DNA from: Heterodontus francisci
Lineage: Eukaryota
DNA length: 64,000 bases
Assembly (NCBI RefSeq): GCF_036365525.1
Contig: NC_090413.1
Coordinates: forward strand, 27,976,262-28,040,261
Direction of reading: 5' to 3'
Shown: positions 1-64,000 of the stretch, one piece after another
Position numbering within the stretch: the first letter of the stretch is position 1
How the letters are laid out: each line of letters starts with the position of its first letter
Position numbers and translations under genes: made by a program
Notes under the pieces: generated by a model
Seen by the model: the letters and a program-made list of their open reading frames with translations, nothing else
The model's database searches: none
What the model was told of the DNA's origin: nothing

Positions 1-75
1 TTTGGACCAAGGCTGTAATGAGGTCAGGAGCTGAGTGGCCCTGGCAGAACCCAAACTGAGCGTCACTGAGCAGGG
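1..75 (-). mobile_element. LINE reverse-transcriptase fragment
   Basis: Minus strand translates LLSDAQFGFCQGHSAPDLITALVQ, the QFGF motif region of non-LTR RTs. Confidence 0.7.
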
Positions 76-415
76 TCTTTAACATAGTAAGACACCCCAA
101 GTCACTTCACAGGAGATGTTCCAAAATAAAATTTGACAGAGTCACATTAGGAGAGATTAGGACAGGTGACCAAAAACTTAGTCAAAGAACTAGGCTTTAA
201 GGAACATCTTAAAGAGGCTGAGAGGTTTAGGGAGGGGATTCCAGAGCTTAGGACCCAGGCAACTGAAGGCACAACCACCAATGGTGGAGCAATTAAAATC
301 AGGGATTCAAGTCGAGAGGCTAGAATTGGAGGAATACAGAGATGTCGGAGGTTACAGCGATAGGGAGGGGGCAGGGCCATGGATGGATCTGAGAGAATTT
401 TAAATTCTGACCATC
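76..415 (-). mobile_element. L2-type LINE 3' fragment
   Basis: Reverse complement of the IGGxAFSCLGPKLWNSLP-type RT C-terminus. The same block recurs at about 2330-2660, 11090-11370, 28570-29560 and 37920-38270, and on + at 15900-16175. Confidence 0.7.
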
Positions 416-1924
416 AAGGCTAACAATGCAACTTTAAAACTCAGTGATGGAGAAATGGAGCAAGTTTGAGGTCCAAACAAGCCCCATTGTAAACAATTAA
501 CTAGCAGCAATAACCCAATCAGTGCTCAGTGCAGAGTTAATGGCAGAGACAATGCATTTGCCTGGAAGCAATACACCACGTCAAGGCGGACAGTAAAAGA
601 ACAACATTGAGTGCACAGCATCTGGGATTATTGGCAGCAATTTCCAAAAGACTTCAAATCCACCTTTCCCAACTGGCAGAGGTCAACTCCAAAACTCTGT
701 TCAACTGGCTTTGGAACAAAAAAAAAAACTGTGCTTTAGAGGAAACCCCCATTTACACATCCATGTTGGATCATCTGCCTGTATTGCGGGCAACAGAATT
801 GTCATGGTAACCAGTGTAAATTGGTTTGGTGGGTTCCTCCAGGGGAAGAGTTGGTGCACGTACTAAGCAGAACCCATTGGAGGTGGGGGTGGGGAATGAG
901 GAGAACCCCAGGGCCCATCTCGCAACTGTAACCAGGTTAGCCTGGCTTTGAGGCTGTTGTAAGTGTGTCTCTGTATTGGGGGTGGGAAGGCGAATGGAAA
1001 GGTTAAAGGGGAGAATAAACCAGTCATGTAGGGCTCCCAATCTTTGTTCATTATACATTCTCTTCTCCTTCACCTGCACAAATTCAGGCATCAGTCCAGA
1101 GTGGATCGGAGCTCAGCTGTGATTCCCCTCAGGGTCGCATAGCCCCAAACAATGGTTGTCCATGGCCTCATGATGTGGAGGCATTTAAAACGTTTCAACA
1201 TATATGAAGGAATCTCAGAACTGCTGAAGCGTCAGACTTTTGCCTTATTTTTGTTATTTAGCTGTAGGATTCCTGAAACAGCAGGATTTTAAACATTAAA
1301 ACCTGGATTTCCAACTAAAAATGATATCACACAGTTTGTAGCTGGAGTTTGAAGAGATTGCAACTTGATAGAGGCCGATAGACCAGTAACACATCAAATG
1401 AGCTGTAAACAAACAAGAACGTTGTTTAGGAACAGAAACAGATGTTGGAAACGAGAATGAGATTAAGTAGCTGCAGCAGTAAATTCTTCAAATTAGACAT
1501 CCCAAGCTAATTCATTTTCTGAACACAGGTGGTGGTGAGAATGATTTCACTGGTGTCTTTCATTTCTAAAATTTATTATTCAGCACAAAGACTGCCAGCT
1601 GAAACAAAGGAACCCAGGTTAAAGGAGTCAGTAACAGCACAGGGCACTGGTCAGATTGAGAAAGATGACAGAGATCCAGAACTGGAGATAAATATCTAGC
1701 AATTTGGCCACAAATATAGAAAGCGGTGAGACCCACAGCAGAAAATGCAAGGACTGGGACACTGACGTGTGGGTTTACAACCCACAGGCTTTAAGGCGAG
1801 GGAAGACTGAGTGAGATCAGGAGTTTGCAGGTCCTGAGAAAGGAGGTGTGGGAGGCAGAGAATAGTCACCCCCCACATGCATGAATATCACCCCCTTATT
1901 GTTCACTAAACTCACAACAACTTG

Positions 1925-2315
1925 CACTTGGGCAGCAATTACTGAACATTCCTGAACGTACAAAGAATTACACTAACTAATTTAAGATAATCAGTCGGGC
2001 TCACAACGTGGCTCACTTACGCTTGCTAGAAGCTGCATATATTCATACGCAGGGCCCTGTCCTCTGCAGGCAAAAAGGAACATCTCCAGGAGTTGTGCCT
2101 TTATTGAATTAAACAAAAAAAAAAGGCGTGGGGGATACAATAGTTCCCTGGTGCATTCGCCATAGCAACGCCTCGACCAGAGTTGACTGGCCAACCAATC
2201 AGCACCCATTTCTCACAGTATAGCTTGTTGCTCCCTTTGGAGTTCGCCATTCTTGCTTCCGTCCTGATGAGTGCAAGATGAAAAGCTTCGACAGCATGTC
2301 TCTTTTTTTCAGCAA
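1925..2315 (+). mobile_element. Penelope-like element remnant (GIY-YIG C-terminus plus pLTR)
   Basis: From 1981 it reads FKIISRAHNVAHLRLLEAAYIHTQGPVLCRQK, matching the end of PLE GIY-YIG endonucleases. A hammerhead motif follows. Confidence 0.7.
2261..2292 (+). ncRNA. Minimal type I hammerhead ribozyme motif (PLE-associated)
   Basis: GTC-CTGATGA-GT(GCAAG)AT-GAA-AAGCTT-C-GAC. Stem I is GTC/GAC, cores are CUGAUGA and GAAA, stem III is the palindrome AAGCTT, and the cleavage triplet UUC ends at 2289. Stem II is weak (G-U closing pair). Confidence 0.65.
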
Positions 2316-2329
2316 TACTTTTAGTAAAA

Positions 2330-2665
2330 TATCCCAAAGGCACTTTAGAGGAGCGTTACCAAAAAGAATTGGACACTGAGCCACATAAGGAGATATTAGG
2401 ACAGGTGCCCAAAAGATTGGTCAGAGGTAGGTTTTAAGGAGGAGAGGGAGGTGGAGGGGTTTGGAGAGGGAGGTGGAGGGGTTTAGGGAGGGAATTCCAG
2501 AGCTTAGGATCCAGGCAGCTGAAGGCACAGCCACCAGAATGAGAGGAGTGCGGAGATCTCAGAGGGTTGTAGGGGATGCAGGCGATTCGAGATAGGGAGG
2601 GACAAGGCCATGGAGGGATTTGACCACAAGACAACATTATACAGTTTTCAGTTTTAATTAGGCAG
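2330..2665 (-). mobile_element. L2-type LINE 3' fragment
   Basis: ORF track 2434..2814(-) contains GGCAFSCLDPKLWNSLPKPL. Confidence 0.7.
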
Positions 2666-3269
2666 TCATCCACTTCACCCACCAAGGGATAGTTAGCTCG
2701 GGTTACTACAGAAACATGCAAATGTGTAACTAAACCAGTAACATCACCGTTAGAGCTGCTTATGGTTTCTAGTCTATCAAAACACTCAGGGTCAGTCACT
2801 ACCTCAAAGAACAAGCCTTTACATTTGTCCCAAAAACCTTATCCCTGGCAAACAGCCATTTAACCACAGCATTTCACTGGATTTTCCACCCAGACTGTCA
2901 CTTTAACTTCGAAAGAATTGTGGGAAAGTAAAAACAAATTCAACACCATTTCCCATGAGAAAGAAATCCATTAATCACATCAGTGTCTCCACTTCACAGA
3001 ACAGTCAACTCAGCAATTAATCAGCATTTTCTTGCTAGAAGCAGAAACACCAATGACAGGATAGTGACACAAAACATTCGCTGAATGGGGCCGTGACCTC
3101 TGAAACTATTAAATCAAAGGGGCTGGTGTATTCTCCTAGAATAAGAGGGGGAGGGTAGGTCAGCAGCTGACTTTGCAGTATGTCCAACCAGCAGCCCCAC
3201 TTAGCCAGCACGATGCTGCAACTTCGAGGAGGCCCCTAGACCACATCATCAATCTAGACAGAGGTGACA

Positions 3270-3585
3270 CTACCAGCGCACAGTGGCTGCCATGTGTTAC
3301 ATCCACTCACCAAGCCTCCTTCAATAGCACCTTCCAAACCCATGGCCTCTACCAACTAGAAGGACAAGGGCAGCAGATGCATGGGAACACCACCACCTGC
3401 AAGTTCCCCTCCAAGTCACACACCATCCTGACTTGGAACTATATCACCATTCCTTCACTGTCACTGGGTCAAAATCCTGGAACGCCCTTCCTAACAGCAC
3501 TGTGGGTGTACCTATCCCACATGGACTGCAGCGGTTCAAGAAGGCAGCTCACCACCACCTTCTCAAGGGCAATAAATGCTGGCCT
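3270..3585 (+). mobile_element. LINE 3' end, clade uncertain; tail GGGCAATAAATGCTGGCC
   Basis: Encodes SFTVTGSKSWNALP...LQRFKKAAHHHLLKGN. A second copy lies on the minus strand at about 37075-37475. Confidence 0.7.
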
Positions 3586-3679
3586 TGTAGTCCTCTGGCA
3601 CAGGCTCACCCACCCAGTCCATCTGCACCTAAAGACCGCTGACTATTACATTTGCTCTTTGCTTAGGCTGATTGGACGG

Positions 3680-3880
3680 GATATTGTCCTCTCGCAAAAA
3701 AATCTGTGGATGCTGGTGATCCATTGGAGCTTTGAAGGTGGAGATGGATAGATTTTTGTTGGGTAAGGGGTGTGAAGGGATATGGAGCAAAGGCGGGTAA
3801 ATGTAATTGAGTTACAGATCAGTCATGATCTATTGGAGTGACAGAACAGGCTTGAGGGGCTGAATGGCCTCCTCCTGTTG
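3680..3880 (+). mobile_element. CR1 3' fragment
   Basis: Ends in GAGGGGCTGAATGGCCTCCTCCTGTT, the CR1 tail also seen at 4320, 40425 and 52970. Confidence 0.6.
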
Positions 3881-4634
3881 CTTGCAGATCACACTACACC
3901 ATGGCTGCACGTTTCCCATACAGTCACTTACCTTCAACCCATTTCTCCCCGGCGTTCACACTGCGGCACCGTAAACCCCGTCCCCGGCGTTCACACTGCG
4001 CTCCCATCGGGCACCATCCCACTGGCACCAGTTCAATCAGCACCTGGGGGACACAATGGCATGTCCAGCCCAGTGTGACAGAGGCCATCGTATACCTGGA
4101 GTATTTGATCATCTCAGTCTATCCTTCTCCCTAAAACCACCAATCCAGTTTGAACACAGGAATTGCTGCATGAGGACAGGCCAGCGTCTGTCTGGCTCAC
4201 CTTCCATCATCCTTGTAGTCACATGTTACAACCAGAATAAAGGAATGGAAGGATCTGGGAATCGGGCAGGACAGTGGATTTGAGGTAGAATATCAGCCAT
4301 GATCGTACTGAATGGTGGTGCAAGCCTGAGGGGCCGAATGGCCCGCTCCACCTTCTCAAGGCTAATCAGGGATGAACAACAAATGCTGGCTTTGCCTGTG
4401 ACACTCGCATCCCATGAACAAATTTTTAAAAAATTCTTATCTTCCTTTCTGCAGTCTGGACCCCCCTCCCCCGCCAGACTGTCAGTATTTGATGGATGGT
4501 CACCTTGGCACTTTGCCAGTCTGGCCCCTCCTCCCCCACTCCCACAAGCCTGCCTCCTTTCTCCCTCCCCCACCCCAGCCCCTCCTCCTCCTCCCCACAC
4601 CACTACCCCCACCCCCACCAGGCCTGCTCCATAC

Positions 4635-4685
4635 CTCGGGTTGGATGGCTTTGAAGACAGGAATGTCAAGTCGGGTGATTTGACT
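4635..4685 (-). CDS. RALGPS-family Ral GEF exon (SQITRLDIPVFKAIQPE), start of the CDC25/RasGEF domain
   Basis: Acceptor tgtttcag and donor GAG|gtatgg; 51 nt, phase 0/0. Closely matches recalled human RALGPS1 SQITLMDIPVFKAIQPE. Confidence 0.9.
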
Positions 4686-5112
4686 CTGAAACAAAGCAGA
4701 ATATCAGTGATCAACCACAGGCAATACACAGGATGTGAAGGAATCCTTTCACTAACCCCAGACTGCTAAAACAAGTTGCAAACACAGAGACAAAAACAAG
4801 CAACTTAACACTGCATTAAAATATTTAACAACCAGACATACACCCGTTCGTGCACAGTCTGCTCCTCGAGATTATTACTGACTCTTTCTGCTGAACAAAC
4901 ACCAGATTGTCCAGATTCGGTCCTAAATTGCTCTGCTGCACAATCCCACCTCCGTGACAAATCCTCTAGAACTTTCCTTTGTCCTGCCTTTGCTTCCTGC
5001 CCCATTCCCCACCTTGCTGGTTTGCATGGCCATTGCAGAGAGTTGCTTTGGGATATCGCAGATAATAACCAGAGGACACAGATTTTAAAAAGTTAATAAA
5101 AACAAAAAACGT

Positions 5113-5235
5113 CCAGCAGGTCTGGCAGCATCTGTGGAGAGAGAAACAGAGTTAACGTTTCAGCTCTGATGATTTCTGGCATTTTCTGTTTTTATTTTGG
5201 ATTTCCAACATCTGCAGTATTTTACTTTTGTCTTC
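5113..5235. mobile_element. Collapsed inverted Penelope pLTR-derived fragment
   Basis: 5113-5162 is the reverse complement of the GAAACGTTAACTCTG...GATGCTGCC tail at 27561-27610. It is followed by the same element's T-rich tail in + orientation. Confidence 0.55.
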
Positions 5236-5919
5236 TAGATTTAAGGGGATTTGCAAAAAAAAAAAAACCTTTATGCAACGAGTGGTTCGGATTTGGAATG
5301 CACTGCCTGAGGGGTTGGGAAAAAAGTGGGAGAGCCGCACTAGCTAGATTGTTCTCCAAAAAGAAGCCAGCACAGACTCTATGGGCAGAATGGCCTCCTT
5401 TGATACTATATTATTTTCAGATGCTATGGAGGGACAATCTTTTCAAAGGTTTTACACATTTGCTAATTGACAGAGCAGCTTACAAAACCACTGCAAGATG
5501 GGGCACCGGATAGACAAATTACACCTTCATAATCAAACTGGCTTCAGTTCCAGGCTGATGTGACCCCTGTCACCACAAACGAGGCTCAATGCTCCAGTAA
5601 CCAGACTGTCTGAGGTTTTCTAAAAAAAAAGTGCAAACTTTCAACCTCTATCTTTTGCAGACACAGACAGCAGCTGTTGATGGTTTTGTGAAATGATAAA
5701 GATACAAGCAGAAGTATGCAGAGATTTTAGATCTACATCAATGCACAAATTGGCAAAAAAATTCAAAAGTGCAGACTGTACCGCAAGCAGAGATTATTAC
5801 TCTCGCCTCCTCCCTTTGACCCAGCAAGAGGCTGATACCTCATCAGCCTGAATTCATCACCACCCCAGGAACAAGTTAGCTCAAATAAATAATGGGTTTG
5901 AATTGAGCATGTTCCCAGG

Positions 5920-6222
5920 GCAGTACAGAGGGAGTGCTGCACTGGAGGTGCCAACTTTTGGATGAGACGTGAAACCGAGGTCCTGTCTATCCTCAGGTGG
6001 CCCTATTTAAAAATGAGCTGGGGAGTGATGCCCTGTCAATATTTATCCTTTAAACAACTTCACAAAAACAATTTACCGATTATCTCATTGTCTGTGGGAG
6101 CTTGCTGCGCGCAAATTGGCTTCCTACGTTACAACAGTGAGTACACTTTAAAAGTACTCCATTGTCTGTGAAACGCTTTGGGACAACCTGAGTCGTGAAA
6201 GGCGCTATAGAAATGTAAATCT
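5920..6222 (+). mobile_element. DeuSINE/SacSINE-like SINE
   Basis: CAGTACAGAGGGAGTGCTGCACTG...TGTGGGAGCTTGCTG...AAAGGCGCTATAGAAATG with an L2-like tail. Other copies at about 7030-7190(-), 9980-10370(+), 16550-16950(-), 19045-19310(-), 23430-23690(-), 36115-36240(+), 38800-39000(-) and 50465-50530(+). Family name is from recall. Confidence 0.6.
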
Positions 6223-6806
6223 GTCACACATCAGTGAGTAAGGACACAAATAAAATCTGCAAACTCTGGCAAACCAGGTTTAAAAATCAGAGTGGGATAA
6301 AAAGTAAAACACAAGGTCAAAAATTTGAAATTGCTGCCATCCAAGAAATGTCAGGTCTTAAGATTCCTGTCTATCGGTATTTGTCCTCACTCTGAACAGT
6401 CTGCTCCAGTACCTTCCACGTTTACCACCTCCTTCCAGTTTTCTCTCCCTGACCCCAGGCTGCCTTTTAGCATCATGTTCGTTAGCCCAGTGAGCTATTT
6501 GACTGTGATAGGCACCACAATCAATCCCGACCCAGTTTTGGATTTTCATTTTGTCGTAGAGATCATTGGATTTTGTCGCTCCCAATTGCAGGGGCAGAGG
6601 TCATTGCAAACCAACTGGAATCAGATAACAACACAATTAGGAACTTACTGCCCCCACTCAGTACACTCCCCAGCAAGTCTCTGGGGGAAATCGTTTGAAT
6701 ATCTCACTGTTTACAGTCCGGACACCATTATAAATCCAATACTCATCATACATCTTTCTCCATCCCTCCCACTCTCGTTCCCTCTCTCCCTTCATGTTCT
6801 ACTCAC

Positions 6807-6911
6807 TGCAAACTGTTCCGGGGTTACCATGAGAACATCAAACACAACAGCATCGAAGCTCTTTCCGAGGCCGCAGGATCCTTTCTGTGTGGACGCCACA
6901 GATGAGCTCTT
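6807..6911 (-). CDS. RALGPS-family exon (KSSSVASTQKGSCGLGKSFDAVVFDVLMVTPEQFA)
   Basis: Acceptor ttgtctatttcag and donor GCA|gtgagt; 105 nt, phase 0/0. KSFDAVVFDVLxVTPE is characteristic of RALGPS1/2. Confidence 0.9.
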
Positions 6912-7334
6912 CTGAAATAGACAAAATCTTAGCTTGTAAACAGACAGTAATTGAGCAGCAGGTTTTGGAAAATTAAGCACAGTTCATTCAGACACCATGC
7001 CAGACTTTTTTTTTTAAAAAAAGAAAACAATTTTCTAAAGTACTTTTTTGAAGCAGTCATTGTTTTTAAAGGCAGCCATTTGTGCACAGCAAGATCCCAC
7101 AAACAACACTGTGATAAGGATCGGATAACCTGTTGCAGTGACATTGCCTGAGGAATATTTAGCCAGGACACTGGGCAGAACCCGCCTGCAACTCCGGGCC
7201 TGTGACGTTCGCACAGCCTGACTAGCTAGGAAGGACAAGGGAAGAGGGAAGGCCACCCCTATTCTCCTGCCTTCTCTCAGTCACATCCACTGGCAGAGGA
7301 ACCCACTCACCATCTCAGCAACAGAAAGAGACTT

Positions 7335-7830
7335 TATGGAAACTTACAGCACAGAAGGAGGCCATTCGGCCCATCACTTCCATGCTGGCTTTGAAAGAGT
7401 GGTTGTGTTTAATCCCACATTCCTGCTTCTAGTCCATAACCCTGTAAATTCCCCATCCAACTCTCTTTCAAAATGGAGATTGAGCGCTGCCAGATCCCTC
7501 TGACTGTAAAGAATTCTCATCTCCCATCTAGACCTTCCATCAATGATTTTGAATCCACAACCTGATTATTGGTCCACTCACTGGAGGCAATACAGTTTTT
7601 TTAATTCACTATCAAAACCAATCTTGAAAACCTCTATTAAGTCACCTCTTAACCTTCTGTGTTCCAACCACTCCTTAGAACTGAAATCCCTCATCCTTGG
7701 TAAAAATCCTGAAAATCCTCGGTACTCTTTCTAAGGCCTTTACATCTTTCCTGCAGCGCGGTGCCCAGAATTGTCCACACTTCTCCAGCTGAGGCTTAAC
7801 CAGTGATCTATAAAAGTTCCAACACAATCT
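7335..7830 (-). mobile_element. Degraded CR1 3' fragment
   Basis: Begins ACAGCACAGAAGGAGGCCATTCGGCCC (CR1 tail, reverse complement), followed by decayed RT C-terminal sequence. Confidence 0.6.
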
Positions 7831-8579
7831 CTTCAACACAAGGTTTTTGTAAAATTTAACTTTGAGAACACAGGAAAGCTGTGTTCTGTTGCCACCCTGT
7901 GCTCAGCATATACACCGTGCTGAATTAGCCAAAGTGAATAATTATACCTAAAACGTGCCGAGACTTCAGCATTCAGTCGAATGATTGGCAAGCCCCACCT
8001 CCCTCCCCTTTGCCCTTTCCCAAAAATCAATCTCAAACTCCATGAAATGAGGAAACAAAACTCTTGGATTATCAGAAGTTTAAAATTAACCTCAAAAGGC
8101 AAAAGCTTTAGTACCATTCTGCTCTTCAATGTTAACTTGCCGGTTACAGTAAGTGAATGGGAGAGGAAAAGAGGAATTTAAAAAAAAGTGTACATCAATA
8201 TTTGAATATTTGAACCACTGCCCATTATTAATTTCCTTTCAGAAGAGATTAACATTAAAATTGCGACAATAATAGACTCAAGTTGCTGTCAGACCATTTC
8301 CCGAATATCAGATTCCGATCAGCAAGATTTCGTTGCACCTTCAATCTGAAGCATCAAGTTCCAAAAAGGTAGGTGAAGCAGGGGATACACGATCGAGTAA
8401 ACTGATCAACAGCAGACACATAAGCAAAGCTCGTAGCCAGGGCTCTCTAATGGTATCTGTATCTCTGGGTTTGGAAGGGGGTAATAAGTTTGTCAGAGAT
8501 CCTGCAGTCCGAGTTGCAAAGTTCGTGTCAACAAGTTCAGAGTTTCTGCAATGGTCTCCGGTGATGAATGCTGGACTTT

Positions 8580-9489
8580 GTAACATGATTATGTTTTAAA
8601 AATTGAGTTTTTTTTTTCCAAGTTTAAGATGGAGTCCAAAGGGTCAGGTGACCTCACATCCACTTTGCTAAAGGACAACAGAAAATCTCAGTTACCAAGA
8701 CAGAGAACACAAAGACCTTTTTTGTTTGGAAACAACAGAGACAGCTGGGGTAACACCTGAAAGAATAATGGGTTTCACGCTCCCAGACTATCGGATCATA
8801 AACAAGGAGTTAGTGATTCTGAGGATGCAAATGTACCAAGCAGCAGTCAACGCCTGGAAACAACGGAAGGCCCAGGTGACTCTGTGAAACCACACTTCTG
8901 GACTTTGCATATTGGAACAGGACAATAAGCTATTGACTTTTGAGTCTAGATAAATTTAACTGATTTTATGAGGCAGGCTGCAAGAAAGGAAGGGAATCAG
9001 TGGTGACAGGGATAGGGTTCCCTCGGAAGCCTTAGTGAAAGGCTTCAAAGACTGGAACCTGTTTGGAAAGTTGAAGTTCACGGAAAAGTAAAAGCCCAAC
9101 AGGATCATTTTATTCACGGTTAGCCAGGTCAAAAGTATTCTAAGAAGTGAATGAAGAGGGCATTGACTTTGAAAAGGTTTGGGAGATCCACCCCATTGCA
9201 ACTGGGAGGAGTTTGGGACTTTTAACTGCAAAGATTTCACCATCAAAGAGGACTGTAAAAGTGCGCTGTAAGGTTTACAAGTGTTTTAATAAGTGAAAAA
9301 AAAAACCTTTCCCCGTAATTTGGGTTATCAGCCACTTACAAGGTACTATTTCATTAATGGGGATTTCTTTTAGTTTTGTTGTTATAATGAATGTGTAAAA
9401 TGTGAAATCTTGTGGTGTAATTCTTTAAATTGGTCTGGGGTTCATAGCTCATGTTTTTAACATTAACGGTCTCACTGAGGTCGTAAACA
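8580..9489 (+). mobile_element. Possible solo-LTR-like element
   Basis: Non-coding block of about 0.9 kb ending ...GAGGTCGTAAACA, loosely resembling the reverse of 20653-21702. Ends are poorly defined. Confidence 0.3.
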
Positions 9490-10512
9490 CCTCCATAGTC
9501 CAATAGCAGCCAACACAATGTCTGGACTTACACAAAGGAGAGTCACTCAAAGAAGGCACTGCGCATCTTCTTTCTTCAAAAAACAAATAATATCTTCTCC
9601 AAGTTCATACCTGACCAGGTTACTTCATTCAATCAAAATCCGAGTGCAGACAGTGTGTGACAAGACAGTATGCCTCTCCCTACCATTTCCTCTAATCTTT
9701 TCCCTTCCCAAATTACAGACAACCCTCCTTTTCTTGGTGCCTCCTCAAAGCAACAAGATAGTGAGCGAGACTTCACAGCACAGAGAATTCGGAGTGAACT
9801 ATTCTGAGGCCATGGACCCTTTATGAGTTTATGCTCCCATCATTTTTTTCCATCTTTCCTTCTGGGCTTTCTGGCCTTCCTAACTCATGCCCCCGAGAGT
9901 AGAGGTCGGCTGCCCTGCCAATGCTGCTCCTAGCTGGACACAGGATGAGAGAAGCTGGAAAGAGGCCTTCCCCAACTCTATATCCAATCCTGAGTCAGCT
10001 TCACTCAGGGTAGTATTCTTACCTCAGGAAGAATGTTGTGGGTTCAAACCCCACGACAGGATCTAAGCACTGACTGCACTGTCAGAAGTGGCGTTTTCCA
10101 GGTGAGATGACACCAAAGCTCAATTTGCCTTCAGGTGGTCAATAAAGGTCCCCCGGCAACATTCGAGGAAAAGGAGTGGGGGTGGGGCAAGTTACCCTGG
10201 GCAACATTGCTCCCTCACACATCCCAACCAAAATACAGAATAACTGGTCATTAAATCACTCCTCTTTGCGGGATCTTGCTGTGTGCAAGGTGACTGCCGC
10301 ATTTCCCAGCATTAGGGCAGTGAAGATCTTTGGGATGTTACAGGCACTAGTTAAATGCCAGCTCTTTCTTTCCAACACTCAGCAGAGCTGAATTCAGAAA
10401 AGAGAGAGGACAGATTAACCAAGTCAACCAAGTCTAGTCCATGATTCCATTATCAGTCTGGAATTATTTTATCTGAAAAAAACCCCTCTCGTTGCAGTAT
10501 TAACATCCCTGC

Positions 10513-10566
10513 CTCTGATCCAAGATCTGACTCCATGTCACTGGGCAAGTCTTCAGTCATTTCCAT
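10513..10566 (-). CDS. Tentative start-codon exon of the RALGPS-like gene (MEMTEDLPSDMESDLGSE)
   Basis: Good acceptor (tgttttacag) immediately upstream of 10620, Kozak GGCATGG, 18 codons ending SE in phase 0 like recalled RALGPS2 ...TASE|KSSS. It needs a weak GC donor (GAG|gcaggg). Confidence 0.3.
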
Positions 10567-10770
10567 GCCAACCACGAGTAACTCTTCAATCTCAGGTGTC
10601 GCTCATCGATGGATCAAATTCTGTAAAACATTAAATGTTAGAGGGAATTTCAGGTTTTACACTCGAAGAACCAGAGATTACTCTGGTGATCTAATGGTTT
10701 TCGTTAGTGGAATAAGTCTGATAAATGATTTACAGGAGAGATACCTGGCAATTCCATTCTAATCACTTAC

Positions 10771-10972
10771 CCTCACTCTCAATCTTGCCAGCTGCACCAA
10801 TCCCAAGAATGAATAACAAAATACTAACAATTACAGACTGACAAATGGGGGCCTTAATTAAGATACATAAAAATCCATAGTCCGAAAACTCCCTTCTCCA
10901 AATGTGCAAAGACGCAGGTGCTCCCGAGATACATGTCAGTAATATAAATGTTAGAGGGCAGGAACACAAACC
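10771..10972 (-). other. Candidate 5'UTR exon of the RALGPS-like gene
   Basis: Acceptor cctcttgtgtctcag and donor G|gtaagt; 150-nt intron to the exon starting at 10620. Confidence 0.3.
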
Positions 10973-12199
10973 CTGAGACACAAGAGGACAAATGAAGCAT
11001 CAGATCTTCCTCAGATGATACCAGATACATTCTGCTGCATATTTACTACTGGTTGAAGCTTTAAACACTTAAAAAAAAGTTATAGCAACATATCTATATA
11101 GCACCATTAACAGTAAACCGATGAAATCTTGGTCAGAGGTAGGTTGTAAAGGAAGAAAGGAGGTAGAGAGGCGAAGAGAACTCCAGATGTTAGGGCCCAG
11201 GCACCTGAAGGTTCAACCACCAGTGGTGGAGTGATGGAATTGGAGCGGAGCAGAGCCGGGGAAGGGCGTGGGGGCTGGAGGTGGTGACAGAGCCGGGGAA
11301 GGGCGTGGGGGCTGGAGGAGGTGACAGAGACGGGGAAGGGCCTGGGGGCTGACAGACGGGGAGGGGCCAATTGTACATCTCAGCTAAATTCACATTGACT
11401 GCACTGGGTCACACTCTGAACTTGAGCAGAGTTTAGGATGTTGTTTCCTGTTGAAGTGCCACAAAGCAGAGTCCACTGCCCTTCGTGCGATTTCCCGGTT
11501 TGCTTTAGGTCAATCTGAACCAGCTGGTTTTGATGTGTAAAGTTCAAGTACAGATTAACTCTGACTGAGACTCCAAGTTTCACCTTCACACCGAACCCGA
11601 GCCCAAAGAAACGAGAGAGAGAAAGATCAAGAATGAACCTGTTAAAAGAGGCATCAACTGGGAGGCCCATCCACACCTTGTGTAGTACAAGGGGAATATC
11701 AATGGTTATAGCCTGCCTACAAGGAGGATATTGGGGTTTTAACACCTGTTACTACTGGTTATATAGAGATTATCAGTGAGTTATTGTATTATTGTTGGTT
11801 ATGAAGGAAACCAGTATTAGTGTTAGTAACTGCCTGAAATGACACTGATAACCGTTAGGTCCTCGTGGAGTCAAAAGTTCCTCCAACTTTTGGTTTCCTC
11901 TCCATCCTCAGTATCTCTCCGCCACCACCCCCACCCAGCCATGCTTCCTCCACTCATGCTCTCCCCTCCCTCTGTTTCTCTCCCACCCCCACCCTTGCCT
12001 GCCGTGGCCTCGTGGTTCTCGGAATTTCTCACAAAGCAGCTGCTGGTTTAAAACCACCAGTTTAAATACAGGGGCCCAACCTTTTCAAAAGGAAATGTAA
12101 TTATATTTGCAGATGTCGTGCGATCAGACATCACCTGATCCAGTAATCCCTTGACCAGAGCTGGTAACTCTGATATTTAGATCAATGATTTGGAGACGG

Positions 12200-13100
12200 G
12201 GGCGGGGGTTAAACTTACAGGCGATACTAAAATAGCACAGGAAATAATACTGCGGGCCAATGTAAGCTGAGGGGAGGAGGTTGATGAGAGGCTGCAGGTG
12301 GAACAGTGGGGAATGTGCAGCGACACATTTCAGTAAGAACCATAAACTGACGACTGTATCCTGAATGGGGATGGCTGGACAATGTGGAAAATCAGAGGGA
12401 GTTGGGTGAACCAAGATATTTAAAAGCAACACAAGTGGTGGATGTGTTTTTAAAAACTGGAACATTGGGGATTACAGGAAGAGGTAGAGAATCTAAATGT
12501 TGAGGTGTAATGGTGAACAGATATAAACCCGGAGTGACACCAGAGACAGGATGGGCCGGGCCGGACCAGGCCAGAACAGACCAGAGAGTGAGCTCAGTTT
12601 TGGGTCCACACTGCAGGAAGGATGTTGAGACAAGAGAGAGGGAACAGCAGAGTTTCAGGAGGATGCTGCCTGGTCTGAAGAAATGCAAACATGCGGAAAG
12701 TTGGGGCTTTTTTCATTAGAATAACAAGTGTGATTAGATAGAAGGGTTTCAAATTACGAAGGGTGGGGCAGGGAGATAGAAACAAACAGTTCCCAGTGAT
12801 TGAGGGGCTAGAGCGAGGGGACATGGATAGAAGATTAAAACGATTTTGGGCAGAGTGCAGGAGAAAGCTTTACACAGAGAGGTGTGGGGCTGTGGAATGC
12901 ACTGCCAGAGTTAGTCATTGAAACAGAGGCCGTGTTAGCAGTTCCCACTAGGTTAGATAGGCAATTATAGGAGAGTGGAAGCAGGGATATGGGAACAGGA
13001 TGAGTACACGCGATTAAGATACTGCTGAGGGAGAATAAACTCCAACATAGACTGGATGGGCCGAATGGCCTGTCAGTGCTGCCATTTCTATGTAATTCTA
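12200..13100 (+). mobile_element. Old degraded CR1
   Basis: Remnants such as QFWVHTAG and FRRMLPGLK; tail GGGCCGAATGGCCTG at about 13058. Confidence 0.6.
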
Positions 13101-13484
13101 CACAGCATTTTTAAAAAATAGTTTAAAAGAAAATTATTCCAGGAATTATGGATGAGCGAGGCCATTCAGCCCATCTTAGTTCAGAAAGAACCCACCGTCC
13201 CATTGCTCCTTTAAATTATTCCATTGCTGAATCCACAAGTCTATTCCAAGCTTCAGAGAGTGTGTAAAGAAATTCTTCCTTATTTCAGTCCTAACTTTGC
13301 CTTTTGTTAATTTGAATCTGTGTTCTTGTCCTAGATCCACTATTTAATTTGCCCTCCTCTTTACTATCCTACATATTCCTGAACAACATCACCTCTCAGA
13401 CTGAGCAAGTCTCTTCAGAGTTTCGACTCCGACAACTAACTACATGGTCCCACTAACGACAGGCACCAAGCCCACGAACAGCTT

Positions 13485-13850
13485 CACATACTGGACTCGT
13501 AACGCAGGCAGCAAGGGTTCAAAACCCACCTCGGCAGTTTAAAGAATTTCAATTCAATTTACAAATCTGGAAAATTTTACAGCTGGTCTCCATAAAAGTG
13601 GCCGTGAAGCTGTAAGAATGTCAAAAAAAAAAAATACTTGTTCACGAGTGTTTTTTTTTAAAGAGAAGGAAATCTGCTGTCCTTACCCAGTCTGGCCTAT
13701 ATGTGATTCCAGTCCCAGACCAGTGTGGTCAAGTCTGAACTAGCCTCTGAAGTGGCTCAGAAAGCCACTCAGTTGTACCAAGGGGTAACTAGGGATAGGG
13801 GATTAAATAGCTGCCTTGACAGCAATGTCCACATCCTGAGAATAATAAAA
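13485..13850 (+). mobile_element. tRNA-derived SINE with a LINE-derived tail
   Basis: B-box-like GGGTTCAAAACCC and body GGAAATCTGCTGTCCTTACC. Minus-strand copies at 36685-37050 and 47110-47480. Confidence 0.65.
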
Positions 13851-14317
13851 ATATCATGTAAATTCCAGCAAGAAAGTGTCAGTAGCTTCTAACAATGGCC
13901 TGGGGACGAGAACAACACTGCCCACAGAGGAAAGTTTCGCAATGCACATATACCAACCTTCCTCCCTCTCGGTGTCCTTACAGATGTAGATTTCTGGGTT
14001 TGACACTAGAGAGGAGCAGAGACTAATTATAATGTCCCAGTTACAGCCTCGACAGAGTTCATGCAGCAGAGACTGGGGATGTTTTCTGGGCCACTGCTGG
14101 TCTGTACATCTCAAATAAAAGCAAGCCCTGTGTTTATCAGCACCATGGAGGGGGTTTGGGGGAGTAAGGAGTGTAACCTCGAATACCAGTGACACACAAA
14201 ACCCATGTGTAGAAACAGCAATGCTGTTGCCAGCCTCATCCAGGTTAACACAGTCCAAATCTTGCACAACTCAGAGTGCAGACTGAAGCTAACGAAACTC
14301 AAGCTGGCCTCTTCACT

Positions 14318-14330
14318 GTCACGTGACTCA
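14318..14330. promoter_or_regulatory. Palindromic GTCACGTGAC (CLEAR/USF-type E-box) overlapping TGACTCA (AP-1)
   Basis: Exact motif GTCACGTGACTCA about 200 bp upstream of the ST6GALNAC3-like ATG and next to a G-rich tract. Function is not shown. Confidence 0.4.
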
Positions 14331-14523
14331 GGAGGGGGGGGTGGGGGTTGGTGGTGCAGGGAGGAGGGGAAGCGACAGAGAGAAGCTCTGTCATGGTTTC
14401 ACTGCAAGAATGATGCCCTGAGAATGTGTCGATGGCTGTTCGACGCGACGAGAGTCATTTCTCCCACCACAAGCACATCCGCTCCCTGCTCTTCAAACAA
14501 GCTGTGTTGGAGAAGGCGTGAGG

Positions 14524-14544
14524 ATGATTTGTGCACAGAAAAAG
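14524..14544 (+). CDS. ST6GALNAC3-like coding exon 1 (MICAQKK)
   Basis: AGGATGA context and donor AAG|gtaaat, phase 0. Mirrors the short MACILK first exon of human ST6GALNAC3. Confidence 0.7.
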
Positions 14545-14849
14545 GTAAATGCATCTTTCTTTCCACCCAGTTCTCCTTCAGCTGAAATGCAGTGAAACTG
14601 AAAGAGGCAGCCAATGTGATTAGCATCAGCCTTTGTAATGTGATCCTTCACTACAATTGAATTTTAAAAGCTGCACCGTTAGATGCAGACGTGTGTCAAA
14701 CTGGCTGTTTCCCCCCCTCTGTCCTAGTCTTCTAGTTAATTCACAGAAGACTAGGCTGCAGCAAATGTGATGGCATCTGATCAAAGTGCTAAGTGGGAGC
14801 AATAATCTAACCAAGGATTCAGAAACAGACACGGGATCCTAACTCGTAC

Positions 14850-16175
14850 CAAGTCCCGTTCCCTGACACCCCTGTGTTCACTGACCTACATTGGCTCCCA
14901 GTCCAGCAGTGCCTCCATTTTTAAATTCTCAGCCTCGTTTCCAAATCCCTCCATAACCTCATCCCCCCCCCCCCCCCCCCCTCCCCCCATCTCTAACCTC
15001 CTCCAGTCTCACAATCCTCCGAGATCTCTACGCTCCCCTAATTCTGGCCTCTTGTGCATCCCCCATTTAAAATCGCTCGACCACTGGAGGCCCTGCCTTC
15101 AGTTGCCGAGGTCCCAAGATCTGGAATTCCCTCCCTCCTATTTCTAGTCGACATGCTGCCCCTCAGTGACATCATCCGAAAGCTCAGGGTTAGTTGTCAC
15201 ATGTACACTGACGACACCCAGCTCTACCTCACCACCACCTCTCTCAACTCTTCCACTGTTAAATTATCAGACTGATTATCCAACATCCAGTACTGGAATG
15301 AGCAGAAATTTCCTCCAATTAAATATTGGGGATACTGAAGAAATTTTAGGCCCCCTCCCCCCACTCCAAACTCCATTCTCTAACTACCAATTCCATCCCT
15401 CTCCCTGGCAACAGTCTGTGATTAAGCCAGTCTGTTCACAACCTTGGTGTTACATTTGACCCTGAGATGAGCTTCCGACCTTGTATTTGATCCATCACTA
15501 AGACCGCCTATTTCCATCTCAGTATCACCCGACTTCGCCCCTGTCTCAGCTCATTTGCTGCTGAAACTCTCATTCATGCCTTCGTTACCTCTAGACTTGA
15601 CTATTCCAATTCACTCCTGGACGGTCTCCCACGTTCTACTCTCTGTAAACTTGAGGTCATCCAAAACTCTGCTGCTCGTGTCTCAATTTGCATCAAATCC
15701 CATTCCCCTATAACCCCTGTGCTCTCGGACCTACACTGGCTTCCAGTCAAGCAAAGTCTTGATTTTAAAATTCTTATCTTTGTTTTCAAATCCCTCCATG
15801 GCCTCACCCCTCCCTAGCCTCACCCCTCCCTATCTCTGTAACCTCCTCCAGCCCCACAATCCTCTGAGATCTCTGCGTTCCTCTAACTCTGGCCTCGCAC
15901 GCATCCCCATTTAAAATCACTCCACCATTGGTGGCCGTGCCCTCAGCTGCTGAGGCCCCAAGCTCTGGAATTCCCTCCTGACACCCTCTCCACATCTCCT
16001 CATTTTCCTCCTTTAAGACATTTAAAACCTACGTCTTTGATCAAGCTTTGGGTCATCTGACCCAATATCTCTTTCTGTGGCTCAGTTTCATATTTTGTTT
16101 CATTATGTTCCTGTAAAGTGCCTGGGGACCTTTTGTTACAGTAAAGGCGCTATATAAATTTAAGTAGTTGTTATT
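14850..16175 (+). mobile_element. L2 LINE: a 3' fragment followed by a 5'-truncated copy, in intron 1
   Basis: RT motif [21 protein letters not shown], and 3' tail AAAGGCGCTATATAAAT. The join at about 15135 falls in a CCCTCCCT run. Confidence 0.8.
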
Positions 16176-16289
16176 CTGCACTCACTTTCGGGACAATCCA
16201 TCCTTTCTGAGGTGCAGTGCCCAGACTGATCGCAGTGCTCTACGTGAGGTTAATTATGTGACCTTTAACTAATTTGTGTTTTTACCCAG

Positions 16290-16493
16290 CGGAACGTTCT
16301 GGTAGCGGTGGCTCTGACTGGAGGTGTGACGTTCATTGTTGCCTTGGTGCACTACATCCATCAGTCTCCCTATCCCATAATACTCTCACAGTTGGCCGGT
16401 GAGTCTGGCCGCAGCAGCCGGACTCATTTTCTTGGTGCTTTTGGACAAGATGCCGAGGTGCTGCGAGGTTATGTTAGCCTGGCAGAGGAGCAG
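16290..16493 (+). CDS. ST6GALNAC3-like exon 2 (signal anchor and stem)
   Basis: tttttacccag|RNVLVAVALTGGVTFIVALVHY...RGYVSLAEEQ|gtatgt; 204 nt, phase 0/0. Confidence 0.85.
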
Positions 16494-17103
16494 GTATGTG
16501 CCCCTCACTCAATGGAAAGCTTTGTGAATCGCCCAAACTTGCACTGCATGAAAGCCTTGCATTTCTATAGCACCTTTCACAACCTCAGGACATCCCAAAG
16601 TGCTTCACAGCAAATGAAAGATTTTTTGAAATGCAGTCACTGTTGTAATGTAGGAAACGCAGCAGCCAATTTGTGCACAGTAAGATCCCATGTGATAATG
16701 AACCAGTTAATCGGCTTCTGTGATGTTGATTGAGGGACAAATATTGGCCCAGGACACCGGGGAGAACTCCGCTGCTCTTCTCCAAAATAGCACTGGAGGA
16801 TTCTATGTCCACCTGCAGAGGCAGATGGAGCATCCCGTTCACTGTCTCATCCAAAAGACGGCCCCTGCGACAGGGCGGCGGCCCCTCGGAACTGCCCCCT
16901 GACAGGGCGGCACTGCCCCTTGGCACTGCATTTGGAGTGTCGGCCTAGAAACAGCATTGCTGCACCCCATGACAGAAAAGGCGGCTCACCGTCACAATCC
17001 ACATTCACACTGTGAAGAGTGGTTTGGAGATAATGGTGCACCTACGATGATATAGAAAGTGAGGGCAGGAGACTGAAGTGTGCGTGTGTTTGTCTGTCTG
17101 CAG

Positions 17104-17510
17104 CCTCTCGCACTCCGCTGTCAGCAGTGCAGCATTGTCTCCAGCTCTGGACAGATGCTGGGCACGAGCCTGGGAGCAGAGATCGACCAATCAGAGTGTG
17201 TTTGGAGGATGAACAATGCACCAACTGAGGGTTATCAGACTGACGTGGGCAGTAAGACTACAGTTAGAGTGGTGTCTCACACCAGCACCCCCCTGCTCCT
17301 CCGACAAGAACCATTCACCTCCCACCTCAACAGCTCCATCTACATCTTCTGGGGTCCTCAGCGGAACATGCGACGCGACGGGAAAGGCGTGGTCTACAAC
17401 ATCCTCAGGACCGTTCAAAATCACTTCCCATCTGCCAGGCTTTACATTCTGACCGAGGAGCAGATGAGATACTGTGACATCGCTTTTAAAAGAGAGACAG
17501 GGAAGGACAG
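17104..17510 (+). CDS. ST6GALNAC3-like exon 3 (sialylmotif L)
   Basis: CSIVSSSGQM...IDQSECVWRMNNAPT...DVG...RVVSHTS...ETGKDR; ctgcag acceptor and gtaagg donor; 407 nt, phase 0/2. Confidence 0.95.
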
Positions 17511-17534
17511 GTAAGGAAAACAAGATTACAGGAT

Positions 17535-17842
17535 TGGGCTGCCACCTCCCTGGAACATTTCCTAAAACAGGATGCTCTCGTCACATCAGTGAGATAGATC
17601 ACCAACTCTCCAGGATTTCCCTAGTGTTTCCAGGAATTCCAGGTGAATCTCTAGCATGTTGCTGCAAGTAAACCCAGGAGAAAAAGAAAACAAAATCGGT
17701 ATTAAAAAAAGAATCTATCAGTTTTCTTCGATATTGTAATTTTCATTTATTATAAAAATATCAGACAGGGGAAGAGAAAGGCTGTTTGTCTAGGTGAGGT
17801 AATGAAAACTCCAGGAATAGGTCATGCCAGAGTTGGCAACTT
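17535..17842. mobile_element. Non-autonomous hAT-like MITE (GGTTGCCAAC-type inverted ends)
   Basis: Left GGGCTGCCAC, right GAGTTGGCAAC. Related copies at about 57895-58105 and 59445-59670. Confidence 0.45.
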
Positions 17843-18056
17843 AAGTATGAGTCACCCAGGTTTAGGTTCCAGCAGATGCCTCATTTGCCCAAAGGCTGGT
17901 GACTCGTGCTGAGGTTTATCATCACTGGCACCCACTGCCTTTGCCCACGTTCAGCCCCACCCCCACACACACACCGGGATCAGAATCAGGAACTGGTGTT
18001 CAGTGCTCTGAAAAATCCTCCGGCTGTAACCCCCTCTCTCTCTGTCTCTGTTCCAG

Positions 18057-18164
18057 GGTGCTGTCTGGCTCCTATCTCAGTACTGGCTGGTTTACCTTCA
18101 TCTTGGCTATGGAAGCTTGCAGCACTATCCATGTGTATGGGATGATCAATGACACTTACTGCAG
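18057..18164 (+). CDS. ST6GALNAC3-like exon 4 (sialylmotif S)
   Basis: VLSGSYLSTGWFTFILAMEACSTIHVYGMINDTYC; ttccag acceptor and gtatca donor; 108 nt, phase 2/2. Confidence 0.95.
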
Positions 18165-19448
18165 GTATCACATCATCTACGCACAAGTACACCTCCCACC
18201 CACAACATTCACCCTCTTGTAATGTTCCCTCCCCTCCCCCCACAACACGTGCACACATCCTCCAGTCACCCCTTTGGTGCGCAGAAGCCGTGCTCAACGT
18301 GTGAGCCACAGCAGTGTCAGGCTTTTCAACCATGGAAGGCATCACAGGTACACTCACCCCGTTCCTTCTGCATTAATTGAACAGACAATATCCAGCAGAG
18401 GCGATGAAATACTGATCAGAAATGGGAAAGCAGCCTGAATATGAGCACAGCATATTCGAAGAGGCTCGAGCTGAAAGAGATCCCCTTCCCCATATACACA
18501 CACCGGGATCAGAGAGATTACCCCACCCCACCCCCACCCCCACCCCACCCCCACCCCCACCCCACACACATCTGGGAGAGACAAGAGTTTCGGGTGGATT
18601 TGAATTGAGTTTTTTGGGGATATAAAGTGCTGTCAGGAAAGAACACAAGTTGTTTCAGGAATTGAGGATCTGGAGAGGCCCAAGGTATTGAGCAGAAGCA
18701 GAAGGGATTAGGTAGAGACTGTCAGACATCAGAGGGAGAAGGTGCTGGCTGGTCTCGCCAGAGGCATGAATCAGATGATTAATTACCCCAAAACCAGCTC
18801 AGTCTGGGTAATGAACACAGAATGGGCCCAATACACTTGGACGAGACACTCCAAATGAAGCACAGGGAACAATGACCAAGGTGGACTCAGTGTGCAAAGA
18901 CTGGAGAGTCTATTAACATTCTCTCGATCACATTAGAGCTTTCAGATCTAGGACCCCAAGTGTGGGGGTTTCCAATTTCTTCACAGTTTAGCCAAGTGAA
19001 AAAAACATTTCAGTCCCGAATTACGGGGTGGGGAGGGGAGAAAATAACCTGCATTTCTGTAGCATCTTTCACAATCTCAAGCTGCCGCAAAGCATTTCAC
19101 AACAGTCGTCACTGTTGCAATGTAGGAAACACAGCAGCCAAATTTGCGCAGAGCAAGATCCCACAAGCAGCCACGTGAGCAGATCATGCGTTTTAGTGAT
19201 GTTGGTTGAGAGATAAATATTGGCCCCAGGACACCAGGGAGAACTCCCCTGCCGCTTCATCAAAAATAGTGCAATGGGATGTTTTACATCCACCAGAGAG
19301 TGCAGACGGGGGAAGAACAGACCGACACGTGGGCCCTGTGTACATGTGACATTATTTCATCAATAGTCTCAGTTGGGTTCAGGATTTGCTGGTCCCTGGA
19401 ACATTCCTTGGGAAATTTAAATTGCATCTCTCTCTCTCCTGTTTACAG

Positions 19449-19638
19449 AACCGAAGGACACAGAAACGTCCCATACCATTACTACGAAGCAAACGGACAG
19501 GAGGAGTGCGCAGAGTATTACATGCACGAGAATGCGAGATACGGAGGGCACAGGTTCATCACGGAGAAAAGCGTCTTCGCAAAGTGGGCGAAGGAGAGGA
19601 AGATCAAATTCTTCAATCCGACCTGGCAAATCTCCTGA
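19449..19638 (+). CDS. ST6GALNAC3-like exon 5 (motifs III and VS, stop codon)
   Basis: TEGHRNVPYHYYE...GGHRFITEKSVFAKWA...PTWQIS*. The joined CDS is 930 nt = 309 aa plus stop. Confidence 0.95.
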
Positions 19639-19713
19639 CACAAATGGAGCAGCTTCTCTAAGGATCAGGGAGTCTCACTCAAACCCACATTGGCAACACT
19701 GAAACAATGGGAC

Positions 19714-19886
19714 AATAAAGCAATGACTCTTCCACTTCGAATTTCAGAAATGCTAGAAATAAAAGGACCATATTCTCCAGTGTGATGACCAGTGTGGCTG
19801 TTACTTTGTCTTCAGCTGGAAAGACAGCTGGAGTGAAGCTGCATTGTTAGTTTGAGACTGTGGAACTTGAACTGGTTAGAAATAAA
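19714..19886 (+). terminator. Candidate polyadenylation signals
   Basis: AATAAA at 19714, 19758 and 19881, downstream of the stop codon. Confidence 0.4.
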
Positions 19887-20714
19887 TCCAGACAAAAGGG
19901 ACAAAAAGTCAGGAGAATCCAAAAGAAAAGTTGAAGAAAGTTTAGTTCATCTTTCTTGTATTTTAACTCTCCCACTACTAATATTTTTCTGCCAACACCT
20001 TGCAAACATTAATCATTAAAAGGAGCTAAGAAACTGTTTTAATTATTGTTCGCAATTTTAACTTTAGAAGGGTTTTGGTGCCCAGCTCTGCCCCGGTGAC
20101 CCGTGAGCACCAGGGTTTTTGTCTGATCAGATGTCTGCTGGTAACTGGGATCAATCCCAGGACACGTCGAAGTTCACCAGCCTCCAGTATCCCCCCTTGC
20201 TCCAGTTCAGGGTATTTTTTGGGCATCTTTCAGTTGTCGACTGAGAAGACCCAGGGTGGTAGGAACCAGTGTCAGTAACACAGCTGCCGGAAAGCAGCCG
20301 TTTCGCTACTGTCTCTCTCAGCAGCCCAGCCAACAAAAGCAAGAAATGTTGAACCTGCCAAATTCTTCAGTAAGGAGAGTGCATGTGACCTGGGGAACTT
20401 GTATTATTACAGGGTCAGTCTAGGCCAGGCCAGTTATACCAGTTATAGAAATCACATAATATAGCACAGAAAGAGGCCTTTAAACTCATCGTGCTTGTGC
20501 TGGCTCTTTGGTAGATCTATTCAATTAGTCCCACTCCCCTGTTCTTTCCACGTGGCCATGAAAATGTTTCTTTTTAATCATTTTATCCAATTCCCTTGCG
20601 AAAGTCACTATCAAACCTGCTTCCACCACCCTTTCACACAGCGCATTCCAGATGTTACAGATCGAGGTGGGAGGAGTTCACTGTTTATTCTGGTTCCACT
20701 TCTCCACAGGTCAA

Positions 20715-20816
20715 TACACACACACCCCTACCCCTACACACACACACACACCCCTACACCTACACACACACACACACCCCTACACACACACCCCTACACA
20801 CACACACCTACACACC
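20715..20816. repeat. (CA)n / CCCCTACACA microsatellite
   Basis: Read directly from the sequence. Confidence 0.9.
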
Positions 20817-20819
20817 TAT

Positions 20820-20927
20820 CTGGTTGTTGTGTTTTATTCTGGGATAAAAATAGAGTCTATGATTGACCATATCGGTGTGTGTCTCATAGACTCTACTTTT
20901 ATCCCAGAATAAAAACACATCAACCAG
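20820..20927. repeat. Near-perfect inverted repeat (arms about 43 bp, 21-nt loop)
   Basis: CTGGTTGTTGTGTTTTATTCTGGGATAAAAATAGAGTCTATGA pairs with TCATAGACTCTACTTTTATCCCAGAATAAAAACACATCAACCAG. Confidence 0.9.
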
Positions 20928-22355
20928 GTTTCTTTAATAAACAGCAAAACTATCAGATTATAAAATAAGTCTTAACCAGGAACAAAGCCAAGCACAAACA
21001 CAGATCGAAATATAAAAGCTTCCATTTTATCCTTTAACACATGCACTAACCAGAAAAACAAATATTTACTCGAGAGTTCTAATACAAAAAATAATATGTT
21101 GGCCAAAAATACTTGCTAATTCTTAAAGAAAAGAGAAGATACGAAAAGATGTCAGAAGTCCTCTTCTAGTTTGGTGTCCCAGCTATGTATAGACAACTCT
21201 CACTGGGATCTTCCTAGAACAGCTCTCATTAAGCAACATTGAAGATCAGTTTGGGCAGGCTTTCCAGAGAAAATGCACTAACAGGGATTTCAGACAGTTT
21301 CTTACACTTGCTACTCAAGAGAAGGAAAACTGGCAGGCTTTTTCAAAGAGCTGGAACAGATTGAGCTGGGTTTTGCTCCCTTGGCAAGTTTTCTCCAACT
21401 GTCTTTTCAAACCCTTGTCCACACCCCAACTCACTGTCCAAAGTGAAACCGAAAAAAGATGTCACAAGAATCGAGCCTCCTGACCCCTATAAATCTTGAC
21501 CTGTCACTTCTTTGTAAACATCTTTCCCCAAGTCAAAAACAATCCCTGCTGGGTAATTATTTGAAGACAGGTGCCTCCCAGTAACTTAACAATCCAGGCC
21601 TCTCAGTGACCCTTGTAAAAAAAACACATCCATGGACTCCTTTTCAGTTTTTAACCACACATCTTCAAAATTTAACAAAAAAAAGTGGAAGCACTCATAA
21701 CAGATCACAACAACTCACTGGGTTTAGGTTCTCCTCATCTCTGCTCTGGTAACATAGGAACATTGAAATTAGGAGCAGGAGTAGGCCATTCGGCCCCTCG
21801 AGCCTGCACAGTTTGATAAGATGACGGCTGATCTGAACATGACCTCAACTCCACTTCCCTGTCTGCCTTGTCTATCAAGAATTTAACTCAGCATCTCCTG
21901 CTGTCTGAGGAAGTCAATTCCATAGACTAACGACCCTCAAAGAAAAACTTTCTCCGTACGGTGCAGCTTAAATCGGTGTCCCTCTGGTTACTGACTCTTC
22001 TCGTCACTGGAAACAGTTTCTCCCTATTTACTCTATCAAAACCCACATAACCCGACACATGATCTGAAGCCAGTGAGGAGAGATCCAGCCAGATTTCCAG
22101 TTACTGATGGCTGTGTAGTGACTACACCTGCTGCCTGAGAACTTCATATGAGGACAGAATGGGGCTCAGGGGTGATGACTTCCAAAGTCGATTAGGCTGC
22201 TTGTATTATTTATGCTCAAACATTAGGATAGGCCACTTGAGAGAGTAAGCATCGGCCAGGGTCTCTGTACCCGGACATCAACTTGAAAATTAGGAATAAA
22301 GGTAATGACTATAAAAAGTGCTAGCTAATCTCCCATGGCATTTTACCCCATTAAA

Positions 22356-22582
22356 GCACCGCACTAGCTCAGTTGGCTAGACGGCTAGTGCATGATGCAG
22401 AAAGACACCAACTGCGCGGGTTCAATTCCCATACCGGCTGTGGTAGTCCATGGAGGCCTACCTCCTCGCCTTGCCCTCATGCTCGAGGAGTGGTGACCCT
22501 CAAACTATATCACCAACTCTCTCTCGCTCTCTAATCAGGAGAGATGCCTATGGTCCTTTGGGACTACGGCGAGAATAAATAA
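22356..22582 (+). mobile_element. tRNA-derived SINE
   Basis: A box TAGCTCAGTTGG at 22365 and B box GGTTCAATTCC at 22419, continuing into a non-tRNA body. Confidence 0.65.
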
Positions 22583-23953
22583 CAAATTTGATCAGGACTG
22601 CTGATTTATGGTGATAAAATAGTTAAATTCTCTTTGTCAAGTGAGCCAGCTGTGATTGGGAAGAGTTGCAAGTAGTAACCGTGATACAGGAGACGTGCAC
22701 CAAATCTGTAGCTCAGTATAAGACTGACTCAGTCGGAGATCACAACATCTCTCCACAAGATGGCAGCAAATGCTCACTTTTCCTTAATCTGTATTATACC
22801 GGGGACGGGATGGACTTGACCCTCTTTAAAAGGCAGTGGAAATCTGAAACTCTCCCCTTAAAAAGCTATGGATTCTGAGGGACAATTGGAGGTTTCAAAA
22901 CTCACATTGATCGATATTTGTTGGATAATAGGAATCAAAGCCAAAGAACTAAGGCAGGTAAATGGAGTGAGATACAGATTAACCAGAACCTAGTGCAGCA
23001 GGTTGACAGGGCTGAGTGATTTACGTCAGTTTCAATATTTCATTCAGGGCCCTTTCTTTTTAATATCACAAATTTAAGTTACAACATTCAAAATAGTTAT
23101 TCTTAATGTGAATGTCAGCGTGTGTGTGTGCACACCAGGGTGGCGAGGAGGAGTGTCACCATGTAGTCTTATTTTGATGAAAACCGAGGAGGGACGATAG
23201 TGCACTAAACACTTAGGTCAACATTCATTCCCTGAAATGGAATCAACAGCCCTGTGGGGACCAGCGGTGAAGCTGAACTGAAGTAGTGCACAGCAAGAGG
23301 CAACAGCTTCAGCCCAGTGCACACGGAATGATCTAATGACCTGTCTACTACAGTTCTATTTTAGGCTGCGAGAATGATTCAGTTCACAGCAACTGCAGGA
23401 AGTGACAAGATAAGAAATCATTTTAAATATTTGCATTTATATGGACTCTATCAATGAAACATTACTGTGTCACTGGACAATCTATTTTTGAAGTGTATAA
23501 CTGTTGTTGCATAAACACAACAGACACACAGATAACCAAGTAATCAATGTGTATTTGTGGTGTTGGTAGAGGTAGGAATGTCACTCAGATCATCACTACT
23601 CTTTGAATAATCCCCTGGGATCTTGAATATCCTCCTGATCATGTAGGCAGCATTCAGTGTAACATCTCACCAAACAGTGGCTTGACAATGTATGAGAAAC
23701 AATAGCTATACACAAGCTTTGTCAATCTGATTAGTAACACCTACAGCCTAGGAGTTGTTACAGAAACCACTTTCAAAAGAGAGAACAAGAAAATCAAGCA
23801 AGAGTTAGAGAAAGGAGCAAAGTATCGATAAAGTTTTCAGATTGACCATCAGTGTCAAATAAAGAGAGAAAAAACCTTTTTTCACATTGGATTTTACTAA
23901 CCTGTAACTGAAAATTCACAAGCTCCTTCCAATCTGCAAACTTCCCCCATCAA

Positions 23954-24763
23954 ACAGCAATTAAACTCACAATGACCTCAGGTAGTGTTACTTTTACAGC
24001 AATTAAACTCACAGTGACCTCAATTAGTGTTTTTTTTTACAGCAATTAAACTCAGTGATCTCAGGCTTTTTTTTTACAGAAATTAAACTCAGTGACCTCA
24101 GGTTGTGTTTCTTTTACAGCAATTAAACTCACAATGACCTCAGTTAGTGTTTTTTTTTTACAGCAATTAAACTCAGTGATCTCAGGTTGTGTTTCTTTTA
24201 CAGCAATTAAACTCACAGTGACCTCAGGTAGTATTGATTTACAGCAATTAAACTCACAGTGACCTCAGGTAGTATTGATTTACAGCAATTAAACTCACAG
24301 TGACCTCAGGTAGTATTGATTTACAGCAATTAAACTCAAAGTGACCTCAGGTAGTATTGATTTACAGCAATTAAACTCAAAGTGACCTCAGGTAGTATTG
24401 ATTTACAGCAATTAAACTCACAGTGACCTCAGGTAGTGCTTTTTACAGAAATTAAACTCACAGTGACCTCAGGTAGTGCTTCTTTTACAGCAATTCAACT
24501 CCAAGTGACCTCAGGCAGTGTTTTTTTTTACAGCAATTAAATTCACAGTGACCCCAGGCAGTCTTTATTTACAGCAATTGAACTCACAGTGACCTCAGGT
24601 AGTGTTTTTTTTTACAGCAATTAAATTCAGTGGCCTCAGGTAAATTTTTTTTTACAGCAATTAAACTCAGAGTGACCTCAGGTAGTGTTTTTTAATAGCA
24701 ATTAAATGCAGAGTGACCTCAGGCAGTCTTTATTTACAGCAATTGAACTCAGAGTGACTTCAG
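23954..24763. repeat. Tandem repeat of about 41 bp, about 20 copies
   Basis: Unit ACAGCAATTAAACTCACAGTGACCTCAGGTAGT plus a variable T-rich linker. Confidence 0.95.
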
Positions 24764-25384
24764 AGTGGTTGGTTTTAAAAGTTAATCTCAGCCTTACCCT
24801 GATGCTCACTGATCCCCCACCTTCCTTCCTATCCTAGAGAGGGAGGAAAAATTCTCGATCTCACTCACTCGGCCAGGGTTCAGTGACTCCTGACAGAAGT
24901 GTGTGGATAGCAAGGGATCTAGGGGTCCAGTGCAGTTGTGTTGTCTTTTGCTGATGCTGAACATCCAGTGTGAAGAGCAGAAACTTGGTTGAGGAAAGGA
25001 AAGAAAAGAAGAAAAAAAAAAGAGCCTCAATAAATCAGAATAAAGGCAATAAATTAAGAACAGAGGAAACAGACGGGGGAAAAAACAGCAACAAATGGAA
25101 AACACAAAGAACTTGATAAATAAATCAGAAGCTGCAGAAACTCAGTAGAGGCTGAGGTTTGATGTCAATTTATCAGCTGAGCTGACTGCAGTGAGTTAAA
25201 TCCAACTGTTGAAAGAAAAACAGAACTATGGAAATTCCCACACAAACAGGCGCTATTTAAAAAAAAACTCCAGGTTACATTAAAAAAAAATCAGATAAAG
25301 CCTCTTGGACTAAGTATGGGCTGCATTGGATCTGCTTTTTGGTTACACGACATTACCTAGGCAACGCCTCCCAGTGAAATAATG

Positions 25385-25775
25385 TAAATAAATAAATAAA
25401 TAAATAGGAATCCATCTGTACAGAACAGTCAGCTGGATGTAGCAGTGAGGGAGAGAGACAAGGAGAGAGAGAGAAAACCAAGGAGAGAAACAAATAGAGA
25501 TAGAGAAATAGAGAGGAAGAGCTAGAGAGATAAAGAGACAGAGAAAAAAAACAAAGGGAGAGGAAACAAACAGAGATAGAGAAATAGAGAGGAAGAGCAA
25601 GAGAGACAGAGAAAAAGATTGAGAGAGAAAGAAAGACCTGGAGACGGAACGAGGGAGATACACACACACAGGTGTAGACCGATGGAGAAACAGACAGAGA
25701 AATAAACCAAGAGATAGACAGAGTGTGACAGAGAGGGACACAGACGGAGACAGAGAGAGGGATACAGAGAGAGAG
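25385..25775. repeat. (TAAA)n and GA-rich low-complexity tract just upstream of the AK5-like ATG
   Basis: Read directly from the sequence. Confidence 0.8.
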
Positions 25776-25841
25776 CAGCAACATTAGCAGCAGGAAATTC
25801 TCGAGCATTACTGTCAGAAGGCAAACTGCAATCCTATTAGA

Positions 25842-25901
25842 ATGAGCAGCAGTGAAGCGAAAGATTACATTTCCAAAAGACAAATCCCTCTCCTTTTCGA
25901 G
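25842..25901 (+). CDS. AK5-like exon 1 (MSSSEAKDYISKRQIPLLFE)
   Basis: 60 nt, donor GAG|gtaagg. Aligns to recalled human AK5 MNTNDAKEYLARREIPQLFE (dimerisation/docking domain). Confidence 0.9.
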
Positions 25902-26629
25902 GTAAGGATTTAAAAACTATATATTATTTTTAGAAATAAGCTGAAATGTTTTGAATCCAACAGGTTAAAAATGTGCTTGGTTTTAGCAACAATAAGATAT
26001 GTTAAACATTAATGAAAATGTGAAATCAGGATTCTTGGAATGTTTTCCTTTGCTGGACCAGCCTGATGTGGCTGATGGAACGAGTGGGAGGGAATGAGGG
26101 GGCGAGGGTAATGGGATGGTGGGGGGGATGAGGTTGGTGTCTGTGTTCAAGCTGCAGACAGTGAGGTAAATGACACCCAAAGGTGCCTGTGATTCCCCCA
26201 CCCACCCTTCCCCTCCCCCTCGCTCTGCATCTCCCCTCCTTGCCGCTGGGTGATAGCCCACAGCTGACAGACCTGCGTCCTCACCTGCTCTGTGACAATG
26301 GGCATCTCTGCCACGACACTCCTGCCAATTCACCTATGCCCTGTGCCACCCTAACACAACACTGCCTCCTTCAGGAGACAGTGCCCATATGCAGCAAGCA
26401 AGGGAGTGTTAACACACACAGACGTGGTGCGCAATCTTCATTGAAGACCACAGCGTGTGTGAAATGTGTCAGTAATCATTTCCAATTCTCTCTTTGTGGA
26501 AGAGAGTGAGTTGGTGCTGGGCAATGAGAGCCCCCCCCCCTCCACCGTGGGACACAGGTTTTGGGGGCCGGTGACTGAGTGAGCAGTTGGTAGGGCTCAG
26601 GAGGTAGACAGAGCAGACTGTGAGGAGCA

Positions 26630-27640
26630 GCTGGTGCATCCACATCCAGAGGATCATCCTCCGCCATTTCTGCCACCTCCAGCATGATGCCTCTACCAAA
26701 TGTGTCTTCCCCTCCCTCCCCCTGTCAGCATTCCAAAGGGATCGTTCCCTCCGCGACACCCTGGTCCACTCCTCCATTACCCCCACCACCTCGTCCCCTT
26801 CCCATGGCACCTTCCCCTGCAATCGCAGGAGGTGTAATACCTGCCCATTTACCTCCTCTCTCCTCACTATCCCAGGTCCCAAACACTCCTTTCAGGTGAA
26901 GCAGCGATTTACTTGTACTTCTTTCAATGTAGTATACTGTATTCGCTGCTCACAGTGTGGTCTCCTCTACATTGGGGAGACTAAGCGCAGACTGGGTGAC
27001 CGTTTTGCAGAACATCTCTGCTCAGTCCGCAAGCAGGACCCTGAGCTTCCGGTTGCTTGCCATTTCAACACTCCCCCCTGCTCTCATGCTCTCATCTCTG
27101 TCCTGGGATTGCTGCAGTGTTCCAGTGAACATCAACGCAAGCTCGAGGAACAGCATCTCATTTACCGATTAGGCACACTACAGCCTGCCGGACTGAACAT
27201 TGAGTTCAATAATTTCAGAGCATGACGGGGCCCCCCATTTTATTTACAGTTATTTTTTTCTTTTTTCTTTTAGTTTGTTTCATCATTCATTTTTCTTACC
27301 ATGTGCCTACCCACTGTTTTTTTCATGTTTGTGCTTGGGGCCAAGGCTGTTCAGTTTTCTGTCAATTAACACCCTCTCAGCACTAACACTTTGTCTTTCA
27401 CCACACCATTAACATACCATTTGCCTTTGCTCCATGACCTTCTGGTCGGTTATTCTCTGTGACCTTCTCTTTTGTTATCGCTTGCCCCACCCCCGCTTTA
27501 CTTGCTTAAAACCTTTTACGTTTCTAATATTTGTCAGTTCTGATGAAGGGTCACTGACCCGAAACGTTAACTCTGCTTCTCTCTCCAAAGATGCTGCCGG
27601 ACCTGCTGAGTATTTCCAGCATTTCTTGTTTTTATTTCAA
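26630..27640 (+). mobile_element. 5'-truncated Penelope-like retroelement (GIY-YIG endonuclease plus pLTR)
   Basis: Open frame to 27225 with the CNRRRCNTC linker, VVYCIRC..CGLLYIGET, RFAEH and GLN motifs; hammerhead in the 3' part. Confidence 0.9.
27536..27572 (+). ncRNA. Minimal type I hammerhead ribozyme motif (PLE pLTR)
   Basis: AGTT-CTGATGA-A-GGGTC(ACT)GACCC-GAA-ACGT-T-AACT. Stem I is AGTT/AACT, stem II has 5 bp, stem III is palindromic, and the GUU triplet ends at 27568. Confidence 0.8.
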
Positions 27641-28569
27641 ATTGTGCATATCCTGACTCTCTGAATTCAGTGATGTTAAACCACAGCACCGGAGGTCATG
27701 CACTAGATTCAGAATGTTACGGGAAAACCAATCATTGTTCAAAGCTTTACAGCTGCACAGTGTTGCATGTAAATGCTATATGTGTGACATATACTACACA
27801 TTCTATACAATATGATATATCATTGATAGAAAGCGTACGGCGTCATTTTAAATGTCAGACTGCCACAGTGGGATTTAAACTGAACTTCTCTGGATTTTAA
27901 TTGTAATAACCCGTTTAGAAGCCTTCCTCCAAGCAGACCAGTTAGCCCCTCTTACTTAGACCCTCCTCAGCTTCTTATCACAAATCTCTGTCAATTGCTG
28001 AGCATGTGCTCGGGTGAACAAATGACTTCATCGTGGATGCTCAGTTAGTCTACAAAAGCCACTCCCAAGCTCTCACTTTGATTATTACCAGAGCTGAGAG
28101 TGAACTGCAGAATAGCTCTCCACAAGAACAGGGTGCCATAGCAACGCAAATACACCAGATTACCCAGAGGACTGAACAAACCAGGCTCAGGAAATACACA
28201 TTAATTAGATGGTGAGAACGCTGAACAATGTGACGAAGGAATGTGACTCTGTAAGTGAGGCTCGAGCTCAGTAATTGACCATTCATTGAATCATTCTGTC
28301 ACTCCTCTGAGGCTTTATTACAGCAGTAAATGCACTGGTGACAGTTTCAGCCCCTCAAAGCAATGTGTCACTTGTGAAGAGGTAATTACCTTCCATTGTC
28401 AGGTACCTAGAGAGGGCTGGAGTACCTCAGCCTCACTGCAGGAATGACACTGGTTATTAACAGTAAAAGCCTTTAGTGAGCACTCTGGAGCTGCTGAGAT
28501 TGGTAATGGTTCTCCTCAAGGTTACGACCAATGATCCGCATCAGTGACAAGCCGGGAAATTGCATTTAC

Positions 28570-29560
28570 AACAACAACTTACATTTAAATAGCACCTTTA
28601 ATGCAGGAAAACATCCCAAGGTGCTTCACAGGGTGTCTAAAACAGACAAAAGTTGACATTCTAGCAAAGAAGGAGCTATTAGGTCAGGTGACCAAACACA
28701 TGGTCAAAGCGGTTGGTTTTGAGGAGTGTCTTAAAAGAGGAAGAGAGAGGCCGAGAGGTTTAGGGAGGGAATTCCAGAGCTTAGGGCCTCAGCAGCTGAA
28801 AGCACGGCCGCCAATGGTGGAGCGATGAAAATCAGGGATGTACAAGAAGCTAGAACTGGAGGAGTGCAGAGATCACAGAGGGTCTTAGGGCTAGAGGAGG
28901 TTAGAGAGAGAGGGAGGAAGGGTGTAGGGCTGGAGGAGGCTAGAGAGAGGGGGAGGAAGGGTGTAGGGCTAGAGGAGGTTACAGAGAGAGGGAGGAAGGG
29001 TGTAGGGCTAGAGGAGGTTAGAGAGAGAGGAAGGGTGTAGGGCTAGAGGAGGTTAGAGAGGGAGGAAGGGTGTAGGGCTAGAGGAGGTTAGAGAGGGAGG
29101 AAGGGTGTAGGGCTAGAGGAGGTTAGAGAGAGAGGAAGGGTGTAGGGCTAGAGGAGGTTAGAGAGAGAGGAAGGGTGTAGGGCTAGAGGAGGTTAGAGAG
29201 GAAGGGTGTAGGGCTAGAGGAGGTTAGAGAGAGAGGGAGGAAGGGTGTAGGGCTAGAGAAGGTTAGAGAGAGAGGGAGGAAGGGTGTAGGGCTAGAGAGA
29301 GAGGGAGGAAGGGCGTAGGGCTAGAGGAGGTTAGAGAGAGAGGGAGGAAGGGTGTAGGGCTAGAGGAGGTTAGAGAGAATGGGAGGAGGGTCGTAGCCCT
29401 GGAGGGGTTAAAGCACAAGGATAAGAATTTTAAAAATGGAAGCCTTGCCAGACTGGGATCTGATGTCGGTCAGCGAACACATGGGGTGATGGGTGATGGA
29501 GATGGTGTGAATTTGGACAGGAGAGAAGAGTTTTGGATGAGCTGAAGTTTTATGAATGGC
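28570..29560 (-). mobile_element. L2 fragment carrying an internal minisatellite
   Basis: L2 3' tail at 28570; L2 sequence resumes at about 29390 after the array. Confidence 0.75.
28880..29388. repeat. G-rich tandem repeat of 29-39 bp, about 14 copies
   Basis: GGGTGTAGGGCTAGAGGAGGTT(AG)nGGAGGAA. Confidence 0.9.
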
Positions 29561-29671
29561 AGTAAAGTGTGATAGAGGGGCTTTGCCAGCTGTGAGGGCC
29601 TGGGGGAAGGTTTGGAGCACGGCCTGGGTATATAGCTTTTAGCCCTGCTCAGCTTTCTCCCTTCCTCTCAA

Positions 29672-32600
29672 AGAACCAAGAAGAAAGAACAGTACAGCAC
29701 AGGAACAGGCCATTCGGCCCTCCAAGCCTGCGCCGATCTTGATGCCTGCCTAAACTAAAACCTTCTGCACTTCCGGGGTCCGTATCCCTCTATTCCCATC
29801 CTATTCATGTATTTGTCAAGATGCCTCTTAAACGTCACTATCGTACCTGCTTACACCACCTCCCCCGGCAACAAATTCCAGGCACTCACCACCCTCTGTG
29901 TAAAGAACTTGCCTCGCACATCCCCTCTAAACTTTGCCCCTCTCACCTTAAATCTATGTCCCCTAGTAACTGACTCTTCCACCCTGGGAAAAAGCTTCTG
30001 ACTATCCACTCTGTCCATGCGACTCATAACTTTGTAAACCTCTATCATGTCGCCCCTCCACCTCCGTTGTTCCAGTGAAAACAATCCGGGTTTATCCAAC
30101 CTCTCCTCATAGCTAATGCCCTCCAGACCAGGCAACATCCTGGTAAACCTCTTCTGTATCCTCTCCAAAGCCTCCACGTCCTTCTGGTAGTGTGGCAACC
30201 AGAATTACACACAATATTCTAAGTGTGGCCTAACTAAAGTTCTGTACAGCTGCAACATGACTTGACAATTTTTATACTCGACCAATGAAGGCAAGCATGC
30301 CGTATGCCTTCCTGACTACCTTATCCACCTGCGTTGCCACTTTCAGTGACCTGTGGACCTGTATGCCCAGATCTCTCTGCCTGTCAATACTCCTAAGGGT
30401 TCTGCCATTTACTGTATACTTCCCACCTGCATTAGACCTTCCAAAATGCATTTCCTCACATTTGTCCGGATTAAACTCCATCTGCCATTTCTCCGCCCAA
30501 GTCTCCAACCGATCTATATCCTGTTGTATCCTCTGACAACCCTCATCACTGTCCGCAACTCCACCAACCTTTGTGTCGTCCGCAAACTTACTAATCAGAC
30601 CAGCTACATTTTCCTCCAAATCATTTATATATACTACAAACAGCAAAGGTCCCAGCACTGATCCCTGCGGAACACCACTAGTCACAGTCCTCCATTCAGA
30701 AAAGCACCCTTCCACTGCTACCCTCTGTCTTCTATGACCGAGCCAGTTCTGTATCCATCTTGCCAGCTCACCTCTGATCCTGTGTGACTTCACCTTTTGT
30801 ACCAGTCTGCCATGAGGGCTTTACTGAAGTCCATATAGATAACATTCACTGCCCTTCCTTCATCAATCATCTTCGTCACTTCCTCAAAAAACTCAATCAA
30901 ATTAGTAAGACACGACCTCCCCTTCACAAAACCATGCTGCCTCTCGCTAATAAGTTCATTTGTTTCCAAATGGGAGTAAATCCTGTCCCGATGAATCCTC
31001 TCTAATAATTTCCCTACCACTGACGTAAGGCTCACCGGCCTATAATTTCCTGGATTATCCTTGCTACCCTTCTTAAACAAAGGAACAACATTGGCTATTC
31101 TCCAGTCCTCTGGGCCCTCACCTGTAGCCAATGAGGATGCAAAGATTTCTGTCAAGGCCACAGCAATTTCCTTCCTTGCCTCCCTCAGTATTCTGGGGTA
31201 GATCCCATCAGGCCCTGGGGACTTATCTACCTTAATGCTTTGCAAGACACCCGACACCTCCCCCTTTTTGATAATGAGATGACTGAGACTATCTACACTC
31301 CCTTCCCTAGGCTCATCATCCACCAAGTCCTTCTCCTTGGTGAATACTGATGCAAAGTACTCATTTAGTACCTCGCCCATTTCCTCTGGCTCCACACATA
31401 GATTCCCTTCTCTGTCCTTGAGTGAGCCAACCCTTTCCCTGGTTACACTCTTGCTCTTTATATACGGATAAAAAGCCTTGGGATTTTCCTTAATCCTGTT
31501 TGCCAATGACTTCTCATAACCCCTTTTAGCCCTCCTGACTCCTTGCTTAAGTTCCTTCCTACTGTCTTTATATTCCTCAAGGGATTTGTCTGTTCCTAGC
31601 CTTCCAGCCCTTACGAATGCTTCCTTTTTCTTTTTGACGAGGCTCACAATATCCCGTGTTATCCAAGGTTCCCGAAACTTGCCAAACTTGTCTTTCTTCC
31701 TCACAGGAACATGCTGGTCCTGGATTCTAATCAGCTGAAGGTTTGAAAGACTCCCACATGTCAGATGTTGATTTACCCTCAAATAGCCGCCCCCAATCTA
31801 AATTCTTCAGTTCCTGCCTAATATTGTTATAATTAGCCTTTCCCCAATTTAGCACCTTCACCCGAGGACTACTCTTATCCTTATCCACAAGTACCTTAAA
31901 ACTTATGGAATTATGGTCACTGTTCCCGAAATGCTCCCCTACTGAACCTTCGACCACCTGGCCGGGCTCATTCCCCAATACCAGGTCCAGAATGGCCCCA
32001 TCCCTAGTTGGACTATCTACATATTGTTTCAAGAAGCCCTCCTGGATGCTCCTTACAAATTCTGCCCCATCCAAGCCCCTAGCACTAAGTGAGTCCCAGT
32101 CAATATAGGGGAAGTTAAAATCACCCACCACTACAACCCTATTACCTTTACATCTTTCTAAAATCTGTCTACATATCTGCTCCTCTACCTCCCGCTGGCT
32201 GTTGGGAGGCCTGTAGTAAAGCCCCAACATCGTGACTGCACCCTTCCTATTCCTGAGCTCCACCCATATTGCCTCGCTGCATGACCCCTCTGAGGTGTCC
32301 TCCCGCAGTACAGCTGTGATATTCTCCTTAACCAGTAATGCAACTCCCCCACCCCTTTTACATCCCCCTCTATCCCACCTGAAGCTTCTAAATCCTGGAA
32401 CATTTAGCTGCCAATCCTGTCCTTCCCTCAACCAAGTCTCTGTAATAGCAACAACATCATATTTCCAAGTACTAATCCAAGCTCTAAGTTCATCTGCCTT
32501 ACCTGTTATACTTCTCGCATTGAAACAAATGCACTTCAGACCACCAGTCCCGCTGTGCTCCGCAACATCTCCCTGCCTGCTCTTCCTCTTAGTCTTACTG

Positions 32601-32773
32601 GCCTTATTTACTAGTTCCCCCTCATTTATTTCACCTGCTGTCCTACTGCTCTGGTTCCCACCCCCCTGCCACACTAGTTTAAGCCCTCCCGAGTGACGCT
32701 CGCAAACCTCGCAGCCAGGATATTTGTGCCCCTCCAGTTTAGATGCAACCCGTCCTTCTTGTACAGGTCCCCT
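29672..32773 (-). mobile_element. Young CR1 LINE: nearly full ORF2 (APE endonuclease and RT, frameshifted) plus the end of ORF1
   Basis: ORFs 31727..32674 (NARS, TETW, GDFN, SDH), 30790..31782, 30272..30793 (GVPQGSVLGP, FADD) and 29851..30198. The ORF1 tail DLYKKDGLHLN is SGNH-like. CR1 3' hairpin tail at about 29690-29720. Confidence 0.95.
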
Positions 32774-34158
32774 GTGACTCTGGCTAATATTCAGGTGCTG
32801 GCCTCCATCACGTACTTACACTAGATGGCAGGTTGTTTAACTAGGGAAGGGTCAGGGCCTGTGGTTTGTGCTAATTTCTGGACTAGGGAAGGAGCTGCAT
32901 GCAGGGGTAAATCTATCAGAGTTCCCATTCCCGACTGGTATGCAGCAACACTCTGCTGAACAATGTATGGATAGGGGTGTCGGCTGAGGACAGGATTGCA
33001 CGTGGCTGCGATGCTTCATGTGGTCAAATAGCCCCCTGTCTAGACTCATGCACTGGGCAAGATCCCAGAGAGTTGAAGCAGCATTCAGTAAAGGGGGAGG
33101 AAAAAGAGGGCTAAGACTCGAGAGGTGGGAGGGACATGGGACGAAAATATAACTTAAGCAGACTGGACTGAGAGCCAGCCTGTATTCGAGATTGTGCAGG
33201 TCGGCAGGGAGAGGCTTCACCCTCCCTGTGTGGGTTAAATTAGTAACGTTTACTTTTATCTTTAATCAGCTAGTGCTCACGATCCCATTGACATGCTGTC
33301 TGTGCAGGAGAGGTCATTATCCATCTTCATGCCGATGATGGATGTCCTTTACAGCACACCAAGCCTCCTCTAAACAACTAATTATAGTCCTTATCTACAA
33401 GTCATATAATGCACTCTTCAAAATATTCCATTAACCACTAGTCCAGCTTCCGTAACATTTAACACAAAGAGGTCATTTTGACTTGGGCTTCCCAGTGGGG
33501 TGAAGTGTATTTTTCAAGTGAAGTGGGGTGAGGGGGTGTCAGCTAAGTGGACCCAGGGGTGTAGGTGTAAGCCAGAACCCACTTTAACATCACACATTCT
33601 GGCTGTGTTTTTATATAATATTTAATATTCATAGTTAAAATAGCAAAACCTGCAGCAACCGTGGAAAGAAAGAGTGGGATGGAGCTTAACGAGTGTGTCT
33701 GCAGTCCTGGCAGAAGCAAACCCAATGTGTTACATCGCCACCACCCATCTGGAGGGTGTAATTACAGCGTGACATGTTTACATGGACAGTTCCCATTGCA
33801 AGTGTGGATATAAGAATCTATAATGAAAAAAGCTGACATGATTGGTCAGTCCTGCGGGGTCAAAGGGTGAAGGGTTTTCTGGATTCTAAATTCGATGAAC
33901 TATCAGCTCAGTCCGTCTAACATTAGGATTCCTAATTGTATTGAAAGGGCTGATTCTCGATGATAATGATCCGTTGCTGTGTGACTAGGTCTCAGTGGAA
34001 GCACCAGTAATGACCAAAATAATACATTTCATGTAAAACTATCTGGTTAAAGAATTAAATGATTTAAGCAGTGATTTGTAACAGGGGATGCCATATTGAT
34101 TATTGATTCCATGTCGATCCCAGGCTATTGATTGATCTCCTTCCTGCTCCTTTCCCAG

Positions 34159-34345
34159 AGTATGCTGACAGGGCTCATGTACCATCAGCCTGGTGACCCC
34201 ATTGAATATCTGGAGATGTGCCTCAATAAGGTCCGAGAGATTGGAGGCCTGGAGAAAGTACGATGGGACACGTTCATCATTCAGGAGAGACGGACACTGC
34301 CGCCAGTTGGTGGGAGCCAGGGAAGGAGAGCTATTTACCGGAGTG
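34159..34345 (+). CDS. AK5-like exon 2
   Basis: SMLTGLMYHQPGDPIEYLEMCL...VRWDTF...TLPP; 187 nt, phase 0/1. Confidence 0.95.
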
Positions 34346-35765
34346 GTAACTCATTGACCTCGTCACAGTCTTAACAGTGTGCCCATTTTTTATTTCAATG
34401 CAGATTAAGAAGCTCGTTGGCTGGTGACTCTTTTCAAATCTTCTTCAGCCAGAAGGGCAGTCGGGCAGCCCAGGATTGGTCAGGTGGTCAGTGCGAGGGG
34501 TTTTAAGGGCTGTTCTGGAATGTTCTGTCTTGCGATCCAACTCAGAGCTGTGATTAAAAACCCTCGGGCCATTGAGGGGACATTCCTGATTGCAGTCTGA
34601 TCTAATCTCTGCAATCTAACTGAGAAGAAAGCAGTCTGCTCCTCATGATAAGCAGGGACCCAGTTCTACTGAAATCTCTTGTAAAAGTTTGCTCGTTCTT
34701 TGTAAGTAAATGAAAGTCATTGAAAGCATCTTGACTGATAGGTTTAGGTTGGTCTTTTGAGTTGTATTGGTGAGGTGACCCATGATACTGCACTGGGAAA
34801 GGTCCCAGTTTCATTTCTAAGCCTATGTCCAGTTAACTGGTCTCAGCTGTGACAGTGCAGGAGGAGATAGTGACAATTGGCCTCAGTGTCTCGACCAAAT
34901 AGTGAAGAAAAACAATACGAGGGTTCCACTCCTGCTGAGCTCTGCGGAAAAGACATGAGTGAGACAGAAGCCCATGAAGAGAGGTTTGTTACATCTGAGA
35001 ATGATCAAAAGACAGAGTTAAAGGACTGTGAAAATCAAAAAATTCCAACACAGTATTATTTTGAATTTGTAAGTTACGTGCAGTGTTTCTGTTGGTATAT
35101 TTTGCTTCAGTACAAATCTATTTTTTAAAATAAATCTCATTTGCCATAAAGCCTGAACTATATGGGTCAATAGCTTTGTGCTTATCTGGCTATTGAAGAG
35201 ATTGTGATGGGTGTATAGTGTGGGGTTTATTTGATATCCAGTCCATAACCTGTCAATAAAAGAGCCCGAGTTAAATCTTAGTGATGAGCACGTGTTAAAT
35301 CATATGTTTTATGTTATAGGAAGCATGGAAAGGCATGTAGTAATGTGACCTTCCATGAACATGGGGCAAAGAATTGGGAAAAGAGTCTGCATCGTGACAA
35401 TAGATGAGAGTGAGAGAGGGGAAAGGTTAAAATGCCATGTGTTGGTTGGATTATGAAACTGAAGAGAGTGGCTAACATTGAAAACAAAGGCTTAAAGATT
35501 AAGTGATGCTGTGGTTTTAAATTGCAACTTAGTGATGTTACGTGGGAGTATAAATCAATGCAAAGTAGTTCATTTACTGGAAGTGTGGAGATCAGCACAG
35601 CAAGTGACTGGCACAGTGCTGTTACTTATAAGGTGCTGTACAAAATTCTTGTGGTTGAAACTGTGAAGCCTGGCGCTCGATATGGGCTATCTCTGGCTTT
35701 CATTGTCACTCGCTGTTGACTGTGATATTTCTGTGTTTCTCTCCCTCCCCCACTACACCACCCAG

Positions 35766-35933
35766 CTCTCTCGGAGAGTCACAGTCTGGGACATGGACGC
35801 TATGATTGTCTCCCTCCAATTCATCAATTCTCCATAGAGAGCGACACTGACCTGTCAGAAACCGATGAGCTAATCGAGGAATACGTGGTGTTTGATCCAT
35901 CGAAACCGAGGCCCAGAATCATCCTGGTCATTG
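35766..35933 (+). CDS. AK5-like exon 3
   Basis: ...LPPIHQFSIESDTDLSETDELIEEYVVFDPSKPRPRIILVI; 168 nt, phase 1/1, donor gtaagg. Confidence 0.95.
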
Positions 35934-36684
35934 GTAAGGTCACTGGGGAATAGTGGGGGAAGTCCAACATTCCTCTTCACCTGCATTCCTTCCTCAGGTT
36001 AGCTGCCCTCACATCCCGGATTGGTCAACTTACTGCCAGCTCGACCAACCGGACTAATCCCATCCATGGCTGATGTGACAGGATCACGGTTAACTTTCCA
36101 TTCCCAAAGTGGCTCCGGTCATTATTACATTGTTGTTTGTGGGATCTTGCTGTGCACAAATTGGCTGCCATGTTTCCTGCATTACGACAGTGATTACACT
36201 TCAAAAGTACTTCATTGGCTGTAAAGCGCTTTGGAACATCTTTTCATCCCTGCCCAGTTCCTCAGTCTGAGGCGAGGCCTGGGAGACGCCGAGGTTTTGG
36301 AATGGCATCCTTACTTTTTCTCCTCGTTCTGAGTGATTTCCCCTCTCCGACTGGATTGAAATTCCCCTGATGGCCATTTTCAGAATCTTCCAGTAAAATT
36401 CCTGCTATTTTAACAGTCGTTAGTCACTGTGACGAGGACCGTGCTCAGTTTTAACTGCAATTCCTCGGATATTACACAGGATCAGTCTTTGTCTGAACAA
36501 ATTCGGATGAAATTACAGGATGCAATAATTCCCAAAACACTGGGAAGGACCCTGAGTAATAAAAACAGGCTTTGACTTGTTTGGTGTAGACTCAAGGGGC
36601 CGAAGGGCTGTAACTATTGGTTGATCAGCCCAGCGTCACCACCATTGGTTAATTTAAAATAGATAGACTCCTCCTTTTTAAAAA

Positions 36685-37475
36685 CCTATTCATGGATTGT
36701 GGGCATCACTGGCTAGACCAGCATTTATTGCCCATCCTTAATTCCCCTTGGTTTGATACAACTGAATGACTTGCTAGGGTCATTTCAGAGCCAACCACAT
36801 TGCTGTGGGTCTGGAGTCACATGTAGGCCAGACCAGGTAAAGACAGCAGATTACCTTCCCTAAAGGACATTCGTGAACCAGATGGGTTTTTACAACAATT
36901 GACAATGGTTTCATGGCCATCATTAGAGTAGTTTTTAATTCCAGATTTATGAATTGAATTCAAATTTCACCATCTGCTATGGTGGGATTTGAACCCATGT
37001 CCACGGCCTCTGGATTACCAGTTCAGTGACATTGCCACGACACCACCATCTCCCCCTCAAACTGCATATTTCAATTATGTGGACATCACTGGCTAGGCCA
37101 GCATTTATTGCCCATCCCGAATTGCCCTTGAGAAGGTGGTGGTGAGCTGCCTTCTTGAACCACAGTGCTGTTAGGAAGGGAGTTCCAGGATTTTGACCCA
37201 GCGACAGTGAAGGAACAGCGATATAGTTCCAAGTCAGAATGGTGTGTGACTTGGAGGGGAACTTACAGGTGGTGATGTTCCCATGCATTTGCTGCCCTTG
37301 TCCATCTAGTTGGTAGAGGTCACAGGTTTGGAAGGTGCTGTCTAAGGAGTCTTGGTACATTGCTGCAGTGCATCTTGTAGATGGTACGCACTGCTGCCAC
37401 TGTGCGTCGGTGGTGAAGAGAGTGAATGTTTGTGGATGGGGTGCCAATCTAGCGGGCTGCTTTGTCCTAACTGTT
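36685..37475 (-). mobile_element. tRNA-derived SINE (36685-37050) next to a LINE 3' end (37075-37475) with the same tail
   Basis: Both begin on + with ...CATCACTGGCTAG.CCAGCATTTATTGCCCATCC. Confidence 0.75.
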
Positions 37476-37652
37476 CCCGATCTGTACAATACCTGCGAGT
37501 TAGGCTGATGAGGGATCCTTCTCTGTCTGACAGATTTATCTTTGCGATCATCTTTTTGTAGTATCTGTGTTTTAATCTTTTCTTTCTCTCTCTCCCTCCC
37601 CCCTCCCTCCCTCTCTCTCTCTCTCTCTCTCACACGTTCCCTCCTTCTGAAG

Positions 37653-37825
37653 GAGGGCCAGCTAGTGGCAAGGGAACTCAAAGCATGAAAATAGCCGAAC
37701 GTTACGGATTTATTTACATATCAGTGGGGGAGCTCTTGCGGGAAAAGATGCTTCACAACGCAAGTAACAACAGGAAATGGGGCTTGATCGCGAAAATCAT
37801 AACAAACGGAGAGCTGGCACCTCAG
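37653..37825 (+). CDS. AK5-like exon 4 (P-loop)
   Basis: GGPASGKGTQSMKIAERYGFIYISVGELLR...KWGLIAKIITNGELAPQ; 173 nt, phase 1/0. Confidence 0.95.
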
Positions 37826-37919
37826 GTAATGGAGAGTCAGTGATTAGAGAAACATTGCAGCCTGGGCTGAACAATCCCCAGCTCAACAACACTTTGCTCA
37901 ATTTGCTTGACTTATACCA

Positions 37920-38270
37920 ACAACAAAAACAACTTGGATTTATGTAGTGCCTTTATGTATTAGACAAGAGTTGACACTGAGCCACATCAAGGACAGGTGA
38001 CCAAAAGCTTGATCAAAGAGGTCGGTTTTAAAGCCATGTCTTAAAGGCGGAGAGGGTTAGGGAGGGAATTCCGGAGTTTTGGGCCTCGGCAACTGAAGGC
38101 ACGGCCACCAATGGTGGAGGGATTAAAATCAGGGATGTTCATGAGGCCAGAATTTGATGAGTGCAGAGATTGCGGAGAGTGAGGACATGGAGGGATTTGA
38201 AAACAAGGATGAGAATTTTAAAAACGGAGGCGTTGCTTAACTGGGCGACAGTGTAGGTCAGAGAGCACAA
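37920..38270 (-). mobile_element. L2 3' fragment
   Basis: Same family as 28570-29560. Confidence 0.7.
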
Positions 38271-38650
38271 TACACTCAGTGGGTGAGGAGTTACAGGGTG
38301 AATGAGAATTGTTATGACAGGTGGTGAGGCTCAGAGCCTGTGTGTAACTGGGAAGGAGCTGGTGGGAAGGAGTGGGGGGGGGGTTTATTGCTGGGACAGA
38401 TTGACCCGTACAGCAGAGAGGCTGGAGGCTGGAACACGAATGGACTTCCCATCGTGTCCTGATCAAACACCTACCCTAACTCAAGCTCCTCTCTGGTGGT
38501 CAGCGTGCTGAGTTTTTGAAATGATCTTTTCTTCTGTGTTCCACTTGTTACCCTGGTCTGAAACCCCAAATTGAGCCACTGCAAAGCAGCACAAACCTCT
38601 TGACATCTCCTCCCCTCACTGCGGTTTTGTTGCTTCCCTTCCTTGCTCAG

Positions 38651-38764
38651 GAGACAACAATAACTGAGATTAAACAGCAGCTGATGCAGCATCCAGACGC
38701 ACGGGGCTTTGTGATTGACGGTTTCCCACGGGAGGTTTCCCAGGCAATCTGCTTCGATGATCAG
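38651..38764 (+). CDS. AK5-like exon 5
   Basis: ETTITEIKQQLMQHPDARGFVIDGFPREVSQAICFDDQ; 114 nt, phase 0/0. Confidence 0.95.
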
Positions 38765-39024
38765 GTGATGACTTTAGCCAGTCAATCAAGTTTGAAAATA
38801 AACACTTGCATTTCTATAGCGCCTTTCATGACCTCAGGATGTCCCAAAGCGCGTTACAGCCAATGCAGTGCTTTTTGAAATGTATTCACTGTTGTAGTGT
38901 AGGAAAGTGGCAGCAAATCTGTGCACAGCAAGCTCCCACAAACAGCAATGTGATAAATGATTCGATCGTCTGTTTTAGTGACGCTTGTTGAGTAATTAAT
39001 ATTCCCGAGCATTCTATAAGGTGC

Positions 39025-40470
39025 CACATAAAGGTTATTACACAAGATAAGGGCTCATGGTGTTGGGGGTAATATATTAGCATGGATAGAGGATTGGCTA
39101 ACTAACAGGAACCAGAGTCGGGATGAATAGGTCATTTTCAGGTTGGTAAACTAACCAGTGGAGTGCCACAGGGAGCAGTGCTATATTCATGACTTGGATG
39201 AAGGGACTGAGTGTATTGTTGACAATATGAAGATAGTGGGAAAGCAAGTTGTGAGCAGGATACAAAGTGTCTGCACAGGGATACAGATAAGTTAAGTGAG
39301 TGGGCAAAAATTTGGCAGATAGAGCATAATGTGGGAAAATGTGAGGTTGTCCACTTTAGCAGGAAGAATAGAAAGGCAGAATATTAATGAAATGGAGAGA
39401 GACTACAGAATGCTGAGGTACAGAGGGACCTGGGTGTCCTTGTACATGAATCTCAAAAAGTCAGAATGCAGGTACAGCAAGTAATTAGGAAGGCAAATGG
39501 AACGTTGGCCTTTATTGCAAGGGGGGGGGGGGAGGTGGAATGTTTATTTTTATTTTATTTAGAGATACAGCACTGAAACAGGCCCTTCGGCCCACCAGGT
39601 CTGTGCCGACCCATTTATACTAATCCTATATTAATCCCATATTCCCTACCACATCCCCACCATTCTCCTACCACCTACCTATACTAGGGGCAAGTTACAA
39701 TGGCCAATTTACCCATCAACCTGCAAGTCTTTGGCTGTGGGAGGAAACCGGAGCACCCGGCGAAAACCCACGCGGTCACAGGGAGAACTTGCAAACTCCG
39801 CACAGGCAGTACCCAGAACTGAACCCGGGTCGCTGGAGCTGTGAGGCTGCGGTGCTAACCACTGTATAAAAGTAGTGAAGTTTTGCTACAACTGTACAGG
39901 GTATTGGTGAGACTGCACCCATAGTACTGCATACAGTCAATGAAAGAGGGATATACTTGCATTAGAAGCAATTCAGAGAAGGTTCACTTGGTTGATTCCT
40001 GGGATGAAGGGGTTGTCTTATGAGGAAAGGTTGAGCAGATTGTACCTATACTCATTGGAATTTAGAAGAATGAGAGGTGATCTAATTGAACATGTACGAT
40101 TCTGAGCAGACTTGACAGGCTAGATGCTGAGAGGACGTTTCCCTTGTGGGGGAATCTCGAACTAGATGGTACAGATTCAAAATAAGGGGTCTCCCTTTTA
40201 AGATGGAGATGAGGAGGAATTTCTCCTCTCAGAGGGTTGTTAATCTTTGGAATTCTCTTCCCCAGCAAGCATAGGAGGCTGGGTCATTGAATATCTTCAA
40301 GGCTGAGTTAGACAGATTTTTGATCTACAAGGGAGTCCAGGGTTATGGGGGCAGACAGGAAAGTGGAGTTAAGGCCACAATTAGATCAGCCGTGATCTTA
40401 TCGAATGGCGGAACGTGCTCGAGGGGCCGAATGGCCTGCTGCTGCTCCTAATTCGAATGTTCATATTCCC
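39025..40470 (+). mobile_element. Degraded CR1 (3' half of RT) interrupted by a SINE
   Basis: AGTGGAGTGCCACAGGGA, CAGAGGGACCTGGGTGTCC, and tail GGGGCCGAATGGCCT. Confidence 0.85.
39543..39865 (-). mobile_element. HE1/V-SINE-type SINE
   Basis: Reverse complement of the element at 46447-46800. Confidence 0.85.
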
Positions 40471-40560
40471 TTGAACTCTGCAATGATACCATGGGACCTA
40501 TTATAGCATCTGAGAGACTGCCCGTCAATTTAACACCTCATCTAAAAGATGGCACCTACA

Positions 40561-43500
40561 ACAGTGCAGCACTCCCTCAGTACTGACCCTCCGAAAGTGC
40601 AGCACACCCTCAGTCCTGACCCTCTGACAGTGCAGCACTCCCTCAGTCCTAACCCTCCGACAGTGCAGCACTCCCTCAGTACTGACCCTCCGAAAGTGCA
40701 GCACTCCCTCAGTCCTAACCCTCCGACAGTGCAGTACTCCCTCAGTACTGACCCTCCGACAGTTCAGCACTCCCTCAGTACTGACCCTCTGACAGTGCAG
40801 CACTCCCTCAGTCCTGACTCTCCGACAGTGCAGCACTCCCTCAGTCCTGACCCTCCGACAGTGCAGCACTCCCTCAGTACTCACCCTCCGACAGTGCAGC
40901 ACTCCCTCAGTCCTGACTCTCCGACAGTGCAGCACTCTCTCAGTACTGACCCTCCAACAGTGCAGCACTCCCTCAGTACTGACTCTCCGACAGTGCAGCA
41001 CTCCCTCAGTCCTGACCCTCCGACAGTGCAGCACTCCCTCAGTCCTGACCCTCCGACAGTGCAGCACTCCCTCAGTCCTGACCCTCCGACAGTGCAGCAC
41101 TCCCTCAGTACTCACCCTCCGACAGTGCAGCACTCCCTCAGTCCTGATCCTCCGACAGTGCAGCATTCCCTCAGTACTCGCCCTCCGACAGTGCAGCACC
41201 CCCTCAGTCCTGACTCTCTGACAGTGCAGCACTCCTTCAGTACTCACCCTCCGACAGTTCAGCACTCCCTCAGTACTCACCCTCCGACAGTGCAGCACTC
41301 ACTCAGTCCTGACTCTTCGACAGTGCAGCACTCCCTAAATCCTGACCCTCCGACAGTGCAGCACTCCCTCAGTACTCACCCTCCAACAGTGCAGCACTCC
41401 CTTAGTACTCACCCTCCAACAGTGCAGCACTCCCTCAGTACTGACCCTCCAACAGTGCAGCACTCCCTCAGTACTCACCCTCCGACAGTGCAGCACTCCC
41501 TCAGTCCTGACCCTCCGACAGTGCAGCACTCCCTCAGTCCTGACTCTCTGACAGTGCAGCACTCCCTCAGTCCTGACCCTCCGACAGTGCAGCACTCCCT
41601 CAGTACTCACCCTCCAACAGTGCAGCACTCCCTAAGTCCTGACCCTCCGACAGTGCAGCACTCCCTCAGTACTCACCCTCCAACAGTGCAGCACTCCCTC
41701 AGTACTCACCCTCCAACAGTGCAGCACTCCCTCAGTACTCACCCTCCGACAGTGCAGCACTCCCTCAGTACTGACCCTCCGACAGTGCAGCACTCCCTCA
41801 GTACTGACCCTCCAACAGTGCAGCACTCCCTCAGTACTGACCCTCTGACAGTGCAGCACTCCCTCAGTCCTGACCCTCCGACAATGCAGCACTCCCTCAG
41901 TCCTGATCCTCCGACAGTGTAGCACTCCCTCAATACTGACCCTGCGACAGTGCAGCACTCCCTCAGTACTCACCCTCCGACAGTGCTGCACTCCCTCAGT
42001 ACTCACCCTCCAACAGTGCAGCATTCCCTCAGTACTTACCCTCCGACAGTGCTGCACTCCCTCAGTACTTACCCTCCGACAGTGCAGCACTCCCTCAGTA
42101 CTCACCCTCTGACAGTGCAGCACTCCCTCAGTACTCACCCTCTGACAGTGCAGCACTCCCTGAGTACTCACCCTCCGACAGTGCAGCACTCCCTCAGTAC
42201 TCACCCTCCAACAGTGCAGCACTCCCTCAGTACTCACCCTCCGACAGTGCAGCACTCCCTCAGTCCTGATCCTCCGACAGTGTAGCACTTCCTCAATACT
42301 GACCCTGCGACAGTGCAGCACTCCCTCAGTACTCACCCTCCGACAGTGCAGCATTCCCTCAGTACTTACCCTCCGACAGTGCTGCACTCCCTCAGTACTT
42401 ACCCTCCGACAGTGCAGCACTCCCTCAGTACTCACCCTCTGACAGTGCAGCACTCCCTCAGTACTCACCCTCTGACAGTGCAGCACTCCCTCAGTACTCA
42501 CCCTCCGACAGTGCAGCACTCCCTCAGTACTCACCCTCCAACAGTGCAGCACTCCCTCAGTACTCACCCTCCGACAGTGCAGCACTCCCTCAGTACTCAC
42601 CCTCCGACAGTGCAGCACTCCCTCAGTCCTGATCCTCCGACAGTGCAGCATTCCCTCAGTACTCGCCCTCCGACAGTGCAGCACCCCCTCAGTCCTGACT
42701 CTCTGACAGTGCAGCACTCCCTCAGTACTCACCCTCCGACAGTTCAGCACTCCCTCAGTACTCACCCTCCGACAGTGCAGCACTCACTCAGTCCTGACTC
42801 TTCGACAGTGCAGCACTCCCTAAGTCCTGACCCTCCGACAGTGCAGCACTCCCTCAGTACTCACCCTCCAACAGTGCAGCACTCCCTCAGTACTGACCCT
42901 CCGACAGTGCAGCACTCCCTCAGTCCTGACTCTCTGACAGTGCAGCACTCCCTCAGTCCTGACCCTCCGACAGTGCAGCACTCCCTCAGTACTCACCCTC
43001 CAACAGTGCAGCACTCCCTAAGTCCTGACCCTCCGACAGTGCAGCACTCCCTCAGTACTCACCCTCCAACAGTGCAGCACTCCCTTAGTACTCACCCTCC
43101 AACAGTGCAGCACTCCCTCAGTACTCACCCTCCGACAGTGCAGCACTCCCTCAGTACTGACCCTCCGACAGTGCAGCACTCCCTCAGTACTGACCCTCCG
43201 ACAGTGCAGCACTCCCTCAGTACTGACCCTCCAACAGTGCAGCACTCCCTCAGTACTGACCCTCCGACAGTGCAGCACTCCCTCAGTCCTGACCCTCCGA
43301 CAATGCAGCACTCCCTCAGTCCTGATCCTCCGACAGTGTAGCACTCCCTCAATACTGACCCTGCGACAGTGCAGCACTCCCTCAGTACTCACCCTCCGAC
43401 AGTGCTGCACTCCCTCAGTACTCACCCTCCGACAGTGCAGCATTCCCTCAGTACTTACCCTCCGACAGTGCTGCACTCCCTCAGTACTTGCCCTCCGACA

Positions 43501-44088
43501 GTGCAGCACTCCCTCAGTACTCACCCTCTGACAGTGCAGCACTCCCTCAGTACTCACCCTCTGACAGTGCAGCACTCCCTCAGTACTCACCCTCTGACAG
43601 TGCAGCACTCCCTCAGTACTCACCCTCCGACAGTGCAGCACTCCCTCAGTACTCACCCTCCAACAGTGCAGCACTCCCTCAGTACTCACCCTCCAACAGT
43701 GCAGCACTCCCTCAGTACTCACCCTCCAACAGTGCAGCACTCCCTCAGTACTCACCCTCCGACAGTGCAGCACTCCTTCAGTACTCACCCTCCGACAGTG
43801 CAGCACTCCCTCAGTACTCACCCTCCAACAGTGCAGCACTCCCTCAGTACTCACCCTCCGACAGTGCAGCACTCCTTCAGTACTCACCCTCCGACAGTGC
43901 AGCACTCCCTCAGTACTCACCCTCCGACAGTGCAGCACTCCCTCAGTACTCACCCTCTGACAGTGCAGCACTCCCTCAGTACTCACCCTCTGACAGTGCA
44001 GCACTCCCTCAGTACTCACCCTCCGACAGTGCAGCACTCCCTCAGTACTCACCCTCCGACAGTGCAGCACTCCCTCAGTACTGACCCT
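40561..44088. repeat. 33-bp minisatellite, about 107 copies
   Basis: Unit ACAGTGCAGCACTCCCTCAGTACT(G/C)ACCCTCCG. It is the source of the spurious TVQHSLSTHPP / EGVLHCRRVST ORFs. Confidence 0.97.
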
Positions 44089-44323
44089 GCCGTGTTGTTT
44101 CGGGTTGCGGGCAGATGTTTCTGGATTTCAATGTACAGATACCCTCGCGTCACTGGTCAGATTGCAACCAACTAAAGCCAAACTGATTGGTCACTGCTTG
44201 ATCAGTTCCAGTCTGATAGCCAGAGAACTGCAGGAATTAAATTCAGGCGGATATGAATCAATATGAACATTTTTGAGTTATGTATCAAACATTTGATTCT
44301 AATTTTGGAGTCTTTGCCCTCAG

Positions 44324-44512
44324 ATTTGTGTGCCCGACCTGGTGATATTCCTGGCCTGTGCCAACTGCAGGCTGAGGGAGCGGCTGCAGAAACGGGCAGA
44401 GGAAGGACGACCTGACAACAATCCCAAAGCAATTCACCGTCGCCTCGTCACCTTCAAGCAAAACGCTGTGCCATTGGTCCAATATTATCAGGAGAAAAGC
44501 CTAATTGTAACG
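44324..44512 (+). CDS. AK5-like exon 6 (LID region)
   Basis: ICVPDLVIFLACANCRLRERLQKRAEEGRPDNNPKAIHRRLVTFKQNAVPLVQYYQEKSLIVT; 189 nt, phase 0/0. Confidence 0.95.
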
Positions 44513-44524
44513 GTGGGTTCCTGG

Positions 44525-45500
44525 CAATCACGAGAATCTAACAGCACAGAATGAGGCCATTCACCCATCATGCCCCTGCTGGCTCTTTGAAAGAGCTTTC
44601 TAATTCGTCTCAATACCCAGCCCTTTCCAAACAGCCCTGTCACTTTCTCTCCTTCAAGTATCACAGAATCGTTACAGTGCAGGAGGCCATTCGGCCCATC
44701 GTGTCCGCACCGGCTCTCTGAAAGAGCAATTCACTCATTTCCATTCCTCCGCCTTCTCTCCATAACCCTGCACAGGCTTCCTTTTCATATAACTGTCTAA
44801 TTCCCTTTTGAATGCATTTGAACTTGCCGCCACCACACTCTCAGGCAGCGCATTCCAGATCTTAACCACTCGCTGTGTGAAAAAGTTTTTCCTCATGTCA
44901 CCTTTGCTTCTCTTACCAAATACTTTAAATCTGTGCCCTCTCGTTCTTGATCCTTTCACGAGTGGGAACAGTTTCTCTCTATCTACTCTGTCCAGACCCC
45001 TCATGATTTTGAATACCTCGATCAAATCATCTCTCAGCCTTCTCTTCTCCAAGGAAAACAGTCCTCACTTCTCCAGTCTATCTTCATAACTGAAATTCCT
45101 CATCCCTGGAACCATTCCCGTGAATCTTTTCTGCATTCTCGCCAATGCCCTCATGTCTTTCCTAAAGTGCAGTTCAAGGATTTCTCCAATTCCCTTTTGA
45201 AAGTTACAATTGAATCTGCTTCCACTGCCCTTTCAGGCAGCGCGTTCCAGATCACAGCAACTCACTGCGTAAAAGATGATTCCTCTTCTTCTTCTCTCGT
45301 TCTTTTGCCAATTCCTTAAATCTGTGTGCTCTGGTGACTGACCGTCCTGCCAGTAAAACCGTTTCTCCTTATTTACTCTGTCAAAATCTCTCATAATTTT
45401 GAACACCTCGATTAAATCTCTCTTTAATTACCCCTGCTTCAGGAGAACAGCCTCAACTTCTCCAGTCTCTCCACAGAACTGAAATTCCTTTGGTCCCACA
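44525..45500 (-). mobile_element. Nested CR1 3' ends
   Basis: A younger copy at about 44660-45170 (ORF EKRRLRDDLIEVFK...FFTQRVVKIWNALP) sits inside an older copy. Confidence 0.8.
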
Positions 45501-46446
45501 GATCTCATAGAAGAATCATAGAAATTTACAGCACAAAAGGAGGCCATTGGGCCCATTGTCTCCATGCTGGCCGACAAGGAGCTATCCAACCTAATCCCAC
45601 TTCCCAGCTCTTGCTCCGTGGTCTTGTAGGTTATGGCACTTCAGGTGCATATCCAAATATTTTTTCAATGTTGTAAGGGTTTCTTCCTCTACCACCCTTT
45701 CAGACAGCGATTTCCAGATCCCTACCAACCTCTGCATTAAAAAACTTTCCCCTCGAATCTCCTCTAAACCTCCGACCTGTTACCCTAAACCTATGCCCCG
45801 TGGTTATGGACCTCCTCAAACAAAGGAAATAGGGCCTTTCTATCCATTCTATCCAGACCCCTCATGATTTTATGCACTTCATTTAGGTCTCCCCTCAGCC
45901 TCCTCTGTTCCAAGCAAAATAACTAAAATTCTCTATTCCAGGCAACATCCTCATAAATCTCCTCTGTACCCTCTCAACTGCAATCACATCTTTCCAATAG
46001 TGTGGAGATCAAAACAGCTGGCAGTACTCAAGCTGTAGCCTAACTAGTGTTTTATACCGTTCCAACATAACTTTCCAGCTCCAAAATTCTATGTCTTAGC
46101 GAATAAAGGCAAGTATCCCATGTGCCTTCTTGACCACCTTCAGGATCTGTGGACACGCTTCCCAAGGTCCCTCTGTTGCTCTACACTTCTCAAAATCCGA
46201 CCATTTATTGTGTATTCCCATGCCTTGTTAGCTTTCCCCAAATGCATGACCTCACACTTCTCTAGATTGAACTCCATTTGCCACTGTTCCAGTCACCTGA
46301 CTCATCCATTGATATCTTCCTGCAGCCTACAGCTTTCTTCATGGTCAATCACACAGCCAATTTTTATATCATCTGCACTCTTCTTACATTCAGTGTACCC
46401 CCTACATTCAAGTCTAAATCATTGATTATCTACCACAGTGGTGGCA

Positions 46447-46800
46447 GGGCGGCACAGTGCCGCAGTGGTTAGCACCGCAGCCTCACAGCTCCAGCGACCC
46501 GGGTTCAATTCTGGGTACTGCCTGTGTGGAGTTTGTAAGTTCTCCCTGTGTCTGCGTGGGTTTCCTCTGGGTGCTCCGGTTTCCTCCCACAGCCAAAAGA
46601 CTTGCAGGTTGATAGGTAAATTGGCCATTATAAATTGCCCCTAGTATAGGTAGGTGGTAGAGAAATATAGGGACAGTTGGGGATGTGGTAAGAATATGGA
46701 ATTAGTGTAGGATTAGTATAAATGGGTGGTTGATGGTCGGCACAGACTTGGTGGGCCGAAGGGCCTGTTTCAGTGCTGTATCTCTAACTAACTAACTAAC
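46447..46800 (+). mobile_element. HE1/V-SINE-type SINE
   Basis: tRNA-like head with GGTTCAATTC, V-domain GTGGAGTTTG...GGTGCTCCGGTTTCCTCCCACA, CR1-like tail GGGCCGAAGGGCCTGTTTC, and a (TAAC)n end. Confidence 0.9.
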
Positions 46801-47109
46801 AAAAAGCAAGGGATCTAGTACTGAGCCCTGTGGAAGCACACTGGAAACAGACTTCCAGTCACAAAGACACCCATTGACCATTACCCTTTGCTTCCTGTGC
46901 CTGAGCCAATTTTGGATCCAACTTGCCATTTTGCCTTAGATTGCATGGGCTTTTGTTTTTGTGACAAGTCTGCTATGTGGGACCTTATCAAAAGCCTTGC
47001 TAAAATCCATATAGGCTGCATCGAATGCACTACCCTCATCAACCCTCCTTGTTACCTACTCAAAAAAGTCAGACACAATCTCTCCTGAACAAATCTTTGC
47101 TGAATTTTG

Positions 47110-47480
47110 TTTTATTTGTGTGTGAGATGTGGGCATCACTGGCTTGACCAGCATTTATTGCCCATCCCTAACTGCTCTTGAACTGAATGGCTTGCTAGGC
47201 CATTTCAGAGGGCAGTTAAGAGTCAACCACATTGCTGTGGATCTGGATTTACATGTAGGCCTGACCAGGTAAGGACAGCAGATTTCCTTCCCTAAAGGAC
47301 ATTAGTGAACCAGATGGGTTTTTACATCAATCAACAATGGTTTCATGGTCACCATTAGACTAGCTTTTTAATTGAATTCAAATTTCACCATCTGCTGTGA
47401 TGGGATTCGAACCCATGTCCTCAGAGCATTAGCCTGGTTTTGGATTAGTAGTCCAGAGACATTACCACCACGCCACTATT
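47110..47480 (-). mobile_element. tRNA-derived SINE (same family as 13485 and 36685)
   Basis: B box on the minus strand GGTTCGAATCCC; shared body and tail. Confidence 0.75.
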
Positions 47481-48024
47481 TCCCCTGCCTTTGTTTTATC
47501 TGTGTCTCTCTAAATGAAGATTTATCCTGTCCATCAGATTTTTTTCCAATCATTTTCCAACCACCAAGGTTGAACTGGCCTGTAATTACTCAGTCTATCT
47601 CTTTCTCCCTTTTTAAACAATGGTAAAATGTTAGTTGTCCTCTCGTCCTCTGGCATTACACCTGTAGCCAGGGAGGATTGAAAAATGATGATCAGAGCCT
47701 CCACTATTTCTTCTCTTGCTTCCCTTAACAGCCTAGGATACATTTCATCCAGGCCTGGGGACTTATCCACTTTCATGGATGTTAAACCCCTTAATACTTC
47801 CTCTCCCACTATGGAAATTGCATCTAATATTTCAACTCTTCCTCCCTGATTTCACTGTTAATATTGTCCCTCTTTTGTGAAAATAGATGTAAGATATTCA
47901 TTAAGAACCATAACCAATGTCTTCTGCACCCACACACAGGTTCCCCTTATAGTCCCTACTCTTTCTTTAGGTATCCACCTGTTCTTTACGTATTTATAAA
48001 AAATCTTTGAGTTTTCCTTGATAT

Positions 48025-49596
48025 TACCGTGGAATCTCCCTGCTCAGCATAGTGGGGAAAGTCTTTGCTCGAGTCGCTCTGAACAGGCTCCAGAAGCTGG
48101 CCGAGCGTGTCTACCCTGAGGCACAGTGTGGCTTTCGTGCAGAGAGATCGACCGTTGACATGCTGTTCTCCCTTCGTCAGATACAGGAGAAATGCCGTGA
48201 ACAACAGATGCCCCTCTACATTGCTTTCATTGATCTCACCAAAGCCTTTGACCTCGTCAGCAGACGTGGTCTCTTCAGACTACTAGAAAAGATCGGATGT
48301 CCACCAAAGCTACTAAGTATCATCACCTCATTCCATGACAATATGAAAGGCACAATTCAACATGGTGGCTCCTCATCAGAGCCCTTTCCTATCCTGAGTG
48401 GTGTGAAACAGGGCTGTGTTCTCGCACCCACACTTTTTGGGATTTTCTTCTCCCTGCTGCTTTCACATGCGTTCAAGTCCTCTGAAGAAGGAATTTTCCT
48501 CCACACAAGATCAGGGGGCTGGTTGTTCAACCTTGCCCGTCTAAGAGCGAAGTCCAAAGTACGGAAAGTCCTCATCAGAGAACTCCTCTTTGCTGACGAT
48601 GCTGCTTTAACATCTCACACTGAAGAGTGCCTGCAGAGTCTCATCGACAGGTTTGCAGCTGCCTGCAATGAATTTGGCCTAACCATCAGCCTCAAGAAAA
48701 CGAACATCATGGGGCAGGACGTCAGAAATGCTCCATCCATCAATATTGGCGACCACGCTCTGGAGGTGGTTCAAGAGTTCACCTACCTAGGCTCAACTAT
48801 CACCAGTAACCTGTCTCTAGATGCAGAAATCAACAAGCGCATGGGTAAGGCTTCCACTGCTATGTCCAGACTGGCCAAGAGAGTGTGGGAAAATGGCGCA
48901 CTGACACGGAACACAAAAGTCCGAGTGTATCAGGCCTGTGTCCTCAGTACCTTGCTCTACGGCAGCGAGGCCTGGACAATGTATGCCAGCCAAGAGAGAC
49001 GTCTCAATTCATTCCATCTTCGCTGCCTTCGGAGAATACTTGGCATCAGGTGGCAGGACTATATCTCCAACACAGAAGTCCTTGAAGCGGCCAACACCCC
49101 CAGCTTATACACACTACTGAGTCAGCGGCGCTTGAGATGGCTTGGCCATGTGAGCCGCATGGAAGATGGCAGGATCCCCAAAGACACATTGTACAGCGAG
49201 CTCGCCACTGGTATCAGACCCACCGGCCGTCCATGTCTCCGCTATAAAGACGTCTGCAAACACGACATGAAATCGTGTGACATTGATCACAAGTCGTGGG
49301 AGTCAGTTGCCAGCATTCGCCAGAGCTGGCGGGCAGCCATAAAGACAGGGCTAAATTGTGGCGAGTCGAAGAGACTTAGTAGTTGGCAGGAAAAAAGACA
49401 GAGGCGCAAGGGGAGAGCCAACTGTGCAACAGCCCCGACAAACAAATTTCTCTGCAGCACCTGTGGAAGAGCCTGTCACTCCAGAATTGGCCTTTATAGC
49501 CACTCCAGGCGCTGCTTCACAAACCACTGACCACCTCCAGGCGCGTATCCATTGTCTCTCGAGATAAGGAGGCCCAAAAGAAAGAAAAAGAAAGAA
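48025..49596 (+). mobile_element. 5'-truncated RTE-clade LINE with an uninterrupted RT frame
   Basis: YRGISLLS, QCGFR, FIDLTKAFD, GVKQGCVLAP, LLFADD, FTYLGS, RLRWLGHV, a C-terminal CxxC..H...C finger, stop at 49530, short 3'UTR and an (AAAG)n tail. Confidence 0.95.
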
Positions 49597-51309
49597 CTTG
49601 CCAATATCTTTGCATGCCCTCTTTTTACTTTCCTAATTTCCTTTTTAATTCCACCCAACACTTTTTATATTCCTCTAGGTTTTCTCCAGTATTGAGCCCT
49701 CGGTATCTGTCATAACCTTCACCTTTTTTAATCCTCTCCTTTTAAGGCCCGGGACATGCAGGGGGCTCAGGATGTGTTAGTCTGTTTCCCCAGAGGATAG
49801 TGAAGTTCACTGGACTCCAACTGAGTTGAAAGATTACCCAGCACCTGTGGAATGGACAAAGGCGATGGTTTCAGTCGACTATCAAATAACAGACAGCATC
49901 ATGTGAAAACACCCTCAATATCACAGCACACGTGTGATTTTCTTCAACGCGTGTATCACTGCGTGTGAATCTTTGGCACCTCAGCAATCTTGGATGCAAC
50001 CTGTGGTGTTTTAATCAATTGCACTCAGGAGTCAGTGAGTGATTTACCTAGAAATGACAGCAACGACACAGGCCATTCGGCCCATCTAGTCCGTGCTGGG
50101 GTTTATTCTCCACATCAGAAGTATCCAAATCCCGTGATCCTGTGTACTCATCCTGTTCCCATATCCCTGCCTGCACTCTCCTATAATTGCCGATCTAACC
50201 TAGTGGGAACTGCTAACACGGCCTCTGTTTCAATGACTAACTCTGGCAGTACATTCCACAGCCCCACACCTCTCTGTGTAAAGCTTTCTCCTGCACTCTG
50301 CCCAAAATCGTTTTAATCTTCTACCCATGTCCCCTCGCTCTAGCCCCTCAATCACTGGGAACTGTTTGTTTCTATCTGCCTGTCCCATCCCTTTGAAACA
50401 CCTCTCTCAGGACACATAGGAATAGGAAGAGGCCCATTCAGCCTCACTTGAAAAGTCCTTCAGCTTTTGTAAAGCGCTTTGGGATGTCCTGAGGTTGTGA
50501 AAGGTGATATACAAATGCAAGTTCTTCCTTCCGATCTTTATAACTCACCACCTGTTCGCACGTGGCTCACATAGAATGGCCACTGGATGAAGGACTGGGA
50601 GAATCATTACCTTCAGGAGATGAAGAAGGGAAGAAGATGAGAAAAGGAAAGCATTAAATGGGGAATCTCCGTTGACAGGTGTCAGTGTGGATATCCTGGC
50701 TCTGCATTGTGCGGAGGGAGTAGTTTGCACCTCACTGATGTGTTGGCAGTATTTTCCCAGTAGCTGCCTGCTGGACCAATTAGCCAGTGCATTTCCACGA
50801 TGCCTGCTGTCACCATGCTGTGCAATATATGAAGTATCTCTTATTTTACTATAAATACTGGGAGTGTTTGACAGGGATAACAATAATTGAGGAAAGGGAG
50901 TGTTTCCGGAGCTTGTTTACATGACGTACAGAGTGGCCAAGCAGCAGCAATGAGTGTAGGGTTAGGACGAGGTCTGAGGAGCCTCTGACCCTTCAGTTGT
51001 TGCCGATCCTGCTTTGGGCAGATGTTTAATGAACTTCCAGTGAAAGAATTTCCTTAAAAGTCATTACCGCTCCAATACAGAGCCAGGAAGCCTCCAGTTG
51101 CTGGGTTGAGTGTTGAGGAGCTGCCATGAGGAGGGACTGGCTTTTCATCCTTGAGAGAAGTTTCCGGAGAGGCGATCTTGCAGAGGACTCCGATCGACAG
51201 AAGGAGGAAGGCCTCTGTCACAATCAACCTGAAGAAAAGTTACATTTGTGAGGCTGACATTGCCTTAGTTCCATTGGCGATGGAAACTTCTTTAGCAAAT
51301 CTGTCTTCA

Positions 51310-53010
51310 AGGAGGAAGATACAGAAAATGTCCCAGAAATACTAGGGAACCAAGGAACTTGTAAAAATGAGGAACTGAAAGTAATTAGTATCAATGAAGA
51401 GACAGTACTCGAAAAATTAATTGGATTGAAAGTTGATAAATCCCCTGGACCAGATGAGCTACATCCCAGAGTATTGAAGGAAGTGGCTATAGAGATAGTA
51501 GATGCATTGGTGGTTATCTTTCAAAATTCTATCGATTCTGGAAGGGTTCCTGCAGACTGGAAAGTAGCAAATGTAACCTCATTATTTAAGAAGGAACCAA
51601 GAGAGAAAACGGAGAACTACAGACCTGTTAGTTTGATATCAGTGGTAGGGGAAATGTTAGAATTTATTATAAAGGATGTGATAACTCGACACTTAGAAAA
51701 TAATGATATGATTGGGCAGAGTCAACATGGATTTGTGAAAGAGAAATCCTGTTTGACAAAACCTGTTGGAGTTTTTTGAGGCTGTTACTTGTAGCATAGA
51801 TAAAGGAGAACCAGTGGATGTGGTGTATTTTGATTTTCAGAAGGCTTTTGATAAGGTCCCACACAGGAGGTTAGTAAACAAAATTCGAACACATGGGATT
51901 GGGGGTATTATACTGAAATGGACTGAGAATTGGTGAACAGACAGAAAGCACTGAGTAGGAATAAATGGGTTATTCTCAGGATGGCAGGCTGTTACTATTG
52001 GGGTACCACAAAGATCAGTGCTTGGACCACAGCTGTTTACAATCTATATAAATGATTTGGATATGGGGACAAATTGTAATATTTCCAAATTTGCTGATGA
52101 CATGAGGAAATGTAAGTTGTGAGGAGGATGCAAGGAGGCTTCAAGGGGATTTGGACTGGCTAAGTGAATGGGCAAGGACATGGCAGATGGAATATAATGT
52201 GAATAAGTGTGAAGTGATCCACTTTGGTAGAAAAAACAGAAAGACAGGGTAATTTCTTAAATGGTGAGAGGTTGGGAAGTGTTGATGTCCAAAGAGACCT
52301 GGGTGTCCTTGTTCATGAGTCACTGAAAGCTAGTCTGCAGGTGCAGCAAGCAATTAAGAAGGCAAATGGTATGTTGGCCTTCATTGCAAGTGGATTTGAG
52401 TACAGGAGTGAAGATATATTGCTTCAATTGTATAGAGCCTTGGTGAGATTGCATCTGGAGTATTGTGGACAGTTTTGGTCTCCTTATCGAAGGAAGGTTA
52501 TACTTGCCATAGAGGGAGTGCAATGGAGGTTCACCAGGCTAATCCCTGGGATGACAGGATTTCTATGAGGAGAGATTGAGGAAACTGGGCCTGTATTCGC
52601 TAGAGTTTCGAAGAATGAGCGGTGATCTCATTGAAACTTACAAAATTCTTACAGGGCGTGACAGGGTGGATGTGGATAGGATGTTTCCTCTGGCTGGTGA
52701 GTCTAGAACCGGGGGACACAGTCTCAGAATAAGGGGCAGGCCGTTTAAGACTGAGATGAGGAGCAATTTCTTTACTCAGAGGGTGGTGAATCTGTGGAAT
52801 TCTCTACCCCAGAGGGCTGTGGAAGCTCAATCATTGAGCATGCTCAGGATAGAAATCGATAGACTTCTGAATACTAATGACATCAAGGGATATGGGGATA
52901 CCGGGGGGAAATGGCGTAGAGGTAGATGATCAACCATGATCTGTTTGAATGGTGGAGCAGGCTCGACGGGCCGAATGGTCTACTCCTGCTGCTATTTCCT
53001 ATAACCCTAT
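51310..53010 (+). mobile_element. Degraded CR1 (RT and 3' tail)
   Basis: KSPGPDELHPRVLKE, NYRPVSL, KFADD, FFTQRVVNLWNSLP; several stops and frameshifts. Confidence 0.9.
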
Positions 53011-53206
53011 GTTCCAAAATCTGTAACCACGGCAACAGGGACAAGGGCCCTCCTCCTCCTCTTCATCACACTTTTTCCTTTGCAGCAGAACTAAACTTTC
53101 CTCATTCAGCCAGAGGACCAGCTGTGACAGTGGCCACTGCACCTCAGGATCCCAGCCCCGTTACCCAGCCCATCCCCCCTTCCCACTCCCCTTCACCCTC
53201 CCCTCC

Positions 53207-53393
53207 NNNNNNNNNNNNNNNNNNNNNNNNNNNNNNNNNNNNNNNNNNNNNNNNNNNNNNNNNNNNNNNNNNNNNNNNNNNNNNNNNNNNNNNNNNNNNN
53301 NNNNNNNNNNNNNNNNNNNNNNNNNNNNNNNNNNNNNNNNNNNNNNNNNNNNNNNNNNNNNNNNNNNNNNNNNNNNNNNNNNNNNNNNNNNNN
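53207..53393. other. Assembly gap (187 N)
   Basis: N run flanked by C-rich low-complexity sequence. Confidence 1.
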
Positions 53394-53591
53394 CCCCTTC
53401 CCGCTCTCCTTCCCTTCCCCCTCCCCAATCCATCCCCAACACCCACCTTCTCCCCATCCCTACCCCTCATCTACCAATTCCCAAACTCCTCCCTCTTCCC
53501 AATCTCCTCTCCATTACTGTCCCCTCCCCGCCCCTGTGTCTCTGTCCTGAGTGTTTGATACAAGTGTATCTTCTCTCTCTTGCCTCCACAG

Positions 53592-53682
53592 TTTGACGCA
53601 GACAGAGAGGAAGAGGAGGTGTTTGAAGATATCAGGGCGACTGTGGATGGGAAACTCATCCCGAGCAAACAGCCAGCAGCGG
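53592..53682 (+). CDS. AK5-like exon 7
   Basis: FDADREEEEVFEDIRATVDGKLIPSKQPAA; ccacag acceptor and gtaagt donor; 91 nt, phase 0/1. Confidence 0.93.
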
Positions 53683-53747
53683 GTAAGTGTCAGTGGAAAG
53701 CCTGCGCCAGCTGTATCAGACAGTCCAGCAGGGAGCAAAGAGGGAGC

Positions 53748-54336
53748 GGGGGGAGCAGACAGGGCAGTGGGGAGCAGACAGGGCAGTGGGGAGCAGGCAG
53801 GGCAGTGGGGAGCAGGAAGGGCAGTGGGGAGCAGACAGGGCAGTGGGGAGCAGACAGGGCAGTGGGGAGCAGACAGGGCAGTGGGGAGCAGACAGGGAGC
53901 AGGAAGGGCAGTGGGGAGCAGGAAGGGCAGTGGGGAGCAGACAGGGCAGTGGGGAGCAGACAGGGCAGTGGGGAGCAGACAGGGAGCAGGAAGGGCAGTG
54001 GGGAGCAGGAAGGGCAGTGGGGAGCAGACAGGGCAGTGGGGAGCAGACAGGGCAGTGGGGAGCAGGCAGGGCAGTGGGGAGCAGACAGGGAGCGGGCAGG
54101 GCAGTGGGGAGCAGGAAGGGCAGTGGGGAGCAGGAAGGGCAGTGGGGAGCAGGAAGGGCAGTGGGGAGCAGACAGGGCAGTGGGGAGCAGACAGGGCAGT
54201 GCGGTGCAGACAGGGCAGTGGGGAGCAGACAGGGAGCAGGCAGGGCAGGGGGGAGCAGGAAGGGCAGTGGGGAGCAGACAGGGCAGTGGGGAGCAGACAG
54301 GGCAGTGGGGAGCAGACAGGGCAGTGGGGAGCAGAC
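53748..54336. repeat. 19-bp G-rich minisatellite
   Basis: AGGGCAGTGGGGAGCAGAC with GAA/GCA variants. Confidence 0.95.
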
Positions 54337-54582
54337 GGTGTATAATTCACTGTCTCGTGCTGTGCAGGTTGTAATTCCTGGACTGGCTCCTGACTCGACT
54401 GAGATGGGTTTACACGACTCTGATTGGCTCTCCCGCTGGGGTCAGTAAGCAGAGGTCACACATTTCAGAATGAACCAGGGGTGGGAATGCCGGGAACTTT
54501 TCCACAGTGTTCTGGAAATGTCCAGCCTGAGAAACGAGTGGAAGTGGGATCCGAGGGTTAGTTTGAGCAAGTTTCCTCTCCC

Positions 54583-56581
54583 TGGGGTGTGGCCCCTGGT
54601 CCCCAGGGTCTGGTCATCAATGTCCTCGGGGTCTGGTCCCTGGGGTCTGGTCATCAGTGTCCTGGGGGTCTGGTCCCTGGGGTCTGGTCATCTGTGTCCT
54701 CGGGGTCTGGTCCCTGGGGTCTGGTCAACAGTGTCCTGGGGGTCTGGTCCCTGGGGTCTGGTCATCTGTGTCCTCGGGGTCTGGTCCCTGGGGTCTGGTC
54801 AACAGTGTCCTGGGGGTCTGGTCCCTGGGGTCTGGTCATCAGTGTCCTGGGGGTCTGGTCCCTGGGGTCTGGTCATCAGTGTCCTCGGGGTCTGGTCCTC
54901 GGGGTCTGGTCCTCTGTGTCCTCGGGGTCTGGTCCTCTGTGTCCTCGGGGTCTGGCCATCAGTGTCCTCGGGGTCTGGTCCCTGGGGTCTGGTCATCAGT
55001 GTCCTCGGGGTCTGGACCCTCGGGGTCTGGTCCTCTGTGTCCTCGGGGTCTGGTCCTCTGTGTCCTCGGGGTCTGGTCCTCTGTGTCCTGGGGGTCTGGT
55101 CCTCTGTGTCCTCGGGGTCTGGTCCTCTGTGTCCTCGGGGTCTGGTCATCAGTGTCCTCGGGGTCTGGTCCCTGGGGTCTGGTCATCAGTGTCCTCGGGG
55201 TCTGGTCCCTGGGGTCTGGTCATCAGTGTCCTCGGGGTCTGGTCCTCTGTGTCCTCGGGGTCTGGTCCTCTGTGTCCCGGGGGTCTGGTCCTCTGTGTCC
55301 TTGGGGTCTGGTCTTCGGGGTCTGGTCCTCTGTGTCCTGGGGGTCTGGTCCTCTGTGTCCTCGGGGTCTGGTCTTCGGGGTCTGGTCCTCTGTGTCCTCG
55401 GGGTCTGGTCTTCGGGGTCTGGTCCTCTGTGTCCTCGGGGTCTGGTCCTCTGTGTCCTGGGGGTCTGGTCCTCTGTGTCCTGGGGGTCTGGTCTTCGGGG
55501 TCTGGTCCTCTGTGTCCTGGGGGTCTGGTCTTCGGGGTCTGGTCCTCTGTGTCCTGGGGGTCTGGTCCTCTGTGTCCTCGGGGTCTGGTCCTCTGTGTCC
55601 TCGGGGTCTGGTCCTCTGTGTCCTCGGGGTCTGGTCTTCGGGGTCTGGTCCTCTGTGTCCTGGGGGTCTGGTCCTCTGTGTCCTCGGGGTCTGGTCCTCT
55701 GTGTCCTCGGGGTCTGGTCTTCGGGGTCTGGTCCTCTGTGTCCTCGGGGTCTGGTCCTCTGTGTCCTCGGGGTCTGGTCTTCGGGGTCTGGTCCTCTGTG
55801 TCCTGGGGGTCTGGTCCTCTGTGTCCTCGGGGTCTGGTCCTCTGTGTCCTCAGGGTCTGGTCTTCGGGGTCTGGTCCTCTGTGTCCTCGGGGTCTGGTCC
55901 TCTGTGTCCTCGGGGTCTGGTCCTCTGTGTCCTCGGGGTCTGGTCCTCTGTGTCCTGGGGGTCTGGTCCTCTGTGTCCTCGGGGTCTGGTCCTCTGTGTC
56001 CTCGGGGTCTGGTCTTCGGGGTCTGGTCCTCTGTGTCCTCGGGGTCTGGTCCTCTGTGTCCTCGGGGTCTGGTCTTCGGGGTCTGGTCCTCTGTGTCCTG
56101 GGGGTCTGGTCCATGTGTCCTCGGGATCTGGTCCTCTGTGTCCTCGGGGTCTGGTCCTCAGTGTCCTCGGGGTCTGGTCCCTGGGGTCTGGTCATCAGTG
56201 TCCTCGGGGTCTGGACCCTCGGGGTCTGGTCCTCTGTGTCCTGGGGGTCTGGTCCTCTGTGTCCTGGGGGTCTGGTCCTCTGTGTCCTCGGGGTCTGGTC
56301 CTCAGTGTCCTCGGGGTCTGGTCCCTGGGGTCTGGTCCTCTGTGTCCTCGGGGTCTGGACCCTCGGGGTCTGGTCCCTGGGGTCTGGTCATCAGTGTCCT
56401 CGGGGTCTGGACCCTCGGGGTCTGGTCCTCTGTGTCCTGGGGGTCTGGTCCTCTGTGTCCTGGGGGTCTGGTCCTCTGTGTCCTCGGGGTCTGGTCCTCA
56501 GTGTCCTCGGGGTCTGGTCCCTGGGGTCTGGTCCTCTGTGTCCTCGGGGTCTGGACCCTCGGGGTCTGGTCCTCTGTGTCC
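54583..56581. repeat. Composite 23-bp / 14-bp minisatellite
   Basis: GGGGTCTGGTCCTCTGTGTCCTC interleaved with GGGGTCTGGTC(TTC/CCT). Confidence 0.95.
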
Positions 56582-57028
56582 ACCCTGGGTGAATGTTGCT
56601 GCTTAATTTTTCTGGAACTTGCAGATCCAGAGTGTTATCTTCACCCACATGGAAATAACATCTCCGAATATTTCTCACTCAAACATTGATGTTCCATGCC
56701 CACTCTACACTATTTTTAGTGCTCTAGTTAACACTTATGTGTTAAATTCTTGGCTATACTACTTTCGCCACAGAGATACGGGTTTAAAGCAAGGCCGATG
56801 GGAAATTAACACAATTTAAAACTCGCACCCAGAATTAAGGAAACCCTTTAAACCCTCAATAGCTGTCTTCATTTGCCAGTCCAGTATCTAGGACTGTCGA
56901 GTGTTTCACATTATCTTGGATCTCAGGTAGGAAATGGTTTGGAAATAATTACGCTCTGGGAATATTGTGTTATTGTGTTGAATGTTGCTGCAGCTTTGTC
57001 TAATTCTTTCATCTGTCCCCTCACTCAG

Positions 57029-57087
57029 GCCCCAGTGAACTCAACCTCTGCCTGATTGCTGATGTCAGTTCAGATACTGAGGAGCAG
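57029..57087 (+). CDS. AK5-like exon 8 (GPSELNLCLIADVSSDTEEQ)
   Basis: cactcag acceptor and gtaata donor; 59 nt, phase 1/0. Resembles recalled human GSSDLDPSMILD...SDYEDQ. Confidence 0.75.
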
Positions 57088-58199
57088 GTAATATCAGTAA
57101 TTCCTTATTGTGTCCGCTTGTGCATCCTCCTTCCTCGATACCCTTTTCCTAAAGGTTTGAGGCTATTCCGCAGGTGCTGACCACACTTACCCTGAGGAGC
57201 CACACTGAAGCAAGCAGGCTATTTGCTCCTGAAAGGCATCACAGCCAAACCTGAATCCCTCTGCCCAACACCCAGTGCAGTTGGATGACCAGGTGTTGGA
57301 TGATTGGGTGTCGGGGGTGATCGAGTGATCAAGTGTCAAGTGATGGGGTGTCGGGTGATCGAGTTTTGATCTCCAGTGGTCTTCCTTTAGCTCTGGCCGT
57401 GCTGTGACATCCCTTCTCAGGTTTGTGGAGCTTTGATACCCAGTCTTAACTGGCCCAGCAGAGCCTAGAATGTTCATTCTTCATGTGTGTGTTGGCTGAC
57501 TCTTTGACTAGGGGAGGCAGCACCAAGAGTCTGATATTTATAAAATCCAGCTCCCAGCATTAGTGGCTGATTAGGAGTCAGAGCCCAGGTTGATTCGAAC
57601 CTTCCCCAGCCCAACTGAGAGAGTGTAGGAGATTGGAATTAAAGGCACATCTACACTTAACCCCTCACTAAGGTGTTCTGTGAGACACATTACAGGACAA
57701 GTCTCCTTTAAAAAAACAAAGGTACATTTCTGCAACTTGCAGCCCATTCCACAGCTATCAGGTTTGAAAACTAACATTGGATTGGTTTCCATGGAAACTG
57801 TGACGCAGATTCTGTAGGAAGAGATGAGGCTGCTTTCAGCACCATTCCCTCTTCCACATTGACTGAGGGCCCAAAGAGCATCAAATTCCTTATGGGGATT
57901 CCCAACCCTCCAGATTGCCCTGAAGTGTCCACTGCTAGGAGGAAATCTGGGAGAAAAATCATTGGGGCAATTAAAAATAGTTTTTAAACATTTCTGATTG
58001 TTATTTATGGAAACGGGAGAACAGGCTGTTTGACCGGGTGGGGCGGTTTGAGGTGGGAGGTCATGTGATAAAATCTCCAGGACTACGTCCAACCCGAGTT
58101 GGCAAGCTGACTTCCTTGTCAACATTTCCATGGAAACTGCCTCCTTAGCCAATCAGATCCACCTCAAACTTTCAGTGTCCTCATCTCAGTGAGGATCAG

Positions 58200-58975
58200 A
58201 TGGGAGAGAGGGAGAGAGAAAGGGTCAGAAAAAGAAAAAAGAGGGGGAGGGAGAGAGGGAGCAGGGAAAGGAAAGGGGAAAGACAGAAAAAATGGTGAGA
58301 GAGAGAAAAAGGGAGAGAGCATGAGAAGTTTATGGATGGGGGTGAGAGGGGGAGGGAGGGATGGAGGCGAGAGAGAGGGAGGGATGGAGGCGAGAGGGAG
58401 GGAGGGATGGAGGCGAGAGGGAGGGAGGGAAGGATGGAGGCGAGAGGGAGGGAGGGAAGGATGGAGGCGAGGGGGAGGGAGGGATGGAGGCGGGAGGGAG
58501 GGAGGGAGGGATGGAGGCAAGAGTGAGGGAGGGAGGGATGGAGGCAAGGGGGAGGGAGGAAGGGATGGAGGCGAGAGGGAGGGAGGGATGGAGGCGAGAG
58601 GGAGGGAGGGATGGAGGCAAGAGTGAGGGAGGGAGGGATGGAGGCGAGGGGGAGGGAGGAAGGGATGGAGGCGAGAGGGAGGGAGGGAGGGATGGAGGCG
58701 AGGGGGAGGGAGGAAGGGATGGAGGCGAGAGGGAGAGAGGGAGGGATGGAGGTGAGGGGGAGGGAGGCGAGAGGGAGGGATGGAGGTGAGAGAGAGGGAG
58801 GGAGGGATGGAGGCGAGAAGAAGGGAGGGATGGAGGCGAGAGGGAAAGTGGGATGGAGGAGAGAAGGAGGAAGGGATGGAGGCGAGGGGGAGGGAGGCAG
58901 TGGGAGAAGGAAGGGGAGAATATGAAAGGGAAAGGAAGGAAGGAGGGAGTGTGGGGGAGAGAGAGAGATGGAGAG
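58200..58975. repeat. Purine-rich minisatellite GGGATGGAGGCGAGA(GGGA)n
   Basis: Read directly from the sequence. Confidence 0.9.
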
Positions 58976-60122
58976 GTTGGTTGTTTATCTGAATCAATGG
59001 CTGACAGGCCCTGTTCCATTAGAAAGGGCAAAGTGAACCATTTCCAGGTTCAATCCAGGACCCCGCCCCCGAGCAGCAGTGAGTGTGGGAGCTCCTGTCC
59101 CACTCTTCAATGGATAGTGACACACCTGTGCCAATATCAGGAAAACCTTTAAATTCCATGGATAAAGGTTTGACCCAATAGCAGCACCTGTATTTTGGGG
59201 AGTCAGTTTTGCAGAGACTCTGTTCTGTTCTGTTTGTCTGTCCTGCTGTTTCTCTCTCTCTTTCCTCTCTGCACAATAATGATTGCTTTAACTGCAATCA
59301 CGAGCTGCCTTTGAGGAGTGTACGGAGGAGGGGAATCAAATATATTTAGAATCTATTTTGTTGCACAATTGTCCCCGACACACAACCATGATCTGAGGTG
59401 GACAATCTGAGCGGTTAGTTCAAGGACAGAGCGAAGGTTCGTAGCTGGTTAGCAACCCTCCAGGAGAGTCCTGCAATTAATCTCCTGGACACACAGAGTA
59501 ATAATGATGTCTTATTAATGTTTTCTTTGCACCCATCATTTATTACTTTTAAAAGTATTGGAGGTTGGGCGGGGGGAGTTAAAATGGGCTATTTGACTGG
59601 GTCAGGTGGTTACAGGCGGGCGGTTTTGTGATGGAAGCTCCCGGAATCTGGAAGCCAGAGTTGGCAACTCAAATTTCCAAAGATGGGAAAAATAAGAGTT
59701 TCTTGATGCGAATTGGAGGGTATCAAAGCCGAGAGCTTGTAGTGGGAGAGAGGGAGGGAGGAGTTTGAGTAAAGAACAGGTCTCCATTTCAGCTGGAGGA
59801 GACGACACAGACTGGGAAAGTACTCGAGTCGAGGCTCACATCACTGATCACCAACTTGGGTGGGAAAACTCCGGAGTTCTCACATGGTATCAGAATGTTG
59901 CTGCCACCCATTGAAGCAGATGCCAGACTTCAGGAGGAGAGACGGAGTGGCTGTGCCTCTTCCTCCCCTTTCCCAGCACAGGCACGACAGGCTGAATGGC
60001 CTCATCCTGTCATTTTGATGATTTGAATGACTGTATGTGTGAGCTTGTGGATAATCTGGGGTTGTAACTGACTGGGTCAGGCTGGTTCATGATATTCTTT
60101 CCTGCTCTGTATGTTATAACAG

Positions 60123-60159
60123 GTCAGAGATTCTGCCTCCGGTGAGGAGTCCCTGCAAG
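60123..60159 (+). CDS. AK5-like exon 9 (VRDSASGEESLQ)
   Basis: ataacag acceptor and gtcagt donor; 37 nt, phase 0/1. Resembles recalled human ...GEDTMG. Confidence 0.6.
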
Positions 60160-60549
60160 GTCAGTATCCTCGAGACTCTGCGTTAATAGTCACAGCCAAC
60201 ATGTGTAGCAAATGCAAACCATCCCTGTGACTCAGCACAGGATAGAGAGAAGTGTCGAACCTGGAGCTGCACATTCAGCTGTGCCAAGAGACAAGAGGAG
60301 GCTCTCGTTGTCACTCAAACACATTGGGGGAAGTGTTAACTCATAGAAATGGGTGATTATAAATCAGTCGCCTGTTATATACCCACCCGGTATCTCATCC
60401 ATCAACTTCGATAGAAAGGAAGTTGTTTGTGGTCTATGACAGGCACTGATTTCATATCATCAAAAGTTCAAATGTCCCCATGGGGTGAATGCAGTCACAC
60501 ATCCTGAGATTGGGCAGTGCCAGAGATACAAAACAGGCACAAAGTAAAT

Positions 60550-63048
60550 CCCCCACTCACTCCCCACATTCCCCACTCACTCCCCACATTCCCCACTCAC
60601 TCCCCACATTCCCCACTCACTCCTCACATTCCCCACCCACTCCCCACTCATTCCCCACTCACTCCCCACATTCCCCACTCACTCCCCACATTCCCCACTC
60701 ACTCCCCACTCACTCCCCACTCACTCCCCACTCACTCCCCACATTCCCCACTCACTCCCCACATTCCCCACTCACTCCCCACATTCCCCACTCACTCCCC
60801 ACTCACTCCCCACTCACTCCCCACTCACTCCCCACTCACTCCCCACATTCCCCACTCACTCCCCACACTCCCCACATTCCCCACTCACTCCCCACATTCC
60901 CCACTCACTCCCCACATTCCCCACTCACTCCCCACTCACTCCCCACTCACTCCCCACTCACTCCCCACTCACTCCCCACATTCCCCACTCACGCCCCACA
61001 TTCCCCACTCACTCCCCACATTCCCCACTCACTCCCCACATTCCCCACTCACTCCCCACATTCTCCACTCACGCCTCACATTCCCCACTCACTCCCCACA
61101 TTCCCCACTCACTCCCCACATTCCCCACTCACTCCCCACATTCCCCACTCACTCCCCACATTCCCCACTCACTTCCCACATTCTCCACTCACGCCCCACA
61201 TTCCCCACTCACTCCCCACATTCCCCACTCACTCCCCACTCACTCCCCACTCACTCCCCACATTCCCCACTCACTCCCCACATTCCCCACTCACTCCCCA
61301 CATTCCCCACTCACTTCCCACATTCTCCACTCACGCCTCACATTCCCCACTCACTCCCCACATTCCCCACTCACTCCCCACATTCCCCACTCACTCCCCA
61401 CATTCCCCACTCACTCCCCACATTCCCCACTCACGCCCCACATTCCCCACTCACGCCCCACATTCCCCACACACGCCCCACATTCCCCACTCACGCCCCA
61501 CATTCTCCACTCACGCCCCACATTCCCCACATTCCCCACTCACTCCCCACTCACTCCCCACTCACTCCCCACTCACTCCCCACTCACTCCCCACATTCCC
61601 CACTCACTCCCCACATTCCCCACTCACTCCCCACATTCCCCACTCACTCCCCACATTCCCCACTCACTTCCCACATTCTCCACTCACGCCCCACATTCCC
61701 CACTCACTCCCCACTCACTCCCCACATTCCCACTCACTCCCCACATTCCCCACTCACTCCCCACATTCCCCACTCACTCCCCACATTCCCCACTCACTTC
61801 CCACATTCTCCACTCACTTCCCACATTCTCCACTCACTCCCCACATTCCCCACTCACTCCCCACATTCCCCACTCACTCCCCACATTCCCCACTCACGCC
61901 CCACATTCCCCACTCACGCCCCACATTCCCCACTCACGCCCCACATTCCCCACTCACGCCCCCCATTCCCCACTCACGCCCCCCATTCCCCACTCACGCC
62001 CCAAATTCCCCACTCACGCCCCACATTCCCCACTCACGCCCCACATTCCCCACTCACGCCCCACATTCCCCATTCACTCCCCACATTCCCCACTCACTCC
62101 CCACATTCCCCACTCACTCCCCACATTCCCCACTCACGCCCCACATTCCCCACTCACTCCCCACATTCCCCACTCACTTCCCACATTCTCCACTCACGCC
62201 TCACATTCCCCACTCACTCCCCACATTCCCCACTCACTCCCCACATTCCCCACTCACTCCCCACATTCCCCACTCACTCCCCACATTCCCCACTCACTCC
62301 CCACATTCCCCACTCACTCCCCACATTCCCCACTCACTTCCCACATTCTCCACTCACGCCCCACATTCCCCACTCTCCCCACATTCCCCACTCACTCCCC
62401 ACTCACTCCCCACATTCCCCACTCACTTCCCACATTCTCCACTCACGCCCCACATTCCCCATTCGCTCCCCACTCGCTCCCCACATTCCCCACTCACTCC
62501 CCACATTCCCCACTCACTCCCCACATTCCCCACTCACTCCCCACATTCCCCACTCACTCCCCACATTCCCCACTCACTCCCCACATTCCCCACTCACTCC
62601 CCACATTCCCCACTCACTCCCCACATTCCCCACTCACTCCCCACATTCCCCACTCACTCCCCACATTCCCCACTCACTCCCCACATTCCCCACTCACTCC
62701 CCACATTCCCCACTCACTCCCCACATTCCCCACTCACTCCCCACATTCCCCACTCACTTCCCACATTCCCCACTCACTCCCCACATTCCCCACTCACTCC
62801 CCACATTCCCCAGTCACGCCCCACATTCCCCACTCACGCCCCACATTCCCCACTCACTCCCCACATTCCCCACTCACTCCCCACATTCCCCACTCACTCC
62901 CCACATTCCCCACTCACTCCCCACATTCCCCACTCACGCCCCACATTCCCCACTCACGCCCCACATTCCCCACTCACTCCCCACTCACTCCCCACTCACT
63001 CCCCACTCAATCCCCACTCACTCCCCACATTCCCCACTCACTCCCCAC
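60550..63048. repeat. 20-bp C-rich minisatellite with 11-bp subunits
   Basis: CCCCACTCACTCCCCACATT and CCCCACTCACT. Confidence 0.97.
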
Positions 63049-63150
63049 CCATTCTTTTCAATTTATTTCAATGAGCCTGTTTGACTCAATTACAAAGATC
63101 AGCCTCACCCCCAGGTGCTGTGTGTCTGACAGGACGATGCAGTGTGCACA

Positions 63151-63266
63151 CTGTGGGCAGTGTGTGTGTACCGCGGGCAGTGTGCGTGTACCGCGGGCAG
63201 TGTGCGTGTACCGCGGGCAGTGTGCGTGTACCACGGGCAGTGTGCGTGTACCGCGGGCAGTGTGTG
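63151..63266. repeat. 20-bp CpG-rich tandem repeat, about 5 copies
   Basis: TGTGCGTGTACCGCGGGCAG. Confidence 0.9.
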
Positions 63267-63332
63267 ATGGCAGACCTGGTGTTTATTTGTCTAGCTTTGC
63301 GGACGGGTACAGATGTGCCTTTCCTGTTGCAG

Positions 63333-63355
63333 GTGTCAGTATAAATTGCAAATAA
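63333..63355 (+). CDS. Candidate terminal exon of the AK5-like gene (GVSINCK*)
   Basis: Acceptor cctttcctgttgcag, phase 1 fits exon 9, TAA at 63353-63355, ATTAAA at 63431. Confidence 0.4.
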
Positions 63356-63640
63356 CTCCCACCTAAACTCCAAATTGTCACAGGTTTTCAGGTGTCACAC
63401 AGTCACACACACACAGATCACTGCATCACAATTAAAATCCTGTTTAAAAATAGAGAAAGCATCTCACTTCTACAAAGTCCCCAGCAACAAAACACAGCTT
63501 TTAATTGGTATCACAAACCACATTTTAAAAGGAAAGAGAAAGTTGTTTTGATTTTCTTTGCTGCTGGTTCCTTCTGCCCTCGATTTGACCTGTGAATCTG
63601 ACAATTCGTCTCTAACTGACCTCAGAAGGACAGGGGGTAT

Positions 63641-64000
63641 CAGAGGGTCAGTACTGAGGGAGTGCTGCACTGTCGGAGGGTCAGTACTGAAGGGGTGCTG
63701 CACTGTCGGAGGGTTAGTACTGCGGGAGTGCTGCACTGTCAGAGGGTCAGTACTGCGGGAGTGCTGCACTGTCGGAGGGTCAGTACTGAGGGAGTGCTGC
63801 ACTGTCGGAGGGTCAGTACTGAGGGAGCGCTGCACTGTCGGAGGGTCAGTACTGAGGGAGCGCTGCACTGTCGGAGGGTCAGTACTGAGGGAGCGCTGCA
63901 CTGTCGGAGGGTCAGTACTGAGGGAGTGCTGCACTGTCAGAGGGTCAGTACTGAGGGAGTGCTGCACTGTCGGAGGGTCAGTACTGAGGGAGCGCTGCAC
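63641..64000. repeat. 33-bp minisatellite, inverted relative to 40561-44088, running off the window
   Basis: GGAGGGTCAGTACTGAGGGAGTGCTGCACTGTC. Confidence 0.97.

Follow-up and report, generated by a model that had tools for sequence, protein, structure and literature searches.

Introduction

Ohnologues of the second vertebrate genome doubling (2R) that are differentially retained in chondrichthyans form a known class: wnt6b and a paralogue of cspg5 are examples, and 68 cases are reported in the main text of PMC10115646. For the RALGPS, ST6GALNAC and AK families, linkage at the chromosome level within the ancestral group CLG-M is given in a published table. Six subfamilies of vertebrate ST6GALNAC are recognised and their history has not been reconstructed, according to the relevant part of a 2023 review (PMC10225777). 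ANGPTL1 lies inside RALGPS2, and ANGPTL2 inside RALGPS1.

The window analysed here is a 64,000-nucleotide stretch of the horn shark Heterodontus francisci genome, in which members of all three families lie side by side. It is very probable that in these genes the beta-1 copies of RALGPS2, ST6GALNAC3 and AK5 from the second, jawed-vertebrate genome doubling have survived.

Results and discussion

A first-pass annotation had placed a RALGPS-like gene on the minus strand and ST6GALNAC3-like and AK5-like genes on the plus strand, and exon reconstruction, identity with NCBI models and tblastn confirmed all three. The span given for them, 4635..63355, held at its left end, where 4635 bounds the last RALGPS-like exon inside the window, and failed at its right end, 63355 being the end of an open frame within a tandem repeat, outside the AK5-like model. 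Two of the three genes (RALGPS-like and AK5-like) are only partly inside the window, a point that had been omitted. The matching H. francisci NCBI models are on a contig of 31,884,378 bp. All three genes are intact-looking and common to sharks and rays.

The window holds three 5′ coding exons (70 aa) of the RALGPS-like gene, and the remainder lies beyond its left end. Exon 1 (10513..10566, minus strand; 54 nt from the ATG at 10566, phase 0) is a likely assignment and the least certain of the three: it ends in a GC donor (GCAGGG), and tblastn with the N-termini of Heptranchias and Mustelus RalGPS-like proteins gave 44% identity over 27 aa and 71% over 14 aa, with E values of 0.2–1.2. Exon 2 (6807..6911, minus strand, AG/GT, phase 0) is 72–81% identical to elasmobranch RalGPS-like proteins, matches being found in three of five candidate proteins, all three of this kind. 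Exon 3 (4635..4685, minus strand, AG/GT), where the RasGEF/CDC25 domain begins, is 73–82% identical to three such proteins. The domain architecture was taken from the Heptranchias orthologue, the window itself covering 70 N-terminal residues: a RasGEF (CDC25) domain without RasGEF_N is followed by a C-terminal PH domain, and there is a strong match to the structures of the CDC25 domain of human RALGPS1 and the PH domain of mouse. Its family predicts that the product is a Ral exchange factor with a PH domain. Of five orthologues, four carry the NCBI name 'RalGPS1-like' and one 'RalGPS2-like'. In a feature search the nearest Atlas clusters were RalGPS2-named; the sole other pull that way is a motif that we take to point towards RALGPS2.

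The ST6GALNAC3-like gene, arranged head-to-head with the RALGPS-like gene, has five exons, all with AG/GT boundaries, and its translation is identical to XP_067876930.1 from H. francisci (309/309 aa). Exon 1 (14524..14544, plus strand, as are the others) carries the ATG, and spliced contigs extend it back to 14353; exon 2 (16290..16493) encodes the membrane anchor and stem, exon 3 (17104..17510) sialylmotif L, exon 4 (18057..18164) sialylmotif S, and exon 5 (19449..19638) motifs III and VS and the stop. Exon 4 is skipped in NCBI isoform X2. Spliced contigs from runs of two studies connect exons 1-2-3 and 4-5. The protein has a type II membrane layout and scores 117.6 bits against PF00777 (cut-off 23). 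The sialylmotif definitions are in part common background for the family. In an alignment motifs L, S, III and VS were all kept, including the VS histidine, as defined in part of PMC10225777. The family suggests a Golgi alpha-2,6-sialyltransferase acting on sialylated core-1 or ganglioside GalNAc as the predicted product.

The AK5-like gene runs from the ATG at 25842 to 60159 in nine exons on the plus strand, and these 359 residues are identical (359/359) to the first 359 of the 550 aa of XP_067876932.1. Exon 1 of isoform X1 is at 25842..25901, with an alternative first exon for NCBI isoform X2 at 28209..28250. Exons 2 (34159..34345) and 3 (35766..35933) are followed by exon 4 (37653..37825), which contains the P-loop of kinase domain 1, exon 5 (38651..38764), exon 6 (44324..44512), which contains the LID region of that domain, exon 7 (53592..53682), exon 8 (57029..57087) and exon 9 (60123..60159). 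The exons of the second kinase domain are to the right of the window. PF00406 was matched in two stretches (261.6 bits), domain 2 being read from the part of the NCBI model that lies beyond the window, and the P-loop and catalytic arginines were located by alignment to Xenopus AK1. The product is predicted from its family to be a two-domain adenylate kinase.

The gap of about 6.2 kb without a recognisable gene that had been noted between the latter two genes was borne out: from stop to ATG it spans 19639..25841 (6,203 bp). None of its 73 stop-free ORFs of at least 40 aa reached a Pfam cut-off, one giving a sub-threshold match (E = 0.002), and tblastn with ST6GALNAC4, 6 and 3 as queries (PIGK was not among them) found matches to known ST6 exons only. 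ST6GALNAC5 and PIGK presumably occupy the corresponding position in the canonical copy.

In 12 elasmobranch species two or more of the block genes were found on one same-size chromosome, with all three in Heptranchias, and in three skates the RefSeq numbers of neighbouring block genes are adjacent. The skate orthologues are on a contig of 12,333,785 bp, which is the exact end coordinate of Leri_39C. LER39 is the 1-beta partner of LER10 = GGA8 (chicken 8) (PMC10115646, SI Table 3). On Leri_39C the St6galnac3-2 bait is at 8.55 Mb and the Ppan bait at 8.50 Mb, about 50 kb apart. The synteny check that had been proposed thus places the skate orthologues on LER39 beside Ppan, and the assignment of the horn shark genes is carried over by orthology. 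The likely counterparts of the host microchromosome are skate LER39, gar LG6, bird chromosome 30 and human 19p13.2.

A third bamboo-shark RALGPS, at chr8:105.533 Mb and labelled CLG-M beta1, lies between two PPAN entries (105.50–105.52 Mb) and a beta1 ANGPTL (105.558 Mb) (PMC10972751, suppl. 6). In that table this RALGPS and the beta1 ANGPTL have consecutive ids and start positions 25 kb apart. What links the gene to the window RALGPS-like clade is the skate location together with a process of elimination, and not sequence. The same table (PMC10972751, suppl. 6) puts the gar beta1 ANGPTL on LG6 at a distance of 10 kb from ppan, with no row for a beta1 RALGPS, and an extra bamboo-shark ST6 family member on an unplaced scaffold without a label. 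In a human gene list SHFL, ANGPTL6, PPAN and P2RY11 follow one another at 19p13.2, with no RALGPS, ST6GALNAC or AK gene around ANGPTL6-PPAN; all three seem to have disappeared there.

The three genes could instead be plain shark orthologues of RALGPS1 or 2, ST6GALNAC3 and AK5 that have been rearranged and evolved fast. The retrieved sequences included no canonical AK5 from a shark, and the coexisting canonical copies are known from species other than horn shark, both of which favour this reading. Against it, separate ST6GALNAC3-like and canonical ST6GALNAC3 genes are present in the same genome in four elasmobranchs: Heptranchias (22.46-Mb and 89.40-Mb contigs, respectively), Chiloscyllium punctatum (64.5-Mb and 135.9-Mb contigs), Pristiophorus and Scyliorhinus torazame. 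RALGPS genes are likewise on three different chromosomes in skate and bamboo shark, the two others in skate being Ralgps2-3 on Leri_10C and Ralgps1-2 on Leri_31C. The ST6GALNAC3-like gene does not fall inside the ST6GALNAC3 clade in species-tree order, but in a separate clade (100/99). In the AK5 tree, the sample for which lacked a shark canonical AK5, the AK5-like sequences of sharks and bichirs group together (100/97), sister to canonical AK5 (98/98) with ak5l outside, and an AU test rejects the grouping of bichir with canonical AK5 that orthology would give (p = 0.011). Plain orthology is therefore largely refuted and is left with next to no probability.

The maximum-likelihood trees that had been suggested as a check accordingly show the ST6GALNAC3-like and AK5-like genes as distinct clades, sisters of the canonical 1p31-type genes. 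Eight AK5 alignment columns unite sharks with bichirs and none unites bichirs with canonical AK5; three are shared by the shark clade and canonical AK5 to the exclusion of bichirs. The base of the AK5 second-domain tree was not resolved. In reedfish the AK5-like gene is on a 100.95-Mb contig and ST6GALNAC3 on a 170.8-Mb contig. The grouping of bichir AK5-like with the shark clade implies that AK5 was duplicated before the shark/bony split. In the ST6 tree the ST6GALNAC3-like clade is sister to shark plus bony ST6GALNAC3 (98/93) with ST6GALNAC4 outside and with long branches joining at the root.

A different possibility is that the canonical ST6GALNAC3-AK5 region underwent a segmental duplication in cartilaginous fish alone, and that the duplicate was moved beside RALGPS on the beta-1 microchromosome and then evolved fast. 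AU tests allow the window clade and shark canonical ST6GALNAC3 to form one clade, neither model rejecting a shark-only duplication (p = 0.408 under LG+G4; p = 0.309 under a mixture model). Among 120 listed ST6 matches, 15 are 76–100% identical and all of these are elasmobranch (one Logan row by its clustering with skates), the remainder are at most 65% identical, and no bony-fish member of the clade is present. The RALGPS-ST6 adjacency is also probably not ancestral. This duplication is nevertheless very unlikely: the bichir AK5-like result stands against it, as do the pairing of shark and bony canonical genes in the best ST6 tree, the closeness of shark canonical ST6GALNAC3 to gar, at 74% identity compared with 65% for the window gene, and the position of the genes on the exact chromosome predicted by a 2R origin.

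RALGPS and ST6GALNAC are megabases apart on every other copy tabulated (PMC10972751, suppl. 6), so their direct adjacency in horn shark is likely derived. The read-through on the 9q34-type copy shows the same gene order and orientation, ST6GALNAC followed by AK. The old RALGPS-ST6GALNAC-AK linkage proposed for the window therefore stands at chromosome level and for ST6GALNAC-AK, and falls for the direct RALGPS-ST6GALNAC contact. As a derived adjacency means that rearrangement did happen, and as each gene tree has sampling gaps, a mixed origin was considered, with RALGPS a true beta-1 ohnologue and one other gene from a small-scale duplication before the shark/bony split that joined it later. 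The same topology in the ST6 and AK5 trees, (alpha-1, window) with alpha-2 outside, argues against this, as does the shared order and orientation, and a single doubling accounts for all three genes; its chance is, if anything, marginally slimmer than that of the segmental duplication.

The preferred origin, as beta-1 ohnologues, would have the following history. Before 1R, RALGPS, with an ANGPTL nested in it, and a ST6GALNAC3/4-ST6GALNAC5/6-AK run would have shared one chromosome (CLG-M). 1R would have given a 9q33-34 line (RALGPS1, ST6GALNAC4/6, ak5l/AK1) and a 1p/1q line; the trees and chromosome identity suggest that 2R then divided the latter into alpha-1 (RALGPS2, ST6GALNAC3/5, AK5) and beta-1 (the window genes). 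Beta-1 would have lost its ST6GALNAC5-type gene and PIGK, and rearrangement would have brought RALGPS head-to-head with ST6GALNAC. Most bony vertebrates would then have lost the three beta-1 genes and retained the passenger ANGPTL6 beside PPAN, bichirs probably retaining the beta-1 AK5 copy.

The central proposal of the first-pass annotation, extra genome-duplication paralogues on a 19p13-like microchromosome, is thus upheld by the separate canonical ST6GALNAC3 in four elasmobranchs, the distinct sister clades and the skate location beside Ppan. Its 'third or fourth copy' narrows to a third, as CLG-M 2-beta is listed as 'missing in all gnathostomes?' (PMC10115646, SI Table 3). Retention in cartilaginous fish holds for sharks and rays, and not as an exclusive property, bichir and reedfish AK5-like being inside the clade.

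Conclusions

The block is apparently a new, so far unnamed set within the known class of differentially lost 2R ohnologues, in which it fills three specific gaps; its genes are not named in the main text of PMC10115646, and may be among the 68 cases. One member is a candidate for a seventh ST6GalNAc subfamily, in a sialyltransferase family whose vertebrate history is called unreconstructed in that part of the 2023 review (PMC10225777). The RALGPS-like gene is likely the lost host of ANGPTL6. Deletion of the host around it would offer a possible explanation for why human ANGPTL6 is solitary while ANGPTL1 and 2 are not, and ANGPTL6 without a host is a natural test of host need in nested-gene regulation. 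The block is also a source of markers for the beta-1 microchromosome (bird 30/19p13.2), whose assembly is poor. More tentatively, and with slightly less than an even chance, sharks and rays may keep the full ancestral home of human ANGPTL6 (a RALGPS3 host, a seventh ST6GalNAc subfamily and a third AK5/AK1-family kinase), and the AK5/AK1 copies may have split two catalytic domains between them: AK1 would be the freed second domain of alpha-2, which would tie it to a two-domain ancestor, bony AK5 would have conserved the first domain, and shark beta-1 would have an intact AK1-like second domain with a drifted first.

Compared with RALGPS1 and RALGPS2, the window gene has the same RasGEF and PH architecture and is a third locus. 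Canonical ST6GALNAC3 (GT29, PF00777; the alpha-1 copy, on chicken 8, gar LG10 and human 1p31) shares sialylmotifs L, S, III and VS with the window gene, is 64–67% identical over the catalytic part and forms the sister clade; the five-exon coding layout is presumably also that of human ST6GALNAC3. The window gene differs in having its own clade and chromosome, a length of only 5.1 kb, no ST6GALNAC5 neighbour and an elasmobranch-only distribution among the 120 listed matches.

The AK5-like gene and AK5, sister clades, share an N-terminal segment and two ADK domains, and are about 70% identical across the N-terminal half. The P-loop, LID, RxDD motif and arginines are residues of established role in adenylate kinases. 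Unlike AK5, the window gene has a domain 1 in which the P-loop carries a G-to-A change, the LID is shorter by one residue through a deletion and RxDD has D replaced by N, all of this in common with bichirs. Its domain 2 still has RxDD and every AK1-type catalytic arginine, a set that is partly lost from domain 2 of frog and catfish AK5. Teleost ak5l/long AK1 is likewise an 'AK5-like' paralogue of this family, so that the database label covers at least two different ohnologue lines. Its clade (herring and wrasse ak5l; lizard, viper, crocodile, platypus and Xenopus long AK1) lies outside AK5 and the window clade at 53–58% identity to the window gene, which does not group with teleost ak5l in the trees and is ruled out as its orthologue. 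As a whole, the block is of the same kind as the wnt6b and cspg5 ohnologues described in the main text of PMC10115646: sharks and rays have retained a copy on the beta segment that disappeared from bony lineages.

Gene models in the window

Six-frame reading of the whole window showed spliced vertebrate genes amid retroelement remnants and minisatellites. The ST6GALNAC3-like gene (14524-19638, + strand) was modelled as five exons with fitting AG/GT sites, which reproduce all 309 residues of the NCBI model; its biggest exon is 100% identical to the 'ST6GALNAC3-like [Heterodontus francisci]' models, which lie on a 31,884,378-bp contig. The AK5-like gene (25842-60159, + strand) gave nine exons, again with fitting AG/GT sites, reproducing residues 1-359 of its 550-residue NCBI model. 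One AK exon matches H. francisci 'AK5-like', on the same 31,884,378-bp contig, at 100% identity, and the RefSeq numbers of the two sets of models are adjacent (XP_067876930, 932-934). For the RALGPS-like gene three 5' exons were found on the - strand (10566-10513, 6911-6807 and 4685-4635), the first being the least certain, with weak matches only and apparently a GC donor for intron 1.

Contigs from the runs of two studies, presumed to be RNA, join exons 1-2-3 and 4-5 of the sialyltransferase gene across its introns, indicating that it is spliced as modelled; those from one of the two studies differ from it by 0-1 letters. No RALGPS-like exon join was found among the contig matches listed from these presumed RNA runs. 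An NCBI isoform of ST6GALNAC3-like skips exon 4 and would be without sialylmotif S. The coding span of this gene is merely 5.1 kb; human ST6GALNAC3 spans hundreds of kb.

The gap between ST6GALNAC3-like and AK5-like is 6,203 bp, and tblastn revealed no second sialyltransferase in it. None of its 73 ORFs, and none of the 90 in the RALGPS region, reached the Pfam cut-off (one sub-threshold match in each), a scan that would overlook short exons and by which the true RALGPS exons themselves went undetected. RALGPS-like and ST6GALNAC3-like are head-to-head with start codons 3.96 kb apart (10566, - strand; 14524, + strand, the interval on that side being 14353-14524), and may possibly share a promoter region.

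The introns of AK5-like contain retroelement remnants at 26608-27225 (+), 30272-32815 (-), 48022-49530 (+) and 51258-52929 (+), which from their ORF motifs we take to be a Penelope-like endonuclease, two CR1/L2-like elements and one RTE-like reverse transcriptase ORF (502 aa). They are further enlarged by long minisatellite arrays of strong GC skew (40500-44200, 53700-56700, 58100-59050, 60500-63100 and 63600-64000), which also produce long spurious ORFs. An N gap occupies 53207-53393. The end assigned to the gene block in the first-pass annotation sits inside a minisatellite array.

Affinities of the three genes

A tree of the N-terminal half of AK5 was built from 35 rows chosen from the search matches; most multi-domain proteins of invertebrates and most short fragments were excluded. 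In this sample, which had neither chimaera nor coelacanth rows nor a canonical AK5 from sharks, eight shark and two bichir rows grouped together as one clade (100/97), and its sister was canonical AK5 (98/98); ak5l-type and lamprey rows fell outside. Names were looked up for catfish, bowfin, tortoise and frog AK5, herring and wrasse ak5l, and the lizard, viper, crocodile, platypus and lamprey rows; the remainder were assigned to groups by resemblance. Forcing the bichirs with canonical AK5 was rejected (p-AU 0.011, 25 rows). Eight alignment columns unite sharks with bichirs, three unite sharks with canonical AK5 and none unites bichirs with canonical AK5. Bowfin has AK5 and ST6GALNAC3 on one scaffold; in reedfish AK5-like and ST6GALNAC3 are on separate chromosomes. 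That the AK5-like gene is the teleost paralogue ak5l was ruled out by the trees, in which ak5l lies outside both the window clade and canonical AK5.

The base of the second AK domain tree was not resolved, and the idea that newt 'AK1-like' proteins are remnants of the window AK5 copy was dropped. These 225-aa single-domain proteins (retrieved sequences P0296 and P0333) make up a separate branch that is not AK1 and not clearly AK5 either, and are possibly a remnant of another ohnologue. In the long AK1 of Xenopus tropicalis (P0348) and a lamprey model (P0170) an ak5l-type N-terminal half is joined to AK1, and teleosts also have such halves, as do lizard, viper, crocodile and platypus (P0199, P0242, P0231, P0256 and P0279 are among the AK1/ak5l-type proteins). 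These sequences suggest that AK1 corresponds to the second half of a gene of AK5 type with two domains.

In the sialyltransferase tree (39 rows chosen from about 135) the window clade (100/99) had the ST6GALNAC3 of sharks and bony vertebrates as its sister (98/93), with ST6GALNAC4 and 6 outside. A duplication of ST6GALNAC3 in sharks only was not rejected by the AU test (p = 0.408 and 0.309 in two 25-row sets). Lungfish and sturgeon 'ST6GALNAC3-like' proteins were ruled out as members of the window clade, since they group with canonical ST6GALNAC3. The separate clades in the 35- and 39-row trees, each sister to its canonical gene, support the proposal of the first-pass annotation that AK5-like and ST6GALNAC3-like are extra paralogues. 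For RALGPS-like, RalGPS2-named clusters came first in the Atlas feature search; the NCBI names are mostly RalGPS1-like.

Distribution in elasmobranchs

The sialyltransferase protein search gave 513 matches at E <= 1e-30 among 786 candidates. In the best 120 of the 513, sharks and rays account for the 15 rows at 76-100% identity, and all others are at or below 65%. With AK5-like, 13 of 29 candidates matched (11 elasmobranch and two Polypterus), and with RALGPS-like three of five. In 12 species a single contig carries two or all three of the genes, linkage in other species being read indirectly from equal contig size, used as a chromosome tag, and near RefSeq numbers. All three are together in Heptranchias, ST6 and RALGPS in Leucoraja, Amblyraja, Rhinoraja and Mustelus, and ST6 and AK5-like in Heterodontus, two Mobula, Cetorhinus, S. 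torazame, C. punctatum and Stegostoma. Among the matches listed, four species also have a separate canonical ST6GALNAC3. A diverged single-domain protein of Hemitrygon akajei (P0263, 91.7-Mb contig) groups with the second domain of the window clade (100/100) and is possibly a partial duplicate or retrocopy.

Predicted function

Domain 1 of AK5-like retains its arginines and has a G-to-A change in the P-loop, a LID deletion and a D-to-N change; domain 2 retains the full AK1 set, in contrast to that of the bichir, frog and catfish proteins. ST6GALNAC3-like retains all sialylmotifs and the VS histidine (scheme as in the consulted part of PMC10225777), and ST6GalNAc III-like activity is therefore predicted.

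Chromosome identity

In skate, the ST6 and RALGPS orthologues lie on a 12,333,785-bp contig, and the available part of the little skate genome supplement (PMC10115646) gives exactly 12,333,785 as the end coordinate of Leri_39C (LER39). Its SI Table 3 places LER39 as 1-beta opposite LER10 (= GGA8, chicken 8), with the remark 'LOC6 that is not GGA23; missing in chicken', and LER31 (= GGA17) as 2-alpha, M 2-beta being 'missing in all gnathostomes?'. The Leri_39C baits include St6galnac3-2 at 8.55 Mb and Ppan at 8.50 Mb, and other Ralgps genes of the skate map to Leri_10C and Leri_31C. A chicken-28-like chromosome was ruled out, as LER29 (= GGA28) is another segment in this table. SI Table 5 lists St6galnac3-2 (LE16408, base mean 187) and Ralgps2-1 (LE16245, base mean 47) as differentially expressed; their ids are in the same range as those of Ppan (LE16469) and Angptl2-2 (LE16465).

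In the searched rows of supplement 6 of the hagfish genome paper (PMC10972751), the alpha1 copy of ancestral chromosome CLG-M has RALGPS2, ANGPTL1 and ST6GALNAC3/5, and alpha2 has RALGPS1, ANGPTL2 and ST6GALNAC4/6. Among its 19 family rows one bamboo-shark RALGPS is labelled beta1 (chr8:105.533 Mb); the searched rows have no beta1 RALGPS for gar, frog or chicken. By id and position its neighbours are two PPAN entries, in tandem at chr8:105.50-105.52 Mb (a split model or a duplication), and one beta1 ANGPTL. The gar beta1 ANGPTL is on LG6, 10 kb from ppan and near olfm2b and notch3. This ANGPTL, unnamed in the table, we infer to be ANGPTL6, because PPAN adjoins it and Angptl1-2-6 cluster together (PMC5237311, in the part seen).

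Finch chromosome 30 is part of gar LG6 (PMC8040251, as excerpted), and the human 19p13.2 gene list available from PMC13700139 runs RDH8, C3P1, SHFL, ANGPTL6, PPAN, P2RY11, with RALGPS, ST6GALNAC and AK absent from it. ANGPTL1 and ANGPTL2 are described in the accessible text of PMC6371847 as antisense passengers of RALGPS2 and RALGPS1. Taken together, the skate, bamboo shark, gar and human locations bear out the earlier suggestion of a 19p13-like microchromosome and narrow it to 19p13.2/bird 30. It is likely, therefore, that the third RALGPS, of the window type, is the lost host of ANGPTL6.

Age of the arrangement

A hamster read-through model has the order ST6GALNAC4, ST6GALNAC6, AK1. The human 1p31 order is ST6GALNAC3, 5, PIGK, AK5, and on these two grounds the same-strand order of ST6GALNAC and then AK is an old arrangement. 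The rows seen of PMC10972751 supplement 6 put RALGPS and ST6GALNAC on common chromosomes in lamprey, hagfish, gar, chicken and bamboo shark, and the distance between them there is always within about 4 to 73 Mb; the 4-kb head-to-head spacing in the window is therefore likely to be derived. Direct adjacency was rejected as the ancestral state, being absent in these rows from the alpha-1, alpha-2, lamprey and hagfish copies. The beta chromosome would have been rearranged and would have lost genes, bringing the two together. Thus, of the old RALGPS-ST6GALNAC-AK linkage put forward in the first-pass annotation, the ST6GALNAC-AK order and the sharing of a chromosome by RALGPS and ST6GALNAC are old, but the direct adjacency of the latter pair is likely derived.

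Conclusions

The window genes are real, and very probably ohnologues of the beta-1 type from 2R. NCBI already carries models of all three, named '-like', and the beta1 RALGPS is already in PMC10972751 supplement 6, without comment in the part seen. In the literature searched, with most subscription journals outside its reach, no paper naming or discussing the three genes was found, nor any for RALGPS3, ST6GalNAc VII or related names. The Jhc1 preprint, in the portion available, treats a gene in ralgps1, separate from the window block. The skate paper, as far as its text was accessible, reports 68 differentially retained ohnologues (PMC10115646), among which the three genes may possibly be listed already. 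They would be further cases of this known class.
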